A stretch of DNA of 64,000 nt from an uncultured bacterium. GTDB lineage: Bacteria; Patescibacteriota; Minisyncoccia; Phycocordibacterales; DATDWN01. A program made the translations under genes and the position numbers. How positions within the stretch are numbered: position 1 is the first letter of the stretch; every line of letters starts with the position of its first letter. The stretch spans positions 82,582 through 146,581 of the forward strand of contig CAVSGX010000004.1 of the NCBI GenBank assembly GCA_963727715.1, read 5' to 3'. The notes below the pieces were generated by a model that was not told where the DNA came from, ran no database searches, and was given only the letters and a program-made list of their open reading frames with translations. This document shows positions 1-64,000 of this stretch, piece after piece.

Positions 1-2495
<2,495 letters not shown>

Positions 2496-2978
2496 GCTCT
2501 TAAATTTCCCATTAGGAAATTTAAAAACCACTTCGCCAAAACATTTTGTAACCAAAAGTGTTTTGGACTTTAACTTCGTCCTGTTATATGAAATGAATCA
2601 TAGAACAGTTTTTACTTTTACTTTTTACCCCATCTGCATGGAAAGACCCCAAACATCTTGCGATATCTGAGAACCACACGATGGAATGTGCCCGATTCAA
2701 AACCTCGGTTTCTCCGCGAACAGTTTTTCAAGCAACTAGGCTTCCTGATTTTCACTGATTTTCATTAAAGCTGTTTTATTTGTTTTTTTCATCTTAGGAT
2801 GAAAAAAACCGCTTTTTAAGCGGGATTTTCGGACAACACTCAAAAGAGGGTCATCTATACCGCTGTAAAAAATGAAGTGAATTAAACATATCTGTAATGA
2901 GAGAAAGTATATACGAAGCAAAATATTTGTCAAATGAAAGCCCTTGTGGAAAAAGTGGGGATAAATAGGGGCCACAAA

Positions 2979-3138
2979 CCCAGCTGAATAATATTTTTTT
3001 GGAGACGTTCACCCGGCCGGCGCCGGACTCGCTCGGTCCTCGGCTCGGATCTGTCAAGAGCCCCCCGTTTTGCTCGGGGTCGTTGACAGAACCTGCTCCT
3101 CGCCTGCGTATGCTCCAAAAAGATATTATTCAGCTGGG
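2979..3138. repeat. Long-hairpin intergenic repeat, family 1, copy 1. Locus-specific perfectly complementary ~25-30 bp arms flank a conserved GC-rich core containing the TGTCAAGAGC...TTGACA inner hairpin.
   Basis: The 5' arm cccagctgaataatatttttttggag is complementary to the 3' arm ctccaaaaagatattattcagctggg. The core is shared with copies at 7898-8070 and 18399-18568. Confidence 0.8.
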
Positions 3139-3209
3139 TTTGTTTAGTGATAGTGGAAAATCAAAAAACTACCCTTGGGTAGTTTTTTGAAGACAAATTT
3201 AAAAGTTTT

Positions 3210-3896
3210 TTAGTGTCTGGTGATATTGTCCTTTACTCTGTGTATGACATCCTTGGCCGCATCCTGACCACCCAAACCGAACGAAAGGCCGAGGGCCAGA
3301 GAAACCGCTACAACAAAACCGGTAAAGAGAGTTTGGATGAAAGCGCCGGCCACGCCCATTTGCGACAAAGCGATGAGAATAGCGAAGATCCAGATCGCCC
3401 ATTTGGCCACCGTGCCAAGAAAATTAGCCGATGAAAGGCCCGCCGTGCGCGAGCTAGCCACGACAATGCGATGCATCACATCGCCGACAACCGCGCCAAC
3501 CAAAAGGATGAGCACAGCGACGATGAGTTGTGGCAAGTAGCCGATGACAACCTGTTGCAGAAAGACAGTCACTTGACTTAAACCAAGCACATCAAAGCTG
3601 GCAATCAAGAAGACGACGATGACAAAATATTCAATAAGCTTGCCTAGAAATTTGCCGGAGTTTAGATTGAGTCCGGCTCGTTTGACTATCTCTTCAAAGC
3701 CGGCTTTCCTCAAAGCTTCGTCAAACTTGATCATCTTCATAAATTTCTCGACGATTCGCTCAAGCAAAACGCCGATAGCCCAGCCGATGCAAAGGATGAC
3801 TAGAGCTACGACCAAACTTGGAATGAATGTGACCACACCAAGCCAAAGCGATTGGAACGAGCTACTTAAAACTGAACCCCATGTGTTTAATATCAT
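3210..3896 (-). CDS. Integral membrane protein with repeated conserved TM-helix motifs (MscS-associated TM_helix-like). Start probably at Met 3896, because the ORF-track start 3926 lies inside the palindromic element.
   Basis: Multiple hydrophobic helices. Two internal repeats: LIEYFVIVVFLIASFDVLGL and VAKWAIWIFAILIALSQMGV. Confidence 0.6.
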   Translation of the reverse strand: MILNTWGSVLSSSFQSLWLGVVTFIPSLVVALVILCIGWAIGVLLERIVEKFMKMIKFDEALRKAGFEEIVKRAGLNLNSGKFLGKLIEYFVIVVFLIASFDVLGLSQVTVFLQQVVIGYLPQLIVAVLILLVGAVVGDVMHRIVVASSRTAGLSSANFLGTVAKWAIWIFAILIALSQMGVAGAFIQTLFTGFVVAVSLALGLSFGLGGQDAAKDVIHRVKDNITRH

Positions 3897-3903
3897 AGTG
3901 ATT

Positions 3904-3976
3904 AATCCGTACACTAACTTTACCATCGCTTCGCCGTATTTTGAAAAAATACAATGGCAAAGTTAGTGTACGGATA
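3904..3976. repeat. Palindromic structured element, family 2, copy 1. About 70 nt, perfect outer stem ccgtacactaacttt..aaagttagtgtacgg and inner hairpin gtattttgaaaaaatac.
   Basis: A second copy with compensatory substitutions lies at 39554-39626, upstream of tuf. Confidence 0.8.
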
Positions 3977-4067
3977 AAATTAGGTGATAATAATTGTTAA
4001 TGACAATATTATAACACCCACGGCCAAAAAGCCTAGGCCGGATATGCACAGGCTGGTTTTTAACTGG

Positions 4068-4655
4068 CTACAGAACCCCGAGCTTATTTACCAGTTTTTT
4101 GTGAGGATAATCCAGAATGTCGCGAATAAGTTTGTCATACATGCCGTTGCGGTAGTTGAAATCTTCGGTTGTGAAGTAAGAATAGCGCAATTCCTTGCCC
4201 ATTTGCGATTCCAGAGTCTTAATGGTATGTCCCAGAGCCGAATTTTTGACATGGTCTCCGACAATTAAAATATCCACGCGACTTTCTGGATTTTGGATAA
4301 AAACACCGGCCACAAGAAGAAGTTTGATCACTCCTATCTTTGAGATTCTATTTATAATCTCCTTTGGCTGAAGCGGATCAATATTTATCAAAAAATTCTG
4401 CAAAGGCAAAAGATAAGTGAACTGACTATTTAGAACAAAACCGGTTTTGTGGGAATTGCGCATCATATGATGTTTGACTAAACAGGCTTTCTGCAAGAGT
4501 TTTAGTTCTCTGCGAACATTGACCAGATTCTCATTTGTCCTTCTGGCGATTTCAGCAGTGTTGAAAACCGTTTCCGGATTGAAAAGAAAAAGTCGCATCA
4601 TCTTGACCTTGGCCTCCGAGCCAAAAAGTTTTGATAGAGTTTCCATGCCCGCCAT
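4068..4655 (-). CDS. Putative winged-helix transcriptional regulator (N-terminal wHTH plus uncharacterised C-terminal domain).
   Basis: The N-terminal segment SKLFGSEAKVKMMRLFLFNPETVFNTAEIARRTNENLVNVRRELKLL resembles ArsR/MarR-type wHTH. Confidence 0.45.
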   Translation of the reverse strand: MAGMETLSKLFGSEAKVKMMRLFLFNPETVFNTAEIARRTNENLVNVRRELKLLQKACLVKHHMMRNSHKTGFVLNSQFTYLLPLQNFLINIDPLQPKEIINRISKIGVIKLLLVAGVFIQNPESRVDILIVGDHVKNSALGHTIKTLESQMGKELRYSYFTTEDFNYRNGMYDKLIRDILDYPHKKLVNKLGVL

Positions 4656-5044
4656 TATACACCCGAGCCACCCAAAAAAGCGACAGTTGACAAAAAAACA
4701 ATATGGTGATTAGATGATGGAGGAGGTTCGTGTGTTTTACATCAAAATGTTTGTCGTCGGACACAATTTATTCAATCCAGATAAATATTTTGGCCCATAC
4801 AATAGCGTACGTAAATGAAGCGATAGAGGACTTGTTAAAAAATGGCTGGATTCAATCAGATTGTTTAGGACGTTATTACTCAAAGAAGGGACTGGGAGTA
4901 ATATTGTTTGGGCGAGAAATGTTTAGGCGAGAAATGCAAGCATCAATTTTTAAGTTTGAAGACATCAAGGATTTTTGACTAAAAACTCGAGTGCCACGCA
5001 CCCGAGCTTTTCTTTTTTATTACACCTTACTTTTTACTCTCTAC

Positions 5045-5527
5045 TTATTTTAGTGTCACTTTGCCACCCGCCGATTCAATATCTTTCTTGACCTTTTCTG
5101 CATCTTCTTTCTTCATCCCCTCTTTGAGCATTGAAGGAGCGGCATCAACCAGATCCTTGGCCTCTTTGAGACCAAGCCCGAGAACCTCTTTGACCACTTT
5201 GATTACGGCAATTTTAGTTGCCCCACCGTCTGTCAGTTCAACATTGAATGTTGTTTTCTCCTCGCCAGCGCCGGCTCCTGGGCCAGCTACTGGGGTAGCC
5301 ACAGCCACGGTGGCCGCGGAGACTCCGAATTTTTCTTCCAAGTGCTTGACCAGTTCATGCAAATCCAAAACTGACATTTTTTCAATAGATTCGACAATTG
5401 TTTTGAATTTTGTCGGGGTTGAAACCCCGACGCCTTCAGGTCGGGACTCCGACTTCAACGTCGGAGCTGTTTTTTCTTCTTTTGCTTCGGTTTTTGCCGG
5501 AGCTGTTGTGTTTGTTGTTTCGTCCAT
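5045..5527 (-). CDS. rplL: Ribosomal protein L7/L12, with an N-terminal extension if the first Met is used.
   Basis: C-terminal domain ...[65 protein letters not shown]-terminal dimerisation helix [21 protein letters not shown]. Confidence 0.9.
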
Positions 5528-5550
5528 GATAATTTTTAATTTTAATAATT

Positions 5551-6039
5551 TTATTCTTTGCTTTTCGCAATTTCACTGAGAGCCATCACAAATCCCTGTA
5601 TCGGCGAGTTTATCAAATTGACAAACTGGGCCTGCAAAGTTTTCATGCCCGGGATCTGAGCAACAGAGACCATTTGGTTTTTATCCATAAATCTCCCCTC
5701 GAAAATTCCACCGACAATCTGGATTTTTTTGTCCAGCTTTTTCTGGAATTCATAAATCTCGCGAGCCGGATCCAAAAGATCCGAACCGAAAACAATGCCG
5801 AGTTCGCCGAGCATTTCCGGGGCCAGACCTTCAATTTTTTGACCTTCCAAAGCTTTTTTGGCCAGAGTTTTTTTGGCTACGGTATAACTGACACCTTTGA
5901 CACGCAGATTTTTTCTAATTTGCGAAGCTTCCGAAACGGATAAACCGTGGAAATTGACAAAAACCACTGAAATTGAGTCTTTGAAGACTTTTTTCAGTTT
6001 ATCGAAAATTTCTGATTTCTTTTGTTTTGATACTGCCAT
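5551..6039 (-). CDS. rplJ: Ribosomal protein L10.
   Basis: Immediately upstream of rplL. Typical L10 length and sequence (…[35 protein letters not shown]…). Confidence 0.9.
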
Positions 6040-6187
6040 TTGTTTTTTGTGTTTTTAACAAATTAAAAATCGACCTGAAGGTCGGGAGAATAGAAGCGAC
6101 ATTATGTCGTCTAAGTCTCGGTAGGGCTTATGATTGCCTACTGTCTTTGACCTTATAAACAGTATGATACTCGGAAATGAAAAAATG

Positions 6188-7597
6188 TCAATTCTCAACA
6201 AAAAGTCCACGAATGAAATTAAAACCGCGAATCGGCCAAGCGAAAATCCTGCTGATAAACCCCGGGCTAGATGTGGCCACAAAAACAGTGGCCGTTTGAC
6301 TGGAATTATTTGTTGCTGGTGGAATTTTGGTCTGTGATTTTGCTAGAGCCGGCGCTGAAATTGATGTTGAATTTTTTGGTATTTCTGCCGAGGCTAATGA
6401 AAACATCTGGGTAGGTATTGTTGTGGTTGAATTTATTTCCGATTGTAGTGAGGCTAATTTCTGACGAACACTTGAAATGCCGGTCAAAATGTCGTTTAGA
6501 TCCCCAATTGAAGTGGTGGAAATTACACTATTTGTTGCGACAATATTTTGACCGGGCAGACTGGCGTAGGTTTGGCCGAGTTGGTTTCTTATTTGCAAAT
6601 CGCCGGAGCCGAAGCCCAGATCAGTCAGATCATCGGCGAAAATAATTTTTTGGCCATCTAGTATTAAGGTGTCTTTAGGGAAAATAAATGACTTATTGGA
6701 CGAACCGAGAAGCCATCCTTCTAGATTTATTTCTGCCCCAGAATTGTTTGCCACTTCCAAACCGCCAGAAACTTTTCGAATGCTGATTTTCGGGTCAACC
6801 ACCAAAACTGTCAGCCGATCCGCGGCCATCTGATCAGAAGCGTTTGCGTTAACCACCACGGAATATTTCCCCGGAAACTTGTAGGCGTGATGAACAAGAC
6901 TGCCCGCATCGGTTGATCCATCGCCAAAAGACCATTCATAGTTGATTGAGTTTGAAATGATACCTTGCGTTTTAACGGGTTTAACAACGAACGTCAGATC
7001 ATTGCCGACAGAAGTCAAACGGTCTCGCCCGCACGATATTTCAAAATCAATTGTTATCTCGTCACTCGGTAAGGAAGCCGGAGAGGAGTTGGCCGACAAA
7101 TTTGAAGTAGTATTATTCTGGTTGTCTGTGCTGGTACTTTGATCTGTTGTGGTAGCGGTAGTTGTGGTTGATGTTTGATCTCCCCCGGGAACAGGTTGGC
7201 CTATGTAAATATGTTGACTTATGGTAGTAATCTGCACTTTAGCTTTGCTCAAAACCACTGCGGTGATGACAAAATCACCAGCTGTGGAATCTTCATAATA
7301 AACAGCGCGATTGGAATCACCGGTAGAGATATAGGCGCTTTTCAGCAGACCTCCAGTGCTGGTCAAAAATTGTCCTGTCGGTGAGGAAGAAGTGAAATCG
7401 AGATATGTCGTTTCGGTCACCGGACTGCTGGACTGCACATTTATTTTGCCAGACATTTGGCCCGCCGGCACACTTTGCGGATCAGTGCTGAAAGTAAATG
7501 AATTGTCCGCAAAAACCACCGACAAAATTGGTAAAAATATAAAAATGGATACAACAAAGAACAAATATTTAAAATTTCTCATATATAAGTTAGACAT
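6188..7597 (-). CDS. Secreted / membrane-anchored surface protein with a PKD-like and a lamin-tail (LTD)-like domain.
   Basis: N-terminal signal/TM segment. WSFGDGSTD...HAYKFPGKYSVVV is a PKD signature. NLEGWLLGSSNKSFIFPKDTLILDGQ is an LTD-like motif. Thr/Ser-rich linker. Confidence 0.6.
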   Translation of the reverse strand: MSNLYMRNFKYLFFVVSIFIFLPILSVVFADNSFTFSTDPQSVPAGQMSGKINVQSSSPVTETTYLDFTSSSPTGQFLTSTGGLLKSAYISTGDSNRAVYYEDSTAGDFVITAVVLSKAKVQITTISQHIYIGQPVPGGDQTSTTTTATTTDQSTSTDNQNNTTSNLSANSSPASLPSDEITIDFEISCGRDRLTSVGNDLTFVVKPVKTQGIISNSINYEWSFGDGSTDAGSLVHHAYKFPGKYSVVVNANASDQMAADRLTVLVVDPKISIRKVSGGLEVANNSGAEINLEGWLLGSSNKSFIFPKDTLILDGQKIIFADDLTDLGFGSGDLQIRNQLGQTYASLPGQNIVATNSVISTTSIGDLNDILTGISSVRQKLASLQSEINSTTTIPTQMFSLASAEIPKNSTSISAPALAKSQTKIPPATNNSSQTATVFVATSSPGFISRIFAWPIRGFNFIRGLFVEN

Positions 7598-7691
7598 TAT
7601 ATACGCTCCTCGGCTCGGAAATAAAATTTGCTAATTTTATTTCACTGGCCATATGTCGTTAATAAAAAATCCATAAAAGCTCAGGTGTCTT

Positions 7692-7850
7692 TTATGGTTC
7701 ATTCGTAGCGGCAGTTTGTATAGCTGGAGCAGTAGGTTTGTTTTTATCCTGATAAGCCCGAAGAGCCGCCACTACAATTAAACTAATAATAATGATGGCT
7801 GCAAAACCAAGCAAAAATTTCAAAAAATCTTTGTCAAAGTATTGCAACAT
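7692..7850 (-). CDS. Small hypothetical membrane protein (52 aa). Not in the ORF track because it is shorter than 60 aa.
   Basis: ATG at 7850; single hydrophobic helix (FLLGFAAIIIISLIVVAAL). Coding status is uncertain. Confidence 0.25.
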   Translation of the reverse strand: MLQYFDKDFLKFLLGFAAIIIISLIVVAALRAYQDKNKPTAPAIQTAATNEP

Positions 7851-7897
7851 AAAAATATTTTAACAAAGAAATTTTTTTGAAGCAATGTTGATAATTA

Positions 7898-8070
7898 TAA
7901 AATCTCGCTTAGCTATTTCCTTTTTGGATACGCTAGTTCGGCCAGCGCCGAACTCGCTCCTGTCCTCGGCCTTGCCTTGTCAAGAGCCCCGTCCAAAAAG
8001 GCGGGGTCTTGACAAGACCATGCTCAAGTCCTGCGGAGTCTCCAAAAAGGAAATAGCTAAGCGAGATTTT
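7898..8070. repeat. Long-hairpin intergenic repeat, family 1, copy 2.
   Basis: The arm aaatctcgcttagctatttcctttttgga is complementary to tccaaaaaggaaatagctaagcgagattt. The core GCGCCGAACTCGCTCCTGTCCTCGGC...TTGTCAAGAGCCCCG..CGGGGTCTTGACAAG is shared with the other copies. Confidence 0.8.
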
Positions 8071-8083
8071 GTTCAGTGATATT

Positions 8084-8797
8084 CTATTGGCTCAAACCGG
8101 CTTTGTATTGGAGAAGTGATGGGTCGTTTGGAATCTTGGTAAGACCTTGGTTGATAATATCCAGAGCTTTAGCCGAGTTCAATTCAATGTTGTGATAAAC
8201 TTGAGCCAATTGAATGTAGAGGTAGGTCTGGGTCGGACCGTTGGCAATAGCTTGCTTGTAATATTTTTCGGCTGTGGTTGTATCTTTCAAAAACCAAGCA
8301 TACAAATCACCCAAGTCACCAAAAGAAATGTAGTTGGTCGGTGAAAGTTTTCCGGCGTATTGCCAAGCGACGATTGTCGCTTGATAATCCCCCGTCATTT
8401 TTCTGTAGATACCTAAATTTATCCAACTGTCAAAATCAGCCGGATTTTTCAAAAGCGCCGTCTGCAAAACAGAAACCTTTTGTTCCACCATTTGCTTTTG
8501 TTCATCCGTCATAGAAACGTTCGGGCCGAAAGAAACTTTGGCCGTCAAATCCGGAATCGGCAAAGGAACATTGTTGGGAACTTGTTCAACTTTAAAATCG
8601 CCGTTACTAGAAATGTTCACACCGGTGTTGCCAATTTCTTTTGTTGTAGTGTTCCCCGTGGTAGTGGTTGATAAGGAAAAATTTGTATTTTCGTTTGGAA
8701 CATTTTTAGATCTTCTATCAAAAGCAATGTATAAAACTAATAAAATTCCAATGATAATAATGCTTATAATAATTTTTTGCGTTTTTGTTAATTTCAT
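8084..8797 (-). CDS. Membrane-anchored TPR-repeat protein.
   Basis: N-terminal TM helix (IIISIIIIGILLVLYIAF), then TPR-like helical repeats (W..lG..Y...gdY..Ai..yq.A). Confidence 0.55.
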   Translation of the reverse strand: MKLTKTQKIIISIIIIGILLVLYIAFDRRSKNVPNENTNFSLSTTTTGNTTTKEIGNTGVNISSNGDFKVEQVPNNVPLPIPDLTAKVSFGPNVSMTDEQKQMVEQKVSVLQTALLKNPADFDSWINLGIYRKMTGDYQATIVAWQYAGKLSPTNYISFGDLGDLYAWFLKDTTTAEKYYKQAIANGPTQTYLYIQLAQVYHNIELNSAKALDIINQGLTKIPNDPSLLQYKAGLSQ

Positions 8798-8825
8798 ATC
8801 GGATATACTAGCATATTTTTATAAA

Positions 8826-8862
8826 ACAAAAAACCAACCCGATTTTGAAGGTTGGTTTTTTG
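8826..8862 (-). terminator. Rho-independent terminator downstream of the 8881-9750 gene. The hairpin is flanked by A- and T-runs, so it could act in both directions.
   Basis: ccaacc-cgattttgaa-ggttgg hairpin followed by ttttttgttttt. Confidence 0.6.
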
Positions 8863-8880
8863 TTTTTATCAAATTTTTAA

Positions 8881-9750
8881 TTAAAGTCCTTTTAGACTGG
8901 CGATTTCATTGGCTTTGGCTCTGGTTTTCGGGCCAAAATTGCCATAACCAACTACTCCCGGCCCGGCTAAACCATATTTGACTTGGAATTTTTGGATAGC
9001 GACTTTGGTGGCCGTGCCAAAATAATTGGTTTCGTGACCCGGCGAGCCGGCGCCTGTGGCGACAATTTGTGTGTCCGGATCCGAATTGAGAATTTTTTGC
9101 AAGTGCAAAACGTCGGCGCTACGGTTACCGACATAAAGGTTTTTAGTAAACACTCCAGAACCGACTACTCCCGTCGTCCCAACACTAGCCATGCCAAGTT
9201 GCGCCCGCAAAGAGTTGACTGTGGCAAGCAACGAGGCAATTTGGGATTGCAGATTAGTTGTTGATGTGTTTGTGTTTGTTGTCACAACCGGTATGTAAGA
9301 AGGTCCGCCTCCACCTCCTCCGCCCGATGCGACTGGTCCGTTGCCCCCGCCAGATGAGGTGGTGGTAGTTGTTGTGGTGTCGCAAGTGCTGGATCCGGGA
9401 GTAACAGTTTCGGTGCCCGAACCATCAGCCGTTGAACCAACAGTCAAGAGTGATTGGGTGGCCGAACATTGATAAGCTATCAGATTCCCGCCAACAGCGG
9501 CCAAAACTTTTCTATCAGGTGACACGACTGTCAAAGTGGAACCGGACGGTAAACTAACTGAAAAACTGGTCGGCCCAATACTGATTGACTGCACAACGTC
9601 ACTGCTTCCGGAAACATCCAGGCTAACTCCACCTACCGAAATCACAGCATCAGTGGTTAGCGTCACATCATTGTATGCCGCCGAAACAATGAACGGCGTC
9701 ATTGCGATACAGACCGCCAGAGATGTCATTAAAAATTTATTTTTACTCAT
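8881..9750 (-). CDS. Secreted protein with a C-terminal peptidoglycan-binding domain (PG_binding_1-like).
   Basis: Signal peptide, then a Thr/Gly-rich region. The C-terminal module ...LYVGNRSADVLHLQKILNSDPDTQIVATGAGSPGHETNYFGTATKVAIQKFQVKYGL is paralogous to the N-terminal module of the 1208-aa protein. Confidence 0.65.
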   Translation of the reverse strand: MSKNKFLMTSLAVCIAMTPFIVSAAYNDVTLTTDAVISVGGVSLDVSGSSDVVQSISIGPTSFSVSLPSGSTLTVVSPDRKVLAAVGGNLIAYQCSATQSLLTVGSTADGSGTETVTPGSSTCDTTTTTTTSSGGGNGPVASGGGGGGGPSYIPVVTTNTNTSTTNLQSQIASLLATVNSLRAQLGMASVGTTGVVGSGVFTKNLYVGNRSADVLHLQKILNSDPDTQIVATGAGSPGHETNYFGTATKVAIQKFQVKYGLAGPGVVGYGNFGPKTRAKANEIASLKGL

Positions 9751-9838
9751 AATTTTACCTAAATTAACTGGTAAAGACTAAATCTTCATTATCCTTTCGA
9801 CCTGAAACAAGGCTGGATAATGAGTTAATTCAGGTTAT

Positions 9839-10477
9839 TTAGTTGCACGCTCCATATCTGACAATCGGAGCAACACCGACAGTTGTTTGCGCAGTGGTTG
9901 ATGCCGCAAATGTCATGTTGAGCAATGTATTTGTGCTGGTGGCGTTGAATTGCAAGCAAAAACCTTGCGTGCCCGAGGATGAAGTAAAGACCGCTGTACT
10001 GGTGGCTGTAGTGCTTTCCATGATAGTGCTTGAAGCATACAGCTGATTGGCAACAGTTAATGTCCTAAGAGATGTTGCCCCAGTAACTCCGAGTGTGCCG
10101 GCTACTGTAGCATTACCGAGAAGGGCAACTACTTGACTTGGCTGACCAATGTTGATGGTGGTAGCTGTGCTTGTGCCGATATTTAGGACACCTGCAGCAG
10201 CTGTATCAAAAGCATAGCCGGCTGGCACAGTAATGTTACCGCTGGTAGCCAGCGTGCTTGAAGCGTTAATTGCGCCAGCGATGGTTAAAGTGCTGTAGCC
10301 AGTAATTGCGCCGGTGACGGCCAATGAACTAGTGGCGTAGATATTGCCACCAGTCAGAACATCGGTGCTTATGGTGGTTGTGGCATAAGCTGCCGCTACT
10401 GTCAGCGACATCCCAATCAAAAAAACAAAAACATAAAAAAGATATCCCTTTCTTAAAAACATAGATTCTAAATCCAT
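9839..10477 (-). CDS. Secreted Thr/Ser/Gly-rich repeat protein (fibre / S-layer-like).
   Basis: Signal peptide followed by low-complexity repeats of the form TGG..A.S.LA.TG. No enzymatic motifs. Confidence 0.45.
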   Translation of the reverse strand: MDLESMFLRKGYLFYVFVFLIGMSLTVAAAYATTTISTDVLTGGNIYATSSLAVTGAITGYSTLTIAGAINASSTLATSGNITVPAGYAFDTAAAGVLNIGTSTATTINIGQPSQVVALLGNATVAGTLGVTGATSLRTLTVANQLYASSTIMESTTATSTAVFTSSSGTQGFCLQFNATSTNTLLNMTFAASTTAQTTVGVAPIVRYGACN

Positions 10478-10658
10478 AATAATTTTAATAGCTAATAATA
10501 GAGACGGAGATTAAACTCCTGCGTATAAATTATAACATATGTAAAGTGTTGACATATAAAATTGTGGATAACTTTTTAGGTAAACAAAAAACACTCCCGA
10601 AAGAGCGCTTTTTGTTTTAGCGTTAAGCTAAGTTTGATCAATTCAACCAATCAAGAGA

Positions 10659-13600
10659 TTAGTTTGATCGAGTCCAGAGCAGACCTGAAGATGGGAGTCC
10701 TACAATACCGTATCCTGTTGTCCAATCGTTTGAACTAAAGACGGATGTAGAGGTTGCATTTGGTGACCATACAAAATTGTATGTCGTGCCTGCACCCACT
10801 CCTGTCGCCGTGCTTGTCGCAGCAGCGGTATCTGCCAACATCTTTGTTACAACTGAACCTCCGTAAGTGCCGGAGATACCCGTTACTGAACCGCGAAGTT
10901 CAAAGTATCGAGTCTGGCCGGCTGGAACTTCCACCGGGTTCGAAGCTGTTCTAAATGTCAAAGTTGTCTTTGAACTGTCCGAGGCACATGTGCTGCCGGC
11001 ATTTGTCGTGTTGACAGTGTCGGAGCCACTTCCCGTACAGATATTTGATGCTGAACTTGTTGCCAAGTTTTCATCAATTTGGCCACCGTTGCTTGTTCCA
11101 CCTTTAGCGAAGTTTCCTGACATAGCTGTGGAATAACCTGAATCAGTGTAGCCAAACAAACCGACATCCCTGACTGTGATAGTTGTGGTAGCCAGAGTGA
11201 ATGTGAACTTGTAGAGACCAGCATCACCATGCGAGTCTGCCGTGATGGCAAATCTCATAAGGTGACCGTCAGCAATACCCGTTGAGGACAATGTGCCGAG
11301 AGTAAATGTTGGAATCGTGTTGAACACTCTGACACCGGCCGAACCTGTGGCCGCGCCGGTTCTGATTGTTGAACCAGATGAAGCGCCAGAACCTTCGGTG
11401 CTACTGAGATCAATCTTGATCAAATCACCTTCCGTACCAGACTGGTTTGTGCCGATGTCGGCCAAGTCAGCCTTGACGGTGATGAGAGTATCAATATTGT
11501 TTTGTAGAACGAGTGGGCTGGAAAGCGTCGAGGTAGCAATTGTGCCGCCACTGGCAAAGGTAGCCGTGCCGAGCAAAGTGGAACCTTGATACAAGTAGAC
11601 TTGTGACAAGTCCCCGGCCACGTTTGAGCTGTTTCCTGCGGCGGTACTTGTCAGAACCAAACCGATTTTATTCAGATTGACACTTTCATTTGTAGCTCGC
11701 AGTTTGATAACAGACATTATCTGACCAGTCGTGCCTCCAGCGGCCAGAGCATAGCCAGGGGATGACGAGTCGATTGAAGCCGACAAAGAACCAGTGCTGG
11801 CAGTCATCAGACCTCCGTTAGCTGTGCCAAACGTAGGTGTAACTGAATTTCCTGATGTGATACCTGTCACAGTGTAATGAGCGGTGTTGGTGTCGTTGGT
11901 AGCATAGTAAGTCGCGTTTGTTGTCGGCGAGCTGGCGATATTGCACTCAAGAGCCAACGTCACGATCGTTCCTTTTGGAACTGTCAACGAATTGTCAAAG
12001 CTGAATGTATGGTATGTCCCGCTTGTCAGCGAGTTTACAACATTTGAACCAGTGTTGAGTTGCGTTTGGCCATTGTTCAAAGTGCAACCAGTGAGGTCGC
12101 CAATTGAACTATTGCCCGCTGTAACTGTTACAGGGAAAGATGACAAGCGAAGATCTTCGCCAGACTGTGAAGCGTCGAGTTGGTAGTTGGCCAAAACGAA
12201 GTTCTGGGCACCACCGACAACGCTTTGGGCTGCTGGTTGAGCTGAAATATTAACAGCGAGAGTAGCGGCCCTGACTGTCATCTGATTCATAGAGATGACT
12301 GTTGTTTGACCTGAAAGACTGACAGTGTTGCCAGTGCTTTGACCGGTAACGTTTGTCCAATCTGTGTAAGGCTCGGTAAAGACATTGACTGTCGTACCAT
12401 TAGCCCAACCTGATGGGAGTTTGCCTTTCAAAGTGTAGACATATCGGCCTACTGGGAAGGTTACTGTGTCTGTGAAGTGAATCACAGCGTAACTTGTCGT
12501 TGATGGTACCACACCGGCGTGCGTAGTACTGCCATCGCCGACAGCGACATCAACTGGGCCAGCCACAACTGCGCCGTTTTGGTCAACAAGCGAAACGCTT
12601 GTGATTTGCGAAGCTGGGGATAACGCACTAGCGACATTACCAATTGTCGAGGAAGTTGCCACAACGAAGTACATGCTCTGAATGGAAACTGGTTCACCAG
12701 CAAAGTTTGTAGCAAAACCGCCGAGTACCTGATTAGGTACATTGACAGCAAGGTTTTGTGAAGCCACTTCATTGGCCTTACCAATAAGAGTAACTGAACC
12801 GGCAGTAATGCTGGCCTGTGAACCTTCAAACCAAGGATTGCTTGATGTGTTGATTACAGTGGCATGATTGGCTAGTGTCAGAACAACCCCAGTTCCTACT
12901 GGAGCTGTAATGCCATAGCCGTATGTGTTGCCGACTAAGTATAAGTCTGTGTTTTTATAGACATCGAATTCTGCTGTGCGGCCAGATGAATTGGAGCCGA
13001 CAATGTCGCCTTGGATGTACATATCAACTGAATTTCCTTTGGTGATAACAATACCGCCAGGGAAAACTGTTGAGTAATACTTTCCGGTTGCGTCAACCAC
13101 TGTCGGATATGATGTGCCGTTAACCACGGTCACAACATTGGCCAAGTCGCCTGAACCGACTGAACCAGTCTGATTCCAGCTGATTGACTTGAGTGTCAAG
13201 TCTTCGGCTGAACCAGCGGTCACTTTGAAACCGCTGAAACGATAGCCTGTTGTGCCGATTGGCTCGCTGGCTCCGTTGTTAGGGTCAAAAGAAGATGTGT
13301 TGATTGTGGCTGAACCGAGAGTAAGTGAAGCGTTGATCGTCTGCTGTGCTCCGGTGATAGGCAGAGAACCAGCCACTGTTGCGGAAGTGTTGACTGCCAC
13401 AACATTTAGACTGGCGACCTGACCGGCATAGTTTGTAAGTGATGATGCCATGTTGCCAGCCACTGTGAATGTCTCAGATGTGCCGGCTTTGATGACAAAT
13501 GGATTACCAATAACTGCTTGATGATTTGAGTTCAAAGTCTTGGCAATACCAACTTGCATTCCTGTTGGGTCAACCAAGACGATACCAGCGAAGACAGCGT

Positions 13601-14285
13601 CCTGTGCTAAACCACTTCTCTGAACTGTGATGGAGTTAACCGTCACATCAGATGCCCCAGCTGTCAAAGTGACAGTTGTGAATGGAACACGATTAGCGCT
13701 TTGAGGGGCCAATGAATTCATTGGTTGAACACCGGCCATAACTGTCAAATTGCCACCTGTTGGCATATTTGCTGTGGTGGTAGCGTACCTGTAGTCTGTG
13801 GTTGTAGTTGTAGTTGTGTTTGTTGTGCCACACATCGCGTTGAGCTTAGCTCGTGTGATAGCACCGACATAACCTGCTACCGGTGAAATACCATTGGCTG
13901 TCTGGAATTTCATCACCGCAGCTTTTGTCATCGGACCGAAGGTTGATGTTTCCATCCCCGGTGATCCCGCGCCTGTTGCGGCAACTTGTGTGGCAGCACT
14001 CTGGTTCAGAACTTTTTGCAAATTCATCACATCAGTGCCTTTGCTACCGACAGTCAAGTTTGTGTTGAATGTGTAGCATGTGCCTGTGGTAGCTGTGCTA
14101 CCAGTTGCGGCTGAAAGTTGAGCCTGAAGCGACTGAATTGTCGCCATCAAACTGTTGATCTGGGCTTGTATGTCAGCTGCTGTAGCGGCGCCCGCAATCA
14201 TAGGTGCGAAAGCGACTGCCATCATGGCAACTCCTACAAAACCAGTAACCAACTTTACAGCTGTTGATTTTGTTAAATTCTTCAT
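10659..14285 (-). CDS. Giant (1208 aa) cell-surface protein. Signal peptide, coiled-coil, PG-binding domain, then a long Thr/Ser-rich region with probable Ig-like repeats.
   Basis: N-terminal MKNLTKSTAVKLVTGFVGVAMMAVAFAPMIAGA. The segment ADIQAQINSLMATIQSLQAQLSAA plus the PG-binding motif (GTDVMNLQKVLNQ...GAGSPGMETSTFGPMTKAAVMKFQ). The rest is extremely T/S/G/N-rich. Confidence 0.7.
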   Translation of the reverse strand: MKNLTKSTAVKLVTGFVGVAMMAVAFAPMIAGAATAADIQAQINSLMATIQSLQAQLSAATGSTATTGTCYTFNTNLTVGSKGTDVMNLQKVLNQSAATQVAATGAGSPGMETSTFGPMTKAAVMKFQTANGISPVAGYVGAITRAKLNAMCGTTNTTTTTTTDYRYATTTANMPTGGNLTVMAGVQPMNSLAPQSANRVPFTTVTLTAGASDVTVNSITVQRSGLAQDAVFAGIVLVDPTGMQVGIAKTLNSNHQAVIGNPFVIKAGTSETFTVAGNMASSLTNYAGQVASLNVVAVNTSATVAGSLPITGAQQTINASLTLGSATINTSSFDPNNGASEPIGTTGYRFSGFKVTAGSAEDLTLKSISWNQTGSVGSGDLANVVTVVNGTSYPTVVDATGKYYSTVFPGGIVITKGNSVDMYIQGDIVGSNSSGRTAEFDVYKNTDLYLVGNTYGYGITAPVGTGVVLTLANHATVINTSSNPWFEGSQASITAGSVTLIGKANEVASQNLAVNVPNQVLGGFATNFAGEPVSIQSMYFVVATSSTIGNVASALSPASQITSVSLVDQNGAVVAGPVDVAVGDGSTTHAGVVPSTTSYAVIHFTDTVTFPVGRYVYTLKGKLPSGWANGTTVNVFTEPYTDWTNVTGQSTGNTVSLSGQTTVISMNQMTVRAATLAVNISAQPAAQSVVGGAQNFVLANYQLDASQSGEDLRLSSFPVTVTAGNSSIGDLTGCTLNNGQTQLNTGSNVVNSLTSGTYHTFSFDNSLTVPKGTIVTLALECNIASSPTTNATYYATNDTNTAHYTVTGITSGNSVTPTFGTANGGLMTASTGSLSASIDSSSPGYALAAGGTTGQIMSVIKLRATNESVNLNKIGLVLTSTAAGNSSNVAGDLSQVYLYQGSTLLGTATFASGGTIATSTLSSPLVLQNNIDTLITVKADLADIGTNQSGTEGDLIKIDLSSTEGSGASSGSTIRTGAATGSAGVRVFNTIPTFTLGTLSSTGIADGHLMRFAITADSHGDAGLYKFTFTLATTTITVRDVGLFGYTDSGYSTAMSGNFAKGGTSNGGQIDENLATSSASNICTGSGSDTVNTTNAGSTCASDSSKTTLTFRTASNPVEVPAGQTRYFELRGSVTGISGTYGGSVVTKMLADTAAATSTATGVGAGTTYNFVWSPNATSTSVFSSNDWTTGYGIVGLPSSGLLWTRSN

Positions 14286-14894
14286 ATATATGTTTTTAAT
14301 AATGAAATAATTCCTCCGGCAATTACTAATAATTTTTTAATGGCGCCGAAAAAATTACTTTTTGCAAAACAATTAACTGCTAATGTTTATCGCGGTTCAT
14401 ACACATACAAATTTTTGTACGTGTAACTCGCGCGTCATACTAATTTTTCTCGCTTTATATTTAATCCAGCTCCACTTTTGAAACAATGTTTTACAAACCA
14501 CTTTGACATTCCGTCAAAAGTGGGGCTGGACAAATCGACACAAAACGGAAAAATAGTTGGAAAGGTTTGGACCGAAAAACAACCTTTAAATCTTGGTTGG
14601 ATAAAGTCACGCGGAAAAACAAACAAATTTACACCAAAAGACTCTATGCAGTTGTCAAAGTACTGCTCCCAGACATTATATATTCTTCCCGCGATACTAA
14701 CAAACGCGGTCGTGTGGATAACTTAGAATATACGCCCATAATATACGATAAAAGTCGCATAAATGGCTCAAGACTAAACCTGATCCACATAGGAGAAGTA
14801 TCGCAAAAATGGGTTCAAAAGTCAATATATTGACATTTATTGACATTAAGGGGCCAAATTGATGTCAATTCTACAATGGAAATTCGTTGGCAAA

Positions 14895-15662
14895 TCAAAC
14901 AGCCAAAGAATATCTGCTCCATCTCCTTTCCCCCTTTTTTGTTATAACCCCGCTTTCAATTAGGGAAATAAGCTCACGTTGTATTGTCTTTTCACTGCAA
15001 TCTCTTATGGTTTGGGCTATGTCCTTAATATTCATTTCTTTCCCTTTTTTCAGAAGACCAATTATAATATTTTGCCTATTTGTCTTTTTAAACATAAATT
15101 GGTTGTTTTCTCCCAATTTTTTGTCTTTTATGAGAGTTGGTGAATTCGCCACTCTTATGTTCTCTTTACCGTACTCGAAATTGAAAGAGCCACGCGAAAT
15201 TTCGAAAAAAGATTTTGGAAAAATTTTACTGGGAGAATTTTCGCTGGTTGATTTAACTTCGTCCAAAACCCTAGCTAAATTAAGAAATTCCTCTTGGAGA
15301 ATAGTAAAATTCATAACAGATACCAAACTGGATTTAGAAGCCACTTCAAACAAAGAAATAATATTCAAAATTTGGTTTTTGGTATCGTCAACAAATGTTT
15401 GTTGGGGAACTGAATTTTTACATCCTAAAATAAAAGACAGTAATTCAGAGACTTTTTTACGAAGAACCCACTTTAAAGACTCGTTGTCAGAAAACAAATT
15501 GGTCACCATATATGTCGCAGTAGCCAATTTTTCTGTCTTTTTGTAGACAAAGATAAAATATTCATCTTTCTCAAAAAATGAGATGTGGTCAATGTTTTTA
15601 TTGAAACCGGTAGAAAGATTGTTTTGGGTTGGTTCTATTTTATTGTCTTTTTGTGGTTCCAT
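14895..15662 (-). CDS. Hypothetical protein with a C-terminal winged-HTH DNA-binding domain.
   Basis: The C-terminal segment NIKDIAQTIRDCSEKTIQRELISLIESGVITKKGERRWSRYSL resembles DeoR/HTH_11-type wHTH. Confidence 0.5.
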   Translation of the reverse strand: MEPQKDNKIEPTQNNLSTGFNKNIDHISFFEKDEYFIFVYKKTEKLATATYMVTNLFSDNESLKWVLRKKVSELLSFILGCKNSVPQQTFVDDTKNQILNIISLFEVASKSSLVSVMNFTILQEEFLNLARVLDEVKSTSENSPSKIFPKSFFEISRGSFNFEYGKENIRVANSPTLIKDKKLGENNQFMFKKTNRQNIIIGLLKKGKEMNIKDIAQTIRDCSEKTIQRELISLIESGVITKKGERRWSRYSLAV

Positions 15663-15815
15663 AATGTCTTATATTATGACTTTTAGTTTGTAGATTCTGT
15701 CTTTAATTGTCTTTTATTGTATCATGTGTCTTTTTGATTTACAAGTGCCTGTCCATTATACTACTTAAGGACAGATGGGCAAGAGGTTTCGTAATTCAGA
15801 AAATTTTGTTAAAAT

Positions 15816-18038
15816 GTGCATATGACTAAAACTGATAAGAAAAAGAAAGAGAAAAAAAATAATGATGGGGAAACAACTGTTCCAAACCATATTCAAAAAG
15901 AAACGGCTCAAGCCATTTTAGCTATTCTATTTTTTGTTTTGGCCATCTTTTTTATTCTCTCATCACCGGAAATCTTTGGAGGAATTGGTGTGGCCGGACC
16001 GGCCGGAGAAATAATTTTTAAGATCTTTTCTTTTCTTTTCGGCAAAGGTTATTATCTCTTGCCTATTCTTTTTTTTATCCTTTCTATTTCTTTCTTCAGA
16101 ACACTACGGAAAAAATTGGCTCTGACCCACACTGTCGGCGGGTTGCTTTTCTTTTTATCTTCCCTGTCTATTGTCGATATATTATTCCCCGGTTCCGGTG
16201 GGCTTATAGGAGGATTTGTTTCCAAACCGCTTTTATCTCTTTTTGCTCTCTATATTAGTTTGATTATCTTGTTGGCCTGCATTGTTATTTCTTTTCTGAT
16301 TATGTTTGACACACCGCTTCGACTTTCTTTTCTTACCAACTTATTCAGGAAAAAAATCTCTGATGAGCTTGATGACAGTGATTTGATTATTGCTCAAACA
16401 GGCCAAATGGAAACTCCGGCAGAAGATAATTCCCAAGATAAAAATCAAACCGAGGATGAAAAGGGTGGAACAAAAAAAATGTTTGGTGGAGAGAAAAAAG
16501 AGGAGTTTGTGATGAATAATATATCTTGGGGTAGCAAAGAATTCACTCCCCCACCACTATCACTTCTTGAAAGAGACCGGGGCAGACCGGGAGTTGGCGA
16601 CATTAAAGCCAATTCCAACATCATCAAACGCACTCTTTCCAATTTCGGCATCAATGTGGAAATGGATGAGATTTCTATTGGACCATCCATCACTCGTTAT
16701 GCTTTAAAACCGGCTGAAGGAGTTAAACTCTCTCGCATTGTTGGTCTGCAAAATGACCTGTCATTGGCTTTGGCCGCCCACCCTATCCGCATAGAGGCAC
16801 CGATCCCCGGTAAATCGCTTGTCGGTATTGAAATCCCGAATAGTATTAAAACCACTGTCGGTTTAGGGTCTCTCTTGTCCGCCACCGAATTTCAAAATTC
16901 GGATAAACCTCTTCTCATTTGTTTGGGTAAAGGTATTTCCGGGGTGTCTTATTTTGCCAATCTAGCCAAATCCCCTCACCTCCTCATCGCCGGAGCAACC
17001 GGCTCGGGCAAATCTGTGACTATTCATACCATCATCACCTCTCTTCTTTACCGCAATTCACCGGCCAATTTGAAATTTATCATGGTTGACCCGAAACGAG
17101 TCGAATTGACCATGTACAATAATATCCCTCACTTACTAACACCCGTTGTGACTGACGCCAAGAAAACCATCTTGGCTTTGAAATGGGCAGCTAAAGAAAT
17201 GGATCGACGCTATGATATTCTACAGGCGGAAAGCTTGCAGAACGTAGAGTCATACCACAAAAATGTGGTTGAACCGGAAATGAAAAAGATGAGAAACAGA
17301 AAATCTGGTGAGCAGCCGGAAAAACAAATTGAGACGATGCCGTACATTATTATTGTCATTGATGAGTTGGCTGATATTATGACCGCTTATCCGCGCGAGC
17401 TTGAGGCGGCCATCGTTCGCTTGGCCCAAATGTCTCGCGCCGTTGGCATTCATCTTATACTTTCCACCCAGCGCCCTTCGGTTAATGTCATCACAGGCCT
17501 GATCAAAGCCAACATTCCTTCGCGCATCGCTTTGCAAGTTTCTTCGCAAATTGACTCGCGAACCATTTTGGATATGTCTGGCGCCGAGAAACTTTTGGGC
17601 GCAGGGGATATGCTTTACCTTTCTGGCGAGATGTCCCAACCGCAACGCATTCAGTCAGCTTACATTTCCGAATCTGAAGTCAAAGCGGTAGTTAAATATT
17701 TAGTGGACAGTTATGAAAACGAGGTGCCGAACGAAATAAACCTGACTGGCAATGTTGAGAAAAATCCGATTTTTGACGCAAACATAAATATGGATGAGGA
17801 AAAACTGGAAGAAGATGATGAACTTTATGAGGAAGCCAGGCAAACAGTTATTTCGGCTGGCAAGGCTTCTACATCGTACCTGCAACGAAAACTCGGTGTC
17901 GGCTATGCTCGCGCCGCTCGTTTGATTGATATTTTGGAAGAACGCGGTGTTGTCGGTCCTGGCAGTGGCGCCAAACCAAGAGAAGTGTTGGGAAAAGCCG
18001 AGGATACTAATACCGATACTGCTGAAAATCAAATATAG
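15816..18038 (+). CDS. ftsK: DNA translocase FtsK/SpoIIIE.
   Basis: N-terminal TM helices. Walker A LIAGATGSGKSV. C-terminal gamma (wHTH) domain YEEARQTVISAGKASTSYLQRKLGVGYARAARLIDILEERGVVG. Confidence 0.95.
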   Translation: MHMTKTDKKKKEKKNNDGETTVPNHIQKETAQAILAILFFVLAIFFILSSPEIFGGIGVAGPAGEIIFKIFSFLFGKGYYLLPILFFILSISFFRTLRKKLALTHTVGGLLFFLSSLSIVDILFPGSGGLIGGFVSKPLLSLFALYISLIILLACIVISFLIMFDTPLRLSFLTNLFRKKISDELDDSDLIIAQTGQMETPAEDNSQDKNQTEDEKGGTKKMFGGEKKEEFVMNNISWGSKEFTPPPLSLLERDRGRPGVGDIKANSNIIKRTLSNFGINVEMDEISIGPSITRYALKPAEGVKLSRIVGLQNDLSLALAAHPIRIEAPIPGKSLVGIEIPNSIKTTVGLGSLLSATEFQNSDKPLLICLGKGISGVSYFANLAKSPHLLIAGATGSGKSVTIHTIITSLLYRNSPANLKFIMVDPKRVELTMYNNIPHLLTPVVTDAKKTILALKWAAKEMDRRYDILQAESLQNVESYHKNVVEPEMKKMRNRKSGEQPEKQIETMPYIIIVIDELADIMTAYPRELEAAIVRLAQMSRAVGIHLILSTQRPSVNVITGLIKANIPSRIALQVSSQIDSRTILDMSGAEKLLGAGDMLYLSGEMSQPQRIQSAYISESEVKAVVKYLVDSYENEVPNEINLTGNVEKNPIFDANINMDEEKLEEDDELYEEARQTVISAGKASTSYLQRKLGVGYARAARLIDILEERGVVGPGSGAKPREVLGKAEDTNTDTAENQI

Positions 18039-18040
18039 TT

Positions 18041-18394
18041 ATGAACCGCAATGCTATATCAATCTTAAAAATCTGCGCCCTATCACTTTTAGTTGTGGTT
18101 ATCGCCGGCTATTCCCTTTTTCAAGCCCAGAAACTTTTAGCTGGACCGGTCATTCAAATTTTCACTCCTCAAAACGGAGCTACATATAGTCAAACTCTAA
18201 TCGAAATAGATGGCCAAGCCAAAAATATCGCTTACATAAATTTGAATGACAAACAAATGTTCACCGATAAGAACGGAAACTTTAGCGAGAAACTTTTGCT
18301 CTCACCTGGCTATAATGTAGTCAAGCTCGACGCTTGGGATAAATTCGGCAAGCAAACTGAAAAAAAATTGCAGTTGGTGTTGAAAGAATATTAG
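18041..18394 (+). CDS. Hypothetical membrane-anchored / secreted small protein, translationally coupled to ftsK.
   Basis: The start is 3 nt after the ftsK stop. N-terminal hydrophobic helix ICALSLLVVVIAGYSLF. Confidence 0.45.
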   Translation: MNRNAISILKICALSLLVVVIAGYSLFQAQKLLAGPVIQIFTPQNGATYSQTLIEIDGQAKNIAYINLNDKQMFTDKNGNFSEKLLLSPGYNVVKLDAWDKFGKQTEKKLQLVLKEY

Positions 18395-18398
18395 TAAA

Positions 18399-18568
18399 GC
18401 AAACCTCACAAAAACTTTTCCTTTTCGGATACATTTGTCCCGCCAGCGCGGAACTCATTCCTGTCCTCGGCTCGGATTTGTCAATGAGCTTCGCTTCGCT
18501 CAGTCGTTGACAAAACCATGCTCCTCGCCTGCGGAGTCTCCGAAAAGGAAAGTTTTTGTGAGGTTTGC
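18399..18568. repeat. Long-hairpin intergenic repeat, family 1, copy 3.
   Basis: The arm gcaaacctcacaaaaacttttccttttcgga is complementary to tccgaaaaggaaagtttttgtgaggtttgc. The core is conserved with copies 1 and 2. The inner hairpin shows compensatory change (tgtcaatgagc..gctcagtcgttgaca). Confidence 0.8.
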
Positions 18569-18634
18569 TAGTGGTATTTTTAAAATTCAGTATGTTATAA
18601 TATCCACAACTTTTATTAGATTATTTTTATAAAA

Positions 18635-19711
18635 ATGAAAAAAGGAAAAACTCCAAAACCGGATAAAGGGCCAGTCGGCAAGTCCGGCATAGAAGACACT
18701 TTGCGCGATATTAAAACTAAATTCGGCGACGATTCCATCATGATGCTCGGCGAAAAACCTCACGTGGATGTCAACGCCATCCCAACGGGCTCGATCGGCC
18801 TCGATGCCGCTCTCGGTATCGGTGGTGTCCCGCGCGGACGCATTATTGAAATTTTCGGACCGGAATCTTCCGGCAAGACCACCCTATCTCTTCACATCGT
18901 AGCCGAGGCTCAAAAACTCGGTGGCATTTGCGCTTTCATTGATGCCGAGCACGCTATGGACCCGGAATATTCGCAAAGACTTGGAGTTAAAATTGATCAG
19001 CTTTTGATTTCTCAACCTGACAACGGCGAGCAAGCACTGGAAATCGTTGACTCTTTGGTGCGTTCCGGCAAAATTGACGTCATCGTTGTTGACTCCGTGG
19101 CAGCACTGACACCAAAAGACGAAATCGAGGGTGATGTCGGCGCCTACCACGTCGGCAAGCAAGCTCGCCTTATGTCGCAAGCTCTGCGCAAACTGACCGC
19201 CATTGTGGCCAAATCCAAAACCGTTGTCATTTTCATAAACCAGATTCGCATGCAAATCGGTGTGATGTTCGGCAATCCAGAAACCACCCCGGGTGGCAAA
19301 GCGTTGAAATTTTACACTAGCGTGAGATTAGACATCCGCAGAATCGCTCAAATCAAAAAAGGCGACGAGGTTATGGGTGGGCGCGTGCGTGTTAAAGTGG
19401 TCAAAAATAAAGTGGCTGCGCCATTCAAGCAAACCGAGTTTGATCTAATGTATAACGAGGGTATTTCTCGCGAAGGTGAAATCATTGCACTTGGCGAGAA
19501 GATGGGTATCATTGGCAAATCCGGCTCGTCATACAAATACGGCGAGACGGCACTCGGCCGTGGCTACGACGCCACACGACAATTTTTGAAAGACAAAGCC
19601 AATAAAAAACTGACTGATGAAATCCTCGGCAAGATCAAAAAACAACTCCACGACAACGGCGGGTCAGTGGTGGCGTCAAAAGGTGGTGAAGAAAGCAGAA
19701 GTGAAGAATGA
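18635..19711 (+). CDS. recA: Recombinase RecA.
   Basis: Walker [11 protein letters not shown]. Full-length RecA core (…IDAEHALDP…, …[31 protein letters not shown]…). Confidence 0.97.
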
Positions 19712-19868
19712 TTTTTGAAAAGAAAAAGAGGTTCGAAAACCCCCGTTGTTTAACTCCTAATTTTTGTAACCAATTTTATGGTCAGTGTTTTAACTTTTGG
19801 CCAGAGATAAATTAAAAGAGCAACCACTACCAAAAAAAGTAATGACATAACTGTCGGGAAACCTTTTC

Positions 19869-20284
19869 TTATAGCCTCATATAAAATAAAATCCATTGTT
19901 GGCTCCTCTTTACTTTTAACACATTTCGTCTATAAAAATCAAATTTTTTATAAAAAGAAATCTCTCGCTCAGCCGAAGCTAAACGAGAGGTAAGAATGTT
20001 TCGAGACCGCAATCTAATTAATGCAATACCCGATGACACAAAACTAGAAAGCCAAAATATAGGCCACAAATTAGTCCAATGATCAATTTAACCCAACTGC
20101 CCACTGTCCAGTGGCCAATTAGTTTGTCAATGACCGCATAAACTATCAACAACAAAGACAACGCAAAGAAAAACTTGTTGTTGTTGTAAAGACGCGCCAA
20201 AAAGTTCATGGCCCTAGATTCCCATTTGAATCCGAACACTTGGTATGATTTGTATATGAAAAAAATTCTCAAAAGTTTTCGCAT
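19869..20284 (-). pseudogene. Possible small membrane-protein gene disrupted or extended by the adjacent IS30 insertion (two overlapping minus-strand ORFs in different frames). Weak call.
   Basis: ORFs 20018-20284 and 19869-20069 overlap. The 5' ~75 nt of the upper ORF lies inside the putative IS30 left end. Confidence 0.2.
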
Positions 20285-21339
20285 CTTTCCAAAAGCGACA
20301 GGAATGAAATCAAGATTTTGTTGGACAAAAAATATTCACAGAGAGACATTGCTCTGTCCTTAGGCAGAAGCAACTCAACCATTTCGGAAGAAATCAAGCT
20401 TGGCTCGGTTAGAAGCAAATATGATCCGCTCAAAGCTCACCACAAAGCATATGTCAGACGGTGGCAGTCCAAATACCAAGCGATGAAAATAGTGGAAGAT
20501 ACAGAACTGAGAAATTTTGTGGAGAAAAAACTTTTGAAAGACGATTCACCGGTCAATATTTCAGGCAGAATCAAGAAGCATGAAAAATATCTGACAAACA
20601 TTTCCAAAAACAGCATATACAGATACATCGAAAGCCTGTATGGCAGAAGAATTGAAAATCACAGGAACAAAAGAAAACAGAGGAGAAAAAATTGCAGACC
20701 AAAGTCGGAAAAGCTCAAAGACAGAGTTTTCATCGCCAAAAGACCTAAATATATAGCCACTAGAAAAAGAATTGGTGATGCTGAAGCTGATTTCATTGTT
20801 TCCGGCAAAAGTGGCAAAGGAATATTGCTTGTTGTTGCAGACCGAAAGTCTAGGACTCCATTTTTGGAGAAAATACTTCCAACCACCATTACTGAAGTTG
20901 AAAAGGGGTTTTTGAAAATCAAAGAGAGATTTCCTGAACTGAAAACTTTGACTTTGGACAACGACATTCTTTTCAGGCATCATGTGAGACTTGAAAAACT
21001 TTTGAATATCAAAATATATTTTTGCAACCCGTACCACTCTTGGGAAAAAGGCACTGTTGAAAAAGTGAACCGAGAGATACGAAAAGACATTCCGAAAGGC
21101 AGCAACATTTCCAAATATTCCAGGCAATTCATCTGTTCGATTGAAGAGAAACTTCAAAACAAAATATACAAATGTTTGAACTACCACACCCCTTTTGAAG
21201 TCTTGAACAAGCACAGAAAAAGAAAAAACACCTCTGACTCCAATTAGTCAGGGTGTTCGGTTTGAGGGGGGTTCGCAGGTGCTACCTCCACTTGTCATTA
21301 TACACCTTTTAAATTTAAAGTCAAGTGGATTTTGAGGCC
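20210..21339 (+). mobile_element. IS30-family insertion sequence, copy A. Ends are approximate; putative imperfect terminal inverted repeats ggccctagattcc..cacttg / caagtggattttgaggcc.
   Basis: Encodes the IS30-type DDE transposase (see CDS 20256-21247). Size ~1.1 kb, typical for IS30. Confidence 0.5.
20256..21247 (+). CDS. IS30-family transposase, apparently frameshifted at the N-terminus. ATG 20256 is followed by an A7 run; the HTH continues in the -1 frame, and the ORF track starts at TTG 20318.
   Basis: The C-terminus LTLDNDILFRHHVRLEKLLNIKIYFCNPYHSWEKGTVEKVNREIRKDIPKG is colinear with the second IS30 transposase (36871-37815). The in-frame upstream sequence FSHLSKSDRNEIKILL aligns with FKHLSYEERVLISAL of copy B but has no in-frame ATG. 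Confidence 0.7.
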
Positions 21340-21364
21340 AAAATAGGCTATATTTTAGGCAATT

Positions 21365-21946
21365 ATGTCACAACTTGAATACGATGAAATAAAGGAGAGA
21401 AAATACGTTGTCTTAGATGGCGAGCCGTGGGAGGTGCTGACTTCACATGTTTTTCGCAAGCAACAAAGAAAGCCGGTCAACGCGGTCAAATTGAAAAACC
21501 TCAAAAGCGGTAAAGTGACCGAGCGATCTTTTCATGTCTCCGAAAAAGCTGAGGAAGCCGAGATTGAAAATCGCGATGTGAAATATTTGTATGAAAACCG
21601 TGGCGAGTATTGGTTCTGTGAGCCAGATGATCCGTCAAAAAGATTTGAAATTGATTCTGATCTTATCGGACAGGAAATAAAATTCATCAAAACAAATTCC
21701 ATTTTGGCCGGACTTTACTTTGACGATGAAATCATCGGCGTGAAGTTTCCTATAAAAGTTGATCTCAAAGTTACCGAAGCCCACGACGCGGTCAAAGGCA
21801 ACACGGCCCAAGGTGGGACAAAACAGGTGGTAGTTGAAACTGGAGCAATCGTGAACGTCCCAATGTTTATAAAACAAGGTGAGATAATCCGCATCAACAC
21901 CGAAACCGGCGACTACGCCGAACGTGTCGGCGGAGCAAATTTCTAA
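21365..21946 (+). CDS. efp: Translation elongation factor P.
   Basis: KLKNLKSGKVTERSF...GNTAQGGTKQVVVETGAIVNVPMFIKQGEIIRINTETGDYAERV matches the EF-P KOW/OB domains. Confidence 0.85.
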   Translation: MSQLEYDEIKERKYVVLDGEPWEVLTSHVFRKQQRKPVNAVKLKNLKSGKVTERSFHVSEKAEEAEIENRDVKYLYENRGEYWFCEPDDPSKRFEIDSDLIGQEIKFIKTNSILAGLYFDDEIIGVKFPIKVDLKVTEAHDAVKGNTAQGGTKQVVVETGAIVNVPMFIKQGEIIRINTETGDYAERVGGANF

Positions 21947-21976
21947 AAATTGACTGGGTACGAAAAAAATGCATAA

Positions 21977-22321
21977 TTGATGGCAGAGGAAATAATGTCA
22001 ACCCAATGTGGGCCATTACAAAATGATTTGATGAGCAACGCTTGTAGAGTTGCTGTTTTATTAGAAGATTTTGGAGATTGGCAGGTTGGAACAATGTCGC
22101 GAAGAGTGTGTCCTTTAAAAAAAGGAGAGGTTGTACTTTATTTAATAGAATCGGATGAAGTAGACAGGAAAGGAAATCCTAAAAGGGTTTTGGCACTAAA
22201 GGCGTCAAAAGTACCATTTGTTGATGTCAATACCACTCCTGAAAAATTGCACTCCGAGTTGCTCACAATGATTAAAGAAATAGGAATTCCTATCTCATTC
22301 AACAGTTTGAACAACGACTAA
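21977..22321 (+). CDS. Hypothetical protein (114 aa).
   Basis: ORF followed directly by an intrinsic terminator. No recognisable motifs. Confidence 0.35.
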   Translation: MMAEEIMSTQCGPLQNDLMSNACRVAVLLEDFGDWQVGTMSRRVCPLKKGEVVLYLIESDEVDRKGNPKRVLALKASKVPFVDVNTTPEKLHSELLTMIKEIGIPISFNSLNND

Positions 22322-22347
22322 AAACCCCAAAAGGGTTTTGTTTTTTA
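22321..22347. terminator. Bidirectional rho-independent terminator between the 114-aa ORF (+) and rpsR (-).
   Basis: aaaaccc-caaaa-gggtttt hairpin with A-run before and T-run after. Confidence 0.7.
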
Positions 22348-22366
22348 TTAAAAAACAAGTTTACGA

Positions 22367-22573
22367 CTATCTAGAAACATAAGGAAGTAATCCCATGAAG
22401 CGAGCTCTTTTGACTGCTGTTGCGAGCAAGCGCTGATACTTTGAAGTCACACCTGTGCGCTTGTGGGAGATGATGCGAGCATGTGGGTTAAGAAACTTTT
22501 TCAAAAGTTCCACATCCTTGTAGTCGATGTATTTTATGTTGTTTTGGGTGAAGTAACACTGTTTGTTTGTCAT
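22367..22573 (-). CDS. rpsR: Ribosomal protein S18.
   Basis: CYFTQNNIKYIDYKDVELLKKFLNPHARIISHKRTGVTSKYQRLLATAVKRARFMGLLPY. Confidence 0.92.
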   Translation of the reverse strand: MTNKQCYFTQNNIKYIDYKDVELLKKFLNPHARIISHKRTGVTSKYQRLLATAVKRARFMGLLPYVSR

Positions 22574-22733
22574 GTCTTTTTTAAGATTAAAGTTTATTTT
22601 GTAACTGTTTTTTCTGAGGATTTTTGTTGAATTTCAAGGCGGATGAGAAAAATAATTTGAGCAATATAGTAATATTGTGAAAATTATTTTACCGAAATCC
22701 AACGCAGAAATTCGGCAAAAATACCAGAAAAAA

Positions 22734-23186
22734 CTAGAAAGGAATGTCCTCGGGGTTTATCTCTTCTTCCGGATATTCAATGGTATCCAAAGCCTTTTTG
22801 TCGTCTTCGTGGACCGGAGGCGTTGCTGTACCAGCAGACTGAACAAATGGCGCTCCACTAGGTTTGGGACCGAATTGAATGCGGTCGGCGATGATTTCGG
22901 TGCGATATTTTTTCACTCCACTCGCGTCGTCCCAACTTCGAGTCTGCATTCGGCCTTCTACCAAAATGGAACTGCCCTTCTTCATATACTGCCCAACAAT
23001 TTCGGCTTGACGACCGAAAACGACGACATTGTGATAATCGGTGTTTTCTTGTTTGACGCCGTTTTTGTCTTTCCAAACACGATTGGTGGCCACCGAGAAA
23101 CTAGCCACTCGAACGCCGGACGGTAAACTTTTAAGCTCCGGATCGCGAGTCAGATTGCCTATGATCATTGCTTTGTTTAAGTACAT
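22734..23186 (-). CDS. ssb: Single-stranded DNA-binding protein.
   Basis: OB-fold MYLNKAMIIGNLTRDPEL...; acidic C-terminal tail ending DIPF. Confidence 0.92.
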   Translation of the reverse strand: MYLNKAMIIGNLTRDPELKSLPSGVRVASFSVATNRVWKDKNGVKQENTDYHNVVVFGRQAEIVGQYMKKGSSILVEGRMQTRSWDDASGVKKYRTEIIADRIQFGPKPSGAPFVQSAGTATPPVHEDDKKALDTIEYPEEEINPEDIPF

Positions 23187-23203
23187 AATATTTAAATTAA
23201 ATA

Positions 23204-23692
23204 TTAAACGATAACAAGTTCGTCAATACTTTTATCAATCTCTTCCGGTGTCGATTCCGGTTCGGAGAGTTCTGGTTGTTTGACGACAAATTCTTTTTTC
23301 TCTTCTTTCTCTCCACGCAACTGCATTTTGCCGTGGAGAAGAGTATTTTCTCTGACTGTTTTAATAATTAAATATCGGAGAATGTTGTCATCCAAATCAA
23401 GATTTTTCTTTACCTCTTTTATTCCTTCCTTGTCCATTTCAAACTTCACCCAGCCAAAATAGCCTCTGTCACATTTGTGGCGAGTGGTAGAAACGACCTT
23501 TGTCATCGGATAAGCCAGATCCACGAGAATCGGATTCTCGGAAGAGATCAACTCACCGTCCCTCTCCACAATTGCCTTTTCTGTGGCAATTGTAGAGAGG
23601 GAAACTTGCTCTAAGGCAAGGGACGGAAGGAGAAGGTAGGAAACCTCGTAAATGGTTGCTAAATCCCCTTTTTCTTTGTTGTCTTTTTGCAT
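23204..23692 (-). CDS. rpsF: Ribosomal protein S6, with C-terminal extension.
   Basis: YEVSYLLLPS...ENPILVDLAYPM; conserved rpsF-ssb-rpsR gene order. Confidence 0.85.
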   Translation of the reverse strand: MQKDNKEKGDLATIYEVSYLLLPSLALEQVSLSTIATEKAIVERDGELISSENPILVDLAYPMTKVVSTTRHKCDRGYFGWVKFEMDKEGIKEVKKNLDLDDNILRYLIIKTVRENTLLHGKMQLRGEKEEKKEFVVKQPELSEPESTPEEIDKSIDELVIV

Positions 23693-23737
23693 AGGGACAG
23701 ACTAACACAAAAATAATTTTCAGGCAAATACCTAGAC

Positions 23738-24022
23738 TTGCATTATTCTGCAAGATGTGTAGTATTAATTTCGGAGTCACTCATGGTAATTGAAATCCGG
23801 CCAGATATTTATGCGACAAAAAATGGTCCCCAAATCTATTTAGTAGGGACCGAGGAAGAAATCCAGCGAGCTCACGAGATATTTGATAAACGACAAATAA
23901 AGTCTCAAGATAAATTTGAACATGTAGCTTTTTTCGGGATTATTGAATCTCTAATGGGGATTGGCAAAACCGTAGAGATCTATAGTGGCAGTCCAGTCGC
24001 CATGGATCTCAAGGTAAAATAA
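23738..24022 (+). CDS. Hypothetical small protein.
   Basis: ORF only. Confidence 0.25.
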   Translation: MHYSARCVVLISESLMVIEIRPDIYATKNGPQIYLVGTEEEIQRAHEIFDKRQIKSQDKFEHVAFFGIIESLMGIGKTVEIYSGSPVAMDLKVK

Positions 24023-24099
24023 ATTGTGTTAAGCCATCTGTAAGAATACAGGTGGTTTTTGTTTTTGTAAAAGAAAAAGTGCCGGTTGCCCGAACACCT

Positions 24100-24327
24100 T
24101 TACAAAAACACTAATGTTTCTACTTCACCCTTTTCGTTAACATGCTGTATTTTACCTTTTCCTTCCAACATGGCGTAGATTTTGAAACTAAGCTTAATTG
24201 ATTTTCTAATGGCCCCAGCATGAGAAAGCGTATCACTTATTTTCTTAAGTCTTTTCAAATCGTCAAATTCCTCCGGAGACATATCTATTGAAACCCTGAC
24301 TCGTCTTTCCATATAGACCCTCTGCAA
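24100..24327 (-). CDS. Putative ribbon-helix-helix (CopG-like) DNA-binding protein.
   Basis: RVRVSIDMSPEEFDDLKRLKKISDTLSHAGAIRKSI fits a beta-strand plus two helices RHH pattern. Confidence 0.4.
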   Translation of the reverse strand: MQRVYMERRVRVSIDMSPEEFDDLKRLKKISDTLSHAGAIRKSIKLSFKIYAMLEGKGKIQHVNEKGEVETLVFL

Positions 24328-24347
24328 GCAATCCTACCTCACTAGAT

Positions 24348-25202
24348 TTATTTAGTCAATTTGAAATTTCTCACTGCATTTTTCACCAAAGTTTTTTTGA
24401 CCAAGTCGAGATTCTCACCGCGGATGCGGGCAATGGCTGAGACGACTTCTGGAACGTAGAGTGGAGAGTTGCGTTTGCCACGATATGGCGCCGGCGCGAC
24501 AAACGGCGCATCTGTTTCAGACATTATCATTTCAATCGGCGCGTAGCGAATATATTCATTATATTCGCTGGTAAAAGTGACAACGCCAGCGAAAGAAACA
24601 GTAAAGCCAATATTCAAAAATCTTTTCAAAACTTCCAAACCCCCGACAAAAAAGTGCGCGTTGCCATGAAGTTTTTCACCGACGGTTTTAGTATGATGTT
24701 CTAGAATTTCCAGAGCGTCGAAATACGCATCAAAATTTATTTTATCTGACGGACGGATGTGAAGCATCAAAGGCTTCCCGACAAGAAGTGACAGTTCAAT
24801 TTGTTTTTCAAAAATTTCTTTTTGGGCTTTTTTTATTTTCTCCGCGTCTTCAGTTAGACGGAAATAATCCAGTCCGCACTCGCCGATAGCCACGACTTTT
24901 GGATTTTTGGCCAGTTCGGAAATTCTCTCGTCAAATCCACCTGGTAAATTTTCGGGGTGTTGGCCAACACAGGCAAAAATATTTTCGTGCTTTTCAGCAA
25001 GCTCAATTTCTTTTTTTGAAGTATCAAAATCAACACCGACGGAAATGGTGCCGATTTTACTTTTCTTCATTCCTGAAATTATTTCTTCCCTGTCCGCGTT
25101 GTAATCAGGAAATGACAAGTGTGAGTGTATATCAAAATATTCAAACATTTTAATCTTTTCGCAAAAAGAGCGGTTTTTCTGGAGATTTGTTTTCTTTAAC
25201 AA
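24348..25202 (-). CDS. TatD-family metal-dependent DNase/hydrolase.
   Basis: FDIHSHL...VVAIGECGLDYFR...LMLHIR are TatD signature segments. Confidence 0.85.
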   Translation of the reverse strand: MLKKTNLQKNRSFCEKIKMFEYFDIHSHLSFPDYNADREEIISGMKKSKIGTISVGVDFDTSKKEIELAEKHENIFACVGQHPENLPGGFDERISELAKNPKVVAIGECGLDYFRLTEDAEKIKKAQKEIFEKQIELSLLVGKPLMLHIRPSDKINFDAYFDALEILEHHTKTVGEKLHGNAHFFVGGLEVLKRFLNIGFTVSFAGVVTFTSEYNEYIRYAPIEMIMSETDAPFVAPAPYRGKRNSPLYVPEVVSAIARIRGENLDLVKKTLVKNAVRNFKLTK

Positions 25203-26608
25203 GTTTTTTTATTTTTTCAGATGTTTTTGGCATTATTGGATTTAGCATTTTGGCAACAGAATACAATCTGACAATCAATTCCGTTATCATTTTTTGTCCG
25301 GACTCTTTGTTGGTCTTCACTACTTTGAACGGTTGATTTTCCTGAATGAATTTATCCATCTCGGTAATTTCAGTCCAAATAAAATCGCAAGCTTTGGAAA
25401 TTTCAAATTGATCGATCAAGTCAAAAAATTTTTGTGGGATTGATTCTTCTGGAATTTTTATTGGTTTATCTAAATTATTTTCTGCCATTTTCATCACCCG
25501 CGAAACTAAGTTGCCGAGACCATTAGCTAGATTGGCATTGTAGGCCTCTTTGAATTTTTCCATTGTGAAAATGCCATCTTCAAAAGGAGGAATTTCTCTG
25601 ACCATGAAATAACGTAGTGGATCAGCCCCATATTCGGCCACCACTTCATAAGGATCGACGGTATTGCCAAGACTCTTGCTCATTTTGACACCACCTTCGC
25701 CGGTGATAAAACCATCAATTACAATTTGTTTGGACGGCGTAAGTCCCGCGGACTTGAGCATGGCTTGCCACATAGCCGACTGTTGGCGCAGATTGTCCTT
25801 GCCTGCATACTGAACCACCCCGCCGGAATTTTTCCACCATTTTTCAAATTTTTCCGGATCACTCGGCCAACCGATAGCCGAAATGTAATTGACCAGAGCG
25901 TCAAACCAAACATACATGACATGATTGGAATCGTTTGGCACGGGCACACCCCACGGCATTTTTTCTTTCAAACGAGAGATACTGAAATCTTCCAAACCCC
26001 TTTCCACAAATTTTTCTATTTCATATTGTCGAAATTGCTGGAAAAACAAATTTTGGATTTTCTTTGTACAAATCCAAAAGATATTTTTGATATTTGGAAA
26101 ATTTAAAAAAATAATTTTCTTCTTCGCGGATTTCGATTTGGCGATTTGGGTGCAGTGGGCATTTTCCATCCATCAAGTCCGATTCGGTTTTTGGCAACTC
26201 ACAACCAGTGCAATATTTTATTTTGTAATTTTTTTTGTAAATGTCTCCAGCTTCAAAACATTTTTGCCAAAAGGCTTGAGCTGATTTAATATGATGCTCG
26301 TCTGTTGTGCGAATAAAATTATATTCTACACCGGAAACATTTGAAGCAAGATCTAAAAGTTTAGCCAAGCCTTTGAATTTTTCAACGGAAGTATCAACAT
26401 ATTCTTGTGGTGTTTTGTCTTCATTTACGGCATTTTCATATATTTTGGCTCCGTGTTCATCCGTACCAGTATTGAAAAAAACCTCAAAACCCTGAAGTTG
26501 CTTGCTTCGGGCGATAATGTCAGCCCGAATGATTTCCATGGCAAAACCGATGTGAGGATCAGAATTCACATACGGCAAAGTCGTGGTGATGTAAAAAGTT
26601 TTTTCCAT
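25150..26608 (-). CDS. metG: Methionyl-tRNA synthetase, split into two overlapping ORFs (26021-26608 and 25150-26169) by a 1-nt frameshift near 26036-26050.
   Basis: The N-terminal part has the HIGH-region equivalent (PYVNSDPHIGF) and a Zn-knuckle CTGC..C. The C-terminal part has KMSKS and the anticodon-binding domain. The frames join cleanly at ...LYKENPKF / QQFRQYEIEKFVERGLEDFSISR. Confidence 0.85.
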
Positions 26609-26656
26609 AAATTTTATCCGAATACTAATTTCGGGCTTTCATTCTTTCAATTTTTT

Positions 26657-27709
26657 CTATTTTGTTGCGTTCCAAATCGTCAAAAAATTCGATGAAAATA
26701 GTGGCAATCGGCACGGACAAAACGAGCCCAGAAAACCGGCTAGCTCAAAACCGGCTATTAAAGCTACCATGGAAACAATTGGTGGAACTCCGACCACTTT
26801 CTTGACAACAAGCGGATAGATTAACTGATTTTCAAATTGGTGAACAATGAGATAAAGCCCGACTACCAATATCACTGAAGCAAAACCCCCGTTGACAAAA
26901 GAAATGGCGATGGCCGGCACAGAAGCCAAGATGGGGCCGAACAAAGGAATAATCTCAAAAGCGGCTGCCAAAACGGCCAAAAGAAGAGCATTCGGCACAT
27001 TCAAGAGAAGAAGACCTAAATAAACCAACACCCCGATAATAACAGCCAGAATTATTTGCCCTTGCATCCATAGACCTATTTTTTTCTGGGACCTTCTCCA
27101 AAGATCTATGATGTAGTCTTCGTGTTTGAGAGGAGTGACAATTTTCAAAAATTTACCAATACCATCTCTCTCAACCGATAAATAAAAAGACATAATAATC
27201 ATCATAAAAAAACTCAAAATGCCACCGAAGACTGAAGAAATGGTGTTGAATGTGTTGTTGCTAAGACTGGCGATAGTGTTGTTGATTTGAGATATTATTT
27301 GTTCCAGATTGGCGCTGTTTTTCAAATTATTGACGATTGATTGAGAGGAAAGAAATTTACTTTGATCTATCGTGTTGGAAACAGTGTCAACATTAAAATA
27401 AGTTGGCAGATCTTTCAAAAACTGACTGGACTCGGAAAGAAGGGGCAGAATCAAAAAATAGACAACACAGACCAAAATGACAGCTAGGGATAAGTAAACT
27501 AAAATAACAGATAAAAGCCTTGGTGTTTTTCGTCTGATTAACCATTGGGTCGCAGGTTCAATGGCTGAAGCTATAACGATAGACAAGAGAACTATCAAAA
27601 CAAGATTTTTCAGCAAAAATAAAGTCCAAAACAAAAGGAGAATTAGGACGGTTTTGATAATCGTCCCGGCGCTTATATGAATGACACTTTCCAAACGTTC
27701 CATGGGCAT
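26657..27709 (-). CDS. AI-2E family transporter (PerM/UPF0118-like permease).
   Basis: Eight-TM architecture and family-typical N-terminal segment. Confidence 0.65.
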   Translation of the reverse strand: MPMERLESVIHISAGTIIKTVLILLLFWTLFLLKNLVLIVLLSIVIASAIEPATQWLIRRKTPRLLSVILVYLSLAVILVCVVYFLILPLLSESSQFLKDLPTYFNVDTVSNTIDQSKFLSSQSIVNNLKNSANLEQIISQINNTIASLSNNTFNTISSVFGGILSFFMMIIMSFYLSVERDGIGKFLKIVTPLKHEDYIIDLWRRSQKKIGLWMQGQIILAVIIGVLVYLGLLLLNVPNALLLAVLAAAFEIIPLFGPILASVPAIAISFVNGGFASVILVVGLYLIVHQFENQLIYPLVVKKVVGVPPIVSMVALIAGFELAGFLGSFCPCRLPLFSSNFLTIWNATK

Positions 27710-27741
27710 ATCCTAACATTAATTGATGATTTTGTAAAAAA

Positions 27742-29010
27742 TCAGAAGCGAAATGTTTTTTTAAGTTTTCCCGGATTTTTGATATTGCCGACAATAGCCA
27801 TATTCAGATGATTATTTTTGAAAACTTCTTTGGCCACATTTTTGATTTCAGTGGCAGTGACTTTTTGGATTTTTTCGGAAAATTCCAATGGTGTTAACAT
27901 TTTTTCAGTCAAAATAAATTGACTGGCACAATCCCAGGCCACAGAGTCCGATGATTCCAGTCCGAGATACATATGACCGAGAAGAAAATCTTTGGCTTTT
28001 TTTATTTCTTCAGCCGGAACAAGTTCTTTGGTAAATTTTTTCATCTCTCCCAACACGGCTTTTACCACTTCCAAAATCCTTTTTGTGTCCACACCGGTGG
28101 AAACAGCCAGATATCCGTGGTCAGTAAATTCATTGACGCCGGAATGAACATAATAACCAACGCCCATTTCGTCACGCAACTTCTGAAAAAGACGAGAGCT
28201 CATGCCCATACCGAGAACGGTGTTCAAAATATAGAGCGGATAATTTTTCTTTTCTTTGGCTCCGTAAGTTTTTACACCCAAAATAATATGGGTCTGATCC
28301 GTTTCTTTGTGTTTTATTTTGATATTTGGTTTTGTTTGTTTTTCAACAATACTTATCTTGTCAGTTTTTTTACTGGTCGGAATTTCTTGAAAAACTTTCC
28401 CAATTTTTTCAATGACTTTTTTTTCATTTATATTGCCGGTCACAACAACAATCGTGCCTTTGGCCACATAATGCTTTCGTCTGTATTCCAGAAAATCCTC
28501 CCGCGACATTTTTTTGACATTTTCTTTTGTGCCGGCAATGTTCCACCCGGCCGGTTGGTCGCCATACATCGCTTCCATAAAAACATCGTGGACAATGCGG
28601 TTTGGCATATCCTCGTACATATTTATTTCTTCCACAATCACACCTTTCTCTTTTTCAATTTCTTTCTCGTCAAAAACCGGGTGAAGATATATGTCCGAAA
28701 CAACGTCCAAAATTTTTGAGAAATGTTTTGGGTAAGCTTTGGCGTAGTAACCAGTGTATTCCTGCCCGGTAAAAGCGTTGTTCTGGGCGCCGAGACTGTC
28801 CAGCTCGCGGGAAATATCAATAGCTTTCGGCCGTCTGGTTGTGCCTTTAAAACACATGTGCTCCAAAAAATGCGACAGGCCGTTTATCTTTTTGTTTTCG
28901 TATTTCGAGCCGGCTTTGACCACAACCAAAACCGTGACCGACGGATTGTCTTTCATCGGCGCAGTAATAATGGTCAGACCGTTTTTCAACTTTGTTTTTT
29001 TGTATTTCAT
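27742..29010 (-). CDS. M16 family (pitrilysin-like) zinc peptidase. Probable start at Met 29010; the ORF-track start 29184 is less likely.
   Basis: Inverted zinc motif HFLEHMCFKGT (HxxEH). Confidence 0.8.
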   Translation of the reverse strand: MKYKKTKLKNGLTIITAPMKDNPSVTVLVVVKAGSKYENKKINGLSHFLEHMCFKGTTRRPKAIDISRELDSLGAQNNAFTGQEYTGYYAKAYPKHFSKILDVVSDIYLHPVFDEKEIEKEKGVIVEEINMYEDMPNRIVHDVFMEAMYGDQPAGWNIAGTKENVKKMSREDFLEYRRKHYVAKGTIVVVTGNINEKKVIEKIGKVFQEIPTSKKTDKISIVEKQTKPNIKIKHKETDQTHIILGVKTYGAKEKKNYPLYILNTVLGMGMSSRLFQKLRDEMGVGYYVHSGVNEFTDHGYLAVSTGVDTKRILEVVKAVLGEMKKFTKELVPAEEIKKAKDFLLGHMYLGLESSDSVAWDCASQFILTEKMLTPLEFSEKIQKVTATEIKNVAKEVFKNNHLNMAIVGNIKNPGKLKKTFRF

Positions 29011-29063
29011 GTTGCTGAATATAGCATAATTTGAATGAATTAAAAACCCCGAAACTTCGGGGC

Positions 29064-29576
29064 TTAATCTGGGAAAGATTCTACTTCTCTTATCCGAACT
29101 GGCCTGAGAAGAGTTTTTTGATCTGGACCATACCAGACATTGGCAATGATCTTTTGCCCATATCGAATAATTGGATTGAGCCAAAATGGATCAGCCAACA
29201 TCATCTTGTGAAATGGCCACCTCCACATCTGATACCATTTCGGGTTGACCATTTCATTTGTGCTTTGTGGCAGACCTTTCCAATTTCTTGCGAAATAAAC
29301 ATGGGCTTCAAAAATAAAGGGCTTGCCGTTTTCTCCTATATTGTGAAAATTGACAATGGCTACTTTTAAGAGACTTCGTCGGTCAATCTTAAGACCGCAT
29401 TCTTGCTCTACTTCACGGACACAACAATCTTCAAGACTTTCACCTTTTTCTTGTTTCCCGCCAAAACCATTTAGTTTTCCTTTTCCTATATCATCAACTT
29501 TTTTGGCCAAGAGCACTTCTGACCCCGGCCGAACAATAAAACACAGCGTGCCCCTAATCACTTTCATTTTTGGCAT
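29064..29576 (-). CDS. NUDIX hydrolase.
   Basis: Nudix box GGKQEKGESLEDCCVREVEQECGL. Confidence 0.8.
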   Translation of the reverse strand: MPKMKVIRGTLCFIVRPGSEVLLAKKVDDIGKGKLNGFGGKQEKGESLEDCCVREVEQECGLKIDRRSLLKVAIVNFHNIGENGKPFIFEAHVYFARNWKGLPQSTNEMVNPKWYQMWRWPFHKMMLADPFWLNPIIRYGQKIIANVWYGPDQKTLLRPVRIREVESFPD

Positions 29577-29631
29577 TTTTGCTCCAGAACTTATCCTACT
29601 CTTGTGCTATAATAATGCAAGGAGCCAGAAA

Positions 29632-29829
29632 ATGAAAAGGATCTTGATGATCTTAACAGATAAAGGTTTTACTGATTTGTTGTTGCCAAGCCTTGGTGAC
29701 ACTTTGAAGATTGTCGGGCCAATGATTGTACTCCTTTTGTTCTTTATTTTGTATAAATACGAACAACGCAAAAAAATGCTCTTTGATTTTGTGAAATATG
29801 GTATGTATAGAGGCAGCGGTCAGAGATGA
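29632..29829 (+). CDS. Hypothetical small membrane protein (65 aa).
   Basis: AGGAG Shine-Dalgarno 8 nt upstream of ATG 29632. Hydrophobic helix GPMIVLLLFFILY. Confidence 0.3.
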   Translation: MKRILMILTDKGFTDLLLPSLGDTLKIVGPMIVLLLFFILYKYEQRKKMLFDFVKYGMYRGSGQR

Positions 29830-29839
29830 CCGCTGTTTT

Positions 29840-31226
29840 TTAAATTTTAGATTTCACGAAATTGACCAGTTCAGCAATTGGCATTCTGGTTTGTTCGCCT
29901 GTGTCGCGGTCGCGGACAGTCACGCCATTGTTTTTTTCAATCGTTTCAAAATCAACGGTCACACAAAACGGCGTGCCGATTTCGTCTTGTCTGCGGTAGC
30001 GTTTGCCGATGTTGCCGTTGTCGTCAAACTCGCATTGAAATTCTTTACGCAACATCTGAAAAACTTCGCGCGCTTTGGAGACAAGTTCCGGTTTGTTTTT
30101 CAAGAGCGGAAATACTGCAACTTTGACGGGAGCCAATTTTGGTGATAAACGAAGCACAATACGTTTCTCCCCCCCAAGTTCATCCTCGTCATATGCATCA
30201 AGCAAAACAATAAGAGACAATCTGCCCATACCCATCGAGGTCTCAAGTATCCACGGGATATATTTTTCTCCAGTCTCTTGATCGACATAATTAAGATCTG
30301 TTCCAGAAGATTTCATATGTTGAGTGAGATCATAATCGGAGCGGTCATGAATACCCATAAGTTCGTCGAACCCCCATGGAAATTTATATTCGATATCCCA
30401 CGCATCTTTTGCGTAAAAGACCAGATTTTCATGCTGATGCCATTTCAGATGATCTTTTTTGACACCAAGTGAAAGTAGCCAGTCCCATTGTTCGTGCTTG
30501 ATAAACTCAAATGCGTCCTTGTTCTCATTCGGCCTGACAAACAACTGTGTATCTGCCTGTTCCATTTCGCGCACTCTGAAAAGAAAATTGCGCGGGGATA
30601 TCTCATTACGAAAAGCTTTACCTATTTGAGCGACACCAAAAGGAATTTTGGGGTGCATTGAATCAACAATATTTTTGTAATCAAGATAAATACCTTGACA
30701 AGCCTCACCCGGCAAATACACCGTGTCCAATCCTTCAGAAGTGAAATCACCTAAATTGCTTTTCACCAAAAGATTAAACTTGCGAACTTTAGAAAAATCT
30801 TTGGCCCCGCATTTTTCACAAGTTATTTTGTCGCGATTTTCGTCAAAAATTTCGTTTAACTTTTTTTCATCCATCTTTTCGTCAGCGTTTATACCAATCG
30901 CGTTTAAAACCTTATCAACTCTGATGCGAGTGTTGCATTTTTTGCATTCAGCTAAGGGGTCGGCAAATCCGGTGGTATGTCCACTGGCATCCCAAACACG
31001 CGGGTGTTTGAACATACCGGCATCCAGCCCGTAATAATTATCTTTCTGATAAACATTGGCCTTCCACCATTCCTGTTTCAAATTATTTAAGAAGTTCTAC
31101 CCCGCGTGGTCCAAAGTCGTAGATCCCAGCCAATCCCCCGTAAATTTCCGATCCGGCAAAAATAAAACCACGCCTTTTACACAAGGACACAATTTTCTCC
31201 ATCAAATCTTTTTTTTGTTCTGCCAT
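29840..31226 (-). CDS. glyQS: Glycyl-tRNA synthetase (class II, alpha2 type), with an apparent 1-nt frameshift near 31085. The N-terminal 48 codons (ATG 31226) are in another frame.
   Basis: The upstream frame encodes [47 protein letters not shown] and the main ORF continues (L)[10 protein letters not shown]. Joined, they give the canonical GlyRS N-terminus. Confidence 0.85.
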
Positions 31227-31252
31227 AATTTTTGATACTACATTAAAAGAAT

Positions 31253-33250
31253 TTATTTCACAACTCTTTCATCACCACTTTGAAAACCCGGGTCTGAGTA
31301 ATGGGTGGTCACATCTCCGGCTGAAGCGTCAACTTCGTGCTCTACATAAGTGTCGGTGGCCGATACGTTTGATGAGGGCAGAAGATCAATTGGCGATCCG
31401 ATTTCGGTCAGACTTGGGGTCAGACCGACCTGGAAAGAGACGCTTCTTGGTGAGTAGGTAAAGCCGGTGCCGGCAGAAACATTCCCAACTAACCAAGTAA
31501 TGAGGCGCGAGTCCGGGTTGTAGGAAATGCGTTCACTTGCCGGAGAAGTTTGGTTTCCCCAAACAAGACCAACTGGCAAAGTGGCTGTGACCGTCGCGCC
31601 GGAAAGATCATTGGAAGTGTTGGTCAGCGTCCATGTGATAGTGTAGGTTGATTCGTTGTTGGCTTTCGGCGGAATCGGTCCAGTGTTTTGAAAAGGCCCG
31701 ACCAGACGATAAGATTGGGCGGATAAGTTGAGATTGGAAAGGAATTTAAAAGTCATATTTTGAGTAGAAGAAATGTCGGACGCCGATAATCCTGTTCGAC
31801 TGCCGGACATGACGACCGATATGTCAATGTGTGGGTTTTCAATATTCTGGATTTGCGACCGGTTGGAAATTGGAGAAAGCGAAAAAGAAACTTGGCCAGA
31901 ATCACCTGGTGAAATTTCCGACAATGATCCCGTGGTGTTTTTGTCCCATAAAATTGAATTGTCTGACGAACTGTAAAATCCCCCGTTGTTAGCATTTACC
32001 TGGGCCGGATCAAAAACATTGCCGGAAAGTTTTACACTGATTTTATTGTTGACGATTTTATCAGGCAAAGTGTTTTGAAAACCTAAAATCAAAGAGACCG
32101 GCTGACCAAGCGAAGTGAATGTTTGGCTGGCATTTGATGAGTTTACAATAGACAAACCAAAAAATGATTTGCGTATGCCGACGGTGGCCAACTGCTCGGA
32201 AAGTGGATTGGTAAAATTCAGTTGGCCGGAAACTTCCGGCACGCCGACGGAAACATCAAAAGACCTGTCCTCCATATCTTGCCCGACTAATGTCCCGGTG
32301 ATGGTCAAATTTTTATTATCGCCGTTTTTAAAATCACCCAAGGACCACATGGCCCCAACCGAACCGGCCTTGGCGTCGGTAGTAGTTGATAAATTTGGAC
32401 TACTGGTGCTGGTGGAAGTGTTGAGATTGTCAGCCAGTGTCAGATTTCTAACAGGTTTTATATTTGAACTTTCATAGGTAAAACCGTAAGGATACTCCAC
32501 TTTGACCAGAGTGCCGGAAATGACAACATTGGAATTGGAGGTCAGGTTGATGGACAGGGTAACCTCCTGTCCAGAATTTACTTCCTGCGGATAAGAAACA
32601 TTCAAAAGTAAAGGTGAAGAGCTTATTGAAACGGCGTAATCTTTCTCTTTGGAAAAAACGGCAGCGGAGCCGACCACGGTGTATTCCAATTTCATAACAA
32701 TGTTTTGAACCGAATCTTTCGGCCCGAATAAAATTGCCCTAATAGACTGATTCTTGACTTGGCCTTTGGCAATACCATTCAGTGAAAATTGATCGCGGGT
32801 AAGAGGGGCGCCACCCCCGCCAGCCACCTGAGCGTTTGGCGGATAAGAAATAGTCAGTTTGACATTTTGCAAATCAACACGATTTTGATTGACCACAGAC
32901 AACCCCAAATCCAATTCTTCGCCGGAAGAGACAGAGCTCGGACCGATAATCTTAATGTCAACATTGTTGGAAGAAATCATATTAAACCCCCCGAAAAATA
33001 TAAAAGCGGCGACACCCAGAGCCAAAATAAAAAATATGACCGAAATCAGGAAAAATTTATTGAAAAATGAATTATTTTTTTGCGACATTTTTTTGTCCGA
33101 AAAATCAAAACCTTTATCATCTCCCCAATCCGGTGGCACAGTATAATCTTGACCCGAAACAGGAGTTCTTTTTTCCTTTGGCACCATATCTTCATTGCGC
33201 GAGTAAAGTGATTGTTTTAGATTTTCCAATCTATCTTTTTTGAAATCCAT
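31253..33250 (-). CDS. Membrane-anchored extracellular Thr/Ser-rich protein (hypothetical). Probable start at Met 33250.
   Basis: Cytoplasmic N-terminus, one TM helix ([24 protein letters not shown]) and a long beta-rich ectodomain. The ORF-track start at 33412 would overlap rplB. Confidence 0.5.
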
Positions 33251-33312
33251 TGCTGAATTATAACACAAAAATTTTTTCAAAAACACCACGAGGGTGGTGT
33301 TTTTGTTTGTTT

Positions 33313-34155
33313 CTATTTTCTTTTGCCAACTTTGCGACGAGAGATGACAAATTTGTTTGAGTATTTTTTCGGTGTGCGAGTTTTTTGACCCTTGCCTGTC
33401 GGTCGGCCCCATGCCGAAACGGCCCGACGGCGACCACGGCCTTGTCTGCCTTCTCCACCGCCGTGCGGGTGATCTACCGGGTTCATGGCTGTGCCACGAA
33501 CGGTCGGGCGAATGCCAAGCCAGCGCGAGCGTCCGGCTTTACCGAGATTGACCAAACGATTTTCTTCATTGGACAAAACGCCGATTGAAGCGAAGCAGGT
33601 TTCTTTGACTCTGTGAATTTCCGAGGACGGCATCTTGAGGTCAACCATCCCGGCATCCTTGGCCACCACTTCCAGATAATTCCCCGCCGAGCGTCCGAAC
33701 TTGGCCCCGCCCTGCGGTTTGACTTCAACATTGTAAACAAAAGTGCCGACATTTATATTGCGCAGAGGCAAGCGATTACCAACTTTTTGTTCGGCCGTCT
33801 CGGAGGTCAAAAACATTTCTCCAATTTTTACACCTTGTGGGATCAGAACATATCTTTTTTCTCCATCTCGATACTGGACCAAACCGATGAAAGCGCTGCG
33901 GTTCGGATCGTATTCAATCGTTTTCAAAGAGTAAGGAATACCTATTTTGTCATATTTAAAATCAACTTCGCGGAAAAGTCTTTTGTGCCCGGCGCCTTTG
34001 TGGCGAGTGGTCACTTTGCCGTGATGGTTTCTACCGACAGCCCGTTTAAATCCACGAGTCAGAGATTTTTCTGGTTTTTGAGTGGTCAAAATATCGCCAA
34101 AAGAAATGGTGGTCATGCCTCTACGCGATTTTGATGTTGGTTTGTATTTTTTCAT
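33313..34155 (-). CDS. rplB: Ribosomal protein L2.
   Basis: …GRNHHGKVTTRHKGAGHKRLFR… and …PHGGGEGR…. Confidence 0.97.
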   Translation of the reverse strand: MKKYKPTSKSRRGMTTISFGDILTTQKPEKSLTRGFKRAVGRNHHGKVTTRHKGAGHKRLFREVDFKYDKIGIPYSLKTIEYDPNRSAFIGLVQYRDGEKRYVLIPQGVKIGEMFLTSETAEQKVGNRLPLRNINVGTFVYNVEVKPQGGAKFGRSAGNYLEVVAKDAGMVDLKMPSSEIHRVKETCFASIGVLSNEENRLVNLGKAGRSRWLGIRPTVRGTAMNPVDHPHGGGEGRQGRGRRRAVSAWGRPTGKGQKTRTPKKYSNKFVISRRKVGKRK

Positions 34156-34244
34156 ATTATTAAGATGTAAAAAGTAATGAGTAAGGAGTAGGGGAAAGAT
34201 TTTGCGTTTTTTACTCCCTACATCTTACTTCTTACTTATTGTTT

Positions 34245-34526
34245 TCAAATTATCTCTACTTTCTGACCTTTCTTCAAAAAAACATAGGCTTTTTTGTAAC
34301 CAGCCTTCATCCCTTTCTTGCCACGCACAAAAACTTTTTTGGCCGGGATATGTACTGTAGTCACCTTGACTGGTTGAGTTTTGTATTTTTCCACAAAAGC
34401 CTTTTCGATCTCCTTTTTGGTTGACATTTGGGGCACTTCAAAAACATAAACGGAAGATTCCGAGACAAGGGTGGCCTTTTCGGTAATGCACGGCCTGATT
34501 AAAATTGAAGCGAGATTTGTTTTCAT
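34245..34526 (-). CDS. rplW: Ribosomal protein L23.
   Basis: Size, position between rplD and rplB, and the sequence ILIRPCITEKATL.... Confidence 0.85.
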   Translation of the reverse strand: MKTNLASILIRPCITEKATLVSESSVYVFEVPQMSTKKEIEKAFVEKYKTQPVKVTTVHIPAKKVFVRGKKGMKAGYKKAYVFLKKGQKVEII

Positions 34527-34531
34527 GTTTT

Positions 34532-35299
34532 TTATTTTTTAGCCACAACTTTTTTCTCCACTTTCTTTTCTGTTTTTTTGACAGATGTTTTTACTGCTTT
34601 AACTTTGACTTCTTTTACGGTTTTCACGGTCTTGGCCTCGCCGAGCTTGCCTGAAATTTGAGCCAAACTTTTCTCCGGGTTTTCAATTATCAAATATTTA
34701 TAATTCAAAAGATCAACCGGATTCAGGTTGCGAACCTCATCAACCAAAACGTTGTTGAAATTGTGAAAACTTTTTTCGGTCGCAGAATCCTTTTTGGAAA
34801 ATGCCAAGATGGCCGAGTTGTTTTTTTTGGAAAGCAAAGTTTCGTAGCCGGAGATTTTGGAAAGTGAGGAAAGAACATCCTTGGCTTCCTTGGTTTTTGG
34901 CGTTCTGAAAGAAATGTCATCAACAAAAATAATTTGGCCATCTTTGTATTTGGCCGACAAAATAGTGTAAAAAGCTTTGGCTTTCATTTTCTTGTTGATT
35001 TTGCGGTCGTAATTTTTGTCATTGCGTGGACCGTGAGTCACTCCGCCGTGAGCCCAGATCGGTGATCGAGTTGAACCGTGTCTGGCTCGGCCGGTGCCTT
35101 TTTGTTGCCAAGGTTTTTTGCCACCGCCGGAAACATCTCCGCGGTTTTTAGTATGAGCTACTGGTGTGCGCTGTGAAGACATCATGGAAGTTACAACCTG
35201 ATGCACCAAGTCAGCGTTCCAAGGCAAGCCGAAAACATTTTCAGCCAGCTGAATTTTTCCTGTTTGTTTTCCTTTTTGATTGTAAATTGTTGCTTCCAT
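34532..35299 (-). CDS. rplD: Ribosomal protein L4, with a Lys-rich C-terminal extension.
   Basis: …GGGKKPWQQKGTGRARHGSTRSPIWAHGGVTHGP…. The tail is KVKAVKTSVKKTEKKVEKKVVAKK. Confidence 0.92.
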   Translation of the reverse strand: MEATIYNQKGKQTGKIQLAENVFGLPWNADLVHQVVTSMMSSQRTPVAHTKNRGDVSGGGKKPWQQKGTGRARHGSTRSPIWAHGGVTHGPRNDKNYDRKINKKMKAKAFYTILSAKYKDGQIIFVDDISFRTPKTKEAKDVLSSLSKISGYETLLSKKNNSAILAFSKKDSATEKSFHNFNNVLVDEVRNLNPVDLLNYKYLIIENPEKSLAQISGKLGEAKTVKTVKEVKVKAVKTSVKKTEKKVEKKVVAKK

Positions 35300-35317
35300 T
35301 TTTTATTTTCAAAAATT

Positions 35318-35929
35318 TTATCCTCTGATTTCCACCAGTGTTCCCTTCCTGCCGGCCACCGCTCCACTAATGAAAATCTCTCCTGTTTCCGGAGAAACTT
35401 TAAGCACGGTCAAACCTTTCGTGGTGATTCTGTCACCACCCATTCTGCCAGCCATGCGTTTGCCTTTGGCCACCCGTCCGCCATCGCGACCAGCGCCACC
35501 GATCGAGCCCGGTTCACGCTCAGAGTGCTTCTGACCGTGACTTCGTGGGCCACCGTGGAAACCATGTCGCTTGACCACACCCTGAAAACCTTTGGCCTTG
35601 GAAATGGAGGAAACGGTCACGGTCTCACCACTTGCGAAAGAAGATAAATCTATTTTGTCTCCCATCGCAAATGTCGCATCACTTCCCGTTTCAAATTCTT
35701 TAAGATAAGCATAGTTGCCACCCTTCATGTGACCTTGCATCGGTTTGTTAACATTTTTGGCGTTGCGTGAGCCATAACCAACTTGAACAGCGTTGTAGCC
35801 GTCTTTTTCCATAGTTTTGATTTGAGTCACGGTCAAAGGCCCGGTTTTCAGAACCGTTACCGGATGAACTACCCCCCCCTCGTCAAAGATTTGGGTCATA
35901 TTCTGTTTTGTGGCCAGCAAGAATTTCAT
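35318..35929 (-). CDS. rplC: Ribosomal protein L3. Start at Met 35929.
   Basis: MKFLLATKQNMTQIFDEGGVVHPVTVL...KAKGFQGVVKRHGF.... Confidence 0.92.
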   Translation of the reverse strand: MKFLLATKQNMTQIFDEGGVVHPVTVLKTGPLTVTQIKTMEKDGYNAVQVGYGSRNAKNVNKPMQGHMKGGNYAYLKEFETGSDATFAMGDKIDLSSFASGETVTVSSISKAKGFQGVVKRHGFHGGPRSHGQKHSEREPGSIGGAGRDGGRVAKGKRMAGRMGGDRITTKGLTVLKVSPETGEIFISGAVAGRKGTLVEIRG

Positions 35930-36064
35930 TTTGGTTCCAAATTTGCAAATTAAAAAGCCCACAGGCAATGTTGGTATCCTAGCAGATATTGATTTTTATT
36001 TCAAGCCCCGTTGTAGTGTTGACTTACGTAACCAAAATAGTACCATAGCTAGCGGAGGTCTGTT

Positions 36065-36292
36065 ATGAAATTAGAATCAATTTGCCGGGGAATGCATGAC
36101 AACCCTAAAGAAACAGTTGTTGATATTGAAATAATAGCGGAGACAGCAGAAGAAGAGGAAATCATTAACAGGGCGGCGACAATGGTGATGGTTCAAGACA
36201 TACAAAGTATGGGTAAGATGAGCCTATCATCCGCTTGTCACCTCGTCGCAAAACGTGCTCTTAGCATAAGTTTCTACAAAAGAACGGTCTAG
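36065..36292 (+). CDS. Small hypothetical acidic protein (75 aa), antisense-embedded between rplC and rpsJ.
   Basis: GGAGG Shine-Dalgarno 6 nt upstream of ATG 36065. Stop codon sits in the loop of a perfect 20-nt palindrome followed by a T-run. Confidence 0.4.
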   Translation: MKLESICRGMHDNPKETVVDIEIIAETAEEEEIINRAATMVMVQDIQSMGKMSLSSACHLVAKRALSISFYKRTV

Positions 36293-36309
36293 ACCGTTCT
36301 TTGTTTTTT
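36279..36309 (+). terminator. Rho-independent terminator of the 75-aa ORF.
   Basis: Perfect palindrome agaacggtctagaccgttct (36281-36300) plus ttgtttttt. Confidence 0.65.
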
Positions 36310-36326
36310 ATAAAATTTTTCCGAGA

Positions 36327-36755
36327 CTAGATTATCTTCACATCTATGTTCACCCCGCTCGGCAGAGACATATTTGTCAGGGCTTCCATGATTTTCGGGT
36401 TCGGATTTAAAATGTCTATCAGTCGCTTATGTATGCGCATCTCAAACTGCTCGCGCGCGTTTTTGAAAATGAAAGACGATCGGCCAACAGTGTATTTCTT
36501 GTTGACAGTCGGCAAAGGTATCGGGCCCAAAACTTTAGCGTCGTAACGTAAAGCCGTGTCAATAATTTGTTTAACGGACAAATCCAAAATCTTGTATTCA
36601 TAAGCCTGCACCCTGATGCGCAGTTTAGAAACCGGCTCGGCTTTGGCTGGAGCTTTGACAGCAGTTTTTCTGACAGCCGGTTTTTTGACTGCAACTTTTT
36701 TCTCAGTCGGTTTCTTTGCAATCATTTTTTTTTCTTTGACTTCTTTTGTAGCCAT
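36327..36755 (-). CDS. rpsJ: Ribosomal protein S10, with a Lys/Ala-rich N-terminal extension. Start 36755 is favoured over the ORF-track 36800 because a TTGACC-17-TAGTAT promoter overlaps 36775-36810.
   Basis: [38 protein letters not shown]...[31 protein letters not shown]. Confidence 0.9.
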
Positions 36756-36829
36756 ATGTTTTGTTTTTTGAATACTAGCAGATAATATTTTTTTGGTCAA
36801 CTTTTTTGTTTGACAAGGTTTTACCCTCC

Positions 36830-37868
36830 TGTTAGTTAACCTTTGAATTTAGACACTCAGTTAGAAATAATTGAGTGATATGAAAACATTTAAACATTTG
36901 TCATACGAGGAAAGAGTTTTGATTTCAGCTTTGTTCTCCGAGGGTTGGAGTGCAAGGAAAATTGGAAAGAAACTTGGCCGGCACCATTCATGCATTGCCT
37001 ACGAAATGAAAAAGAAAGTGAAAGGTTTGTATGTAGCCAAGAAAGCTCACCACAAAACATACTGGAGGAGATATTTAAGCAAGAAGCAGTGTATGAAAGC
37101 TGCTTTGGACAGAGAACTGTCCAAATTCATTCCGGAGAAATTGAAAGAAGGATGGTCGCCGGAGAGAATATCAGGGTATTTCAAACTGCAAGGAAAAAAC
37201 ATCTCAACTAAAGCGGTGTACAAATTCGTGTATTCCAGATGTTTGGAAAGATATCTGTTTTGGAGAAAACACCACAAGAAAAGTGGTTGGAAAAAGAAAA
37301 GATACGGTAAAGCCATCGATGAGAGAAAATACATTGAAGACAGACCGAAAATGGAGAGATCTGGACACTGGGAGGGAGATTTCATTGTCTCATCTCACAA
37401 CGCTTGTTCATTATTTGTCTTGGTTGACCGATATTCCAGAGATACCATCACTCGCAAAATTCCAAACAGAAAGCACGCAACGGTATTGCGTGCTTTCTTG
37501 GATTCTCTGCGTAATATGCCAGTCAAGACAATTACACTAGACAATGATATCGCATTTAATTGTTGGAGGAAACTGGAAAAACAACTAAAATGTTCGATAT
37601 ATTTCTGTCACCCATATCACTCCTGGGAAAAGGGTTTGGTTGAAAATACAAACAAATGGATCAGGGTGTTTGTTCCAAAGAGAAAAGATTTGAGAGAAGT
37701 CACAGAAGAAGAGCTTCGTTCAATTGAAAAGTTTTTAAACGAAATTCCTCGTCAATGTCTTGGATTTAGGACAGCAAAAGAGGTATTATTAGATTCAATG
37801 AAGTGTCTAAATTGAGGGGTGCGGAAACGTCCTCGCTATAATACAGGTATTACAATTAACTAAAATAC
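36830..37868 (+). mobile_element. IS30-family insertion sequence, copy B, inserted between tuf and rpsJ. Putative terminal inverted repeats ttagttaacctttgaattt / aattaactaaaatact.
   Basis: Carries the transposase at 36871-37815. Ends are approximate. Confidence 0.55.
36871..37815 (+). CDS. IS30-family DDE transposase (intact).
   Basis: N-terminal HTH (LSYEERVLISALFSEGWSARKIGKKLGRHHSCIAYEMKK). DDE core ...HWEGDFIVS...TLDNDIAFNCW...HPYHSWEKGLVENTN. Confidence 0.85.
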   Translation: MSDMKTFKHLSYEERVLISALFSEGWSARKIGKKLGRHHSCIAYEMKKKVKGLYVAKKAHHKTYWRRYLSKKQCMKAALDRELSKFIPEKLKEGWSPERISGYFKLQGKNISTKAVYKFVYSRCLERYLFWRKHHKKSGWKKKRYGKAIDERKYIEDRPKMERSGHWEGDFIVSSHNACSLFVLVDRYSRDTITRKIPNRKHATVLRAFLDSLRNMPVKTITLDNDIAFNCWRKLEKQLKCSIYFCHPYHSWEKGLVENTNKWIRVFVPKRKDLREVTEEELRSIEKFLNEIPRQCLGFRTAKEVLLDSMKCLN

Positions 37869-37869
37869 T

Positions 37870-38196
37870 ATGGGGATGGAATCATTTGGGGAAACAACTC
37901 CTGCTCCACAAGAAGAGACACCAGCGGTAGAAGGAGTTGTGAATGAAAAAAGTGCGACAGAAAAAGGGCTAGACGATGAAAGACAATTACTCAAATATTG
38001 TGATGAAGAAATGCAGAATATGCAACAAAGATACGAGAATTATATGAGGTCGTCAAAAGATCCCGATAACATAAAAGCTGGTGAGGATTTCAGAAATGCG
38101 CAAGCATGTTTAAGGGAGGTGAAAAATTGGAAAACAAAGATTGATGAACATAATATAAATGTAGAAAGATTGGAAGCAAAATTAAACATGCAATAA
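37870..38196 (+). CDS. Hypothetical acidic coiled-coil protein (108 aa) abutting the IS30 right end.
   Basis: ORF followed by a strong terminator. No motifs. Confidence 0.35.
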   Translation: MGMESFGETTPAPQEETPAVEGVVNEKSATEKGLDDERQLLKYCDEEMQNMQQRYENYMRSSKDPDNIKAGEDFRNAQACLREVKNWKTKIDEHNINVERLEAKLNMQ

Positions 38197-38211
38197 TGTA
38201 AAGATACTATC

Positions 38212-38240
38212 AAAAAACCACCGGGAGGTGGTTTTTTGAT
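38212..38240. terminator. Bidirectional rho-independent terminator (3' of the 108-aa ORF on plus and of tuf on minus).
   Basis: aaaaaaccacc-ggga-ggtggttttttga. Confidence 0.8.
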
Positions 38241-38263
38241 TTTGCGCACTCGCACTTTTTTAC

Positions 38264-39460
<1,197 letters not shown>

Positions 39461-39553
39461 ATAATTTTTATAATTAAATAATAATTTTTGTTCCGAGCTA
39501 ACTGCAAAAGCACAATACTCGAGAAGTGACTGTGCCCTAGCAATTAGCGACTA

Positions 39554-39626
39554 TATCCGCACACTAAGTCTGCCATCGCTTCGCCGTGTTTTGAAAAAAC
39601 ACAATGGCAAACTTAGTGTGCGGATG
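39554..39626. repeat. Palindromic structured element, family 2, copy 2 (~95 nt upstream of tuf).
   Basis: ccgcacactaagtctgccat...atggcaaacttagtgtgcgg with inner gtgttttgaaaaaacac. It differs from copy 1 by paired compensatory substitutions. Confidence 0.8.
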
Positions 39627-39772
39627 AAAACAAAAGTACCGCTAAAACGCGATAATATATATATTATACAAAATCAAAAGTAATGTCAACAAAAAATATA
39701 AAAATCAGCCGCACCTTGTGAGATGCGGCCGTGACCAAATGGTCAAGTGTTAGGGAAAGAACTGGTGCGATG

Positions 39773-40543
39773 TCAGCGGGTCTGACGCTGGCGGTTGAGA
39801 CTGACCATCCAGGTCTGACTATCGACCCGTTGGTAGTAATTGTTCCGGTTCAAGTAAACCGAGAACTGCGCGGTGGCGATGCCACCGTCCGCCGGACGAG
39901 CAACCGCAGTCAGCTGAATCGGCACATTGTCCGAGTCGAGAAGCCCAAGAAAGAAAGTCATGGTCATCGAACCTCTCGGGCAGAGGTTGCGCGCCACAAC
40001 ACCTTTAGAACTCGCGATCTCAATCGGCAACGCGCTTGTGTTGACGACACGCACCACCACCGACTGGTAAATCCGCGTCACCCAGTGCGGAGGTTCAACC
40101 TCCGGATTGACCCAGAAGTTTCCGTCGGGGCACCCGGTGATTTGCGCGTCCGCGATGACCCGCCTAGCTTCGCGCTTGATCTTCGCCTGTTGTTTCTCCT
40201 CGTGAGCGATTTGCCTTTCGGCTTGCTTCATCGCCGGAGACTCGGCCTTGTGCGCTTCGCGCTCGGCCTTTTTCAGGTTAGCGTTGGCTTCGATGGCAAG
40301 TGCCCTCAGGCGAACGATCTTCTCCCGATCGGTCTCGCCGGCGGGTGCTGTTGTCGGCGTTGTGTTCTTTTTTGATTCCTTCTCCTTCTTGACTTTGGTG
40401 GTCTTACCGGCCACCTTGTCCAACTCGCTTTGGAGCGCCGGCGTCTGAGCTTGCGCCCAAACTGCACCGGAAAAAGAAAAGAAAATGACTATGGTTGCGA
40501 CCGTCAAATTTGATTTGTGCATGGCTTGTACCTCTACTGACAA
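39773..40543 (-). CDS. Secreted hypothetical protein with a coiled-coil region, encoded in a GC-rich island (~39730-40545).
   Basis: Signal peptide MHKSNLTVATIVIFFSFSGAVWAQA. Lys/Glu-rich coiled-coil. GC content visibly higher than the flanking DNA. Confidence 0.55.
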   Translation of the reverse strand: MSVEVQAMHKSNLTVATIVIFFSFSGAVWAQAQTPALQSELDKVAGKTTKVKKEKESKKNTTPTTAPAGETDREKIVRLRALAIEANANLKKAEREAHKAESPAMKQAERQIAHEEKQQAKIKREARRVIADAQITGCPDGNFWVNPEVEPPHWVTRIYQSVVVRVVNTSALPIEIASSKGVVARNLCPRGSMTMTFFLGLLDSDNVPIQLTAVARPADGGIATAQFSVYLNRNNYYQRVDSQTWMVSLNRQRQTR

Positions 40544-40584
40544 TTATACACCTTTTCACATTTTTTGTCAAGTTCAATTTACAG

Positions 40585-40617
40585 CAAAAATCTGGCTCAA
40601 CAAGGCCAGATTTTTGT
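40585..40617. terminator. Bidirectional intrinsic terminator.
   Basis: aaaaatctggc-tcaacaag-gccagatttttg. Confidence 0.6.
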
Positions 40618-40619
40618 AA

Positions 40620-40795
40620 TAAGCAGATTCAAATAAGAAAATACTTTTCCGGCACATCGCGCAAGAGGTTAGAAAACAACGACGTAGGCCTGAGTATACA
40701 GGCCGAGGAGAATTGTTTTCTTGACCGACGAGCGGGAAGAAAAATCGCACCAGCGATTTATTCTGGTGACGGAAAAGTATTTTCTTATTTGAGAC
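40620..40795. repeat. Long inverted-repeat element: ~26-bp perfect arms aataagaaaatacttttccg / cggaaaagtattttcttatt flanking a ~120-nt core.
   Basis: Arms read directly from the sequence. The core is distinct from family 1 but the architecture is similar. Confidence 0.6.
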
Positions 40796-40808
40796 AGATG
40801 CATCCCAA

Positions 40809-41108
40809 CTAAGCGACCGGCACAAGCAAATCTTCTTTCAATTTTGCCACTTCTTCTTGTCGCATTTGCTCAAATGTCGGAATTTTGCTGGCCAAAAATT
40901 TCAAAACATCTTGTGGAGTAGTGGTGTCTTCATCCAAAAGCAAATCGAGCTCGGTCTGTTCTTTCTCGGACAAAATATCCAGCGAGCGAACCATTACGGC
41001 CTGATACAGAAGCCGGCCGATGCGATCCACCATTTCAACCTGCTTCATCTCCGGAAGATTCTGCAATCCCCACTCAGTGATCATTTCTTTTGATAAAATA
41101 TTTTGCAT
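40809..41108 (-). CDS. Hypothetical protein (99 aa).
   Basis: ORF downstream of the giant gene. No motifs. Confidence 0.35.
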   Translation of the reverse strand: MQNILSKEMITEWGLQNLPEMKQVEMVDRIGRLLYQAVMVRSLDILSEKEQTELDLLLDEDTTTPQDVLKFLASKIPTFEQMRQEEVAKLKEDLLVPVA

Positions 41109-41176
41109 TTGTTGAGTTTAATTATATCAAATCGACAAAATCACTTTTTTAATCACTTGTTAATAACTTTTTCAAA

Positions 41177-44100
41177 TTAATTATGTTTTGTCGCCATTAG
41201 GAGTGCGGTCTTAAAACTTTTTTTGGCCAGTTTGAAAGCTCTATCATATACGGTGTCGGCCATCAAAAAGTTGTGGTGAAGTTTTGGATCAAGGTTAAGT
41301 TTCAAACCTTTTTCTGTTAACAAACCTTTGGCAATTTCCTTGCCGTTGAGAAGAGCATGGATTTCGTCCGGATGACCCGGGACACCATGAATGAGACTTA
41401 ATCTGCCATTTTCAAACGCAAAGTTGGTTGTACTCTTTGGGACCGGGATGTTCATTCTGTCTTGAGCTATGACAAAAGCCTCACGAATCGGTGCGCTTTT
41501 TGGTCCATCTTGGAATCTATCGAGTAGTTGCATCCCGCTTGCGCCATTTGGCAATTTGACGGACTGTGCTACCGCTTCACCCTGAACAAAAATTTGTTTT
41601 TGTCCCCCGGCCACTTCAACAACACTCGTATGAAATTTCCCTTCTGCACCATTTGCTGCTTTGACAATGTGATCAAACTCAATGGCACCGGGCGTTTTAG
41701 GTGTGTTGGCTAGATTTTCGCCGACATGAGAAAAATTATGGATGTTGACCGGAGCGTGCGCTAAATCGGTATCAACCGGTTTGGAAAAATCAAGTGGTTT
41801 ATAATTTCCTGACACCTTATACGGTTCTGACACCAAAAATTCATTTTGGGGCTCGGTAACATCGGCAGGTTTCGGCGCCACAATTTCGTGCGGAACTGGC
41901 GCTTTCGGAGCAAACATTTTGTCGGAGTGTAGTGATTCAAAATTGTGCTCGCCTGTGCCAATAATTTCTGTTGGCTTGCCGGCGGCGGTTAGGTGTTCCA
42001 ATTTCAAATGACCTTCAGCGTCAACAGCCAAAGCTTCGCCTTTCAGCCCCATCGCGCTCGTGCCATGTTTGGCATCCCAAAAGCCATACTCTTGTGCCAG
42101 TTTGGTGCTCGGAGTTTCCACAAAATGTTTAACACCAGCCGGCATTTTACCCGCGTCAGGATATTGCGCTTTCAGTTTGTCTTTCATATCGTCAAATGTC
42201 TGGATAAATCCGCGGGAAGAAAGTTTGACTTCAACCACATTGGTCGCCTCCGGCATCTTCGGTCCAAGCGGAGGAGTAGCAACTTTGGGAGCGGGCGGCT
42301 GAGTGACGACTTCAGATACTTTCGGCGCAGGTGGTGTTTCGGCGGGCATTGTTAGTTTGACGGTTGGTGGCGCTTCGGTTAGAACAGGAGGTTTTGCTAC
42401 GGTTGGAGTTTCAGCCGGCATAGCTGGCTTTGCCGTGACAACTTCGGCGTGCGTTGTCCCGGTTTTTGGTGTGTTTTCAGAGTGGAACATTTTGTAAAAG
42501 AAACCATGTTGTCCAGATTGGACAGCGCCCGGAACATTGCCAAATTGATTGGCCATGGTTAAATCAGTGGCTATATTGACCCCGGCGCCGACAGCCACCA
42601 TAACCGCAGCCTTTTTTAAAATGCCACGCTTTTTTCTGTTTTCTTCTTTCTCTTTCAATCCCATCAACTCTTTTTCTTTGATTTCATAATTGTCTTCAGT
42701 CAATCCTTCAGCATATCTTCTCAAATTTTTTTGTTTCTTCCTTTCCAAACTCCATTTGGTGATTGAATCCACACCTTTGCCTGCCGCTTGACCAGCCAAA
42801 GCGCCGCTAAGAGATCTCGCCCCTCTGTAAGCCAAAGTTGTGCCGATACCAACAGTAGCCACAGTGCCGAGAGTCATACCAAGGCCAGTCATAACAGCCG
42901 TAGTCAAAGCGATTCTGGCCGGCAAAGGCAACTTGGCCCATTTTTCAAATGATTTGCCAATAATTCCCTTCTCCAAAGGCGGGACATTCTCGGCGATTCT
43001 TTTTTGCAAAACTTCCCATTCCTTTTCGGCTTGAGTAATAGCTCTACACTTGAAAATTGCGGATGCTTTTTCTTCATTTGACAAATTTTCATCCAAACCA
43101 AGATCATTTATTTCTTTTTCAATCCCGGGCATCGAAAAAATTTCTTCCATCTTTTTTTTCTTGGATTGGATATAGACGGCTTCGGCCGCTTCTAGTCGAA
43201 CTTTGACTTCTGTCATGTCTTGCGGAGTAACCTTATCAAATCTGTGAAATATTTCGTCTATTTTTTCTTCTAGACCAACTTTGGACGCCAAACCCCTGGT
43301 GGTTCTGTGGATAAAACTTCTGTTATTCATTATGTCCTCAGTTGTCTCACCTAAGCCTACACTGTTGGCCAAATCACTGGCTTGTTTATAAACCCATTTT
43401 TTCTTTTCCCGATTTTTATTTTTAAACTCCACCAAAACACTGGCATAAGTACCTCGCGCCTCGGCCAATTCCATGTCCACTTCGGAAAGTGCTTCCGCCA
43501 CTAGTGGAGCATTTTCAACCGCCCCAGACAGCACCGGCTCAGGTGGTAATGGACCAGCTACTGGTATTACTTCCGGACTGGCAGAAGGTTGCGGGGTTAC
43601 TTCCTCTTCTTGCCCAGGTTGCTGAAATTCTTCTTCATATTCGGCAAACTCATCAATACCAAAAATACCAAACAGTTCTCTCCTTTCGGCTTTACTTAGG
43701 TGACCTTTCTCAAGGTCAAAATCAATTTCTCTTTCCAATCCTTTTTTCTTGGATTCATACGGCTCAGAACTTCTGGAGGATTCTTCTATGATTGTAATGA
43801 GATTCCCTAAATTGGAATGATCTTCACTCTTGGACAAGGTTACCAAAAATTCAACGGCCTTTTCATATCTCTCTGATTCAGGATTTTCTTTTTGTTCTTC
43901 CGTTGTTTCAAAATTTTTACCGGCAGTTTTCACTGATGTTAACGGTTCTGTCGGTTCTACTTCCGTTTCCGAAGCTGGAATAACAGGTGGAAAAGGTAGG
44001 AAATCTTTGTTTGACACACTCGGAGAATTATCTTCAACTGGGGCTGACTCTTCTTCTGCTGTTATTATCGGCTCAACAATATGTTCAGAAGTTATTGGTT

Positions 44101-44482
44101 GATTTCCATTTAAGGCTTCAATTATTTTTTCATACCCCTTTATTTTTTCAACAAAACTGGACGCCCTTTCTTTTTTTTCTTCTTCATTATAATCGTTATT
44201 AGACAAAATAAATTCCAAAGTCCTTCTATCATTTGCAAGTCTTTCTTCAAAAAATTTTACTGGGTTAGATTCTAATGTAGATATTTCCCCCCGACAAAAT
44301 TCAACCATTCTTTCATCGTTTTTTGCACCAAAATGTACTAGTTGTTCTTTGTATCTTTGAAGTTCTTCATTAATACGAACCGTGACAAATTCTGGTCTGT
44401 GTTCCCTAGGATTCATATGATCCTCCAATTCTTGTTTGAGCGCCTTTGGATCTATATTTAAAGCATTTGGAGACTCCATGTT
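41177..44482 (-). CDS. Giant hypothetical protein (~1100 aa): acidic coiled-coil N-terminal half, Pro-rich linkers, two or more TM segments in the middle, C-terminal globular part. The start is uncertain (44482 or 44539).
   Basis: Hydrophobic segments LTTAVMTGLGMTLGTVATVGIGTTLAY and AAVMVAVGAGVNIATDL. Low-complexity PAPK/PPAP repeats. No catalytic motifs recognised. Confidence 0.5.
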   Translation of the reverse strand, partial: NMESPNALNIDPKALKQELEDHMNPREHRPEFVTVRINEELQRYKEQLVHFGAKNDERMVEFCRGEISTLESNPVKFFEERLANDRRTLEFILSNNDYNEEEKKERASSFVEKIKGYEKIIEALNGNQPITSEHIVEPIITAEEESAPVEDNSPSVSNKDFLPFPPVIPASETEVEPTEPLTSVKTAGKNFETTEEQKENPESERYEKAVEFLVTLSKSEDHSNLGNLITIIEESSRSSEPYESKKKGLEREIDFDLEKGHLSKAERRELFGIFGIDEFAEYEEEFQQPGQEEEVTPQPSASPEVIPVAGPLPPEPVLSGAVENAPLVAEALSEVDMELAEARGTYASVLVEFKNKNREKKKWVYKQASDLANSVGLGETTEDIMNNRSFIHRTTRGLASKVGLEEKIDEIFHRFDKVTPQDMTEVKVRLEAAEAVYIQSKKKKMEEIFSMPGIEKEINDLGLDENLSNEEKASAIFKCRAITQAEKEWEVLQKRIAENVPPLEKGIIGKSFEKWAKLPLPARIALTTAVMTGLGMTLGTVATVGIGTTLAYRGARSLSGALAGQAAGKGVDSITKWSLERKKQKNLRRYAEGLTEDNYEIKEKELMGLKEKEENRKKRGILKKAAVMVAVGAGVNIATDLTMANQFGNVPGAVQSGQHGFFYKMFHSENTPKTGTTHAEVVTAKPAMPAETPTVAKPPVLTEAPPTVKLTMPAETPPAPKVSEVVTQPPAPKVATPPLGPKMPEATNVVEVKLSSRGFIQTFDDMKDKLKAQYPDAGKMPAGVKHFVETPSTKLAQEYGFWDAKHGTSAMGLKGEALAVDAEGHLKLEHLTAAGKPTEIIGTGEHNFESLHSDKMFAPKAPVPHEIVAPKPADVTEPQNEFLVSEPYKVSGNYKPLDFSKPVDTDLAHAPVNIHNFSHVGENLANTPKTPGAIEFDHIVKAANGAEGKFHTSVVEVAGGQKQIFVQGEAVAQSVKLPNGASGMQLLDRFQDGPKSAPIREAFVIAQDRMNIPVPKSTTNFAFENGRLSLIHGVPGHPDEIHALLNGKEIAKGLLTEKGLKLNLDPKLHHNFLMADTVYDRAFKLAKKSFKTALLMATKHN

Positions 44483-44678
44483 GCTTTCATTATATTCCCC
44501 TATAAAAATATTCGCAACAAAAAAGATCCTATTTTGCATTTCTCGAAAAGCAATCTGTCTAGCCCTGCTGGGCTAGTGAACTTCTCGTCGTCCAAGAAAA
44601 CAATCCACGGATTACCGTGGTTGTTTTCTAAACTCCTGCGAAAGGCTTTTCTTGAAACACAAAAAGGATTTGCGTGAA

Positions 44679-46838
44679 TTATTTTCTTGCCTCAATTATC
44701 GCTTTCTCAACATTCGGCGGGACGACTTCATAGTGGTCAAATTCCATCATCATTGAACCGCGACCTTGGGTCATGGAGCGGATGTCTGTGGTGTAGCCGA
44801 ACATTTCGGAAAGCGGCACTTTAGCGTGAACGACACGAAGCTGACCGCGTTCATCCATTCCTTCTATTTGCCCGCGCTTGCCGGAAAGCGAGCCGGTAAT
44901 GTCACCCATAAACTGCTCCGGCATGACAACTTCCACTTTCATAATAGGTTCCAGAATGACCGGGCGAGCGCGCTTGGCGGCATCTTGGAAAGCCTGCGAA
45001 GCGGCGATTTTGTAAGCGATTTCGGAAGAGTCAACATCGTGATACGAACCGTATGTCAGCTCGCAGGAAACATTGACCATCGGATAGCCGGCGACAATCC
45101 CGCGACCCATCGCTTCGCGCACACCTTTCTCCACAGCCGGAATAAATTCCTGCGGGATGACACCGCCTTTGATGGAATCAATGAATTCAAAGTCATCGTA
45201 GCGTTTGACATTTTTCGGAATTTTTTTGCCCTCGGCAATCGGCTCCATCGGTTTCAAATTTAATTTGACGTGACCATACTGACCTTTGCCACCGGTTTGT
45301 TTGATGTATTTGTGTTCGGCTTCGGCCGTGCCGAGAATGGTTTCGCGATATGCCACTTGCGGTTTGCCGACATTGGCTTCCACCGAAAATTCTCGCTTCA
45401 TTCTTTCAACCATAATTTCCAAGTGGAGCTCGCCCATGCCGGAAATGATAGTCTCACCGGTTTCGGTATTACTCGAAATAACAAATGTGGGGTCCTCGTC
45501 GGAAAGTTTTTTCAAAGCCAAACCCATTTTTTCCTGGTCGGCTTTTGTTTTCGGTTCAATGCGCAAAGAAACGACAGGGGCCACGAATTTGATCGGTTCA
45601 AGGATGATCGGCTTGTCCTCGTCGCAGAGCGTGTGTGAAGTTTTGGCTGATCTTTAATCCGACAGCCGCGGCGATTTCGCCGGCGAAAACTTTTTTGACT
45701 TCTTCGCGCTTGTCGGCTTGCAGACGGACGATGCGACCGAGACGTTCTTTTTCGCCTGTTGTTGAATTGTAAATATATGTGCCCGCCTCAATCGTCCCGG
45801 AATAGACGCGGAAGAAAGTCAGCTGACCGACGAACGGATCGTTTTGCAGTTTGAAAGCCAGAGCGGCAAAGGGCTCTTCGTCTGAAGCGTTGCGATAAAT
45901 ATCCTCACCGGTTTTCGGGTCTGTTCCGTGTACCGGCGGAATATCAGAGGTGATGGTAAATAGTCCACCACTCCGTCGAGAACGAGCTGCACGCCTTTGT
46001 TTTTCAGCGCCGAACCGGCGTAAACAGGAACGATTTTGACGGCGATGCAAGCTTTGCGCAAAGTGGTTTTGAGTTCTGGGACAGACGGCTCGCTTCCTTC
46101 CAGATATTCATGCATCAGTTTGTCATCTTCGGAAACAATTTTTTCCACCAGTTCATCGCGATATTTTTTTGCTTCTTCCAAATATTCTGCCGGCATTTCC
46201 GCCTCGCGAACGTTGATACCCATATTACCTTCAAAGTAGTAGGCTTTCATATCCAGCAAATCAATCACACCTTCAAATTTATCTTCCAATCCCATCGGGA
46301 TTTGCATTCGCACTGCGTTTTTAGTCAGACGATCCAAAATGGAAGCGTATGATCTTTCAAAACTCGCGCCTGTGCGGTCCAGCTTGTTGATGAAGCAGAT
46401 GCGTGGCACGTTGCCGTCGTCGGCATAGCGCCAGTTGGTTTCGGATTGTGGTTCCACACCGGCCACACCGTCGAAAACCACCACCGCGCCGTCGAGCACA
46501 CGAAGCGAGCGTTTGACCTCGGCTGTAAAATCAATGTGCCCGGGAGTGTCAATAATATTGAAACGATAAAGATTTTCATGCAGAGGTTTGCCGTCCGCGC
46601 CACGAGCTTTGTATGTCGGGTTCCAGAAACAAGTGATGGCTGCCGCCGTGATAGTGATGCCGCGTTCCCTCTCCTGCTCCATCCAGTCGGTCACCGTTTC
46701 GCCCTCGTGCACTTCGCCGATTTTGTGGGTCATGCCCGTGTAGAAAAGCACGCGCTCCGAAGTGGTCGTCTTTCCTGCGTCAATATGGGCAATAATGCCG
46801 AAATTTCTGACTTTCTCTAATGGGTAATCTCTGTTCAT
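44679..46838 (-). CDS. fusA: Elongation factor G, fragmented into three ORFs (45819-46838, 45598-46050, 44679-45584) by two apparent 1-nt frameshifts (~45945 and ~45642).
   Basis: N-terminal [18 protein letters not shown]...DTPGHIDF...NKLDR. Domain [16 protein letters not shown].... Domains III-V ...[27 protein letters not shown].... The frames reconnect at ...VDYLPSPL|DIPPVHG and ...AAAVGLK..|..[14 protein letters not shown]. Confidence 0.9.
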
Positions 46839-46941
46839 ATAAATTTGTTGAATAAAAAAATTTGCAAAAAATAAAAAACGCTAACGAGTAATTGGAGATA
46901 CTATAGCTTAATTCACCAAAAATTGCAAAAAATTCTGGTCA

Positions 46942-47241
46942 GTGCTTATTAATGGCAGAGGTAGTATGCTACATCTGTTGACCATTACCTATCAAAGAAT
47001 AAATAAAGAAATTATATTAAGGAGTTATGATGAAGAAAGTAGGGCATTCTTTCATGAATTCATGAAGAATTATCCTGGTGGATTTTTCCCAGATAGGAAA
47101 AAATCTCCAAATGAGACCATTTTGAATATACTTCAATTATTGGAAAGCGGTGCAGAAAAATTCTACGAAGTAGTTTCCATTTCTGAGGTTACAACAGACA
47201 CTTCTTTTGATTGGGATGTATGGTATAGAAACAAAACCTGA
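46942..47241 (+). CDS. Hypothetical protein (99 aa, GTG start), on the opposite strand between rpsG and fusA.
   Basis: ORF with its own downstream intrinsic terminator. Confidence 0.35.
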   Translation: MLINGRGSMLHLLTITYQRINKEIILRSYDEESRAFFHEFMKNYPGGFFPDRKKSPNETILNILQLLESGAEKFYEVVSISEVTTDTSFDWDVWYRNKT

Positions 47242-47263
47242 CCCGAGTGGGTCAGTTTTTTTA
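47236..47263 (+). terminator. Rho-independent terminator of the 99-aa ORF. Its T-run overlaps the rpsG stop codon on the other strand.
   Basis: ctgaccc-gag-tgggtcag followed by ttttttt. Confidence 0.7.
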
Positions 47264-47734
47264 CCAGGCGAAGTGAGCAAAGGCCTTGTTAGCTTCTGCC
47301 ATTTTGTGAGTATTTTCGCGTTTGGTCACGGCGGCGCCTTCGCCTTTGGAAGCTAGAATAATTTCGTCAGCCAGTTTTTCAGCCATTGGTTTGCCTTTGC
47401 CGGCGCGGGCGGCATCTACAATCCATTTCATTGAAAGAAAACTTCGGCGTTCCGGTCTGACTTCCCTCGGCACTTGGTAGTTGGCCCCGCCAACTCTCCG
47501 CGAGCGGACTTCGGTCAGTGGTCCTGTGTTTTTCAAAGCGGTGTCAAAAACTTCCATAACATCCACTGTCGTAGCTCCGCCTTTTTTGATAATTTCAAAT
47601 GCCTCGTAAACAATTCCGCGAGCCGTCTGCTTCTGACCGCGTTGCATGACATAGTTAATAAACTTGGCTACTTTTTCCGAGTTGTATTTATTTTCTTTCT
47701 TGACAATATTTCTGTTTTTAACTTTTCTTCGCAT
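47261..47734 (-). CDS. rpsG: Ribosomal protein S7.
   Basis: Typical S7 sequence (…RSRRVGGANYQVP…), in the rpsL-rpsG-fusA context. Confidence 0.95.
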   Translation of the reverse strand: MRRKVKNRNIVKKENKYNSEKVAKFINYVMQRGQKQTARGIVYEAFEIIKKGGATTVDVMEVFDTALKNTGPLTEVRSRRVGGANYQVPREVRPERRSFLSMKWIVDAARAGKGKPMAEKLADEIILASKGEGAAVTKRENTHKMAEANKAFAHFAW

Positions 47735-47776
47735 GATTTTTATATTTTTTACTTTCTACTTTTTACACTTTACTTA

Positions 47777-48190
47777 TTATTTAGCTTTAGGTTTCTTGGC
47801 TCCGTAATTTGACCGACTCTGTCTCCTGGCTTCCACGCCGGTGGCATCAAGCACCCCGCGCACGATGGAATAACGCAAACCGACATCGCGCACTTTGCCC
47901 CCGCGAAGCATTACCACCGAGTGCTCCTGCAAATTATGCCCCATGCCCGGGATGTAAGCTGTCACTTCGTAGCCGTTGGTCAGACGAACGCGAGCGATTT
48001 TGCGGATAGCCGAGTTCGGTTTCTTCGGCGTTTTGGTTGTGACTTTAGTGCAAACACCGCGTTTAAACGGAGATGAGTAAAAAACCGGCCGGTTTTCCAG
48101 ATTGTTGAATCCGCGCGTCAAAGCCACCGATCTTGGTTTGCGTTTGTTTTTATGTCGCTTTTTTTTGATTAACTGATTTATTGTGGACAT
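47777..48190 (-). CDS. rpsL: Ribosomal protein S12.
   Basis: …[52 protein letters not shown]…. Confidence 0.97.
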
Positions 48191-48353
48191 TGGTCACTAC
48201 TCTAATATAGATGGAGAAAAAATGCAAATTTTATAATCAAAACTGCCAGACAGTTTAAACTGTCTGGCAGGCGTTACTTCGGTGGTTCAACATTTCTGTC
48301 GGCCCCTATCTTACGCTGGAAATATGTTATCTTTTTGGACAAAAAAGTCAATT

Positions 48354-48965
48354 TTACATAGCCACCCCAGTAATCCAAGTAAACTCATGCGAAACGATTG
48401 GTAACATAAATTGCCATAAAAAGAAAATGAAGAAAAGTAAAATCAAAAAACCGTATCGTTCAAAAAATGGGCGGACACTTTGCCAACGGTACGGCAGAAA
48501 AGAAAAAATAATTTTGGAACCGTCCAGTGGCGGAATCGGCACGAGGTTGAATGTAGCCAAAATCAAATTGATGAAAACTATCGTGCCAGCAATGTAGACA
48601 AAACCGTCGCCGAGTGCATAGAGCAAACCAAAACGCAACAGAAGACCAAAGAAAAGGGCGACACAAATGTTGGCCAAGGGTCCGGCGATGGCCACGATGG
48701 CCTCGCCCCATTTTTGATTGCGCAAGTTGTACGGATTGAAAGGCACGGGCCTGGCCCAACCGATGATGAAGCCACCGAGAAAATACGAAATGACCGGCAA
48801 AATGAAAGAGCCGAACCACTCCAAATGTTTCAGTGGGTTAAGTGTCAATCGCCCGGCATACTTGGCTGTGTTGTCGCCCTGAAAATAGGCGGCATAGCCG
48901 TGCGAGACCTCGTGAACAACGATCGACATTATCAATATTAAAATGGAAAAAATAAAAGTAATCAT
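48354..48965 (-). CDS. M50-family intramembrane metalloprotease (site-2 protease-like, small form).
   Basis: HEVSH (HExxH) within TM1. Polytopic membrane protein with a second conserved ...LNPLKHL... region. Confidence 0.65.
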   Translation of the reverse strand: MITFIFSILILIMSIVVHEVSHGYAAYFQGDNTAKYAGRLTLNPLKHLEWFGSFILPVISYFLGGFIIGWARPVPFNPYNLRNQKWGEAIVAIAGPLANICVALFFGLLLRFGLLYALGDGFVYIAGTIVFINLILATFNLVPIPPLDGSKIIFSFLPYRWQSVRPFFERYGFLILLFFIFFLWQFMLPIVSHEFTWITGVAM

Positions 48966-49103
48966 GAGAAAATTTCTAATTTTTAATTTCTAATTGACCT
49001 AAACAATAACCAATCTCTAAGTCCCAATGCCCAAAATTTTTGGTTGGTCATTTGTTACTGGAATTTATTTAGAAATTAGATTAATTAGAAATTAGAAATT
49101 TGA
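48966..49103. promoter_or_regulatory. AT-rich upstream region with TAGAAATT / AATTTCTAA repeat boxes. The proximal and distal boxes are identical to those upstream of comEC (62259-62404).
   Basis: Proximal box gagaaaatttctaatttttaatt abuts the start codon. Distal box ttagaaattagattaattagaaatt. Both are 23-25 nt identical between the two loci. Confidence 0.6.
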
Positions 49104-49147
49104 TTGTGTTGCACCAGCAACACAACTATGCTAGCATACTTACCACT

Positions 49148-49390
49148 ATGGCAAAAGTATGTCCGATCAATAAAAAAGGTTCGCGCATGGGTGGCGGGTA
49201 TTCCAATCGCACTCGCGCCACACAATTCAACCCGACCGGCATGGTCCGCAAATATCCAAACCTCCAGAAAAAGAAGGTTTATATCCCCGAACTGAAAAAA
49301 TCAGTCACTCTTTTGCTTTCCACTAAAGGTATCAAAACTATCCAAAAAAACGGCGCTTTCATCACACTGAAAAAAGCCGGGTTGATCTAA
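49148..49390 (+). CDS. rpmB: Ribosomal protein L28.
   Basis: MAKVCPINKKGSRMGGGYSNRTRATQFNP.... Confidence 0.8.
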   Translation: MAKVCPINKKGSRMGGGYSNRTRATQFNPTGMVRKYPNLQKKKVYIPELKKSVTLLLSTKGIKTIQKNGAFITLKKAGLI

Positions 49391-49417
49391 AATACGTATC
49401 AAATAATTAACCTTATC

Positions 49418-49447
49418 AAAAATACCGCTCAAATAAGCGGTATTTTT
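49418..49447. terminator. Bidirectional intrinsic terminator after rpmB.
   Basis: aaaataccgct-caaataa-gcggtatttttga. Confidence 0.7.
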
Positions 49448-49477
49448 GATATTAGGCATTATGATTATTGAATTTAC

Positions 49478-49506
49478 TTGACAAAAGACTAAAGATGGTG
49501 TATGAT
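49478..49506 (+). promoter_or_regulatory. Consensus sigma70-type promoter (TTGACA - 17 nt - TATGAT) driving the candidate ncRNA.
   Basis: TTGACA at 49478-49483 and TATGAT at 49501-49506, read directly. Confidence 0.6.
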
Positions 49507-49512
49507 ACCCAT

Positions 49513-49844
49513 AAAAGATGCCGTTCTATTGAACGCTTGGAATCATGGCCTCCGGCTAGAGCACCGAAGGAGGTCACGAAGCACCTGTGACCGGAAGCCG
49601 CATCGTGGCTGAAAAATAAGGTGGATCCCCGGAAGTTATGACCCCGGTGGACGCGCTGACCCAGTGCGAGAAAAAGGGTGATTTGGTTCTTAGGGAGAAT
49701 ATCATGCATCGCTGAGTGAAGGCGTCGTTAAATAAGTTCCCAAAGGTTGACGCACCAAGGTTGCGAGCGACTCTAGGCCCGAGTCGAATACCCGGCCGTG
49801 TAAATGCATCCGGGTGCCCAGACAATTTTGTCTGGGCTTTTTGT
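49513..49844 (+). ncRNA. Candidate structured ncRNA (~330 nt, GC-rich, no credible ORF). Identity unknown; possibly a divergent RNase P RNA, tmRNA or SRP RNA.
   Basis: Bounded by a perfect promoter and a strong terminator (gcccagacaattttgtctgggc + T-run at 49816-49844). GC content is far above the genome background. Only short or implausible ORFs. Confidence 0.5.
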
Positions 49845-49848
49845 TTAC

Positions 49849-50724
49849 CTATTTTTGCAAAACAAACTGTTTACCGTCGGAGTGCAAAACAATTCGGCCC
49901 AAATCGTATGTGCCGAGAATTTGCACACCGTACTTTTGCAGTGTGGCTACTGTTGTCGTGGCCGGAAAGCCGTAGCTGTTCCCTTTTTCGGCCGAGATAA
50001 CGGCAATTTGTGGCGCGACTTCTTTGACAAACTCATCCGAAGTGGAAGTTTTGGAACCATGATGCCCGACTTTCAAAATAGTGCTCTGTAAATTTTTCCC
50101 ATCAAGCGAGATTAAATAGTCTTCAATTTTTTTCGGCGAGTCCCCGGTCAAAAGCACGCTTGTGTCTCCGTAAGTCAGACGCGAAACGACCGAGGCGTCG
50201 TTACTAGCCAAACCGGAAACATCGCGATCGGGGAAAAGAATTGTAATTTGCGCGCCGTCACCAAGATCAATAACCTCTCCGCGCCTAGCCAAAATTTCAG
50301 GAATATTTTTTTCGACAATTTCTTTTTCCAATAATGCATAATCAGGTGTAGCCGAGCGATAACCAGACTCTACAACCACATCCACTTTGTAATTTTGCAG
50401 GAGCGAAATAAATCCGCTGTAATGATCGCTGTCCGAGTTGGTGATGATAATAGCGTCAATATGTTTGTCCCACCACGGCATAACGGCCGGCAGTTCGCGA
50501 ATCAAGTTGTCGTTTGGTCCACCGTCCATCAAAACTTTCACACCACCCGGCGATTCAATGAAAAGCCCGTCACCTTGACCGATGTTAAGCGCAGCGAATG
50601 TCAGACCGATTTGATTTTCGGCTAGTGTGACCGACCACAAAACAGCGCAGAAAACAAAAAGCGATAGCAACAAGTACCAGCGAAAATATTTTTTGATGTG
50701 GGAGAAAATTTGCTTCATACTCAT
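49849..50724 (-). CDS. Metallo-beta-lactamase-fold protein of the ComEC C-terminal-domain type, with a signal-anchor.
   Basis: Matches the ComEC MBL domain: …DAIIITNSDSDHYSGF… and …LKVGHHGSKTS…. Confidence 0.7.
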   Translation of the reverse strand: MSMKQIFSHIKKYFRWYLLLSLFVFCAVLWSVTLAENQIGLTFAALNIGQGDGLFIESPGGVKVLMDGGPNDNLIRELPAVMPWWDKHIDAIIITNSDSDHYSGFISLLQNYKVDVVVESGYRSATPDYALLEKEIVEKNIPEILARRGEVIDLGDGAQITILFPDRDVSGLASNDASVVSRLTYGDTSVLLTGDSPKKIEDYLISLDGKNLQSTILKVGHHGSKTSTSDEFVKEVAPQIAVISAEKGNSYGFPATTTVATLQKYGVQILGTYDLGRIVLHSDGKQFVLQK

Positions 50725-50745
50725 AACATATTATATAATTTTTTT

Positions 50746-51858
50746 ATGAAAAATTTCTCTTTTTTTATTTTGGCCATTTTTGCGCCAACTTTTATTTTAT
50801 TAAATTTTGTTTTGCCACATAGCGCAGAGGCTTCGTATCATTTTGCAAATTTTCAAGGCAAACCTCCGATCCACATTTACGGCTCGACAAGCAAAAAGCC
50901 GGTTGGCATCACGCCGGCCCAGATAAAAAAGATTTACAACTTGCCGGCAAATGGCGGGCACGGCACAATCGCAATCGTCGGCGCTTACGACGACACAGCA
51001 ATTGAGGGTGACCTCGCCGATTTTGACACACAGTTTGGTTTGACTTCCTGCACAACCAAAAACGGTTGTTTTGAAAAACACAAAATGAGCGCGACAGAAA
51101 AATCGGACAGTGGCTGGACACTGGAAACAACTCTCGATGTGGAATGGGCTCACGCCATCGCCCCGCAAGCCAAAATTTTGCTGGTTGAAGCCACCACGCC
51201 TTCCGGCGCAAATTTGCTCAAAGCCATTGACTACGCCGACTCACGCGCCGATGTGGTTGCCATCTCAATGAGTTGGGGTGGCGCGGAATTTCCGGAAGAG
51301 ACAACGATGGATTCGCATTTCACTTCCAAATCCGACGCAATCTTTTTCGCTTCCTCTGGTGACAATGGCACAGGCGCCAGTTGGCCAGCCGCTTCGCCCA
51401 GTGTCATCGGAGTTGGCGGTACCACGCTCACACTCGATGTAAACGGCGCGCTGAAAAGCGAAACAGCTTGGTCTGGCTCTGGCGGTGGCATCAGTATTTA
51501 TGAAAAAGAACCAAACTTTCAAAAAAGTTACAATATTAGCAGGGCTGGCGGAATGCGAGCCATTCCAGATGTGGCCTACGATGCCGACCCGGGTTCCGGC
51601 TTTTCGATTGTTCGCGGAGGTCTCTGGCGCACAGTCGGTGGCACTTCGGCTGGCGCTCCACAGTGGGCTGCCCTTTCCACTCTCGGAAGCGGCGCGAGCA
51701 ACGCAAATTTTTACAAAGACAAATCTTCGTCGCTGCCGGAGCAATTTTTCTATGATATCAAATCCGGAATAAACGGCGACTGCGGATATTTCTGCACTGC
51801 GCGAAGTCACTACGACTATGTCACCGGTCTCGGTAGCCCGCGCACCAGTGTGTTTTGA
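50746..51858 (+). CDS. Secreted sedolisin-like (S53) serine peptidase.
   Basis: Signal peptide. LETTLDVEWAHAIAP (E/D motif), ISMSWGG and GGTSAGAPQWAAL motifs. Confidence 0.65.
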   Translation: MKNFSFFILAIFAPTFILLNFVLPHSAEASYHFANFQGKPPIHIYGSTSKKPVGITPAQIKKIYNLPANGGHGTIAIVGAYDDTAIEGDLADFDTQFGLTSCTTKNGCFEKHKMSATEKSDSGWTLETTLDVEWAHAIAPQAKILLVEATTPSGANLLKAIDYADSRADVVAISMSWGGAEFPEETTMDSHFTSKSDAIFFASSGDNGTGASWPAASPSVIGVGGTTLTLDVNGALKSETAWSGSGGGISIYEKEPNFQKSYNISRAGGMRAIPDVAYDADPGSGFSIVRGGLWRTVGGTSAGAPQWAALSTLGSGASNANFYKDKSSSLPEQFFYDIKSGINGDCGYFCTARSHYDYVTGLGSPRTSVF

Positions 51859-51917
51859 TTTTCAGAAAAATATTTACAAAACAAAACCCAACCAGCGTAC
51901 CAATTGGGTTTCAAAAA

Positions 51918-52241
51918 CTAGGCGACATTTTCCAAATTCGCAACATTTTCAACCACTTGAAAAATTTGAACCGCCTTTACAAACCAAATCTCAAGCTCGG
52001 TTTCAAGTCCTCCAGACCACCCTCTTTCTATTAAAAGACAATGCCCGAATTCTTTGAGTGCATCATGATGATGACCTTTGATATAATACAAAGTCCTACC
52101 GATAGGACCTTGGGAATCTTCTTTTATATCAATAATAAGATTTCTAAATCTTTCTAAAAAAGGTGGAACATTTTTGTTCATACGATCCTCTGTCCGCATT
52201 ATACTCCTGACAAAAATAAAAAAATTGCTATACTTATCCAC
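51918..52241 (-). CDS. Hypothetical protein.
   Basis: ORF divergent from the purN-like gene. No motif recognised. Confidence 0.3.
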   Translation of the reverse strand: MDKYSNFFIFVRSIMRTEDRMNKNVPPFLERFRNLIIDIKEDSQGPIGRTLYYIKGHHHDALKEFGHCLLIERGWSGGLETELEIWFVKAVQIFQVVENVANLENVA

Positions 52242-52946
52242 ATGACAGATTCAAATCGCAAAAAAATTATCGTTTTCGCTTCCGGCACAAAAGACGGCGG
52301 TGGGTCGGGGTTTGAAAATTTGGTCGTGGCTTCGCGCGACGGAAGGCTTAGTGGCGAAATTGTCGCGGTCGTGAGCAATCACGAAAACGGCGGGGTAAAG
52401 CTTCGCGCAGACAAGCTTGGCATCAAGTTCATTCACTTCCCCGCAAAAAAACCGTCCGAAGGAGAGGGTGGACCGGAATTCGGTACAGCGGAAAATTATA
52501 GAAAACTTACAGAAGGCGCCGACTTAGTTTGCCTTTCCGGTTGGCTCAAGCTTGTCACCGGACTTGACCCGCGAAAAACGATTAATATTCACCCGGGGCC
52601 ACTTCCGCGATTTGGCGGAGCCGGAATGTATGGACATCACGTCCACGAAGCTGTGATGGGAGCGTACAAAAACGGCGACCCTAATCCTGCGGACGGGCAA
52701 AGAGTGACGCACTCTGCGGTTTCAATGCATTTCGTCACCGAAAAATATGATGAGGGCCCATTGTTCTTTTCACAACCCGTGCCGATTCTTCCTGACGACA
52801 CAGCCGACACTTTAGCCAAGCGCGTCAACGAAGCCGAACATAAATGGCAACCGATAATCACCGACAAAGTTTTGTGTGGCGAGATCAGTTGGGATGGTAG
52901 GGACCCAAAAACCTTGCATGTTCCTGAAAAGACCGACCAACCTTGA
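52242..52946 (+). CDS. purN: Formyltransferase, PurN-like (phosphoribosylglycinamide formyltransferase).
   Basis: KIIVFASG..GS...L; NIHPGPLPRFGG (the HxSLLP-type loop); typical size ~230 aa. Confidence 0.65.
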   Translation: MTDSNRKKIIVFASGTKDGGGSGFENLVVASRDGRLSGEIVAVVSNHENGGVKLRADKLGIKFIHFPAKKPSEGEGGPEFGTAENYRKLTEGADLVCLSGWLKLVTGLDPRKTINIHPGPLPRFGGAGMYGHHVHEAVMGAYKNGDPNPADGQRVTHSAVSMHFVTEKYDEGPLFFSQPVPILPDDTADTLAKRVNEAEHKWQPIITDKVLCGEISWDGRDPKTLHVPEKTDQP

Positions 52947-53023
52947 TGTGCCGGATCCAAAAGAATTTCGTTTCTTCTAGGCTCACGAAAGTGGGCTTTG
53001 TTTTTTAGTGTTATAATTCTCGC

Positions 53024-55201
53024 ATGAATTTAAATTCTCCACTTTCGGACGTACTGCGAATACTGCCGGCGCACAAAAAGGCGTTGGACAAGCTTGGGCT
53101 GAAAACAGTCAGGAATTTGCTTTACCATTTTCCGGTACGATATGGCAACACAAAAGAAATAAAATACATTGGGTCGCTTTTGGCCGGTCAGGAAGCGACT
53201 GTTTTTGGCACAGTGACCGGACTGAAAACAAGCAGGGGTTTCCGTAGTAGAATTCCGATGTCGGAGGCCACGCTTTCCGATGAGACGGGTAAAATAAAAA
53301 TCGTCTGGTTCCATCAGCCATACATCGCCAAGATGCTCCACGAAGGCGCGAGTGTGCGCGTACAGGGGAAAATTTCCGAAAAAAGAAAGAAAGATGCTGA
53401 CGGACACGGAGAGATTTATTTTTCAAATCCGAAAGTGGAAGTGGTGCGGAGTATTCCCGTCGGCGTCGGCAAAAGTCTTTTTGGCCAGTCGGGCGACGAG
53501 CATAGTTTGTATCCGGTTTATCCGGAAAGTCGCGGAGTAACTTCCAACTGGATTTACCACGCCGTTGAAAAAATTTTTCGTAGCGACATTTTGGAAAATT
53601 TAGAGGAAAACATCCCGCCAGAGATTTTAGAAAAATATAATCTGCCATCTCTCAAGACCGCGCTGATTTGGATTCACACGCCGAAAAAAGAATCCGACGC
53701 CGAAGCGGCCCGCAAAAGATTCGCTTTTGAAGAAATTTTTTTCATTCAGCTTCAAAAACAGCGCGATAAAAAAATCTGGCAGAGTGAGAAAAGTTTTGAA
53801 ATTTCTCCGAACAAAAAAAATGTTGATGAATTTGTGGCGCGATTTCCTTTCACCCCGACAGAAGCCCAGAAAAAAGCTGTTTATGTGGTGCTGGCCGATT
53901 TCAAAAAAGGTCATCCGATGTCGCGACTACTTGAAGGAGACGTCGGGAGTGGCAAAACAGCTGTGGCTGCCACATGCGCTTTCGCCGTAGTGACAAGTCG
54001 ACCAAACGGCCAAGATTTCGGCAACTTGCAAGTCGCCTACATGGCCCCGACGGAAATTTTAGCCAAACAACATTATGAAAATTTTATTGGATATTTCAAA
54101 CATCTACCAATTAAAGTCGGACTTCTGACCGGAAGCGACTGCCAGATTTTTCCAAGCAAATCCGACCGAACAAAACCGACCAAAATTTCTCGTGTTCAAC
54201 TTTTGAAGTGGGTGGCCAATGGCGAGGTGCCGATTTTGATTGGCACGCACGCACTCATTCAAAAATCTGTCGCATGGAAGCACTTGGCATTCGTGGTCAT
54301 CGACGAACAGCACCGCTTCGGCACGGCCCAACGCCAGAAACTGATACAAAAAAATTCCGTCGCGCCACATCTCCTGACCATGACCGCCACCCCGATTCCC
54401 CGCACTTTGGCCTTGACCATTTACGGCGATTTGGATTTGACTTTGCTTGACCAAATGCCCGTCGGTAGAAAACCAATTATTACCAAAATTATTTTGCCAC
54501 AGAACAGAGAAAAAACTTATGAGGAAATCTCGCGAGAACTTGAAAACGACCGTCAACTTTATGTCATTTGCCCGCGCATTGAAGAGCCCGACCCGACCAA
54601 AGAATTGGCCATTATTGCCAAATCGGTCAAACTGGAAGCTGAGCGGTTAAAGCGCGACATTTTCCAAAAATGGAACATCGGCATTCTGCACAGTAAAATG
54701 ACGCCAGCCGAAAAAGAAAAAACCATGCAGGAATTTTTGGCAAAAAAAATTGATATTCTGGTTGCCACATCTGTGGTAGAAGTCGGCGTTAATGTGCCGA
54801 ACGCCACTATGATCGTCATTGAAGGCGCCGAACGCTTTGGTCTGTCGCAACTTCACCAACTGCGCGGACGCGTCATTCGTTCAAACCATCAAGCCTACTG
54901 TTTTGTTTTCACCGAAAGCAAAAGTGAGAAAACGCGCGAGCGCTTGAAAGCGCTGACTACAGCCAAAAATGGTTTTGAACTTTCCGAATTTGATTTGGCA
55001 CAACGCGGAGCCGGCGAACTTTATGGCAGAAAACAATGGGGCATCTCGGACTTGGCCATGGAAGCCATCAAAAATATAAAAATGGTGGAAGCGGCTCGCT
55101 TGGAAGCCACACAAATTATTGACTCTGACCAGCTACTGCAAAAACACCCGAAACTTTTGGATCACATTTCAAATCAAACAAACGCCATTCATTTTGAATA
55201 A
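53024..55201 (+). CDS. recG: ATP-dependent DNA helicase RecG.
   Basis: N-terminal wedge/OB domain. Helicase motifs GDVGSGKT, DEQHRFG. C-terminal helicase domain. Confidence 0.92.
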   Translation: MNLNSPLSDVLRILPAHKKALDKLGLKTVRNLLYHFPVRYGNTKEIKYIGSLLAGQEATVFGTVTGLKTSRGFRSRIPMSEATLSDETGKIKIVWFHQPYIAKMLHEGASVRVQGKISEKRKKDADGHGEIYFSNPKVEVVRSIPVGVGKSLFGQSGDEHSLYPVYPESRGVTSNWIYHAVEKIFRSDILENLEENIPPEILEKYNLPSLKTALIWIHTPKKESDAEAARKRFAFEEIFFIQLQKQRDKKIWQSEKSFEISPNKKNVDEFVARFPFTPTEAQKKAVYVVLADFKKGHPMSRLLEGDVGSGKTAVAATCAFAVVTSRPNGQDFGNLQVAYMAPTEILAKQHYENFIGYFKHLPIKVGLLTGSDCQIFPSKSDRTKPTKISRVQLLKWVANGEVPILIGTHALIQKSVAWKHLAFVVIDEQHRFGTAQRQKLIQKNSVAPHLLTMTATPIPRTLALTIYGDLDLTLLDQMPVGRKPIITKIILPQNREKTYEEISRELENDRQLYVICPRIEEPDPTKELAIIAKSVKLEAERLKRDIFQKWNIGILHSKMTPAEKEKTMQEFLAKKIDILVATSVVEVGVNVPNATMIVIEGAERFGLSQLHQLRGRVIRSNHQAYCFVFTESKSEKTRERLKALTTAKNGFELSEFDLAQRGAGELYGRKQWGISDLAMEAIKNIKMVEAARLEATQIIDSDQLLQKHPKLLDHISNQTNAIHFE

Positions 55202-55600
55202 AAAGAAATCCACCACTCACTTTGTGTTTGGTGGACAATTAACAACTAACTATTTTATTCAAACTCAATTTTCTCGATCCCAAGATCACAAGGATCAACA
55301 AAATCAACTTCTAATCTTGGATTCCCTGGCTCCCCGGTTTTTGAACACTTTCCATTTGATAAAACCTTAACAACCACGGGACAACCTCCATGAGAATACA
55401 AAAAGTATATTAGGTGATTTTCTCTAAAAAAACCATGTTCCACGAAAGCAAGTCGGCTACGACGAATTACTCTCGCTTTATTACCCACATCTACCATTTG
55501 CTGTAACTGCGGCATCATTACCTCCGGAGGTATACTAGCACATATTACAATAAAGGCAACGGACTCGCATTATAAAAAATATTATGATATAAAGTTTTAA

Positions 55601-56434
55601 ATGCTCAAGAAAATTTTTAAAATTGTTGTTTACATTTTCGCCGTCATTGGTTTTGTTTTGGTGGCTGGATATTTTGCTGTAAGATTTGGTTTGACAAATG
55701 TTCGTGGCATCATTGATGTTCAGCAACAGAGTTTTTTACAGAGTGGCCAAAGCGGACAAACTGCAAATGTAGTCGGTTCGCAGAGCAAAACATATTATTG
55801 GCAGACACTTCCCGAATGGCAAGTTATCAAAGTGGCCGTGCAAAAAGATCAGGGTGTCATTTCTCGCGCGGCAATGGTCAGTGGTGTTCCGGCTCGGCTC
55901 ATTGTGGCAGAGCTTATGGTAGAGCAAATTCGTTTTTTCACTGACGACCGCGAATCTTTCAAGAAATTTTTTGAACCTCTAAAAATTCTCGGCAGTGAAA
56001 CGCAATTCTCATGGGGTGTGATGGGTATCAAAGAGGATACAGCAATACAAATTGAAAATAATTTAAAAGACCCATCTTCGCCGTTCTACTTGGGACCGCA
56101 ATACGAACATCTTTTAGATTTTCAAACAGACAACCCGAAACAAGAACGCTTTGCCCGTATGACAGACCAGCACGACCACTATTATAGTTATCTCTACGCC
56201 GGACTTTATTTGCATGAAGTTGAAACACAATGGAAATCAGCTGGTTTTGATATCTCCGCCCGACCGGAAATTATTTCCACTCTCTACAACATCGGCTTTG
56301 CCAATTCAAAACCGAACGGAAACCCGCAATCCGGTGGCGCGCCGATCACACTCGGCCCGCAAACTTACAGCTTTGGTTCCCTGGCCGCCGAGTTTTACAA
56401 TTCAAATGAGTTACTAAACGAGTCCCCGAGGTAA
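55601..56434 (+). CDS. Hypothetical membrane-anchored protein.
   Basis: N-terminal TM helix VVYIFAVIGFVLVAGYFAV. Confidence 0.4.
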   Translation: MLKKIFKIVVYIFAVIGFVLVAGYFAVRFGLTNVRGIIDVQQQSFLQSGQSGQTANVVGSQSKTYYWQTLPEWQVIKVAVQKDQGVISRAAMVSGVPARLIVAELMVEQIRFFTDDRESFKKFFEPLKILGSETQFSWGVMGIKEDTAIQIENNLKDPSSPFYLGPQYEHLLDFQTDNPKQERFARMTDQHDHYYSYLYAGLYLHEVETQWKSAGFDISARPEIISTLYNIGFANSKPNGNPQSGGAPITLGPQTYSFGSLAAEFYNSNELLNESPR

Positions 56435-57034
56435 TTATTTTTTGTAGAAAAATTTGCTCTTATTGTTAGTAAATTCTTCAAGAAGTTCCGACCAATATTT
56501 ATTGACTATTTTTGATTTGGAAATCTTTTCATTTTTATTTTCCACCACTTCTTCAAAAGTTACTCTCATTTCCTTGTGTAATTTCCCATCTTCAAGATAA
56601 ATTTGAATTGGTGGCAAAAGTTTATCAAGAGCATAAATAAATCTGCTTTCCTCGTCTTGTTTCTTTTCATATCTTTCAATAATTTTTGCCAAAGATTTAA
56701 AAAATGGAAATTTTTCTTTTATTTTTTTCAAAGATTCTTTTTCTCTTTTATGTTTTGAAGAATTTAAATTTTTATCCACAAAAAACGTGTCCCCCGCATA
56801 AATCTCCACCAAATCGTGCGCCAGAGCGTACATAAAACAAAGCTCTTTGTCGAGTTTGAGTTTGTCCTGCTCAATCAAAAACCAAGCCACCATGGCCAGC
56901 TGGTAACTATGCTCGGCGTCGTTTTCAAAACGTTCGCGAAATGGGGGTCTGGCTACGCGGATAATCTCCTGAAATTCATGAGTAAATTCAATAAAGTCCA
57001 AGAGCTGTTCAAATTCTTTGGAAAATTTTTTCAT
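56435..57034 (-). CDS. HD-domain phosphohydrolase (YfbR-like).
   Basis: …NDAEHSYQLAM… and …HDLVEIYAGD… are the two halves of the HD metal-ligand motif. Confidence 0.75.
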   Translation of the reverse strand: MKKFSKEFEQLLDFIEFTHEFQEIIRVARPPFRERFENDAEHSYQLAMVAWFLIEQDKLKLDKELCFMYALAHDLVEIYAGDTFFVDKNLNSSKHKREKESLKKIKEKFPFFKSLAKIIERYEKKQDEESRFIYALDKLLPPIQIYLEDGKLHKEMRVTFEEVVENKNEKISKSKIVNKYWSELLEEFTNNKSKFFYKK

Positions 57035-57036
57035 TG

Positions 57037-57110
57037 TCCGCCCTCCACGACTCGAACGTGGGACCCTCGAGGTATAAGCTCGATGCTCTAACCAACTGAG
57101 CTAAGGGCGG
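57037..57110 (-). tRNA. tRNA-Ile with anticodon UAU. CCA is not encoded.
   Basis: Perfect cloverleaf CCGCCCT-TA-GCTC-AGTTGGTTA-GAGC-A-TCGAG-CTTATAC-CTCGA-GGGTC-CCACG-TTCGAGT-CGTGG-AGGGCGG-A. Anticodon loop CU-UAU-AC. Confidence 0.8.
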
Positions 57111-57169
57111 ATATTTTAAAACTATACTAGCATAAAACAAAGTCCGAAAAAACAAAAGACTAGCCGAAG

Positions 57170-57394
57170 CTAGCCTATATGATAAACAAGAGAATCTCCC
57201 GGGTGACGGACCGGTAAACCACCGTCTGGTTTTAAAACCATTGGTTCTAAACTGTCATCCCTCCCGCATTTATTGCAAATTTCATGAACAACAGTTTTAC
57301 CATCTTCTTCAATCAGTATATCCTCAATAATACCACCACAAGCAACAAGCTCTCCATCAATCAAACGAACACCCCCACATTTTCTTATACTCAT
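57170..57394 (-). CDS. Small zinc-ribbon protein (75 aa).
   Basis: GGAGA Shine-Dalgarno 5 nt upstream of ATG 57394. Two CxxC-like pairs (C..GG...CGG ... C.KCG). The ORF-track start at 57466 would overlap the ftsH stop. Confidence 0.45.
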   Translation of the reverse strand: MSIRKCGGVRLIDGELVACGGIIEDILIEEDGKTVVHEICNKCGRDDSLEPMVLKPDGGLPVRHPGDSLVYHIG

Positions 57395-57449
57395 GACAGT
57401 CTCCTTGTTTAAATTAACATAAAAACCAAAAACAGACAAGTCCAAAAAT

Positions 57450-59387
57450 TTACACTTGATGTTCAATATCCATTTTCTGTTTCGGAGTGATGCCGTGAGA
57501 AATCAGGATTTGCTCAAACTCCGGTCTCTCGATTGTTTCCACATCCATCAGACGTTTGGCGATGGCGTCAAGAAGCGGACGGTTTTCGGTGATGGTGTTT
57601 ATGGCTTTGCTTTCAGCCTCTTTCATAATGCGCGAAACTTCAGCATCAATATCGGCAGCCACTTTCTCGGAAAATTCTTTTTCTTCCACACCGCGACCGA
57701 ACAAAACTTTGCCACCCTGCCCTTCCAGCGCCACCGGTCCGAGTTTTTCCGACATCCCATATTTCGTGACCATATCGCGAGCCAAAGCGGTGGAAACCTG
57801 CAAATCGTTTGATGGTCCTGTGGTCAAATCATCAAAAAGCATTCTCTCGGTCACATAACCGCCGAGGGAAACAGCGATGTCGTCCAGAAATTCTTTTTTG
57901 GATTGCAGTTTTTTGTCTTCAAACGGCAGTTTCAAAACATAACCGGCGGCGTGCCCGCGCGAGATGATGGAAATTTTGTGCACCGGATCGGCATACGGCA
58001 AAATGGAAGCCAAGACGGCATGGCCGGCTTCGTGGTAAGCGGTGATTTCTTTTTCTTTTTTGGAAAGAATGTGACTTTTGCGTTCCGGCCCGAGCATCAC
58101 TTTTTCTATGGAGCGAATTAAATCATACTGCGAAACTTTTTGGCGATTTTCGCGCGCGGCTAAAATAGCGCCTTCGTTCATCAGCGAATACAGATCGGCG
58201 CCGGAAAATCCGGGTGTGCGTTCGGCGATGACTTTCAGATTGACATCCTCGGCGAAGGGTTTTTTGACAGCATGCACTTTCAAAATTTCTTCGCGGTCGG
58301 CCCGATCTGGCAAGTCCAACGTGACCCGTCGGTCAAATCTGCCCGGTCGCAAAAGAGCGGGGTCTAAAACATCTGGACGGTTTGTCGCCGCCATGACAAT
58401 CACTTTTTCGTTCGGTTCAAAACCATCCATTTCCACCAAAATCTGATTGAGGGTTTGTTCGCGTTCGTCATTCCCGCCACCGGCGCCAACACCGCGAATT
58501 CTGCCGACCGCGTCAATTTCATCCACAAAAATAATGGCTGGCGCGTTTTTCTTGGCCATTAAAAATAGATCACGCACACGCGAAGCGCCGACACCAACAA
58601 ACATTTCCACGAACTCCGAACCGGAAATGGAAAAGAAAGCTACACCGGCCTCTCCCGCCACAGCCCGAGCTAGCAAAGTTTTGCCTGTGCCAGGCGCGCC
58701 CATGAGTAGTATGCCTTTTGGAATTCGCGCCCCGATGTCTAGAAACTTTTTTGGATTTTTCAAAAAATCCACAATTTCTGAAAGTTCTTCTTTGGCTTCT
58801 TTGCAACCGGCCACATCTTTGAATGTCACGCGTTGCGATTTGTCGTTCGGATCAATCATTCTAGCTTTGGATTGGCCAAAAGTCAGAGCTTGCATCCCTG
58901 CCCCGCGAACTTGCCGACTGATAAACCAAATAAAAATCAAAATAAAAAGCAGAGGAAAAATAATCGGAGCCAAATTGACCATCCAATAACCAAAACCTGT
59001 ATCTTCTTTGACAGTGATGCTAACTTTCCCGATGTCAGCTGGGGCCAAACCATAATTGACCAATGTTTGCGACAGAGCCTCGCCCGATTCTTTCTTGGCG
59101 TTTTTGATATCACCATTTTTGTATGTCAGTTGCAAATCGTCGCCTGTCACCACGATGCTAGTTACACTGCCGACTTTGATGTCTGTTGAAATTTGCGAAA
59201 GAGAAACGGTCGGCACCGATTTGGTTTTGTTGGAAATGTAGGAATAAGCCGAGGACAGCACAGCAAAAATAATTATTACCGATAAAATATATGTCAAAAT
59301 AGACCAGCCACTTTCCGGGTTGTCTTTCTTGTTCGGCGATTTTTTGATGATTATTTTGGTTGGTTTTTTTGGATTTTCCGGGTTCAT
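57450..59387 (-). CDS. ftsH: ATP-dependent zinc metalloprotease FtsH.
   Basis: N-terminal TM helices. AAA module GAPGTGKT...; protease HEAGHA. Confidence 0.97.
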
Positions 59388-59502
59388 AGGTCAATACAAT
59401 AACATAAAGACAGAAAAAAAGAAACGGTCTTCATTGTTTGTTCAGATTCATTCTGTTAGAATTAGTGCTCGGTCAGCAGATTTTAATATAAAAAATAAAA
59501 AT

Positions 59503-60102
59503 ATGATAAAACAATTTCAAGAAAAAAAATTTAATATTGGCTCGCTTGTCGGCATTTCGGAGAAAACAATGGGAGAACATTTGAAACTTTACGCCGGCTA
59601 TGTAAAAAATTCGAACGCTGTGGTTGAGAAGATCGCCGAATTTTCACAGGACACGGAGAAAAATGCATATCTTCTCGGCGAGCTTTTTCGGCGTTTCAGT
59701 TTTGAATACAACGGAATGCGCAATCATGAGTTGTATTTTGACAGTTTGTCTGATGGGGCTAAATCATTTTCGCAAGACAGTAATCTTGCAAAAATGATCG
59801 CCCGAGATTTCGGTTCGTTTGATTTATGGCTTTCGCAATTCAAAATTTTGGCCACTACTCGCGGAGTCGGCTGGGCAATGCTTTGGTACGACAGAAAAGA
59901 CGACCGATTGCTTTGCTCGTGGATTGATGAACAACATTTGGGACAACTCTCCGATTGCGCGCCGATTTTGGCTTTGGATATGTGGGAACACTCCTTCGTG
60001 GCCGATTACCAGCCAAGTGGCAAGAAAAAATACATTGAAGATTTTTTCACAAATCTGAATTGGCAGAAAGTTGAAAAAAATTATCTGGATGCAACAAAAT
60101 AA
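59503..60102 (+). CDS. sod: Fe/Mn superoxide dismutase-like protein. Start at ATG 59503.
   Basis: DMWEHSFVADY (D-x-W-E-H), GVGWAMLWYD, NHELYF. Confidence 0.65.
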   Translation: MIKQFQEKKFNIGSLVGISEKTMGEHLKLYAGYVKNSNAVVEKIAEFSQDTEKNAYLLGELFRRFSFEYNGMRNHELYFDSLSDGAKSFSQDSNLAKMIARDFGSFDLWLSQFKILATTRGVGWAMLWYDRKDDRLLCSWIDEQHLGQLSDCAPILALDMWEHSFVADYQPSGKKKYIEDFFTNLNWQKVEKNYLDATK

Positions 60103-60115
60103 AATTAAATATAAT

Positions 60116-60415
60116 TTAAGACCGCCCTTTCTCGGCGGCCCATTTTGCTTGCATCCTCATAAGATTCCGACTTCGCCCTCTGTGACGATTTGCCTCTACC
60201 AAATGAGATAACAGATAATCACACCTTTTAAGAGCTCTTTGAAAATTCTTAGTGAGACTCTTTTTTTGGCCAAAAACTTTTTCACAACATTTTACTAAGC
60301 GACTTCCAAGATGAACTAATCTCCGATATTCTTCAACACCGAGATTTTCAGGACCTTTAGACGTTTTTAGACAAATTCTAAACAATCTTCGTTCCAAACT
60401 TTGTTTGTAATTCAC
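60116..60415 (-). CDS. Hypothetical basic protein (100 aa, GTG start).
   Basis: Perfect AAGGAGG Shine-Dalgarno 5 nt upstream of GTG 60415. Consensus promoter TTGACT-16-TATTAT upstream. Confidence 0.5.
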   Translation of the reverse strand: MNYKQSLERRLFRICLKTSKGPENLGVEEYRRLVHLGSRLVKCCEKVFGQKKSLTKNFQRALKRCDYLLSHLVEANRHRGRSRNLMRMQAKWAAEKGRS

Positions 60416-60432
60416 AATAACCTCCTTTTGGA

Positions 60433-60506
60433 ATAATATGCTAGTTTTTAAAATAGTCAAATAAAAAATGCGGGGTGGTTGACTTTTAGTTTTAAGATGA
60501 TAATCT
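60433..60506. promoter_or_regulatory. Back-to-back consensus sigma70 promoters for the divergent pair. Plus strand: TTGACT 60479-60484 / TAATCT 60501-60506. Minus strand: TTGACT as rc of 60455-60460 / TATTAT as rc of 60433-60438.
   Basis: Hexamers and spacers read directly from the sequence. Confidence 0.55.
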
Positions 60507-60525
60507 GTCACCGGAGGTAATTTTC

Positions 60526-60768
60526 GTGGGTAATAATGCAAATACTTGCAAAGAATTGAATTTGGAATTGGTGAATGAAATGTCCACGGCTCTGATAAGA
60601 GCCCACCGGATTATTGGCTGTTTATACATAACAGCCACTTTAAAAGCCAGCCAAGCGACAAGAAACTTAGTAGTTGCTCAAGTTGCTGAAGCTTCTCAAA
60701 TTGGGTACAGAGAAGCTAAGGGACTTTTGGAGAGAGCTGAAAGAATATACGAATTGCCTGATGAATAA
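60526..60768 (+). CDS. Hypothetical small protein (80 aa, GTG start).
   Basis: GGAGG Shine-Dalgarno 8 nt upstream; consensus promoter upstream. Confidence 0.45.
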   Translation: MGNNANTCKELNLELVNEMSTALIRAHRIIGCLYITATLKASQATRNLVVAQVAEASQIGYREAKGLLERAERIYELPDE

Positions 60769-60785
60769 ATTCTGGGGCGGAAGCT

Positions 60786-62258
60786 TCAGGATTTTCTTTT
60801 TTGCAAAAAATACAAACCGGTGCCGATGAGTGTGTAAATTAAAATGACAACCCACGGCGAAAACGCCGGTAAAATGAATGAGCCGAAATAAAGTGTGGCA
60901 CCGATGTGGACAATGGTGAGCTGGTACCACAAAAGAGCATATGAAAAAATAGCCGGAATGTATGAAAGCCACAAAGAAAACATTCCGAAAAACCCCGTAA
61001 GAAAACCGAGAAACATCGCGCTTGGCACTGTGGCCAAAATCAAAATGTTGACGGGCAGAGCGACGAGCGAAAGAATGCCGGTTTGATAAATTAGAAAAGG
61101 CAGAACAACGAGCTGTGTGGAAATTGTGGCTGAAACGATTTCACGCATGCCAAATTTTTCCGGCACGCGAGTTAAGTGCGGTTCCAGAAAAGGCGAAACG
61201 AAAATAATGCCGATGGTGGCCAAAACCGAAAGTTGAAAAGAGACATCAAAAACCAAAAGCAAAGGATTCCAAAAAATCATCAGGACAACGGCCAGACCGA
61301 AAGCTCGGGCCACGCTATACTCTCTGCCGAACTTTCGAGCAATCAAAGCAGTCAAAACCATTATGGTCGCGCGCACAGCCGAAGCCCCGCCACCGGCCAA
61401 AATGGTGAACAAAATAATTCCGAGCGAACCGATTAGAAACGAAAATGTGGCCGGTAAAAAAGAAAAGAAAGCGATGACACTTTCGGCCACAATGGTAATG
61501 TTGTAGCCGGACAAGACCACCACATGCGAGACACCGGCACGGGCAAATTCAGAGAGCCACTCTTTGCCCAGCGACTGTTTGGCGCCGAGCAAAAGTCCGG
61601 CCGAGAGGTCTGACTCCGGTGGTGGCAGGCTTCGATTCATAGCCGAGACAAAAGTATTTTTTATTTTGAACAAATATTTTTTAATCACACTGCCGTGGTT
61701 TTGCGAAAGTAATTTCGGATAAACAAAACCGGCGGTGTACCAGATGCCCCGAACACGCAGATATCCGCCGTAATCAAACTCGCGGTCATTTGATTTTATT
61801 TTAGCCGGCAAAGAAAGTTTAGCCGAAAAAGAAATTTGATCACCGTAAGAAAATTGCGGATACAGTTCAGTAGTGATTAAAATTTTTTCGGAAAAAGGTT
61901 CGGTTGTCGTACCAACTTTGGCCAATTGCAAAAGAACGGTGAGCATTGCGGCTTTCTCGCGAACATCCGGCTCGTCAACTATGATGCCGACGAATTCGGT
62001 TTTTTTGTTTTCAAACTGGGAAAGAGTTGACGCGCGATAATTGTCAGAAAAATGCATTCGTGTCATGCCAAATATCGCGCCCAAAATAAAAATGGAAATA
62101 AAAAACAACAACCATTGTTGATTTTTTTGAACAAAAAATGAATAACTGAAAATCAGAAACCCGAAACAAACCACAATCAACACCAAACCCCAACTCGGAA
62201 AAATAAAAGAACCAATAAATATTCCGATGATAAAACCGAAAATTAAAGAGAGGATCAT
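60786..62258 (-). CDS. comEC: Competence protein ComEC/Rec2 (DUF4131 plus Competence domains only; no fused MBL domain).
   Basis: ~10 TM helices. Conserved ...LSAGLLLGAKQSLGKEWLSEFARAGVSHVVVLSGYNITIVA.... Confidence 0.75.
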   Translation of the reverse strand: MILSLIFGFIIGIFIGSFIFPSWGLVLIVVCFGFLIFSYSFFVQKNQQWLLFFISIFILGAIFGMTRMHFSDNYRASTLSQFENKKTEFVGIIVDEPDVREKAAMLTVLLQLAKVGTTTEPFSEKILITTELYPQFSYGDQISFSAKLSLPAKIKSNDREFDYGGYLRVRGIWYTAGFVYPKLLSQNHGSVIKKYLFKIKNTFVSAMNRSLPPPESDLSAGLLLGAKQSLGKEWLSEFARAGVSHVVVLSGYNITIVAESVIAFFSFLPATFSFLIGSLGIILFTILAGGGASAVRATIMVLTALIARKFGREYSVARAFGLAVVLMIFWNPLLLVFDVSFQLSVLATIGIIFVSPFLEPHLTRVPEKFGMREIVSATISTQLVVLPFLIYQTGILSLVALPVNILILATVPSAMFLGFLTGFFGMFSLWLSYIPAIFSYALLWYQLTIVHIGATLYFGSFILPAFSPWVVILIYTLIGTGLYFLQKRKS

Positions 62259-62404
62259 GAGAAATTTCTAATTTTTAATTAACCTAATTTCTAAATAAAT
62301 TCTAATGACCAAATAACAAATTAGAAACTAAATCTGCTAGATCAGATTTTATTTTGAAATTGGTTATTGTTTAAAAATTAGAAATTAGATTAATTAGAAA
62401 TTTT
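62259..62404. promoter_or_regulatory. TAGAAATT-repeat upstream element, second copy (see 48966-49103).
   Basis: gagaaatttctaatttttaatt ... ttagaaattagattaattagaaatt. Confidence 0.6.
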
Positions 62405-63076
62405 TTCAAACCCAGAAATTATTTCCGCTTCTTCTTCCGGCGAGCGGGCTTTTTTGTATTTGGCGCCGGAAACACCGATGGTGTGCGCTCGGCAATCTTC
62501 CCAAGTTTTGTGCGTTGTGACAATGCCACCTACAAGAGAAACGTATGAGTAAGCGTAGATTCGCGACGGTTTGGCTGGTTTATTTTTCTCCGGCAAAGAG
62601 AGCGAGATGCCGTAACGCGAGAGCGAGCCGATATACAAAACAACCGGTTTCTTGTCGGCAAAAGATGTGGCAATAATGTCGCATCTCTCGTTGGCCGGAA
62701 TACCGGAATGCCCTTTCAGCAGTTGCCAATCTATTTTTTTCTTGGTTCGCGCTGTGGCAAGAAGCCTTTCCCACAAATCGCGATTCAAAACATCTTGCTT
62801 TTGCGAAGTTTGCCAATTATTTTTTTGCCAACCTAAAACCCAGCGTGTCGCACCGGAGAGAACATAAGCTGAATCGGTGTAAACGACAATCGGATCGCTG
62901 AAGCCGGCTTTTTCCAATCCGGAAATGGCCGCCAAAAGTTCCATTCTGTTGTTTGTGGTGTGCTCTTCCCCACCACCGAGTTCTGTCACCGTCTCGTCGG
63001 TGGCCAAAATAGTGCCCCAACCGCCCGGTCCGGGATTCCCTCTGGCCGCCCCATCTGTGAAAATAGTTGTGGTCAT
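62390..63076 (-). CDS. rnhA: Ribonuclease HI with a C-terminal hybrid-binding (Cauli_VI-like) domain.
   Basis: N-terminal RNase H fold (IFTDGAARGNPGPGGWG...TNNRMEL...VYTDSAY...HSGIPANERCD). The C-terminal segment YAYSYVSLVGGIVTTHKTWEDCRAHTIGVSGAKYKKARSPEEEAEII matches the HBD pattern. Confidence 0.8.
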   Translation of the reverse strand: MTTTIFTDGAARGNPGPGGWGTILATDETVTELGGGEEHTTNNRMELLAAISGLEKAGFSDPIVVYTDSAYVLSGATRWVLGWQKNNWQTSQKQDVLNRDLWERLLATARTKKKIDWQLLKGHSGIPANERCDIIATSFADKKPVVLYIGSLSRYGISLSLPEKNKPAKPSRIYAYSYVSLVGGIVTTHKTWEDCRAHTIGVSGAKYKKARSPEEEAEIISGFEKISN

Positions 63077-63088
63077 AAAATAAGTATA

Positions 63089-64000
63089 TCAAAAGATATC
63101 AACAATGCGCAGACGAAGTTCGGGAAAGTTGCGAAAGTTGGATTTCTCCAATGTGGCCACCAGATTTATTTTGGAACCAACATCCATCGCGACTGGAAAT
63201 TTTTTCGGCTCGGAGAAAAATGAGATGGCGGTAACTTCCTTGTCGGAATTGTTGTCGTCGCAGACTTTTATTTCCAGATGATTTTTTTCCTTGCCGAATT
63301 GTTTGACTGCCGAGACAGTCGCATTTTCAAACCAGAACATCGGCTTCGGATTTTCAAAACCGAACGGCGCGAATTTGGCCACCGTATCGTACAAATCCCA
63401 ATCAACATCGGAAAGTTGCAATTTTTTATCAACCAAAATTTCAGATACAGAATTTTTATTTTTTAATTTCAAAAAAGCTTGGTTCAGTTTTTCTTCCAGT
63501 TGGTGAATGTTTTCCTGAGCCACCGAAAATCCGCCAGCCCCGCTGTGCCCACCATATTCCACAAAAATATCTTTGGCTTCACCCATAAGTTCAAAGACAC
63601 TAACGTCCCCACCAGAGCGACAGGAACCTTTAATGACACTATTGCCATTTGTGCCTTCCCTGCCCCACAGAAAAACCGGCCGATTGTGCTCATCGCTGAA
63701 ACTATTTGCCACTAAACCGAGAAGTGACGGTTTCCATTTTGGATTGCCGAGAACCAAAACATTTTTCATTTGTTCTTCGCGGTCTGAAATCTTTTTTTTG
63801 ATTTCCTTGACCATGCTGGCCACCAAACCTTTTCGTTCATCATTTTTTTTGTTCAGGTGTTCAGCCAGCGCGCCAGCTTCTACCATATCCGTGGTGGACA
63901 AAAGTTTGAAAGCATCAAGCGGGATGCCCATCCGCGAAGCGGCATTGACGCGCGGAGTGATCATAAAAACAATGTCATCTTCGGTCACGTTTCTCTGGTC
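63089..64000 (-). CDS. recJ: Single-stranded-DNA exonuclease RecJ, C-terminal part. The 5' end of the gene lies beyond the window end.
   Basis: DHHA1 region GGHSGAGGF and the RecJ OB-fold tail. Confidence 0.75.
   Translation of the reverse strand, partial: DQRNVTEDDIVFMITPRVNAASRMGIPLDAFKLLSTTDMVEAGALAEHLNKKNDERKGLVASMVKEIKKKISDREEQMKNVLVLGNPKWKPSLLGLVANSFSDEHNRPVFLWGREGTNGNSVIKGSCRSGGDVSVFELMGEAKDIFVEYGGHSGAGGFSVAQENIHQLEEKLNQAFLKLKNKNSVSEILVDKKLQLSDVDWDLYDTVAKFAPFGFENPKPMFWFENATVSAVKQFGKEKNHLEIKVCDDNNSDKEVTAISFFSEPKKFPVAMDVGSKINLVATLEKSNFRNFPELRLRIVDIF

Follow-up and report, generated by a model that had tools for sequence, protein, structure and literature searches.

We describe a family of interspersed, structured palindromic elements of the Patescibacteria (CPR), previously undescribed, to which four copies (c1 to c4, Table 1) in the 64,000-nucleotide stretch of DNA analysed here (the window) belong. 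The base pairing of the elements is clearly kept by selection. As to their role, we tentatively favour REP-, ERIC- or IVS-like elements that are co-transcribed at gene 3' ends and act as processing or stabilizing hairpins.

The preliminary description had recognized c1, c2 and c3, which are real, lie on the + strand and had been placed to within approximately 5 nt; c4 is an addition, and a covariance model (CM) search of the window recovers it. With this model, Patescibacteria MAGs yielded 43 full copies and metagenome contigs about 70, so that the core occurs beyond the three places first noticed, in a family of >100 copies. Every confirmed copy came from a Patescibacteria-type contig, the host genomes being those of ultra-small Patescibacteria, and as many as 5 members (L092) lie together in 6.3 kb. 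The family was not found in the literature searched.

Table 1. Coordinates of the elements and of their parts in the window.
Feature	Position	Strand	Remarks
c1, full type-A element	2974-3143	+	CM 122.4 bits, E 6e-36
c1, P1 arms	2974-3004 and 3113-3143		
c1, core	3005-3112		
Flank motif TAYCACT (AGTGRTA on + strand)	3144-3152	-	directly adjoins P1 3' arm of c1
c2, full type-A element	7899-8070	+	CM 139.3 bits, E 3e-41
c2, P1 arms	7899-7931 and 8038-8070		
c2, P2 hairpin	7935-7954	+	8-bp stem, CAGC loop closed by C-G
c2, junction GUCCUC (nearly invariant), then P3 5' strand GGCCnnnnn	7962-7976	+	
c2, P4	7977-8015	+	base UUGUCAA/UUGACAA invariant; bulged G; tip variable
c3, full type-A element, sense orientation	18398-18569	+	CM 133.1 bits
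c4, diverged type-B member, sense orientation	40629-40792	-	CM 26.5 bits, E 8e-6 (whole window)

Architecture of the Element

The element of approximately 170 bases consists of a GC-rich three-way-junction core (the P2 hairpin, GUCCUC, P3 and P4), closed by the stem P1. The original description of the shared core, and of its TGTCAA/TTGACA stem whose tip changes, holds. P3 of c2 pairs with positions 8025-8031, and P4 is directly followed by a conserved asymmetric loop, (G)ACCAUGCU, at 8016-8024. Across the family, P2 and P3 covary (double changes in 6/7 and 6/6 pairs, respectively) and the P2 loop reads C-CNGC-G. Near invariant across lineages are GUCCUCGGC, UUGUCAA..GUCGUUGACAA, ACCAUGCU and CCUGCGG.

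P1 is a Watson-Crick stem of roughly 30 bp (27–33 bp in the window, where it differs between copies), constrained in length to about 25-35 bp and conserved only in its innermost 10-12 bp. The outer arms of c1 (31 nt, 97% complementary), c2 (33 nt, 97%) and c3 (27 nt, 93%; 35 nt with one bulge) are mutually unrelated and occur nowhere else in the window; those of c4 measure 27 nt and are 96% complementary. The arms of c1 to c3 had been called perfectly complementary and locus-specific: complementary they are, but at 93–97% near-perfect, and locus specificity applies to these three copies but not fully to a subgroup of homologues with a conserved asymmetric internal loop (UUUCUCG/CUCAAC) in the outermost P1, between AAAUCUC and GAGAUUU. 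Because this loop is conserved, the arms belong to the element and not to the flanking DNA. The flank motif TAYCACT, a lineage-specific appendix of the element, is found beside c1 and also at 8073-8081 and 18568-18576, and the window has only 7 matches, of which these element-adjacent sites make up 3.

When each copy was folded, minimum free energies of -91.4, -99.7 and -80.2 kcal/mol were obtained for c1, c2 and c3 (z = -9.5, -12.4, and -9.5), far beyond chance, as 0/200 shuffles matched the value of any of the three.

The core is conserved far above the need of a cis-acting hairpin, including unpaired nucleotides in the three-way junction, and P1 is free in sequence, as expected for a processing stem. 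Both features would suit a small stable RNA gene in each copy, an explanation that we consider unlikely: core and P1 stub (about 120-150 nt) would be cut within P1 from a longer transcript and act in trans, for instance by binding proteins as a scaffold or sponge, or by catalysis, self-cleavage included, and sibling copies would be homogenized by gene conversion. None of 4227 Rfam families, all known ribozyme classes included, matches the element, and mutual information gave no pseudoknot or additional covarying pairs. Moreover, "mini" variants without P3-P4 are found at the same orthologous sites as full elements, which makes the full core dispensable there. The concerted evolution of cores within genomes (see below) agrees with such a gene, as does the complementary strand, with its purine-rich junctions and more stable fold, from which an RNA could be made; the deficit of G.U pairs on the + strand does not.

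Covariation and Strand Asymmetry

Covariation, computed on independent sets of 43 and 78 homologues, is strong in all four helices: 94.3% of cells are paired, double changes occur in 34/41 pairs, and a score of 0.683 compares with 0.183 after shuffling and 0.10-0.18 after sliding. The compensatory changes seen earlier in three copies are thereby borne out, as is their reading as selection on a folded nucleic acid, whether RNA or single-stranded DNA.

Tests of the strands give conflicting signals on RNA versus single-stranded DNA. G.U pairs are scarce (about 1.6% of cells), and on the + strand A.C-type mismatches exceed G.U-type mismatches about 4:1 (40:11 in P1; in the metagenome set 29:9 in P1, 17:3 in P2, and 5:2 in P3). 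A hand tally of copies between two co-directional genes gave 15 A.C and 0 G.U, and in 62/86 elements the complementary strand is the better fold. The better fold of the complementary strand is the opposite of what selection on a sense RNA predicts, and together these observations leave room for a role at the DNA level.

In such a role, which we regard as possible but doubtful, a single-stranded DNA hairpin or cruciform would serve in recombination, transposition or replication, or be bound by a structure-specific protein. The core would be a mobile or convertible cassette, and template switching within the molecule (quasi-palindrome correction) would preserve the complementarity of the arms. 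The elements would then resemble REP/RAYT, IS200/IS605 ends or attC. Besides the mismatch asymmetry, this accords with almost exclusively Watson-Crick pairs, perfect arms in 37/86 elements and a single-stranded DNA fold as significant as that of RNA (z = -12.6). In c2 and L015, perfectly paired 7-mers replace the P1 internal loop, as expected if one arm had been copied onto the other.

Genomic Context

A gene 3' end abuts 70/87 elements. The stop codon of a co-directional ORF lies ≤15 nt from the first paired base in 47/84 (median gap 5 nt), whereas on the opposite side only 15 lie within 15 nt, with a median of 69 nt (p = 1.5e-6). This orientation-specific abutment is easier to explain by RNA than by a site in DNA. 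The neighbours are housekeeping genes (L25, RF1, L31, DnaB, aaRS, SecDF, EF-Tu, recA), with no mobility genes among them. Sigma-70-like promoters pointing into the element are not enriched on either side, which counts against a stable RNA gene in each copy. About one third of the copies, c1 and c2 included, are antisense to the gene ending beside them.

In the window, P1 of c3 begins 3 nt past the stop codon of a 117-aa gene (18041-18394), with the recA promoter and recA (18635-19711) downstream, and P1 of c4 begins 16 nt past the stop codon of a 99-aa gene, with tuf downstream. Both genes flanking c2 are antisense to it, and 13 nt separate its 3' side from the stop codon of a minus-strand TPR gene (8084-8797). 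The minus-strand genes adjoining c1 are likewise antisense to it; c1 may barely be transcribed, because it has a terminator hairpin (3157-3190) on one side and, on the other, a strong promoter of the minus strand (2933-2906) that precedes the 23S rRNA gene. This position outside obvious transcription units is in line with a function in DNA.

Placement at gene 3' ends is also what oversized bidirectional intrinsic terminators (A-tract, stem, U-tract, and a large inert loop insert) would show, and P1 has 50-62% A in its first five positions, 50-60% T in its last five and, in a subgroup, AAAUCUC...GAGAUUUU at its base. Such terminators are nevertheless a very improbable explanation, as only 24/84 elements have ≥5 T among the 8 nt that surround the stem end and only 4/84 among the 8 nt beyond it, and the stem base is AU-rich. 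A canonical terminator hairpin precedes c1 and another terminator-like hairpin (40582-40618) comes after c4, so these copies are not needed as terminators, and other places in the window use short terminators of the ordinary kind. The conserved 110-nt core with its three covarying helices would also be left unexplained.

Orthologous Sites and Evolution

Orthologous intergenic sites upstream of recA and upstream of tuf are occupied across genera, in both orientations and by full or mini variants. The ftsK-117aa|recA spacer, in which c3 lies, holds a family member (full, mini, reversed or another long-hairpin form) in 7/8 lineages examined; one lineage has an empty site, and in Zambryskibacteria the spacer measures just 16 nt. 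Three genomes have an element in the 99aa|tuf spacer, the site of c4 being filled in L017 (reversed) and L032 as well. Judging by these spacers, the elements have long resided in tiny genomes under constraint. Among a trio of recA-locus orthologues, identity is 63-79% in the arms, 73-77% in the core and 75-84% in the flanks, and the arms are still complementary.

Within one genome, the cores are 94-97% identical whereas the arms are unrelated (14-36%, about random), and a T-run and an A-run delimit the stretch that the copies share. This pattern, the varying orientation at orthologous sites and the breaking of short-read assemblies inside copies accord with a role in DNA. The stability of the sites across genera, with gradual divergence of the arms, does not, and neighbouring copies on one contig have opposite orientations, which argues against a strict replication-strand bias. 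In addition, the IMG/VR viral contigs hold no copies, and no target-site duplication was seen in the flanks inspected by eye.

Nor does a transposase, RAYT/HUH, integrase or reverse transcriptase gene adjoin any of about 90 copies, which again argues against a role in DNA. The preliminary description had reported the window to be free of RAYT, integrase and reverse transcriptase genes. A scan of almost all window ORFs ≥150 aa showed no reverse transcriptase, HUH/RAYT or tyrosine recombinase, but the absence of integrases did not stand: two IS30-family transposase ORFs (20318-21247 and 36871-37815) carry an rve integrase-core domain. The 19-bp repeats at their ends have no relation to the hairpin element.

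Possible Function in Co-transcribed RNA

In the reading that we favour, a hairpin co-transcribed at gene 3' ends, the element would have no promoter of its own and would be carried, as 3' UTR or intercistronic spacer, on the transcript of the gene ending beside it. It would act in cis, the long P1 duplex offering a double-strand-specific processing site of the RNase III type, and the constrained length of P1 suits a nuclease specific for dsRNA. Cleavage is suggested by analogy with the rRNA intervening sequences (IVSs) of the same window and the intercistronic sites of phage T7, P1 having an asymmetric internal loop in many copies. P1 may also be a protective 3'-end hairpin that uncouples the fates of neighbouring messages, and the conserved core may be a module recognized by a trans-acting factor. 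The comparisons above show part of the proposed evolutionary course: copies long resident at the same intergenic sites, arms drifting at about the neutral rate with complementarity retained, and cores homogenized or exchanged among copies of the same genome.

The antisense third of the copies and the change of orientation at orthologous sites speak against a 3'-end hairpin. A hairpin of this kind also leaves the strong conservation of the core sequence unexplained.

Comparison With Known Systems

The element had been set apart from plain terminators, REP/BIME, attC and retrons, and this holds, with no Rfam match and no reverse transcriptase, RAYT or integron integrase nearby. ERIC/IRU sequences of Enterobacteria are imperfect palindromes of about 127-170 bp in transcribed intergenic regions, present in either orientation and in many copies per genome; their sequence is conserved across genera, and they are thought to affect mRNA stability as RNA hairpins. 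Size, intergenic siting, both orientations, copy number and cross-genus sequence conservation are common to both families. In ERIC, the whole palindrome, outer arms included, is conserved between copies, whereas in the Patescibacteria family conservation is limited to the core and the innermost 10-12 bp of the stem, the outer 18-20 bp differing at every locus; its core is a three-way junction and its host range is Patescibacteria.

REP/BIME are likewise abundant extragenic palindromes at gene 3' ends with Watson-Crick-only pairing, and co-transcription and a stabilizing role for the upstream mRNA would be further shared features. REPs, however, are single hairpins of 20-40 nt with a conserved head, species-specific and mobilized by the RAYT gene they flank, whereas the present family is about 170 nt long, has four helices and is common to several lineages, with no RAYT/HUH gene found in the window or beside about 90 copies. 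Correia elements (NEMIS, Neisseria) and other MITEs resemble it as intergenic units of 100-170 bp; they are co-transcribed, and their terminal inverted repeats fold in the RNA into a long hairpin that RNase III cuts, as is proposed here for P1. The conserved inner stem CUUUUnnGAG/CUCnnAAAAG is reminiscent of a short terminal inverted repeat pair. Copies of a MITE have their terminal repeats in common and are flanked by target-site duplications; here, each locus has its own outermost stem, no duplication was seen by eye, and the copies are stable at orthologous sites.

Like attC sites, the elements start right after the preceding stop codon, are usually co-oriented with the gene and are imperfect palindromes conserved more in structure than in sequence; action as a folded single strand, as in attC, would be a further likeness. 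The outer R/L boxes of attC are conserved and the centre is variable, the reverse of the Patescibacteria family, which has no GTTRRRY box, integron integrase or cassette array and has essential housekeeping genes as neighbours.

Like the elements, 23S rRNA IVSs are structured inserts without an ORF, which measure 100-250 nt and are enclosed by a long stem with nearly perfect pairing. CPR 23S rRNA genes carry many short ORF-less insertions at IVS sites, for which RNase III cleavage is inferred (PMC11270868). The 23S rRNA gene of the window has two such long-stem inserts without ORFs at classical IVS sites (about 1992-2238 and 1427-1662), neither of which is matched by the covariance model. IVSs lie inside rRNA helices, whereas the Patescibacteria family is intergenic, after protein-coding genes.

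The intercistronic RNase III sites of phage T7 (R1.1 and others) are hairpins between co-transcribed genes, whose upper and lower stems are separated by an asymmetric internal loop; after a single cut, the upstream message keeps a 3' hairpin that protects it. At about 60 nt they are shorter than the Patescibacteria element of about 170 nt, and they lack a conserved branched core. By analogy, the P1 internal loop UUUCUCG/CUCAAC could act as the counterpart of the T7 asymmetric loop.

Copies of a long hairpin element in the window

The preliminary description reported three copies of an intergenic hairpin, and all three are present in a single orientation (c1, c2 and c3, full copies of type A). 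A diverged fourth member of type B (c4) was found with the family model. Each of c1–c3 forms a single long hairpin with 106–118 nt between the arms and a folding z-score between -9.5 and -12.4; shuffled sequences were never as stable. The copies have a GC-rich core of ~110 nt in common, and their arms are mutually unrelated and without other match anywhere in the window. A shorter hairpin at 14465–14530, resembling the innermost part of the closing stem, may be a core-less relative.

The motif TAYCACT lies close to the closing stem of c1–c3. The whole window has only seven occurrences, these three included. The motif was rejected as a general promoter motif. It is also found, in some lineages only, beside copies of bin-2248 (L004, L020, L031, L038) and in L041, L065, L084, L105 and L107 (L-numbers denote homologue-bearing stretches from other contigs).

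Features of the window and their coordinates
Feature	Position	Strand	Description
Element c1	2974–3143	+	Arms 31 nt, 97% complementary (repeat finder); MFE -91.4 kcal/mol
Element c2	7899–8070	+	Arms 33 nt, 97% complementary (repeat finder); MFE -99.7 kcal/mol
Element c3	18398–18569	+	Arms 27 nt, 93% complementary (repeat finder); MFE -80.2 kcal/mol
Element c4	40629–40792	-	Build as in c1–c3; family model 26.5 bits, E about 8e-6 for the window
Short hairpin	14465–14530		66 nt; arms 25 nt, 84% complementary; CUUUUGA...UCAAAAG; weak model match, 16.9 bits
TAYCACT (AGTGRTA on + strand)	3144–3152, 8073–8081, 18568–18576	-	0–3 nt beyond the 3' arm of the closing stem of c1–c3
Terminator hairpin	3157–3190		Flanks c1
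23S rRNA gene promoter	2933–2906		Strong; TTGACA-16-TATACT; flanks c1
Terminator-like hairpin	40582–40618		Comes after c4
23S rRNA gene	5' end at 2513	-	Rfam match ends at model position 1523 of 2925
23S insertion, ORF-less	1427–1662	-	Stem arms 25 nt, 96% complementary; LSU model position about 583, which we take to be helix 25
23S insertion, ORF-less	about 1992–2238	-	Stem arms 19 nt, 89%; LSU model position about 285
tRNA-Ala(UGC)	370–446		Overlaps the end of the 23S match (region 300–446)
IS30-family transposase ORF	20318–21247		HTH_38
IS30-family transposase ORF	36871–37815		HTH_38, rve; 19-bp terminal inverted repeats 36839–36857, 37802–37820; between tuf and S10 operon
Second hairpin repeat, copy 1	3905–3979		Overlaps start of MscS-like gene
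Second hairpin repeat, copy 2	39555–39629		Just upstream of tuf
AT-rich repeat	48970–49101, 62262–62402		Built on TTAGAAATTAGATTAATTAGAAATT; direct and inverted copies, 13 kb apart
tRNA-Ile	57036–57110	-	Anticodon UAU
Elongation factor G, first ORF	45819–46838		GTPase domain
Elongation factor G, second ORF	44679–45584		Domains III–V
1120-aa ORF	41177–44539		No Pfam match; between fusA and the 99-aa gene upstream of c4

Architecture and covariation

The element is 140–200 nt long and consists of four helices. The closing stem P1 (~25–35 bp, its two strands being the arms) is conserved only in its innermost part, yUUUUnnGAG / CUCnnAAAAr; the form CUUUUnnGAG / CUCnnAAAAG is common to the copies, with pairs 12–14 about 80–90% U-A, and lies internal to a longer, locus-specific stem. 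A short junction leads into P2, a hairpin of 7–12 bp with a covarying stem and the loop C-CNGC-G, and the junction ..CUCAUUC..GUCCUC connects it to P3, which is composed of GGCC and 4–5 freely covarying pairs. P4 contains the invariant UUGUCAA/UUGACAA, a bulged G and a variable tip, and is followed by the asymmetric loop (A)ACCAUGCU, the return strand of P3 and a final junction, CUGCGGAUGCUC, back into P1. Among the window copies, c1 and c3 have a degenerate P3 in common and c1 and c2 the tip of P4, and the copies are therefore a mosaic.

Across a large subgroup, P1 is interrupted in its lower part by a conserved asymmetric internal loop (UUUCUCG facing CUCAAC), flanked by AAAUCUC and GAGAUUU, indicating that the "locus-specific" stem belongs to the element. 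The earlier view of the arms as specific to each locus does not hold in full for all subgroups. Short variants ("mini" forms) retain P1, P2 and ..UCUCGGC-UACCC-GCCUGCGAAG.. and lack distal P3 and P4, so that the full form resembles a mini whose small P3 hairpin has taken in a 70-nt domain, or else the minis arose from the full form by deletion. A further form, type B, includes c4 and L043. A small ORF in the core was rejected for either strand, as its ATG is not conserved and the length of P4 varies out of frame.

The compensatory changes that had been read from three copies proved abundant when covariation was computed on 43 sequences. Standard pairs make up 94.3% of cells (68.0% when shuffled), both sides change in 34 of 41 pairs, and double-change cells number 499 vs. 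147 in the shuffled set. The covariation score is 0.683, vs. 0.183 for shuffled alignments and 0.10–0.18 for slid partners. Nearly every position covaries in P1, P2 and P3, and five pairs at the base of P4 are invariant. Mutual information recovered the known helices only, with no pseudoknots or extra pairs. The strong sequence conservation of the core would suit a small RNA acting in trans, a role that we consider quite improbable.

Distribution of the family

The window itself is Patescibacteria-like, with a 23S rRNA gene that contains insertions and close protein homologues labelled Paceibacterota or Parcubacteria. A 21-base core pattern, searched in 185,579 species with a single genome for each, gave 38 stretches. 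A covariance model derived from the alignment confirmed 36 of these; the other two are GC-rich chance matches in non-CPR records. The core, known initially from three places, is thereby found in about 19 MAGs, labelled Paceibacterota/Parcubacteria, Saccharibacteria, Zambryskiibacteriota, Minisyncoccia or "Patescibacteria group". On 73 metagenome stretches that match the same pattern, the model located about 70 full copies, together with several short variants. After removal of near-duplicates, 88 distinct full copies remain. The pattern had no match in IMG/VR viral contigs.

Some of the taxonomic labels are doubtful. One MAG is labelled Nitrospira ("Nitrospira sp. isolate SF2_9"; L014, L030, L032), and its contigs carry full members in a CPR-like synteny (99aa-element-tuf); for this reason the bin is probably mis-binned, that is, contaminated with Patescibacteria contigs. 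Likewise, L034 (Saccharibacteria) and L037 (Parcubacteria) have nearly identical flanks.

Elements can cluster, as a 15.6-kb contig (L092) contains five members within 6.3 kb (1830–8069) and L027 has two in one intergenic region, 2932–3068 (+) and 3122–3269 (-), 53 nt apart. The family also affects metagenome assembly: contigs break inside the element, and the short-read assembly of the window's own organism does so in c2 and c3.

An Rfam scan of the whole window at gathering thresholds gave no match over the elements, and with Rfam 15 at E<=10 the matches touching c1 and the consensus-like L004 scored far below gathering. The element thus falls in none of the Rfam 15 families, including ribozymes, 5S, SRP, 6S, Y RNA, OLE, HEARO and raiA; a likeness to 5S rRNA, SRP or Y RNA was rejected as short chance similarity lacking Rfam support. 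The literature searchable here (CPR non-coding RNAs and repeats, the conserved strings, a recent preprint on intergenic features) yielded nothing relevant. The family is an undescribed, lineage-wide group of structured interspersed palindromes with an unusual architecture, in which a branched conserved core sits within a stem whose outer 18–20 bp vary by locus.

Genomic position

All four window copies are intergenic, and those of the about 90 homologues with callable neighbours sit between protein-coding genes. The neighbours are housekeeping genes (those for L25, RF1, L31, DnaB, several aminoacyl-tRNA synthetases, SecDF, EF-Tu, recA and ftsK), and, apart from conserved housekeeping synteny, no gene family recurs beside the elements. 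In 70 of 87 cases, the 3' end of a gene lies directly against the element. For 47 of 84, an ORF of at least 80 aa running in the same direction stops no more than 15 nt from the base at which pairing in P1 begins (median gap 5 nt), whereas on the other side an opposite-direction ORF comes that close in only 15 (median 69 nt; Mann-Whitney p = 1.5e-6). About two thirds of the elements are co-oriented with the adjoining ending gene, consistent with flanks that are purine-rich on the + strand (the strand with GUCCUC and UUGUCAA in the core). Antisense copies occur: of the four window copies, c1 and c2 are antisense to the neighbouring gene and c3 and c4 sense, and adjacent copies were found in opposite orientations. 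A replication-strand bias was rejected, since the flank skews (G>C and A>T) match the coding sense and give no clear leading/lagging signal.

No enrichment of sigma-70-like promoters pointing into the elements was detected on either side, and we therefore rejected an own promoter. A plain terminator is highly improbable as well. An intrinsic terminator has a GC-rich stem followed directly by a U-tract, whereas the base of P1 is AU-rich and a T-rich tract (at least 5 T in 8 nt) is found around the stem end in only 24 of 84 elements and in the 8 nt after it in 4 of 84; in addition, canonical terminator hairpins adjoin c1 and c4.

Evolution of arms and core

The spacer between ftsK-117aa and recA was compared in eight lineages (percentages give the identity of the 117-aa protein to that of the window). 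It contains a full + strand element in the window, L041/L042 (81%) and L065, + strand mini forms in L045, L047 and L054, a reversed type-B mini in L043 (74%) and a different long hairpin in L051, and it is empty in L052/L053 (Zambryskibacteria, 66%), where it measures only 16 nt. Different variants are present at all occupied sites, and one lineage (L052/L053) has none upstream of recA. Between 99aa and tuf, the spacer is filled by an element that runs forward in L032 and in reverse in L017; c4 occupies it in the window.

In the recA-locus trio, identity is 63–79% for the arms, 73–77% for the core, 82–84% for the coding flank and 75–82% for the downstream spacer, and complementarity is kept within every arm pair; the arms thus drift at a roughly neutral rate with both sides changing together. 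A "total replacement" of these arms between orthologues was rejected as an artefact of ungapped comparison, the identity range for the arms being that of the gapped alignment. Within genomes, some paralogues have cores that are 94–97% identical and arms that are 14–36% identical (about random), for example in ELA422 (L006, L010, L027) and bin-2248 (L020, L031, L036), and their shared unit is bounded by the T-run and A-run of inner P1. The simplest reading of these alignments would be gene conversion or a cassette-like exchange of cores between long-resident hairpins. In c2 (GCUUAGC/GCUAAGC) and L015, perfectly paired 7-mers stand in place of the conserved internal loop of P1, the outcome expected from one arm being copied onto the other. 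A spacer-like origin of the arms was rejected: arm 18-mers match IMG/VR 2–3 times, about the estimated chance level, and the matches stop at the 18-mer.

Folded strand

Folding is equally significant (z about -12) for either RNA strand and for the DNA strand. Stop-codon abutment and co-orientation point to the + strand as a sense RNA, but the pairing data point the opposite way. G.U pairs are rare in the genome set (28 of about 1750 cells), and non-Watson-Crick cells in P1–P3 are mostly A.C on the + strand, about 4:1 over G.U. P1 of 86 elements contains 40 A.C vs. 11 G.U, and in the metagenome set (collected separately, with near-identical rows removed within it) the ratios are 29:9 in P1, 17:3 in P2 and 5:2 in P3; a hand tally of copies between two co-directional genes gave 15 A.C and 0 G.U. 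Folding energy is lower on the complementary strand for 62 of 86 elements (mean 4.2 kcal/mol, p = 1e-7). Of the properties expected of a structured + strand RNA, covariation is thus strong and tolerance of G.U is missing. As a control, the 23S insert at 1427–1662 has a single mismatch, and this reads as G.U on the strand that is transcribed.

That A.C should outnumber G.U is unexpected and a puzzle by itself. Possibly the complementary strand, as RNA or single-stranded DNA, is the folded species; G/T-specific repair acting on extruded + strand hairpins and selection against perfect dsRNA in the sense transcript are other possible sources of the signal. Together with the antisense copies and the discordance between core and arms, this strand asymmetry and the restriction to Watson-Crick pairing speak for a role of the element as DNA, which we regard as possible, if doubtful.

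Other features of the window

The two 23S insertions look like RNase III-type intervening sequences. The 3' half of this gene is either set apart by a large insertion or outside the window; in either case the rRNA locus is unusual. The preliminary description found no integrase gene in the window, which is contradicted by two IS30-family transposase ORFs; they have nothing to do with the hairpin family, and a link was rejected because neither IS30-like element has terminal repeats related to it.

A second hairpin repeat family has 22-bp stems and a 27-nt loop with a small hairpin; its two copies are 88% identical and show compensatory changes. An AT-rich repeat, an elongation factor G split in two ORFs and a 1120-aa ORF were also observed. 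The UAU anticodon of the tRNA-Ile is uncommon in bacteria, in which AUA is usually read by a modified CAU anticodon.

Possible function

The family combines its structure and covariation with a characteristic position and persistence at its loci, and with neither mobility genes nor a promoter signal. That it is junk is very unlikely, given its high copy number within genomes (in places as dense as one per 1–3 kb), sequence conservation across lineages, compensatory change and retention beside recA, tuf and other core genes. We tentatively favor a cis-acting RNA, by analogy with the window's rRNA intervening sequences (PMC11270868), T7 intercistronic sites and REP/ERIC/Correia elements. The element would be transcribed along with the upstream gene, P1 would provide a long double-stranded handle for RNase III-type processing and 3'-end protection, and the core would be a recognition module.

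It is unlikely that the core represents a new Patescibacteria-specific functional class. Such a class might consist of a catalytic or ribonucleoprotein RNA that is cut out of the variable P1, perhaps made from the strand opposite the flanking gene, or of a folded single-stranded DNA site, with a conserved cassette moving or converting between pre-existing hairpins and arms continually re-made complementary by template switching. Either form, if true, would be a mechanism without described counterpart. Patescibacteria have among the smallest and most streamlined bacterial genomes, and their non-coding repertoire and RNA processing are barely known; the element offers a testable handle on transcript punctuation and processing in this group, or on a process based on DNA structure.

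Comparison with known systems

REP/BIME sequences are imperfect palindromes of 20–40 nt whose whole sequence is shared within a genome, whereas the element has 140–200 nt, four helices and unrelated outer arms, and is not such a short shared palindrome. REPs are accompanied by a RAYT gene in the genome, which they typically flank; no RAYT (HUH Y1 transposase) was found among the window ORFs scanned with Pfam or as a recurrent ORF family within 3 kb of the 88 copies. Copies of REP, ERIC and MITEs share their outer arms, in contrast to the outer 18–20 bp here, which differ at every locus. MITEs have terminal inverted repeats common to all copies; the element has a shared inner stem, internal to a locus-specific one. 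MITEs also generate target-site duplications and presence/absence polymorphism; no direct repeats were seen by eye in the inspected flanks, and the site upstream of recA is empty in one lineage.

Integron attC sites have conserved outer boxes, R''/R' (RYYYAAC / GTTRRRY), a variable centre and IntI. The element has variable outer ends and a conserved centre, no tyrosine recombinase was present in the window ORFs scanned, and housekeeping genes lie between the copies; we therefore do not class it as attC. In retrons, a reverse transcriptase gene immediately follows the a1/a2-flanked msr/msd ncRNA; none was found in the window or beside any copy, which argues against a retron. Intervening sequences lie within an rRNA helix and are removed by RNase III, whereas the element is intergenic, and the family model matches neither of the two IVS-like 23S inserts. 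Functionally, its nearest parallels would be intergenic palindromes of the ERIC/REP/Correia type and rRNA intervening sequences, although it appears to depart from the defining features of each, and its conserved branched core within a locus-varying outer stem is an arrangement not described for REP, ERIC, MITE or attC.

Follow-up and report, generated by a model that had tools for sequence, protein, structure and literature searches.

What does a run of minus-strand genes for secreted and cell-envelope proteins build at the surface of a Patescibacteria cell? The CPR/Patescibacteria account for a large part of bacterial diversity, and the literature still calls their cell envelope unclear (PMC5220378). 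By cryo-TEM, CPR cells from groundwater show a periodic surface layer and lack an outer membrane (PMC7906910). Within the window, the 64,000-nucleotide stretch of DNA analyzed here, an earlier reading (the original prediction) had described a block of five such genes as a surface locus, possibly an S-layer. We found all five ORFs exactly where it had placed them (6188–14285; all features given here are on the minus strand), encoding a secreted 469-aa protein with PKD and LTD-like domains (6188–7597), a 237-aa membrane-anchored TPR protein (8084–8797), a 289-aa secreted protein with a C-terminal PG-binding module (8881–9750), a 212-aa Thr/Ala/Ser-rich repeat protein that is secreted or membrane-anchored (9839–10477), and a giant protein of 1208 aa (10659–14285). 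A sixth gene in the block, conserved in relatives, a 52-aa single-pass membrane ORF beginning MLQYFDKDFLKFLLGFAAIIIISLIVVAALRAY (7692–7850), had been overlooked, and a 255-aa wHTH gene (14895–15662), the upstream neighbor of the giant gene and a candidate regulator, lies outside those coordinates. With separate promoters and terminators within it, the block is several transcription units rather than a single operon. We consider it probable, at roughly 60%, that this is the S-layer locus of a Zambryskibacteria-like bacterium within the Paceibacteria (Parcubacteria, CPR/Patescibacteria), with the 1208-aa protein as the predicted lattice former.

The architecture of the giant protein fits this reading. 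Its N-terminus, MKNLTKSTAVKLVTGFVGVAMMAVAFAPMIAGA and then, after an AxA site, ATAAD, has the basic n-region and hydrophobic core of a signal peptide by inspection (residues 1–33, 14187–14285). A conserved amphipathic helix (residues 37–60, 14106–14177) precedes a PG_binding_1 domain (PF01471; residues 83–148, 13842–14039) that scored 33.9 bits against a Pfam cut-off of 23, and whose three-helix fold was confirmed by a fold search with the predicted structure. A Thr-rich linker (about residues 153–173, 13767–13829) then leads into the remainder of the protein (residues 176–1208, 10662–13760), where the structure prediction that had been proposed for counting Ig-like repeats modeled six Ig-like beta-sandwich domains. 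This AF2 model (pLDDT 82.7) consists of the helix, the three-helix domain, the linker and an all-beta region at 146–1175, and Ig-like sandwiches account for about 1030 of the 1208 residues; domains D1–D5 are homologous to one another. Foldseek returned only generic tandem-Ig matches for the beta domains, among them the Haloferax S-layer protein 7ptp at rank 23. The composition (pI 5.1, 8.5% charged residues, rich in T/G/S/A/V) is typical of S-layer proteins. None of the five proteins matched SLH or CWB2 in Pfam searches with a threshold of E<=1.

The giant protein aligned end to end with a Kaiserbacteria protein, A0A0G1WWP5 (UniRef100_A0A0G1WWP5 / KKW23338.1), at 47% identity and 922 bits (BLASTP). 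This homologue, identified by accession, appears in a 2024 preprint as a predicted p6 (hexagonal) S-layer protein of Patescibacteria (bioRxiv 10.1101/2024.05.28.596244), which supports the S-layer suggestion of the original prediction. The preprint gives 1131–1274 aa for predicted family members in Patescibacteria, including in Table S2 Kaiserbacteria A0A0G1WWP5 (1173 aa), Nealsonbacteria A0A1G2EN61 (1131 aa) and Parcubacteria GMX59286.1 (1185 aa), and describes a hexagonal spiral pyramid, with six assembly domains of Ig-like type and a lattice of 18.5 nm (bioRxiv 10.1101/2024.05.28.596244). It also reports that, in two of three Paceibacteria, homologues rank in the top five signal-peptide genes by expression (bioRxiv 10.1101/2024.05.28.596244), the source transcriptome study being Kuroda 2024 (PMC10936435). 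Full-length homology, six Ig-like domains, and a signal peptide plus anchoring segment are all found in the giant protein, which is similar in length, comes from the same phylum, and does not differ in kind from this predicted six-Ig family. The published assignment combines AlphaFold-multimer prediction with transcript abundance (bioRxiv 10.1101/2024.05.28.596244), and we regard the giant protein as a new family member whose lattice formation is predicted from the in silico model of its homologues. Two observations count in the other direction: the measured CPR lattice constant of 13 nm is described there as fitting a shorter three-domain relative better than the six-domain family at 18.5 nm (bioRxiv 10.1101/2024.05.28.596244), and full-length conservation of 45–60% across many candidate "phyla" is above what is usual for S-layer proteins.

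If the giant protein is a lattice former, it would be exported via Sec with cleavage of its signal peptide, and the N-terminal helix and the PG_binding_1 three-helix domain would fix it to the peptidoglycan of its own cell, with the Thr-rich linker spacing it from the wall. The alternative that survives best, though we think it unlikely, is that the giant protein and its neighbors are host-attachment adhesins of an episymbiont, with Ig-like and PKD arrays reaching the host and the PG-binding domain binding the host wall. Kuroda et al. saw host-attachment factors in the PG-binding-domain proteins that Paceibacteria express at high levels (PMC10936435), but the hosts in that study were archaea without murein. 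Tandem Ig-like arrays do resemble the Gram-positive adhesins PrgB, antigen I/II and Bap (Foldseek), and PKD and LTD domains are frequent in adhesins; however, a PG-binding domain that follows the signal peptide at the N-terminus, with a linker before the Ig array, has the geometry of a self-anchor rather than of a distal tip. We also detected full-length homologues of the giant protein at 44–64% identity in at least 421 species-representative genomes, and full-length identity of 45–64% with fixed housekeeping synteny in at least 421 species argues against host-specific adhesins, which are usually variable and mobile. Moreover, the preprint predicts closed p6 lattices for the homologues (bioRxiv 10.1101/2024.05.28.596244). 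The S-layer and adhesin readings are not fully exclusive, as an S-layer can also mediate adhesion.

The S-layer reading can be set against known systems. The Haloferax volcanii protein csg (7ptp) likewise has six Ig-like domains in a chain and forms hexagonal pyramids, and the preprint notes a "striking resemblance" between its architecture and that of the Patescibacteria family, with the predicted apex at the C-terminal end in the family and at the N-terminal end in csg (bioRxiv 10.1101/2024.05.28.596244). Csg is archaeal, however, without detectable sequence similarity to the giant protein, and its anchor is a lipid at a C-terminal PGF-CTERM motif whereas that of the giant protein is an N-terminal PG_binding_1 domain; the resemblance most likely reflects convergent use of Ig-like domains. 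Closer parallels in organization come from the Firmicutes, where Bacillus anthracis (Sap/EA1 and BSL proteins with SLH) and Clostridioides difficile (SlpA and the CWP family with CWB2) combine one major lattice protein with accessory surface proteins in which a paralogous module for wall anchoring sits at either terminus. In these bacteria the accessory genes lie close to the S-layer gene, whose promoter is strong and whose 5′ UTR is long, and the anchor ligand is a pyruvylated secondary cell-wall polymer. The locus described here shares a predicted major lattice protein, paralogous anchors, clustered genes and a long UTR behind a strong promoter. It differs in using PG_binding_1 after a coiled-coil helix in place of SLH or CWB2, in a ligand that is presumably peptidoglycan itself, and in unrelated lattice domains; the locus works like the Firmicutes SLH/CWB2 systems without belonging to them.

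We compared 87 related loci, 80 of them from a scan of species-representative genomes, and found a constant core of FtsK, the wHTH protein, the S-layer gene, the TPR membrane protein and L10-L7/L12, set in a wider housekeeping synteny of RecA, L10 and L7/L12. In 85 of 87 loci the immediate upstream neighbor of the giant gene was a wHTH homologue (tblastn), and in 82 the TPR gene lay downstream of the giant gene. In over 80 related genomes the genes were intact rather than pseudogenes. Of the five genes, the giant and TPR genes keep together (82/87), while the 212-aa, 289-aa and PKD/LTD genes proved to be lineage-variable accessories. The 255-aa protein has a C-terminal DeoR-like winged HTH (HTH_DeoR at residues 196–242, 20.5 bits against a cut-off of 21). 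The TPR protein scored above Pfam cut-offs (TPR_17, 41.1 bits vs 24.4; TPR_14, 29.2 vs 23.5) and has a hydrophobic helix, KIIISIIIIGILLVLYIAF, at its N-terminus. At the position of the 52-aa ORF, genes of 45–54 aa were called in three loci (L001, L005 and L007), and tblastn matched the ORF in 18 of 87 loci although the query is short. We infer from synteny that the TPR protein, the 52-aa peptide and the wHTH protein may contribute to assembly or anchoring and to regulation.

The 289-aa accessory protein has a beta-rich N-terminal domain of ~100 aa, joined through a Gly/Thr linker to a coiled-coil plus PG-binding module at its C-terminus (residues 166–283, 8902–9255). BLASTP aligned this module with residues 38–151 of the giant protein (118 aa, 48% identity, E=5e-26), a similarity that, judged from sequence, is far above chance; the proposal of module shuffling, with a paralogous module N-terminal in the giant protein and C-terminal in the 289-aa protein, was therefore supported. 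Its PG_binding_1 score of 20.8 bits falls just short of the cut-off of 23, and orthologues have a weak match on record, but membership holds by transitive homology because the segment is 48% identical to the giant protein's module, which passes the cut-off. A true orthologue, defined by a match to the N-terminal domain, was present in 11 of 87 loci. We suggest that the 289-aa protein may re-use this module to occupy the zone of the wall in which the giant protein is anchored, by analogy with the S-layer-associated proteins of Firmicutes. The gene ends at the intrinsic terminator that had been expected before the TPR gene (8823–8866), an 18-bp stem then a U-run (-22.7 kcal/mol, z=-6.1 vs shuffled controls).

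The 212-aa protein is Thr/Ser-rich as described (T 18.9%, S 9.9%), and also rich in Ala (14.6%). Its AF2 monomer (pLDDT 71) shows an N-terminal helix and then an extended, structure-less repeat region, and "fibre-like" is a plausible description. We found no match to it in Pfam, NCBIfam or PHROG; its 55 homologues, all from Patescibacteria, carry the repeat YGLDTAxAGxLNIGTTTATxINIG in variable number, and the gene was present in 8 of 87 loci. Because the sequence of the gap between the 212-aa and 289-aa genes contains no terminator, the two are probably co-transcribed, and would form a lineage-specific pair expressed from a second copy of the promoter box described below. The 469-aa protein has a clear PKD domain at residues 212–266 (PKD_4, PF18911, 37.4 bits vs 27; PKD, PF00801, 33.1 vs 23.5), while its LTD match (PF00932, E=6e-5, 46 of 109 profile positions) reached 23.7 bits against a cut-off of 34.3. 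We found orthologues in 23 of the 87 loci, and some of these, such as that in locus L007 (E<=1e-5), match LTD with confidence; this protein may be a further variable secreted component. Of the domains named in the original prediction, PKD, TPR and the giant protein's PG_binding_1 were all above Pfam cut-offs.

These uneven distributions bring in the possibility, which we judge improbable, that the block is no functional unit and that unrelated genes for secreted proteins have come together by chance in a variable slot beside one conserved surface-protein gene. Only the giant, TPR and upstream wHTH genes are universally syntenic, compared with 8, 11 and 23 of 87 loci for the 212-aa, true 289-aa and PKD/LTD genes; the giant-to-TPR and TPR-to-L10 distances differ by several kb between loci, and genes within the block have their own promoters and terminators. 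Yet the 289-aa protein has a specific paralogous anchor in common with the S-layer protein, the 212-aa/289-aa unit has the AAGTTATCCACA...TATAAT promoter layout of the S-layer gene, the inserted genes all encode envelope proteins, and a relative with an S-layer protein of just 59% identity has all the genes in the same order. It is hardly likely either that, rather than a surface coat, the locus encodes extracellular enzymes targeted to PG, or a wall-remodeling or division scaffold. PG_binding_1 is typical of wall hydrolases (SleB, the Streptomyces Zn DD-carboxypeptidase 1lbu, phage endolysins), searches by sequence and by fold matched best to SleB, a DD-carboxypeptidase, L,D-transpeptidases and phage endolysins, and the promoter carries a DnaA-box-like element, but those matches span only the enzymes' PG-binding domain, no catalytic domain was found in any protein (Pfam, NCBIfam, PDB sequence search, fold search), the domain here sits on a non-enzymatic array of Ig-like sandwiches (about 1030 of 1208 residues), and the FtsK gene, adjacent in every locus, carries little weight because it is transcribed divergently and belongs to the wider housekeeping synteny.

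The S-layer gene itself would be an independent unit, with a near-consensus promoter, an upstream TTATCCACA element, a 5′ UTR of ~385 nt and its own strong terminator, and is probably very highly expressed. The promoter and long 5′ UTR occupy the 609-nt intergenic region (14286–14894), where we located a TTATCCACA box (14713–14721), a -35-like TTTGTTAGT (14696–14704) and an extended -10 TATATAAT (14675–14682), with 10/12 matches in the promoter scan. The inferred 5′ UTR of about 385–400 nt has conserved blocks in a five-way alignment, and the intergenic/UTR region matched no Rfam family. The terminator (10582–10617) is a 16-bp stem then a U-run, with a fragment energy of -29.1 kcal/mol (z=-6.2 vs shuffled controls). 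Promoter and terminator are both conserved; the promoter consensus across related loci is AGTTATCCACA-N6-8-TTTGAAAGT-N15-17-TATATAAT. Its 9-mer is the DnaA-box consensus TTATCCACA, perfect at 14713–14721 and 10563–10571, and one perfect sense-oriented box was present in 72 of 82 related loci, a 28-fold enrichment relative to the rest of those loci. The second box lies in the promoter of the 212-aa gene (10530–10574; AAGTTATCCACA at 10563–10571, then TATAAT), where the 12-mer and the box-to-TATAAT layout are identical to those of the giant gene. A mechanosensitive-channel gene also carries the promoter box.

The adjacent wHTH protein would be as plausible a binder of this DnaA-box-like element as DnaA. 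More tentatively, the wHTH, S-layer, TPR and 52-aa genes might form a cassette for S-layer biogenesis kept across Paceibacteria, in which a DnaA box couples coat synthesis to replication initiation or to the cell cycle of these minimal cells, or the box is the wHTH operator of a small envelope regulon that takes in accessory and mechanosensitive-channel genes; through the shared helix and PG-binding module, accessory proteins could then assemble together with the S-layer anchor under the lattice. The conserved promoter with its box, the ~400-nt 5′ UTR, and the same box before the 212-aa/289-aa pair appear to be new, and in the available part of the preprint we did not find descriptions of genomic context, promoter, the paralogous anchor of an accessory protein, or TPR/wHTH partners (bioRxiv 10.1101/2024.05.28.596244). 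Our finding mainly confirms and annotates that 2024 prediction and leaves current thinking unchanged. The giant family is the leading candidate for a surface-layer protein of CPR, of which the window gives a clean full-length example, and the 87 loci supply context for experiments: a fixed genomic address, partner genes, a defined promoter, a long 5′ UTR and accessory anchors. For the few Patescibacteria that can be cultivated, such features could help in developing tools for expression or display.

We also detected a hyper-stable hairpin element of ~172 nt directly 3′ of the TPR gene (7900–8070). The element was not found in the 87 related loci or in JGI metagenomes and had no Rfam match, and its arms occur only once in the window. 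Its closing arms pair perfectly over 30 bp (-109.3 kcal/mol, z=-14.2) and enclose an inner terminator-like hairpin at 8005–8019, and the element is probably the terminator of the TPR gene.

The 1208-aa giant protein encoded at 10659-14285 on the minus strand is a further member of a family already predicted to be a Patescibacteria S-layer protein in a 2024 preprint (bioRxiv 10.1101/2024.05.28.596244), because it aligns end to end with A0A0G1WWP5, one of the proteins listed there, at 47% identity (922 bits; our homologue P0276, resolved by cluster look-up to UniRef100_A0A0G1WWP5). The original prediction had proposed a surface-architecture locus, possibly an S-layer, made up of five minus-strand genes; that interpretation is supported by the match, and the underlying observation is confirmed by the ORF list, which returned identical coordinates for the giant protein, a Thr/Ala/Ser-rich protein (212 aa, 9839-10477), a PG-binding protein (289 aa, 8881-9750), a TPR protein (237 aa, 8084-8797) and a PKD/LTD protein (469 aa, 6188-7597). 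A single-pass membrane ORF of 52 aa between the TPR and PKD genes (7692-7850, minus strand) had been overlooked. Pfam searches recovered PG_binding_1 in the giant protein (33.9 bits against a cut-off of 23, residues 83-148), TPR_17 in the 237-aa protein (41.1 against 24.4) and PKD_4 in the 469-aa protein (37.4 against 27), but the LTD domain expected in the latter stayed below threshold (23.7 against 34.3) and PG_binding_1 in the 289-aa protein fell marginally short (20.8 against 23).

We detected more than 1465 homologues of the giant protein, and the best 120 of these were all full-length alignments at 50-64% identity, those with a name being annotated as Zambryskibacteria, Kaiserbacteria, Paceibacterota or Minisyncoccia. 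An AlphaFold2 (AF2) model built from a 66-sequence alignment (mean pLDDT 82.7) placed a long helix after the signal peptide (model residues 4-27), followed by a three-helix domain (51-117), a disordered Thr-rich linker and an all-beta region (146-1175) that divides into six Ig-like blocks, D1-D6. Profile-profile comparison of the blocks (D4-D5 97.5%, D2-D4 92%, D3-D4 86%, D1-D4 80%) shows D1-D5 to be distant repeats of one domain, with D6 divergent. Foldseek searches of the beta region against the PDB gave generic tandem-Ig matches only (TM <0.2), with no specific function assigned, and PDB sequence searches matched only the PG-binding domain. The composition of the protein, with a pI of 5.1, few charged residues and 57% T/G/S/A/V, is typical for S-layer proteins.

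In the preprint, S-layer lattices were predicted with AlphaFold-multimer, and several Patescibacteria proteins of 1131-1274 aa, including the Kaiserbacteria protein A0A0G1WWP5 (1173 aa), are listed as predicted p6 S-layer proteins; its supplement describes six Ig-like assembly domains for the family and numerous homologues over Patescibacteria classes (bioRxiv 10.1101/2024.05.28.596244). The only measured CPR lattice, with a spacing of 13 nm, is described there as a better fit to a shorter three-domain relative. The preprint also places homologues in the top five expressed signal-peptide genes of two of three Paceibacteria by metatranscriptomics, using data from Kuroda 2024 (PMC10936435), where the proteins were interpreted as factors for attachment to a host. 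The sole PG-binding-domain protein located in the supplementary table of that study was a 692-aa Yanofskyibacterium protein, and the family membership of its two other PG-binding-domain proteins is the preprint's statement.

When one genome per GTDB species was scanned, at least 421 genomes proved to contain relatives, and 80 loci were fetched; with seven more from exact look-ups, 87 loci were compared with the window proteins by tblastn. The fetched loci came from Zambryski-, Kaiser-, Adler-, Yonath-, Taylor- and Nomurabacteria and "Paceibacterota", and many labelled "Saccharibacteria" were bulk submissions placed among Paceibacteria-type loci. A near-universal order was observed, running FtsK (minus strand), 255-aa winged-helix (wHTH) protein, giant protein, variable slot, TPR protein, variable slot, L10, L7/L12, 195-aa protein and MS-channel, with matches to the wHTH protein in 85/87 loci, to the TPR protein in 82/87 and to L10 in 72/87. 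Therefore, the constant core consists of the wHTH, S-layer and TPR genes, together with the 52-aa micro-peptide, whose count of 18/87 is an underestimate because the ORF is short. The giant and TPR genes of the original five proved near-universal and the others variable: the PKD/LTD protein was matched in 23/87 loci, a true 289-aa orthologue (defined by an N-terminal-domain match) in 11/87 and the 212-aa protein in 8/87, and the two slots, giant-to-TPR and TPR-to-L10, take accessory secreted-protein genes. One locus (L001), with an S-layer protein 59% identical to that of the window, carries the full gene set in the same order, including a 54-aa ORF.

We consider it probable (roughly 0.6) that the giant protein is an S-layer protein tethered to the cell's own peptidoglycan and forming a lattice, with accessory and partner proteins alongside. 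After Sec export, it would be held non-covalently by its N-terminal helix and PG-binding domain, while the six Ig-like domains would form a hexagonal lattice on the outer side of the wall; accessory proteins with a paralogous anchor would occupy the same zone as the S-layer anchor, and the TPR membrane protein and micro-peptide may serve in assembly or anchoring. The domains, paralogy, family membership, synteny and cis-elements are results of this analysis, and the lattice, the abundance of the protein, the roles of its partners and the regulator are inferences. The reading of Kuroda and colleagues, that such a protein is an adhesin for host attachment, seems unlikely to us given the N-terminal self-anchor geometry, the high conservation of the giant protein in housekeeping synteny and the hosts in their study, which were archaea without murein, though an S-layer may also mediate adhesion. 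It is quite improbable that the proteins of the block are wall-remodelling enzymes or a division scaffold, as no catalytic domain was found in any protein of the block. What this locus adds is annotation rather than a new type of system: a conserved cassette, a DnaA-box-like promoter, a long untranslated region (UTR) and anchor-sharing accessory proteins.

The coiled-coil and module claimed to be common to the 289-aa and giant proteins were recovered by BLASTP at 48% identity (E=5e-26; 289-aa residues 166-283 against giant residues 38-151). When the comparison was limited to genomes with both proteins, S-layer-type modules shared ~71% mutual identity and 289-type modules ~46%, against ~44% between the two types. 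Two shared signatures mark the 289-type modules: LAGPGxxGYGxFGP as an insertion and ...KLKGF/L at the C-terminus. In the L083 genome, the helix comes after the PG-binding domain instead of before it. Together, the identities, signatures and altered order indicate an ancient duplication with later rearrangement of the domains rather than recent gene conversion. This is true module shuffling, as originally proposed.

The spacer between the wHTH and S-layer genes, 355-990 nt in related loci, contained exactly one perfect copy of TTATCCACA in 72/82 loci, always in sense orientation and at a density 28-fold above the rest of the loci. Alignments anchored on this box gave the consensus AGTTATCCACA-N6-8-TTTGAAAGT-N15-17-TATATAAT, a predicted near-consensus sigma-70-type promoter whose upstream element is identical to the DnaA-box consensus. 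The window has its box at 14713-14721 and its -10 element at 14675-14682 (both minus strand), so with a start codon at 14285 the 5' UTR would span ~385 nt (14286-14670, minus strand); in relatives, the box precedes the start codon by 180-671 nt. Blocks of the UTR are conserved across genomes, such as TTTGAAAAC..ATATGGATTTTAAAAAC, GTGTCGA and GATTAGTATG, and Rfam gave no match for this UTR. Alternative hairpins (CCAGCCCCACTTTTGAC / GTCAAAGTGG / CAAAAGTGGAGCTGG) are possible within it, and a Shine-Dalgarno-like GGAGG sits unusually far from the ATG of the S-layer gene, at ~27 nt. S-layer genes of Firmicutes, Thermus and Aeromonas are known for long 5' UTRs and for promoters that are strong or multiple. 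The promoter, UTR and other transcription-signal details of this family were not found described in the literature searched.

In related loci, sense-oriented boxes also stand before the MS-channel gene (21 cases) and within the variable slots (17 cases). These positions favour a promoter-associated element belonging to a small regulon over a replication origin. An origin was rejected because each promoter has a single box rather than a cluster, always in sense and at a fixed distance from the -35 and -10 elements, and because the box recurs before other genes. DnaA, the adjacent wHTH protein (a C-terminal DeoR-like match of 20.5 bits, cut-off 21) or something else are candidate binders, and in the proposed mechanism the wHTH protein and box together would control expression. 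The S-layer locus of a closed 859-kb Kaiserbacteria chromosome (L039, CP066682.1) lies at 3600-22893, within ~20 kb of the record start; should that record begin at the replication origin, the locus would lie close to the origin and have a high gene dosage.

Downstream of the S-layer gene terminator (10582-10617, minus strand), a second box (10563-10571, minus strand) precedes the 212-aa gene within the same 12-mer as in the S-layer promoter, AAGTTATCCACA, followed by TATAAT. No terminator was found in the gap between the 212-aa and 289-aa genes, which are therefore probably transcribed together as far as the strong terminator at 8823-8866. A terminator had been predicted here, between the 289-aa gene and the TPR gene, and we found a hairpin of 18 bp followed by a U-run (-22.7 kcal/mol; z=-6.1 relative to shuffled sequences) that a pattern scanner overlooked because its loop limit was 8 nt. 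That the block is no functional unit at all is very unlikely, given an anchor common to the S-layer and 289-aa proteins and a promoter box common to the S-layer and 212-aa genes.

The 212-aa protein had no match in Pfam, NCBIfam or PHROGs and belongs to a small, variable, Patescibacteria-only family with one to several copies of the repeat YGLDTAxAGxLNIGTTTATxINIG and alternative C-terminal domains with Cys. Its description as Thr/Ser-rich and fibre-like held for composition; the moderately confident AF2 monomer (pLDDT 71) has an N-terminal helix and then an extended chain without secondary structure, which fits an oligomeric fibre or solenoid without proving it. The TPR protein had only generic TPR matches (PilW, PrsT, MamA, NrfG). 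Directly 3' of its gene lies a 172-nt element (7900-8070, minus strand) that has inner hairpins and terminal inverted arms pairing perfectly over 30 bp (-109 kcal/mol, z=-14), present as a single copy within the window. It had no Rfam match and its arm was not found in the 87 related loci or JGI metagenome contigs, so no repeated mobile element was seen there; possible identities are a MITE-like insertion, a terminator of unusual strength and a structured RNA of a new type.

Several other features of the window were observed. The L7/L12 ORF (5045-5527, minus strand) has 160 aa compared with 127-132 aa in related loci, its extra N-terminal Thr/Lys/Glu-rich stretch of ~30-40 residues being either a real extension or the product of an upstream in-frame start. 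A 23S rRNA match (412-2513, minus strand) covers model positions 1-2925 in only ~2.1 kb at only 790 bits, and its 3' end overlaps a tRNA-Ala call (anticodon tgc, 370-446, minus strand) by ~35 nt; a CPR 23S rRNA that is strongly reduced or rearranged is one possibility, an alignment artefact another. An acidic, charge-rich 1120-aa ORF (41177-44539, minus strand) with mid-protein hydrophobic helices and a Pro-rich segment had no Pfam match and was unrelated to the S-layer family by hhalign, and a 719-aa ORF (31253-33412, minus strand) with a borderline DUF11 match (23.2 bits, cut-off 24.6) is possibly a further surface protein. Finally, a 309-aa ORF (20318-21247, plus strand) with an HTH_38 match and a weak integrase-core (rve) match resembles an IS30-type transposase and is probably an insertion sequence; it separates recA from efp, two genes that lie close together in related loci.

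Follow-up and report, generated by a model that had tools for sequence, protein, structure and literature searches.

Three translation genes and one transposase gene in the 64,000-nt stretch of DNA analysed here (the window) appear to be interrupted by one-base shifts of their reading frame. Are such breaks errors of the assembled sequence, real mutations, or part of the way in which a gene is expressed? The preliminary description of this DNA had claimed five of them, two in fusA (EF-G) and one each in metG (MetRS), glyQS (GlyRS) and the transposase gene of an IS30-family element (copy A), most of them at homopolymers. All five are present in the window sequence. At every break in the essential genes the frames rejoin colinearly with full-length homologues, as had been stated, and the repaired GlyRS (100% coverage), MetRS and EF-G align with hundreds of these.

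Frame breaks in fusA, metG and glyQS

The positions first given for the fusA break near 45945 and for the A7 run of copy A were correct, while those of the second fusA site, metG and glyQS had to be moved (Table 1). The fusA frame consists of three pieces, frame a from 46838 to 45946, frame b from 45945 to 45652 and frame a again from 45650 to 44679. The gene is intact in all 14 GTDB relatives, with ORFs of about 714–728 aa. A DNA alignment with the closest fusA relative found (L084; 94% aa identity over the C-terminal 457 residues, 84% at the nucleotide level) contains exactly two 1-nt gaps, corresponding to one deletion and one insertion in the window. At the first site the window reads CCTCT-GATATT and the relatives CCTCTCGACATT, with the absent base in the third position of a Leu codon, between SPL and DIPP in the protein. 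At the second the window has TTAAAGATCAGCC versus TTGAA-ATCCGCC, within a region that reads GLK[S/D/E]A[K/L/R]TSH in relatives; this is 7–10 nt upstream of the A4 run to which the shift had been assigned.

In glyQS, an AAA-TAA had been named as the break site. We rejected it on comparison with contig L081 of an independent assembly, which identifies the surplus base as a T in CTTCTT at 31093/31092. All metG relatives are continuous and have exactly two codons between an invariant Pro and an Arg, in the context P[E/D][S/F]RQ. Since frame 0 runs right through the invariant Pro codon (26041–26039), the T5 run is ruled out as the site of the metG indel. None of the four essential-gene indels falls within a run longer than 3 nt, which contradicts the placement of most breaks at homopolymers. 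The Logan protein P0001 is an intact GlyRS of 461 aa, one residue off the repaired window protein. Near-identical intact versions of MetRS and EF-G were absent from the protein collection searched, where the best matches reached 82% and 94%, respectively.

Table 1. Positions of the genes, indels and IS30 features in the window
Feature	Position	Strand	Evidence or remark
fusA (EF-G), 719 codons repaired	44679..46838	-	14 GTDB relatives intact; alignment to L084
fusA indel 1, one base absent	45945..45946	-	relatives; CTCT^GAT, non-homopolymer
fusA indel 2, one surplus base (G or A)	45651..45652	-	context AAAGATCA; after Lys codon, GLK/SAKTSH
intergenic single-base difference, rpsG/fusA	47088..47090	-	window GGG, L082 GG
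glyQS (dimeric-type GlyRS), 461 codons repaired	29840..31226	-	intact Logan protein P0001
glyQS indel, surplus T	31092..31093	-	window CTTCTT, L081 CTCTT
metG (MetRS), about 485 codons repaired	25150..26608	-	homologues over 100% of repaired protein, at most 82% identity
metG indel, one surplus base within GCAATTT	26032..26038	-	between invariant Pro codon and Arg codon
IS30-family element copy A, about 1.07 kb	20214..21285	+	outer ends approximate; imperfect terminal inverted repeats
copy A inverted-repeat cores	20229-20239 (AATCCGAACAC), 21253-21263 (GTGTTCGGTTT)
-10-like hexamer TATGAT, TGg before	20244..20249	+	last T 7 nt before A of ATG
ATG (20256-20258) and A7 tract (20259-20265)	20256..20265	+	identical in Logan contig L166
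transposase frame, -1 relative to ATG	20249..21247	+	open from TGA 20246-20248 to stop 21245-21247
zero-frame ATG product, 35-codon peptide	20256..20363	+	unconserved; 3-59 codons in relatives
IS30-family copy B transposase	36880..37815	+	ordinary in-frame ATG, no A-run

Comparison with an independent assembly

Five contigs of an independent assembly (Logan, run ERR11594402) cover 27,051 nt of the window. The two sequences are 99.93–100% identical per contig over these 27 kb, with just 2 indels, at each of which it is the window that has the additional base. Contig L081 corresponds to window positions 36857–27383 at 99.97% identity and is unbroken across the glyQS site, the surplus T being the sole gap in 9,475 aligned columns. 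The glyQS break is an artefact, the intact gene being present in this contig of the same population. Besides the five breaks, a sixth single-base difference, an intergenic one, was found by comparison with contig L082. Homopolymer miscalls had been proposed as the mode of error, but all 43 A/T runs of at least 7 nt and all 355 runs of at least 5 nt have the same length in the window and in the Logan contigs.

No independent contig covering the metG and fusA indel sites was retrieved. The 5′ part of fusA differs from Logan by 7 SNPs in 600 nt, compared with 0 over the neighbouring 10 kb; as four of the seven are synonymous, strains are mixed in this region. The k-mer assembly is broken at both IS copies, with breaks of Logan contigs at 20213/20184 near copy A. 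The 204,555-nt contig from which the window is taken, part of a Patescibacteria (Paceibacteria-like) metagenome genome, continues across both of these copies and also across an rRNA gene; this fits a long-read origin, and the source is probably a long-read metagenome assembly.

The transposase gene of IS30 copy A

Copy A scores 182 bits against the NCBIfam IS30 transposase profile (cut-off 80). Its transposase frame contains no ATG, GTG or TTG before position 20315. With one added A the protein reads MKKNSQKFSHLSKSDRNEI... and has 330 aa, its HTH_38 domain beginning at residue 7; the 309-aa ORF starting from TTG retains only positions 16–42 of the HTH_38 profile. Since the ATG is out of frame and is followed by the A-run, the transposase could apparently be made only by slippage. 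Copy B, 39% identical to copy A, offers an internal contrast (Table 1).

Logan contig L166 is 100% identical to window positions 20184–21280 over 1,097 nt, ATG and A7 included. The frameshift of copy A is genuine DNA sequence, which does not bear out the suspicion of a probable error in its A7 run. Given its spacing, the −10-like hexamer would make transcription begin at the first base of the ATG, and the copy A mRNA is accordingly predicted to lack a leader. A −35 element, on the other hand, could not be identified for copy A; Patescibacterial promoters are uncharacterised.

Related IS30 elements

We compared 54 distinct 5′ regions of related IS30 elements with 55–75% aa identity; they represent 80 loci in metagenomes from numerous projects. 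A TAnnnT hexamer followed by a spacer, an ATG or GTG and an A-run occurs in 47 of the 54. The variable spacer between hexamer and ATG measures exactly 6 nt in 45 of these 47, and conservation reaches at least 90% at each of the three fixed hexamer positions (T, A, T). Of 27 aligned relatives, 26 keep the ATG and the other has GTG, despite differing frames relative to the ORF. The start codon is out of frame in 46 of the 47 and in frame in one; if frames were random, one in-frame case or none among 47 would be expected with a probability of about 1e-7. Half of the out-of-frame elements (23 of 46) need +1 nt, with A7 in 22 of them, and the other 23 need −1 nt, with A8 in 21. Their transposase ORFs are otherwise intact (322–345 codons). 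Just past the tract the entropy at the three codon positions is 0.56, 0.42 and 1.17 bits, which argues that the shifted frame is translated. An out-of-frame ATG-poly(A) start is the rule in these elements, and by this comparison is the normal design of an IS30 clade from uncultured (Patescibacteria-type) bacteria.

The single in-frame case, L140 (A7), is a 99.7–99.8% identical twin of L142 and L146 (A8) over 3.4–4.2 kb. The length of the tract also varies in the DNA, as L140 and L142 illustrate.

Discussion

It seems to us fairly probable that two separate matters have to be distinguished, consensus errors in fusA, metG and glyQS on the one hand and a clade-wide slippage design in IS30 copy A on the other. 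The four coding indels all fall within the ~5 kb of three highly conserved genes, and window ORFs of 1208, 1120, 740, 725, 719 and 645 aa are unbroken. This confinement makes artefacts of consensus building or polishing a likely origin, each indel being most likely a one-base mistake of the assembly. The argument that pseudogenization of EF-G, MetRS and GlyRS is implausible, and that an artefact is the best reading, holds well in view of the intact glyQS in the independent contig and of the intact relatives; for fusA and metG the relatives likewise point to consensus errors. Reads from related strains or species might have cross-mapped at the most conserved genes during consensus building or polishing, an argument which is admittedly post hoc. 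Isolated 1-nt indels in conserved ORFs, and a glyQS break that an independently assembled contig of this population lacks, resemble the residual consensus or polishing indels of MAGs. The usual long-read error signature, however, consists of length errors in long homopolymers, while the indels described here lie in contexts of 1–3 nt, cluster in the genes with the strongest conservation and are accompanied by no such length errors.

Three indispensable genes with one-base breaks, an A7 run at the transposase site and an independent assembly lacking the glyQS break could suggest that homopolymer indel errors in a long-read or pyrosequencing assembly account for all five frameshifts, that of the transposase among them. 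We consider such an origin very improbable. The independent assembly and the relatives contradict it both for the IS30 site, where the A7 is identical in the former and where 46 of the 47 distinct relatives, which stem from unrelated assemblies, are out of frame at this very place, and for homopolymers as the mechanism, with no essential-gene indel in a run above 3 nt and 355 of 355 homopolymers of at least 5 nt in agreement over the comparable 27 kb. We also think it improbable that the fusA, metG and glyQS indels are real mutations of the assembled strain or of a sub-population, be it a lineage in decay or a minority haplotype that the assembler picked up. This reading would require the simultaneous loss of three translation genes that are indispensable and normally single-copy; moreover, relatives are intact throughout and the near-identical ERR11594402 population has an intact glyQS on a contig unbroken there. 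In favour of real mutations are an assembly that is very accurate elsewhere, strain-level SNPs in fusA, and metG and fusA sites lacking independent sequence. Programmed recoding of the essential genes, for example a prfB-like +1 shift at CTT or −1 slippage, finds nothing in its favour beyond the breaks themselves and is hardly conceivable. It is contradicted by the comparative data: the glyQS break is missing from a 99.97% identical contig, both fusA breaks are missing from the closest relative found (94% aa, in the region queried) and from 14 others, MetRS is continuous in all relatives, and slippery motifs are absent at the true positions.

For copy A, the sequence comparisons make it most likely that either RNA polymerase or the ribosome undergoes programmed slippage at the A-run, with RNA polymerase in the initially transcribed region as the most likely agent. 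Slippage of P-site tRNA-Lys, by −1 on A7 or +1 on A8 at mRNA codons 2–4, is the alternative, unlikely in our view but to be taken seriously. The tract is made of AAA Lys codons, which allow perfect re-pairing in both neighbouring frames and are compatible with both offset classes, and E. coli ribosomes are prone to −1 frameshifting on AAA-AAA (PMC1851650). On the other hand, the zero frame reads G AAA AAA and contains no canonical X XXY YYZ heptamer, a conserved structure was not found within 90 nt downstream, and a functional orfA is lacking upstream. Ribosomal +1 shifts normally depend on an A-site codon that is slow or a stop; none is conserved here, and the two classes need opposite directions. 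The tract might also be a phase-variation switch at the DNA level, with most copies OFF and rare replication slippage turning them ON without any recoding by RNA polymerase or ribosome. Homopolymer switches are common in small-genome bacteria (mycoplasma examples in PMC2824730), and the L140 twins do differ in tract length. Yet ON alleles amount to 1 of 47, each subclade has one OFF length (A7 if ON is A8, A8 if ON is A7), and A6 and A9 are not seen in the two main classes. Moreover, the OFF state is retained with intact ORFs across lineages at 55–75% aa identity, so OFF copies must propagate, and we give such a switch little credence.

Programmed slippage on the A-run has several parallels among known systems. 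In IS1 and IS3 elements, −1 programmed ribosomal frameshifting at A AAA AAG-type heptamers fuses orfA to orfB. Copy A shares with them an A-rich slippery transposase sequence and, presumably, little full-length enzyme, but has no in-frame heptamer, orfA product or downstream stimulator, and half of its clade needs a +1 rather than a −1 change; the earlier remark that the A7 may support slippage stands, although not slippage of the IS1/IS3 kind. Tamas et al. (2008) reportedly described frameshifted endosymbiont genes that are rescued when the polymerase errs on poly(A) tracts. Such genes, the subject also of Wernegreen et al. 2010 as cited in PMC3711429 and PMC12709180, are likewise out of frame at an A-tract and still under purifying selection; they are, however, scattered host genes of AT-rich reduced genomes, whereas the IS30 tract is a fixed element of design, shared across a clade and placed where a mobile-element gene starts.

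A further parallel is programmed transcriptional slippage in IS elements. It is known on A9 or A8 runs, among others in Deinococcus and Nostoc (Baranov et al. 2005, PMC1088944), as +1 slippage in the IS3-family element IS1447 (PMC6211511), and in a Roseiflexus IS630-family element, to which PMC12709180 refers by citation. Common to these and copy A are a conserved A-run where two transposase reading frames meet (7–8 nt in the copy A clade), an out-of-frame layout kept among diverged homologues, and the presumed role of limiting transposase. Copy A differs in belonging to IS30, a family for which our literature search found no report of recoding, and in having its tract at codons 2–4 behind the start codon instead of at an orfA/orfB junction, without an OrfA protein. 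The tract would occupy +4 to +10/11 of a predicted leaderless mRNA, and the corrections that sister elements require go in opposite directions (+1 A or −1 A). Bacterial transcriptional slippage is established mainly on A9 runs, with 8 A's apparently productive in some organisms (PMC1088944); the A7/A8 tracts are shorter than A9, which speaks against slippage on copy A. The window contains 78 other A/T runs of at least 7 nt; those examined, such as an A8 at glyQS codons 4–6, are in frame, and apart from the broken genes reported no gene is disrupted, which means that slippage on such runs cannot be highly efficient in this organism.

In reiterative transcription and productive reiterative initiation, known from pyrBI-type control and, across the whole E. 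coli genome, from Sun et al. 2025 (PMC12709180), the nascent RNA slips on A/T tracts of the initially transcribed region, as proposed for copy A, and the −10 element and its spacing to the start site matter. The known tracts lie at +1 to +3 and bases are added to an untranslated 5′ end, whereas the IS30 tract stands behind a 5′-terminal AUG, so that any change in its length would reset the reading frame.

Taken together, we infer the following mechanism for the recoding of copy A. The −10 box would let transcription begin with the ATG itself and yield a leaderless mRNA, in which an A7 or A8 tract comes directly after the ATG and the ORF, with the HTH at its start, is one base out of register. 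RNA polymerase would slip on the tract within the initially transcribed region, and full-length transposase would be produced only if one A is gained (A7, as in copy A) or lost (A8 elements). Such a requirement for slippage may keep the output of transposase low.

Location of the reading-frame breaks

Three-frame translation confirmed all five one-base breaks listed in the preliminary description, two of them in fusA (EF-G) and one each in metG (MetRS), glyQS (GlyRS) and the transposase of the IS30-family copy A, while the positions assigned to the second fusA site, metG and glyQS moved upon alignment. The transposase break lies exactly where it had been placed, with an ATG at 20256-20258, an A7 run at 20259-20265 and the transposase in frame -1. 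In fusA the two outer pieces are in one frame and the 98 codons between them in another, hence a deletion and an insertion must lie about 294 nt from each other. These sites were fixed by aligning the repaired EF-G, i.e. the protein read with 1-nt frame corrections, with 14 intact relatives and the DNA with its closest relative, an ENA k141 contig (L084) that matches the window fusA at 84% of nucleotides and whose EF-G (P0241) matches at 94% over the C-terminal 457 residues queried. One base is short between 45946 and 45945 (CCTCT^GATATT) and one is too many at 45652/45651 (AAAGATCA; GLK-S/D/E-A-K/L/R-TSH in the relatives). The A4 run at 45641-45644, to which the second shift had been attributed, lies 7-10 nt beyond the true site according to the alignment to relatives. 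CTGAT is found at both fusA indel sites, and just two sites are too few for a test of the idea that a methylation motif is involved.

The zero frame of metG holds through an invariant Pro codon (26041-26039), which in the relatives stands exactly two codons before a conserved Arg; the extra base must therefore lie within GCAATTT (26038-26032), and the T5 run was ruled out as the site by alignment with relatives. In glyQS the break could be resolved to the base, a surplus T in CTTCTT (31093/31092) 7-8 nt before the TAA, and the AAA-TAA itself was ruled out by alignment to L081, a contig from an independent assembly. A sixth one-base indel, unlisted previously, is situated between rpsG and fusA (47088-47090), where the window has GGG and a second contig of that assembly, L082, has GG.

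Comparison with an independent assembly

A search with the repaired GlyRS protein returned an intact 461-residue protein (P0001), with one residue different, from the Logan assembly of run ERR11594402. Besides L081, the contigs L082, L083, L165 and L166 of the same run were recovered by exact look-ups of rpsG, efp, recA and the IS ORF (Table). The five Logan contigs together account for 27,051 nt of the window and show two indels, each an extra base in the window. No contig spanning the fusA or metG sites was obtained by exact look-ups of tuf, fusA and metG fragments, tatD and the 1120-aa ORF, nor did protein searches find a near-identical intact MetRS or EF-G.

An artefact should be absent from the independent assembly. 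This is so for the glyQS break and for the intergenic base at 47090, but not for the IS30 A7 run, which is the same in L166. The glyQS break is thus an error of the window assembly, or at most a variant missing from the near-identical population. From the indispensability of the genes, their intact relatives and the glyQS precedent, we infer that the fusA and metG breaks are assembly artefacts as well. Programmed frameshifting in the essential genes, including at a prfB-like CTT site, was rejected since the breaks are not conserved.

For the essential genes the earlier interpretation as artefacts is upheld, whereas the homopolymer mechanism invoked for them is not. All these indels occur in 1-3-nt contexts, none in a run of more than 3 nt, and long runs are correct: within the 27,051 nt, 43/43 A/T runs of at least 7 nt and 355/355 homopolymers of at least 5 nt are equal in length in both assemblies. 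The four coding indels are confined to the most conserved genes (about 5 kb), a distribution that is not random, and some 50 kb of other coding sequence are unbroken, including ORFs of 1208, 1120, 740, 725, 719 and 645 aa. Just upstream of the fusA indels, between 46094 and 46695, fusA differs from L082 (which ends at 46027) by seven SNPs in 600 nt, four of them synonymous and the others causing M215V, A217T and S249R, while the next 10 kb contain none. This cluster points to strain heterogeneity or recombination confined to this part of fusA. Reads from related strains or species could cross-map in conserved genes and thereby corrupt the consensus or its polishing. Long reads are suggested, as the contig crosses two IS copies and an rRNA gene and the k-mer assembly is interrupted at either IS. 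The four insertions could each represent two alleles of a SNP that were both kept.

We have filed the essential-gene breaks as ordinary assembly artefacts whose signature is unusual in being non-homopolymer. Annotators should repair fusA, metG and glyQS and make no pseudogene calls. Homopolymer-aware polishing is not expected to mend these indels, given that the errors lie elsewhere and are clustered in conserved genes.

Gene content of the window

According to the ORF map and Pfam and Rfam matches, the minus strand carries a str/S10-type ribosomal region (rpsL, rpsG, fusA, tuf, rpsJ, rplC, rplD, rplW, rplB) with large unknown ORFs interspersed among its genes. The string of ribosomal-protein genes is broken up at three places. 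Other genes are recA, efp, ftsK, ftsH, recG, two IS30-family transposases and the 5′ half of a 23S rRNA gene. The latter contains large insertions, one of 247 nt for example; a first full-window match to it (412-2513, model positions 1-2925, 790 bits) proved to be a forced global alignment. Compared with GTDB species genomes, the repaired EF-G finds only Patescibacteria (Kaiserbacteria, Paceibacterota, Minisyncoccia) at no more than 79% identity, and no fusA locus found among the species representatives carries metG, glyQS or the IS.

Several smaller features are listed in the Table. In most bacteria AUA is read by a lysidine-modified CAT tRNA and not by a tRNA-Ile with the anticodon TAT. One copy of the 75-nt palindromic repeat adjoins a mechanosensitive-channel gene and the other lies just upstream of tuf. 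The 45-nt TTGACAA motif, one copy of which (18507) closely precedes recA, may be a common promoter or leader element. The 884 nt between 48965 and 49849 contain no ORF longer than 52 aa.

Table. Features of the window and Logan contigs (run ERR11594402) aligned to it
Feature	Position	Strand	Remarks
23S rRNA gene, 5′ half	1-2513	-	Rfam model positions 1-1523; cut off by the left window edge
tRNA-Ala(TGC)-like sequence	370-446	-	ARAGORN; Rfam 44.7 bits; within the 23S alignment span
75-nt repeat	3905-3979; 39555-39629		two copies, 88% identity; each a long palindrome (ATCCGTACACTAAC...GTTAGTGTACGGAT)
45-nt motif TTGACAA.ACCATGCTC...CCTGCGGAGTCTCC.AAAAGGAAA	8009-8053; 18507-18551		87% identity; weaker copies at 3082 and 13540
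Contig L165	18513-20213		one mismatch
Contig L166	20184-21280		100%, no differences
Terminator-like hairpin (CTCTGACTCCAATTAGTCAGGG + T-rich tail)	21232-21253	+	overlaps both the copy A ORF end and the right inverted repeat (inner part)
Contig L083	21320-25063		100%, no differences
719-aa ORF	31253-33412	-	between rplB and glyQS; weak DUF11 match
Contig L081	36857-27383		99.97%; two mismatches, one gap = glyQS frameshift
IS30 copy B	36880-37815	+	between tuf and rpsJ
1120-aa ORF	41177-44539	-	between fusA and tuf; no Pfam match
AT-rich repeats (TTAGAAATTAGATTAATTAGAAATT)	49038-49101; 62262-62402		direct and inverted; two intergenic regions 13 kb apart
tRNA-Ile, anticodon TAT	57036-57110	-	
Contig L082	57090-46027		gap at 47090 (intergenic GGG vs GG); seven SNPs, all within the first 750 nt of fusA

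An out-of-frame transposase conserved among IS30 relatives

Copy A is an IS30-family element by its transposase profile, HTH domain, size and inverted repeats. The repaired transposase scores 182 bits against the NCBIfam IS30 transposase model NF033563 (cut-off 80; 204 bits for copy B), and Pfam HTH_38 covers its residues 7-48 with 50 bits. With about 1.07 kb and an inverted-repeat core at 20229-20239 and 21253-21263 that has a weaker extension outwards, it fits the family norm of approximately 1-1.25 kb with imperfect terminal inverted repeats of 20-30 bp. The IS30 transposases found on plasmids of cultured bacteria reach about 33% identity at most (tblastn) and are annotated as single ORFs. 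A single uninterrupted ORF with its own start is the norm in this family, from which copy A differs: its ATG stands in the +1 frame with respect to the ORF, and no in-frame start precedes the HTH. A complete HTH_38 requires translation from the A-run up to the first in-frame TTG; the 309-aa ORF starting at this TTG, the choice of gene callers, retains just profile positions 16-42. Copy B has a normal in-frame ATG and no tract. As a template for the sequence of copy A it was discarded, since they show no DNA similarity and 39% protein identity.

The ATG and A7 of copy A are matched exactly by L166, so the length of the run is not an assembly error, which contradicts an artefact at this site. 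We compared the repaired transposase with JGI and ENA metagenome contigs and obtained 80 loci from many unrelated projects at 55-75% amino acid identity, in which the transposase frame has no start codon and an ATG followed by an A-run is one base off register. Deduplication left 54 distinct 5′ regions, of which 47 fit the pattern TAnnnT, spacer, ATG/GTG, A-run; divergent loci missed by this strict pattern show the same arrangement individually (e.g. GTG AAC A6/A7 or ATG ATA A7). In the hexamer the T, the A and the final T are at least 90% conserved. The spacer is free in sequence and yet exactly 6 nt long in 45/47, and a single relative has GTG in place of ATG. The A-runs begin within about 15 nt of the ATG, and the longest run between the ATG and the HTH motif measures 7 or 8 nt in 45/47, one relative having 6 and one being in frame. 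Twenty-three of the 47 need one more base (longest run A7 in 22) and another 23 need one fewer (A8 in 21).

Although 46/47 are out of frame, the ORFs are otherwise intact at 322-345 codons across this range of 55-75% identity. Under random frames, at most one in-frame case among 47 would be expected with P ~1e-7 (our own calculation), arguing that the in-frame state is avoided. In the 22 codons that follow the tract most of the variation is at third positions (entropy 0.56, 0.42 and 1.17 bits), which together with the start of HTH_38 at residue 7 indicates translation of this stretch in the shifted frame. Conservation of the ATG, whose frame with respect to the ORF differs between the two classes (TAT-GAA versus A-TGA), marks it as a functional start and not a coding accident; its zero-frame product has only 3-59 codons and is unconserved.

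Probable mechanism of frame correction

The A of the ATG comes 7 nt after the final T of the hexamer, a spacing that makes this A position +1 in standard sigma-70 numbering. A simple scan for a complete sigma-70 promoter (-35 and -10) of the copy A transposase found just the -10, preceded by TGg. As there is no room for a Shine–Dalgarno sequence, this spacing of the -10 suggests a leaderless mRNA starting with AUG-A7/8. The tract would then occupy positions +4 to +11, where the RNA-DNA hybrid is just reaching its full length. Most probably, nascent RNA slipping on the template T-tract restores the frame by addition of one A in one class and loss of one A in the other, always on a tract of 7 or 8 nt, and a single mechanism would cover both classes. 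RNA slippage is an established route to expression in other IS families (PMC1088944, PMC6211511), and the IS30 clade shares with programmed transcriptional slippage a run conserved in position, a maintained out-of-frame layout and intact ORFs. Validated bacterial slippage runs are mostly 9 nt long, with 8 A's apparently productive in some organisms (PMC1088944); the runs in question have 7 nt (copy A) or 8 nt, and A7 is not among the validated lengths. In E. coli, A/T tracts, the -10 element and the spacer determine reiterative initiation genome-wide, in known cases without altering reading frames (PMC12709180), unlike what would occur in the IS30 clade.

The main rival is P-site slippage of tRNA-Lys on the ribosome, which could proceed in either direction. 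However, the zero frame reads ATG AAA AAA ATT with a G AAA AAA heptamer and no canonical X XXY YYZ, there is no orfA that the short and unconserved zero-frame peptide could represent, and RNAalifold on 27 sequences predicts no pairs, i.e. no conserved structure, within 90 nt downstream of the tract. The -1 ribosomal frameshift of the IS1/IS3 type has one shift direction, in contrast to the even division of the relatives between -1 and +1. A switch of the A-tract by phase variation at the DNA level would require in-frame (ON) and out-of-frame (OFF) lengths to be both common among near-identical copies. The sole in-frame relative, L140 (A7, one sample), is a 99.7-99.8% twin of L142 and L146 (A8, two other samples) over 3.4-4.2 kb in the same genomic context, so tract length does also vary in the DNA. 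This is nevertheless one ON allele in 47, there is a single OFF length per subclade with A6 and A9 unseen in the two main classes (A7 +1, A8 -1), and the OFF state lasts through deep divergence, so that a pure DNA switch appears unlikely.

Transcriptional slippage has to be reconciled with the 78 other A/T runs of at least 7 nt in the window (79 in 64 kb in total). Since those examined are read through in frame and no other gene is broken, its efficiency must be modest. In-frame coding-strand runs occur in glyQS (A8, codons 4-6, 31209-31216) and rpsJ (A9, 36725-36733) and are the same in both assemblies; the organism thus tolerates slippage-prone tracts in housekeeping genes.

We have filed the transposase site under programmed slippage in IS elements, as a putative variant not previously described. 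In its most specific form, which we put forward tentatively and consider rather doubtful, the model would have this Patescibacteria IS30 clade make transposase only via obligatory RNA-polymerase slippage, at an A7/A8 tract occupying +4 to +11 in an mRNA without a leader. The frame would be set during promoter escape, output would be tied to initiation kinetics and nucleotide pools, resembling in this the pyrBI-type reiterative transcription, and transposition would be linked to cell physiology. IS30 is absent from Baranov et al. 2005 (PMC1088944) and the GeneTack survey, the accessible portion of the recoding review of Atkins et al. does not mention it, and a literature search found no paper that treats IS30 and transcriptional slippage together. 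If true, the IS30 family would have its first described recoding mechanism, and for the first time reiterative or early transcription slippage would be seen to decide the frame of a leaderless ORF.

For annotation, the copy A transposase should be neither "repaired" nor flagged as a pseudogene. In dozens of independent metagenome contigs the start codon of this IS30 clade is systematically one base out behind an A7/A8 run, and gene callers cut these transposases back to a TTG start, by which part of the DNA-binding domain is lost. Should the slippage interpretation hold, programmed slippage would extend to another major IS family, and the clade would offer a natural example of a reading frame set by slippage a few bases past a 5′-terminal AUG.

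Follow-up and report, generated by a model that had tools for sequence, protein, structure and literature searches.

In canonical bacterial str and S10 operons the genes follow the order rpsL-rpsG-fusA-tuf and rpsJ-rplC-rplD-rplW-rplB-rpsS-rplV-rpsC onward. In proteobacteria, many REP/BIME palindromes are found no more than about 15 nt from a stop codon, and they influence both the stability of mRNA and the termination of translation. Here we describe the str/S10 cluster in a 64-kb stretch of DNA (the window) from the genome of a tiny uncultivated bacterium of the Paceibacteria (CPR). The cluster holds the same genes in the order identical to the canonical one from rpsL to rplB, all on the minus strand, but rpsG and fusA, fusA and tuf, tuf and rpsJ, and rpsJ and rplC are parted by terminator/promoter pairs and 0.4–5.2 kb of other DNA, and the cluster stops after rplB, with rpsS onward not within 33 kb. 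Most of this fragmentation is common to the clade. Judged from the sequence, the cluster seems to consist of six or more units in a row rather than two compact operons.

The apparent units are rpsL-rpsG; fusA; a giant ORF with a DUF5663-like gene; a secreted-protein gene; tuf; rpsJ; and rplC to rplB. Their boundaries come from consensus scans, according to which each unit would have promoter-like sites of its own and be delimited by hairpin terminators. Terminator-like matches were not enriched overall (24 found versus 22.8 expected from shuffles), and the terminator calls therefore draw their support solely from being placed directly after stop codons. The first unit comprises rpsL (S12; 47777–48190, 85% identical to rpsL of the related locus L002) and rpsG (S7; 47261–47734), whose exact protein is encoded by both the deposited 204,555-bp contig and the Logan assembly. 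Between rpsG and a plus-strand 99-aa ORF lies a bidirectional terminator-like hairpin, CTGACCCGAGTGGGTCAG (47238–47255), with T-tails on either strand. fusA (EF-G, 719 codons; 44679–46838, minus strand) is followed by a small hairpin terminator (44605–44620) and then by a promoter-like site (44517–44489), whereas rplC, rplD, rplW and rplB are close-packed ORFs (33313–35968, minus strand). Every piece of the layout listed in a first-pass annotation of the sequence was recovered in or near its place, and its central observation, that the ribosomal genes are interrupted by additional genes, structured repeats and an IS30 element, holds. Independent short-read contigs (run ERR11594402) reproduce window positions 57090–46027, 45774–40715 and 36857–25039 at 99.6–99.97% identity, including the rplB/surface protein/glyS junction and the IS edge, and confirm most of the described layout.

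Comparison with related Patescibacteria loci indicates that an interrupted cluster is normal for these relatives, large and variable spacers being the rule in the clade. The fusA-tuf spacer is longer than 300 nt in 31 of 34 loci (range 116–6260 nt), the rpsG-fusA spacer spans 6 to 4932 nt and the rpsJ-rplC spacer −2 to 4792 nt. The layout had initially been read as a departure from an ancestor with adjacent, co-transcribed fusA, tuf and rpsJ, which these spacers do not support. The block made up of fusA, the giant ORF, the 99-aa DUF5663-like gene, a structured element, the GC-rich secreted-protein gene and tuf keeps its order in relatives, where it precedes tuf in L002, L003, L081, L082, L170, L182 and the P0005 contig. 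The giant ORF (1120 aa; 41177–44539, minus strand) encodes a membrane-anchored hypothetical protein that likely starts at M21, giving about 1100 aa; it matched no family in Pfam, NCBIfam or PHROGs, and has homologues at the equivalent position in L002, L003, L081, L170 and the P0005 contig. The DUF5663-like protein (99 aa; 40809–41108, minus strand; weak PF18908 match) is 42–86% identical to its counterparts in L001–L003 and L081, and the closest relatives keep its gene in the fusA-tuf interval, adjoining tuf or one gene off. The giant membrane protein, the DUF5663-like gene, the structured 3′-UTR element and the secreted-protein gene would thus be an old block, already present in the ancestor that the close relatives have in common. 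Synteny supports an ancestral arrangement for this block, while the multi-copy IS30, a 75-nt palindrome and the small ORFs are absent from relatives and, with the break after rplB, are specific to the genome studied. Those absences favour a reading that we regard as unlikely, namely that independent insertions recently disrupted a str/S10 backbone that had been compact and co-transcribed, and that horizontal transfer brought in the GC-rich secreted-protein gene as an island. Recent breakage is already largely refuted for the fusA-tuf block, where spacers of this kind are the clade norm.

The case for a horizontal island is made by the composition of the secreted-protein gene (249 aa; 39773–40522, or to 40543, minus strand), whose product has a signal peptide, a helical hairpin and a beta-rich C-terminal domain (AF2 model of low confidence). 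No 770-nt stretch of the window is richer in GC than that of the gene (0.578 versus a mean of 0.431, sd 0.044); with a GC of 0.564, a GC3 of 0.685 (mean 0.442, sd 0.078) and a codon usage that fits the other window genes least well, the gene is the strongest compositional outlier in the 64 kb, as windowed GC and codon-usage statistics bear out, and its preference for AAG, GAG, GCG and CGG is found in no other gene set in the window. Its protein has just five homologues among 5.8 billion proteins, one of them 100% identical. Against this, at least four further lineages have orthologues with 50–61% identity in the same place, the interval from the DUF5663 gene to tuf, and the homologues have a GC of 0.52–0.54 and a GC3 of 0.60–0.64 compared with 0.41–0.50 for their flanks; this enrichment counts against recent horizontal acquisition by the genome studied; the first-pass annotation had raised horizontal acquisition as a possibility. 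The gene resembles genomic islands in being a clear GC and codon outlier but differs from them in being a single gene without mobility genes whose orthologous site is occupied, with raised GC, in relatives. Its flanks contain no integrase, tRNA or direct repeats; instead there is an ordinary terminator (39706–39731, minus strand) and a perfect sigma-70 consensus promoter, TTGACA-17-TATAAT (40543–40571, minus strand). This promoter is the only 12/12 match in 17.6 kb and has homologous counterparts in L081, L083 and L084; given its perfect consensus, the secreted-protein gene is probably strongly expressed. In codon usage the gene correlates better with highly expressed genes (r = 0.65) than with the remaining ones (r = 0.38). 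Its preference for AAG, GAG and GCG is not common to highly expressed genes, which makes an ancient foreign origin possible. The high GC3 is probably a long-standing trait of this gene.

The most unusual piece of the cluster is one copy of a widespread, undescribed structured repeat of about 175 nt (fam-1). The copy (40620–40801, in the sense of the minus-strand genes) starts 7 nt 3′ of the stop codon of the DUF5663-like gene and has 27-nt arms that are 96% complementary, with a folding z-score of −12.7. The family shows strong covariation, four or five helices and conserved single-stranded motifs, has no match in Rfam and was matched in 117 metagenome stretches; the window copy scores 130 bits with model R1, a strong score to be expected since the model was built from five sequences including this one. 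Copies are found at the equivalent position in L081, L083 and L084, where there are also equivalents of the canonical terminator hairpin that was read from the sequence and folded after the element (40584–40617). Like REP/BIME, fam-1 is dispersed, multi-copy and extragenic, forms strong hairpins and lies directly 3′ of stop codons, its copies usually beginning within 20 nt of one; unlike the approximately 35-nt REP hairpin, it has its several helices and single-stranded motifs, and its stems vary in sequence with compensatory changes around a fixed core. Integron attC sites are likewise long stems that keep structure over sequence, directly 3′ of an ORF and in equal orientation. The termini of fam-1, however, are AAAATCTC...GAGATTTT rather than RYYYAAC...GTTRRRY, its central core is highly conserved, and the upstream genes are housekeeping genes (EF-G, LepA, RpoD, L31 and DnaB) rather than cassettes, with no array and no intI.

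Downstream of the secreted-protein gene and its terminator, tuf (EF-Tu; 38264–39460, minus strand; exact protein on the 204,555-bp deposited contig) has a promoter-like site, TTGACA-17-TAATAT (39689–39661, minus strand). Its 5′ leader contains a hairpin that folds and is kept in L081, L082 and L084 (39485–39550, minus strand) and the 75-nt family-2 palindrome (39555–39629), a long perfect-stem hairpin that has an 88% identical copy at 3905–3979 and was not found in the tuf leaders of L081, L083 and L084. A bidirectional terminator with a 14-bp stem (38209–38240) serves tuf and a plus-strand 108-aa ORF (37870–38196) that lies outside the IS. The IS30-family element (about 36838–37821, plus strand; Pfam HTH_38 and rve) scores 204 bits against NCBIfam NF033563 (cutoff 80). 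It proves to be a true and intact insertion, with 19-nt terminal inverted repeats (36839–36857 and 37802–37820) and at least four copies at ≥99% identity in the same assembly. Its single transposase (about 311 aa; 36880–37815; HTH_38 plus rve/DDE), the length of about 1 kb, the inverted repeats and the near-identical copies are typical of the IS30 family, whereas its CPR host sets it apart from known members, its nearest named relative (65% identical) being annotated Paceibacterota; no target-site duplication was identified at the inferred ends. This copy of an active, multi-copy IS30 appears to have inserted in the interval separating the tuf terminator from the rpsJ promoter, and for that reason would probably do no harm. 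The latter promoter, TTGACC-17-TAGTAT (36772–36800, minus strand), had been noted at the IS edge and is indeed there, but it is native rather than made by the IS, since the IS-free locus L170 has a homologous TTGAAT-17-TAGTAT upstream of rpsJ (S10; 36327–36755, minus strand; Pfam S10, with a Lys-rich N-terminal extension; Logan gene call of 142 aa).

The small antisense ORFs fared unevenly. The 108-aa ORF encodes a conserved hypothetical protein with distant homologues of 98–105 aa (E-values 1e-9 to 3e-7) that have the motif LKYCDE...DPNN...W...ERLE in common. The 75-aa ORF (36065–36292, plus strand; GGAGG, palindromic terminator 36279–36302), a candidate gene, has no homologue in the related loci fetched, NCBIfam or PHROGs, and an identical protein was called in the short-read assembly. 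The 99-aa ORF (46942–47241, plus strand), in a spacer of 31–33% GC, had no family or homologue in Pfam, NCBIfam, PHROGs or the related loci, and a GGG/GG difference at 47088–47090 destroys its frame in the 99.93% identical strain of contig L204, so that its status as a gene appears doubtful.

Directly after rplB a terminator hairpin (33278–33305) ends the S10 segment, and a DUF11-like surface-type protein (719 aa; Pfam) followed by glycyl-tRNA synthetase (29840–33250, minus strand) takes the place of rpsS-rplV onward. The earlier observation that the operon stops here is borne out, as rpsS through rplF were not found anywhere in the window. In relatives, rplB is followed by a gap or an ORF and then by rpsS-rplV-rpsC onward; in L170 a terminator, an ORF and a promoter follow rplB. 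A rearrangement probably parted rplB from rpsS and the remaining S10/spc genes at a point that already holds a terminator and insertions in relatives.

As deposited, fusA reads as three pieces. Two compensating frameshifts, missed in the first-pass annotation, consist of a 1-nt deletion at approximately 45945/46 (site 1) and an extra G at 45652 (site 2); the total stays at 719 codons, and the 98 codons between the sites are intact and perfectly conserved in the other frame. metG and glyS have one frameshift each, that in glyS being an extra A at approximately 31092. All four lesions most likely reflect errors in the consensus of the deposited assembly rather than biology. Three of them (fusA site 2, metG and glyS) are intact in short-read contigs: the 99.6% identical L206 reads GGATTAAA-ATCAGCC at site 2, in frame without the extra G, and glyS is intact at 461 aa in L205. 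A further IS copy in the same assembly is interrupted within an A-rich run. Site 1 lies between the ends of two short-read contigs (46027 and 45774) and thus outside their reach, which, together with the compensation, the conserved intervening codons and a frameshifted N-terminal fragment exactly as called on the deposited contig (as are the other fragments), favours a truly disrupted fusA: either a pseudogene of very recent origin whose role is covered by another EF-G in the genome, or a gene expressed by way of two programmed frameshifts, first −1 and then +1. We consider this very improbable, given the like lesions of metG and glyS and the uninterrupted 719-aa EF-G of relatives at ≥90% identity. 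Neither site (CCT-CTG-ATA and AAG-ATC) has a slippery heptamer or a stop or rare-codon context, which argues against programmed frameshifting. No second fusA was found within the 64 kb, and the other matches of the EF-G pieces, in related loci, were only to tuf. SNPs between the two assemblies cluster in fusA (about 23 in 1.8 kb), whereas the remainder of L204 and L206 has none and L202 and L205 have 2–5 each; this concentration shows strain mixing or recombination in fusA and leaves a real strain-specific lesion conceivable.

That the layout is an assembly chimera, mis-joined at the rplB-surface-protein junction and at the tuf-rpsJ IS30, is scarcely credible despite the repeated IS copies, the indel errors and an apparently abnormal 23S gene at the window start, because L205 runs from the M16 peptidase, NUDIX, glyS and surface-protein genes and rplB through rpsJ to end at 36857, 19 nt inside the IS, L204 spans recG through rpsL, rpsG and the fusA 5′ end, L206 covers the 3′ end of fusA together with the giant ORF and the DUF5663 gene, and the surface-protein/glyS pair is also adjacent in L161.

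The explanation that best accounts for the whole, and that we hold to be probable, is that the ancestral gene order was kept, that its spacers carry an old block and recent additions, that a rearrangement separated rplB from rpsS, and that the frameshifts are assembly errors. The spacers between units would be sites that tolerate extra DNA, in which lineage-specific genes and repeats differ across the clade. Three kinds of material are probably represented here: the inherited block, the additions specific to this genome (the IS30 copy, the palindrome in the tuf leader and the small ORFs), and the product of the rearrangement after rplB.

The EF-Tu encoded in the window is 80-88% identical to the proteins of Zambryskiibacteriota, Kaiserbacteria, Adlerbacteria, Campbellbacteria and other Paceibacteria/Patescibacteria metagenome-assembled genomes (MAGs), and the window (GC 43%, standard bacterial code) therefore derives from a Candidate Phyla Radiation (CPR) genome. 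All of the pieces that the first-pass annotation had listed for an interrupted str/S10 cluster were found. On the minus strand lie rpsL (47777-48190), rpsG (47261-47734), fusA (44679-46838), a giant ORF of 1120 aa (41177-44539), a 99-aa ORF (40809-41108), a structured inverted repeat with 96% complementary arms (40629-40655 and 40766-40792), a secreted-protein gene (39773-40522), a 75-nt palindrome (39555-39629), tuf (38264-39460), a bidirectional terminator with a 14-bp stem (38209-38240), rpsJ with the promoter TTGACC-17-TAGTAT (36800-36772), and then rplC, rplD, rplW and rplB. Four features are encoded on the plus strand within this series: a second 99-aa ORF (46942-47241), a 108-aa ORF (37870-38196), an IS30 transposase gene (36880-37815) and a 75-aa ORF (36065-36292). 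The order rpsL-rpsG-fusA-tuf-rpsJ-rplC-rplD-rplW-rplB on a single strand is that of the canonical str/S10 cluster; the contiguity of the canonical cluster is absent. The locus is therefore str/S10 by gene order and not by contiguity.

Past rplB the S10/spc series stops in the window, though it does continue in relatives. Here, rplB is followed on the minus strand by a DUF11-like surface protein and glycyl-tRNA synthetase, and tblastn with relatives' proteins found no match in the window for rpsS, rplV, rpsC, rplP, rpsQ, rplN, rplE or rplF. Relatives carry rpsS-rplV-rpsC and onward after rplB, usually past a gap or an inserted ORF; in one metagenome locus (L170) a terminator comes next after rplB, and then a 135-aa ORF and a new promoter. 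The surface-protein/glyS pair is also adjacent in another metagenome contig (L161). Four independent short-read contigs from run ERR11594402 (Logan) cover parts of the region: L204 (window 57090-46027, 99.93% identity), L206 (45774-40715, 99.6%), L205 (27383-36857, 99.97%) and L202 (27411-25039, 99.75%). L205 spans an M16 peptidase, glyS, the surface protein and rplB to rpsJ, and ends 19 nt into the left inverted repeat of the insertion sequence (IS). Because this contig crosses both the junction after rplB and the edge of the IS, the break and the insertion are real and are not mis-joins.

Synteny was compared over 80 tuf loci fetched with 10-kb flanks, and the spacers between the conserved genes were measured. 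While gene order is conserved, the spacers are variable across the clade. Among Patescibacteria relatives the fusA-tuf spacer ranges from 116 to 6260 nt and exceeds 300 nt in 31 of 34 loci (window 5218), the rpsG-fusA spacer from 6 to 4932 nt (window 422) and the rpsJ-rplC spacer from -2 to 4792 nt (window 358); the tuf-rpsJ spacer of relatives is mostly 35-170 nt, with exceptions of 0.6-2.6 kb (window 1463). Spacer contents differ by lineage and include response regulators, kinases and hypothetical proteins.

The fusA-tuf spacer of the window holds an inherited block, for its closest relatives have the same one. Two of the compared loci encode a large protein (1134 aa in L002, 1547 aa in L003) followed, just before tuf, by a 95-96-aa homologue of the 99-aa protein, and L170 and L182 share this arrangement. 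In L081 and L082 the order is large ORF, 99-aa gene, structured element, secreted-protein gene and tuf. L083 and L084 are cut upstream before the 99-aa gene; they start inside the 3' part of the structured element and continue into the secreted-protein gene and tuf. A relative's contig for which only a gene table was available (P0005, 8.5 kb) has the large ORF, the 99-aa gene and the secreted-protein gene in the same order, with three extra genes before tuf. The P0005 contig carries a ParE/YafQ-type toxin, a 93-aa ORF upstream of the toxin and a 294-aa ORF between the secreted-protein gene and tuf, and these insertions again show turnover in that spacer. The 99-aa protein scored 13.9 bits against Pfam PF18908 (DUF5663), and four of five orthologues matched the family weakly (best E = 4.8e-4); since its score lies below the gathering threshold of 23.7, we refer to it only as DUF5663-like.

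The secreted-protein gene had been proposed to be a GC-rich island acquired horizontally, and its composition is indeed exceptional. It is the strongest compositional outlier of the window (GC 0.564, GC3 0.685, ~3 sd above other genes), and the most GC-rich 770-nt stretch of the window falls within it. The remaining two signs of a recent genomic island were lacking. The gene is not absent from the orthologous site of relatives, and in the three relatives' contigs with DNA it is likewise GC-rich (GC 0.52-0.54, GC3 0.60-0.64, versus 0.41-0.50 for the flanks). Its own flanks consist of a terminator, a promoter and a structured element, with no integrase, mobility genes, tRNA or direct repeats. 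Thus, the compositional part of the proposal stands, and the GC signal is an old property of a resident gene rather than evidence of recent transfer into this genome. The promoter of the gene, TTGACA-17-TATAAT, is the only perfect match in 17.6 kb, and its codon usage correlates with that of tuf, fusA and the ribosomal-protein genes at r = 0.65, versus 0.38 for the remaining genes, with a preference for AAG, GAG and GCG that is peculiar to it; by these sequence features it is probably highly expressed. A search of 5.8 billion proteins yielded only five homologues, of which one is identical and the other four share 50-61% identity. AlphaFold (AF2), run on five sequences, gave a poor model (pLDDT 57.7, too low for a fold search) that suggests a helical hairpin followed by a beta-sandwich. 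A strong outlier in GC and codon usage may therefore be an old resident, and composition alone would here have mis-called horizontal transfer.

Upstream of tuf, a 5' leader hairpin (39485-39550, minus) retains its sequence in three relatives (L081, L082 and L084), the L081 copy having 14 nt inserted in its loop; it may be a cis-regulatory or processing element for tuf. The 75-nt palindrome at 39555-39629, termed family-2, has an 88% identical copy at 3905-3979, and the second copy (3887-3993) overlaps the predicted start codon of an MscS-like gene (3210-3926), so that both copies lie in the 5' leaders of minus-strand genes. Partial matches to family-2 were seen in metagenome loci L155 and L185, and perhaps at L159 131-209. 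Rfam gave only spurious miRNA-hairpin matches for family-2 and the tuf leader.

The IS lies between the tuf terminator and the rpsJ promoter and is an ordinary IS30. Its transposase contains HTH_38 (PF13936) and rve (PF00665) domains and scores 204.4 bits against the NCBIfam IS30 equivalog NF033563 (cutoff 80); inverted repeats of 19 nt (36839-36857 and 37802-37820, 84% complementary) bound an element of ~985 bp, in keeping with the size (~1.0-1.25 kb) and terminal inverted repeats of IS30. No matching flanks indicative of the 2-3-bp target-site duplication were found at the inferred ends, the exact positions of which are uncertain by a few bases. The element is multi-copy: at least four more copies at ≥99% identity are present on other contigs of the same assembly, one split in an A-rich run. 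Relatives at 65-85% identity are abundant on ~1-kb metagenome contigs, one of them annotated as Paceibacterota. A second IS30-type gene at ~20249-21247 (plus) is 39% identical to the first and matches HTH_38; its longer frame requires read-through of one TGA. The rpsJ promoter at the edge of the IS is native, since the IS-free L170, which has a different 190-aa gene in its tuf-rpsJ spacer, carries a homologous promoter (TTGAAT-17-TAGTAT).

The small ORFs fared differently from one another. Distant homologues of the 108-aa ORF, 98-105 aa long, share a motif with it (E = 1e-9 to 3e-7), and this ORF is probably genuine. The 75-aa ORF comes with a GGAGG and a terminator of its own, and an identical protein was called in the short-read assembly; no homologue was detected in ~2 Mb of related DNA, NCBIfam or PHROGs. 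The 99-aa ORF at 46942 occupies the stretch with the highest AT content, its frame is lost in the 99.93% identical contig (GGG versus GG, 47088-47090), and searches of Pfam, NCBIfam, PHROGs and related DNA returned no homologue, leaving it a doubtful gene. The giant ORF, like the 75-aa and 99-aa ORFs, matched no family in Pfam, NCBIfam or PHROGs.

The structured inverted repeat between the DUF5663-like and secreted-protein genes belongs to a family of ~175-nt repeats (fam-1). This minus-strand copy (40620-40801; folding z = -12.7 versus shuffles) is a diverged orthologue of the copies found at the same position in L081, L083 and L084, and all helices are kept among them through compensatory changes. 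Three further copies lie on the plus strand of the window, at 2970-3147, 7895-8074 and 18395-18572; the last directly follows the stop codon of an ORF (18041-18394) just upstream of recA, and two of the three are antisense to neighbouring gene ends. Covariance-model matches were found directly after fusA in L001, upstream of rpsL in L002 and between rpsJ and rplC in L148 and L170, and a degenerate pattern of the core was present in 117 metagenome stretches. The element has a closing stem of ~30 bp, in which sequence varies freely and pairing is kept, and two internal hairpins. The conserved single-stranded motifs are GTCCTCGGC, TTGTCAA/TTGACAA and CCTGCGG, the termini are semi-conserved (AAAATCTC...GAGATTTT) and the 3' tail reads YAGTGGTGATTTT. 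Across 65 aligned copies, 88% of cells pair, compared with 62.7% after shuffling and 40-50% with the partners slid, and both partners change in 56 of 63 pairs. An independent MAFFT/RNAalifold run arrived at the same fold, in which 41 of 56 pairs are compensatory. Wobble pairs were ambiguous as to strand: two conserved G.U columns favour the modelled strand, with one pair nearly invariant, and A.C/C.A cells are commoner than G.U cells in the variable stems (105 versus 48).

Of 83 fam-1 copies, 53 have their start at -12 to +19 nt relative to the stop codon of a sense-strand ORF, and an ordinary terminator often lies 3' of the element. The ORFs upstream are diverse housekeeping genes (among them those for EF-G, LepA, RpoD, L31, DnaB, RNase Y, GreA and YidC). 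This stop-codon-proximal position, together with the sense polarity, suggests a 3'-UTR module. REP/BIME sequences are similarly dispersed as extragenic copies near gene 3' ends, as are the four fam-1 copies in the window; however, REP/BIME is a short (~20-40 nt) single imperfect palindrome, whereas fam-1 is ~175 nt long and has 56-63 bp in four to five helices. An integron attC site, with R''/R' core sites and cassette arrays beside intI, fits neither the AAAATCTC/GAGATTTT termini nor the housekeeping genes upstream, and there is neither an array nor intI. Derivation as a MITE of the resident IS30 is contradicted by element ends unlike the IS30 inverted repeats, and a phage origin by the lack of any match among 2.9 million viral contigs. 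Rfam 15 returned nothing for the 40620-40801 element and its relatives at the gathering threshold or at E ≤ 1 apart from spurious miRNA-hairpin matches. We give even weight for and against the proposal that fam-1 would be an undescribed class of structured element of Paceibacteria-type CPR bacteria, a 3'-UTR RNA module that spreads or is recruited repeatedly and helps to account for the continued growth of spacers in conserved operons of these genomes. Such a module might stabilise mRNA 3' ends, serve as a signal for processing or protein binding, or give rise to 3'-UTR-derived small RNAs.

The first-pass annotation had read fusA as a single ORF and missed that it is split by two compensating indels. 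Compared with all homologues, fusA lacks one base after the ...PSPL codons (site 1, ~45945/46) and has an additional G after ...AAVGLK (site 2, 45652). Between the sites, 98 codons show perfect conservation in the other frame; once repaired, EF-G is 719 aa long, as it is in relatives at ≥90% identity. Similar lesions affect metG (25150-26608, minus), which is split by an extra C at 26037 and a GG>TT change two bases away, and minus-strand glyS, where an extra A at ~31092 relative to L205 shortens the ORF from 461 to 413 codons. The 99.75% identical L202 encodes an intact 485-aa MetRS, and fusA site 2, metG and glyS all read in frame in the short-read contigs; fusA site 1 falls in a 253-nt gap between two of them. 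Programmed frameshifting in fusA was rejected, as neither site has a frameshift-prone (slippery or stall) context and both relatives and the 99.6% identical contig are in frame. An alternative code with UGA as sense does not account for the split, as long ORFs lack in-frame TGA and the fusA pieces lie in different frames. The frameshifts in fusA, metG and glyS are most likely assembly consensus errors, with fusA site 1 lying outside short-read coverage. A search for near-identical intact EF-G across both junctions returned mostly fragments of ≤94% identity, uninformative for site 1. Proteins called on the deposited 204,555-bp contig, to which exact look-ups assign the proteins of the window, correspond exactly to the broken fragments, and the lesions are therefore in the public record. 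That the assembly resolves 1-kb repeats suggests long reads. A 301-aa EF-G fragment came from an 876-kb contig (L203, ENA ERZ25039590), in which CPR rpsG and fusA at ~5000-9200 are shredded into many small gene calls, and which is an example of an indel-ridden long-read MAG in public collections. With four frameshifts in essential genes within 64 kb, pseudogene counts for the assembly are not trustworthy.

Single-nucleotide differences between the assemblies were concentrated in fusA, which holds ~23 (44876-46710, 1.8 kb) of ~30 overall; none occur in the remaining ~14 kb of L204 and L206, and L202 and L205 have 2-5 per contig. This pile-up suggests strain mixing, recombination or allele exchange at fusA.

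Several other features of the window were recorded. A minus-strand 23S rRNA match at 412-2513 compresses the full 2925-position model into 2.1 kb at a low 790 bits, its 5' domain carrying at least two insertions (247 nt and >100 nt), and tRNA-Ala(UGC) at 370-446 (minus) overlaps its 3' end; the 23S gene appears to be truncated or strongly rearranged, unless the region is mis-assembled. A tRNA-Ile with a UAU anticodon, uncommon in bacteria, lies at 57036-57110 (minus). A sub-threshold match to the Rfam L10 leader (6055-6168, minus; 26 bits, E = 0.32) stands directly upstream of rplJ (5551-6039) and rplL (5045-5527). AT-rich inverted repeats of 58 nt (49044-49101 and 62262-62319, 84% complementary) with AATTTCTAA-like units lie 13 kb apart, and related direct repeats occur at 48971, 62263, 62347 and 63451.

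A consensus scan placed hairpins directly 3' of rpsG, fusA, the structured element, the secreted-protein gene, tuf and rplB. Promoter-like sites precede fusA, the giant ORF, the secreted-protein gene, tuf, rpsJ and rplC, and such sites are enriched (52 versus 24 in shuffles). Terminator-like sites are not (24 versus 23), and their assignment therefore rests on position. From these hairpins and promoter-like sites we infer that the cluster is probably transcribed as separate units. With the units insulated from one another, an insertion downstream of a terminator and ahead of the following promoter would be nearly neutral, which would account for the build-up of lineage-specific genes, insertion sequences and repeats at exactly these places.

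Literature searches on CPR operon structure, REP-like repeats, CPR structured RNAs and DUF5663 gave nothing relevant. The whole is an ordinary though instructive feature of CPR genome organization, with one component, fam-1, that is seemingly undescribed. The contiguity of the 16-gene ribosomal block and of fusA-tuf-rpsJ, often assumed by annotation and binning pipelines, fails as a rule in Paceibacteria, where the spacers are sites at which lineage-specific secreted and membrane proteins, insertion sequences and repeats build up. The covariance model and the 80-odd collected copies make the RNA reading of fam-1 directly testable; if fam-1 acts as RNA, it would add a new and abundant type of 3'-UTR element to a phylum for which next to nothing is known about RNA biology.
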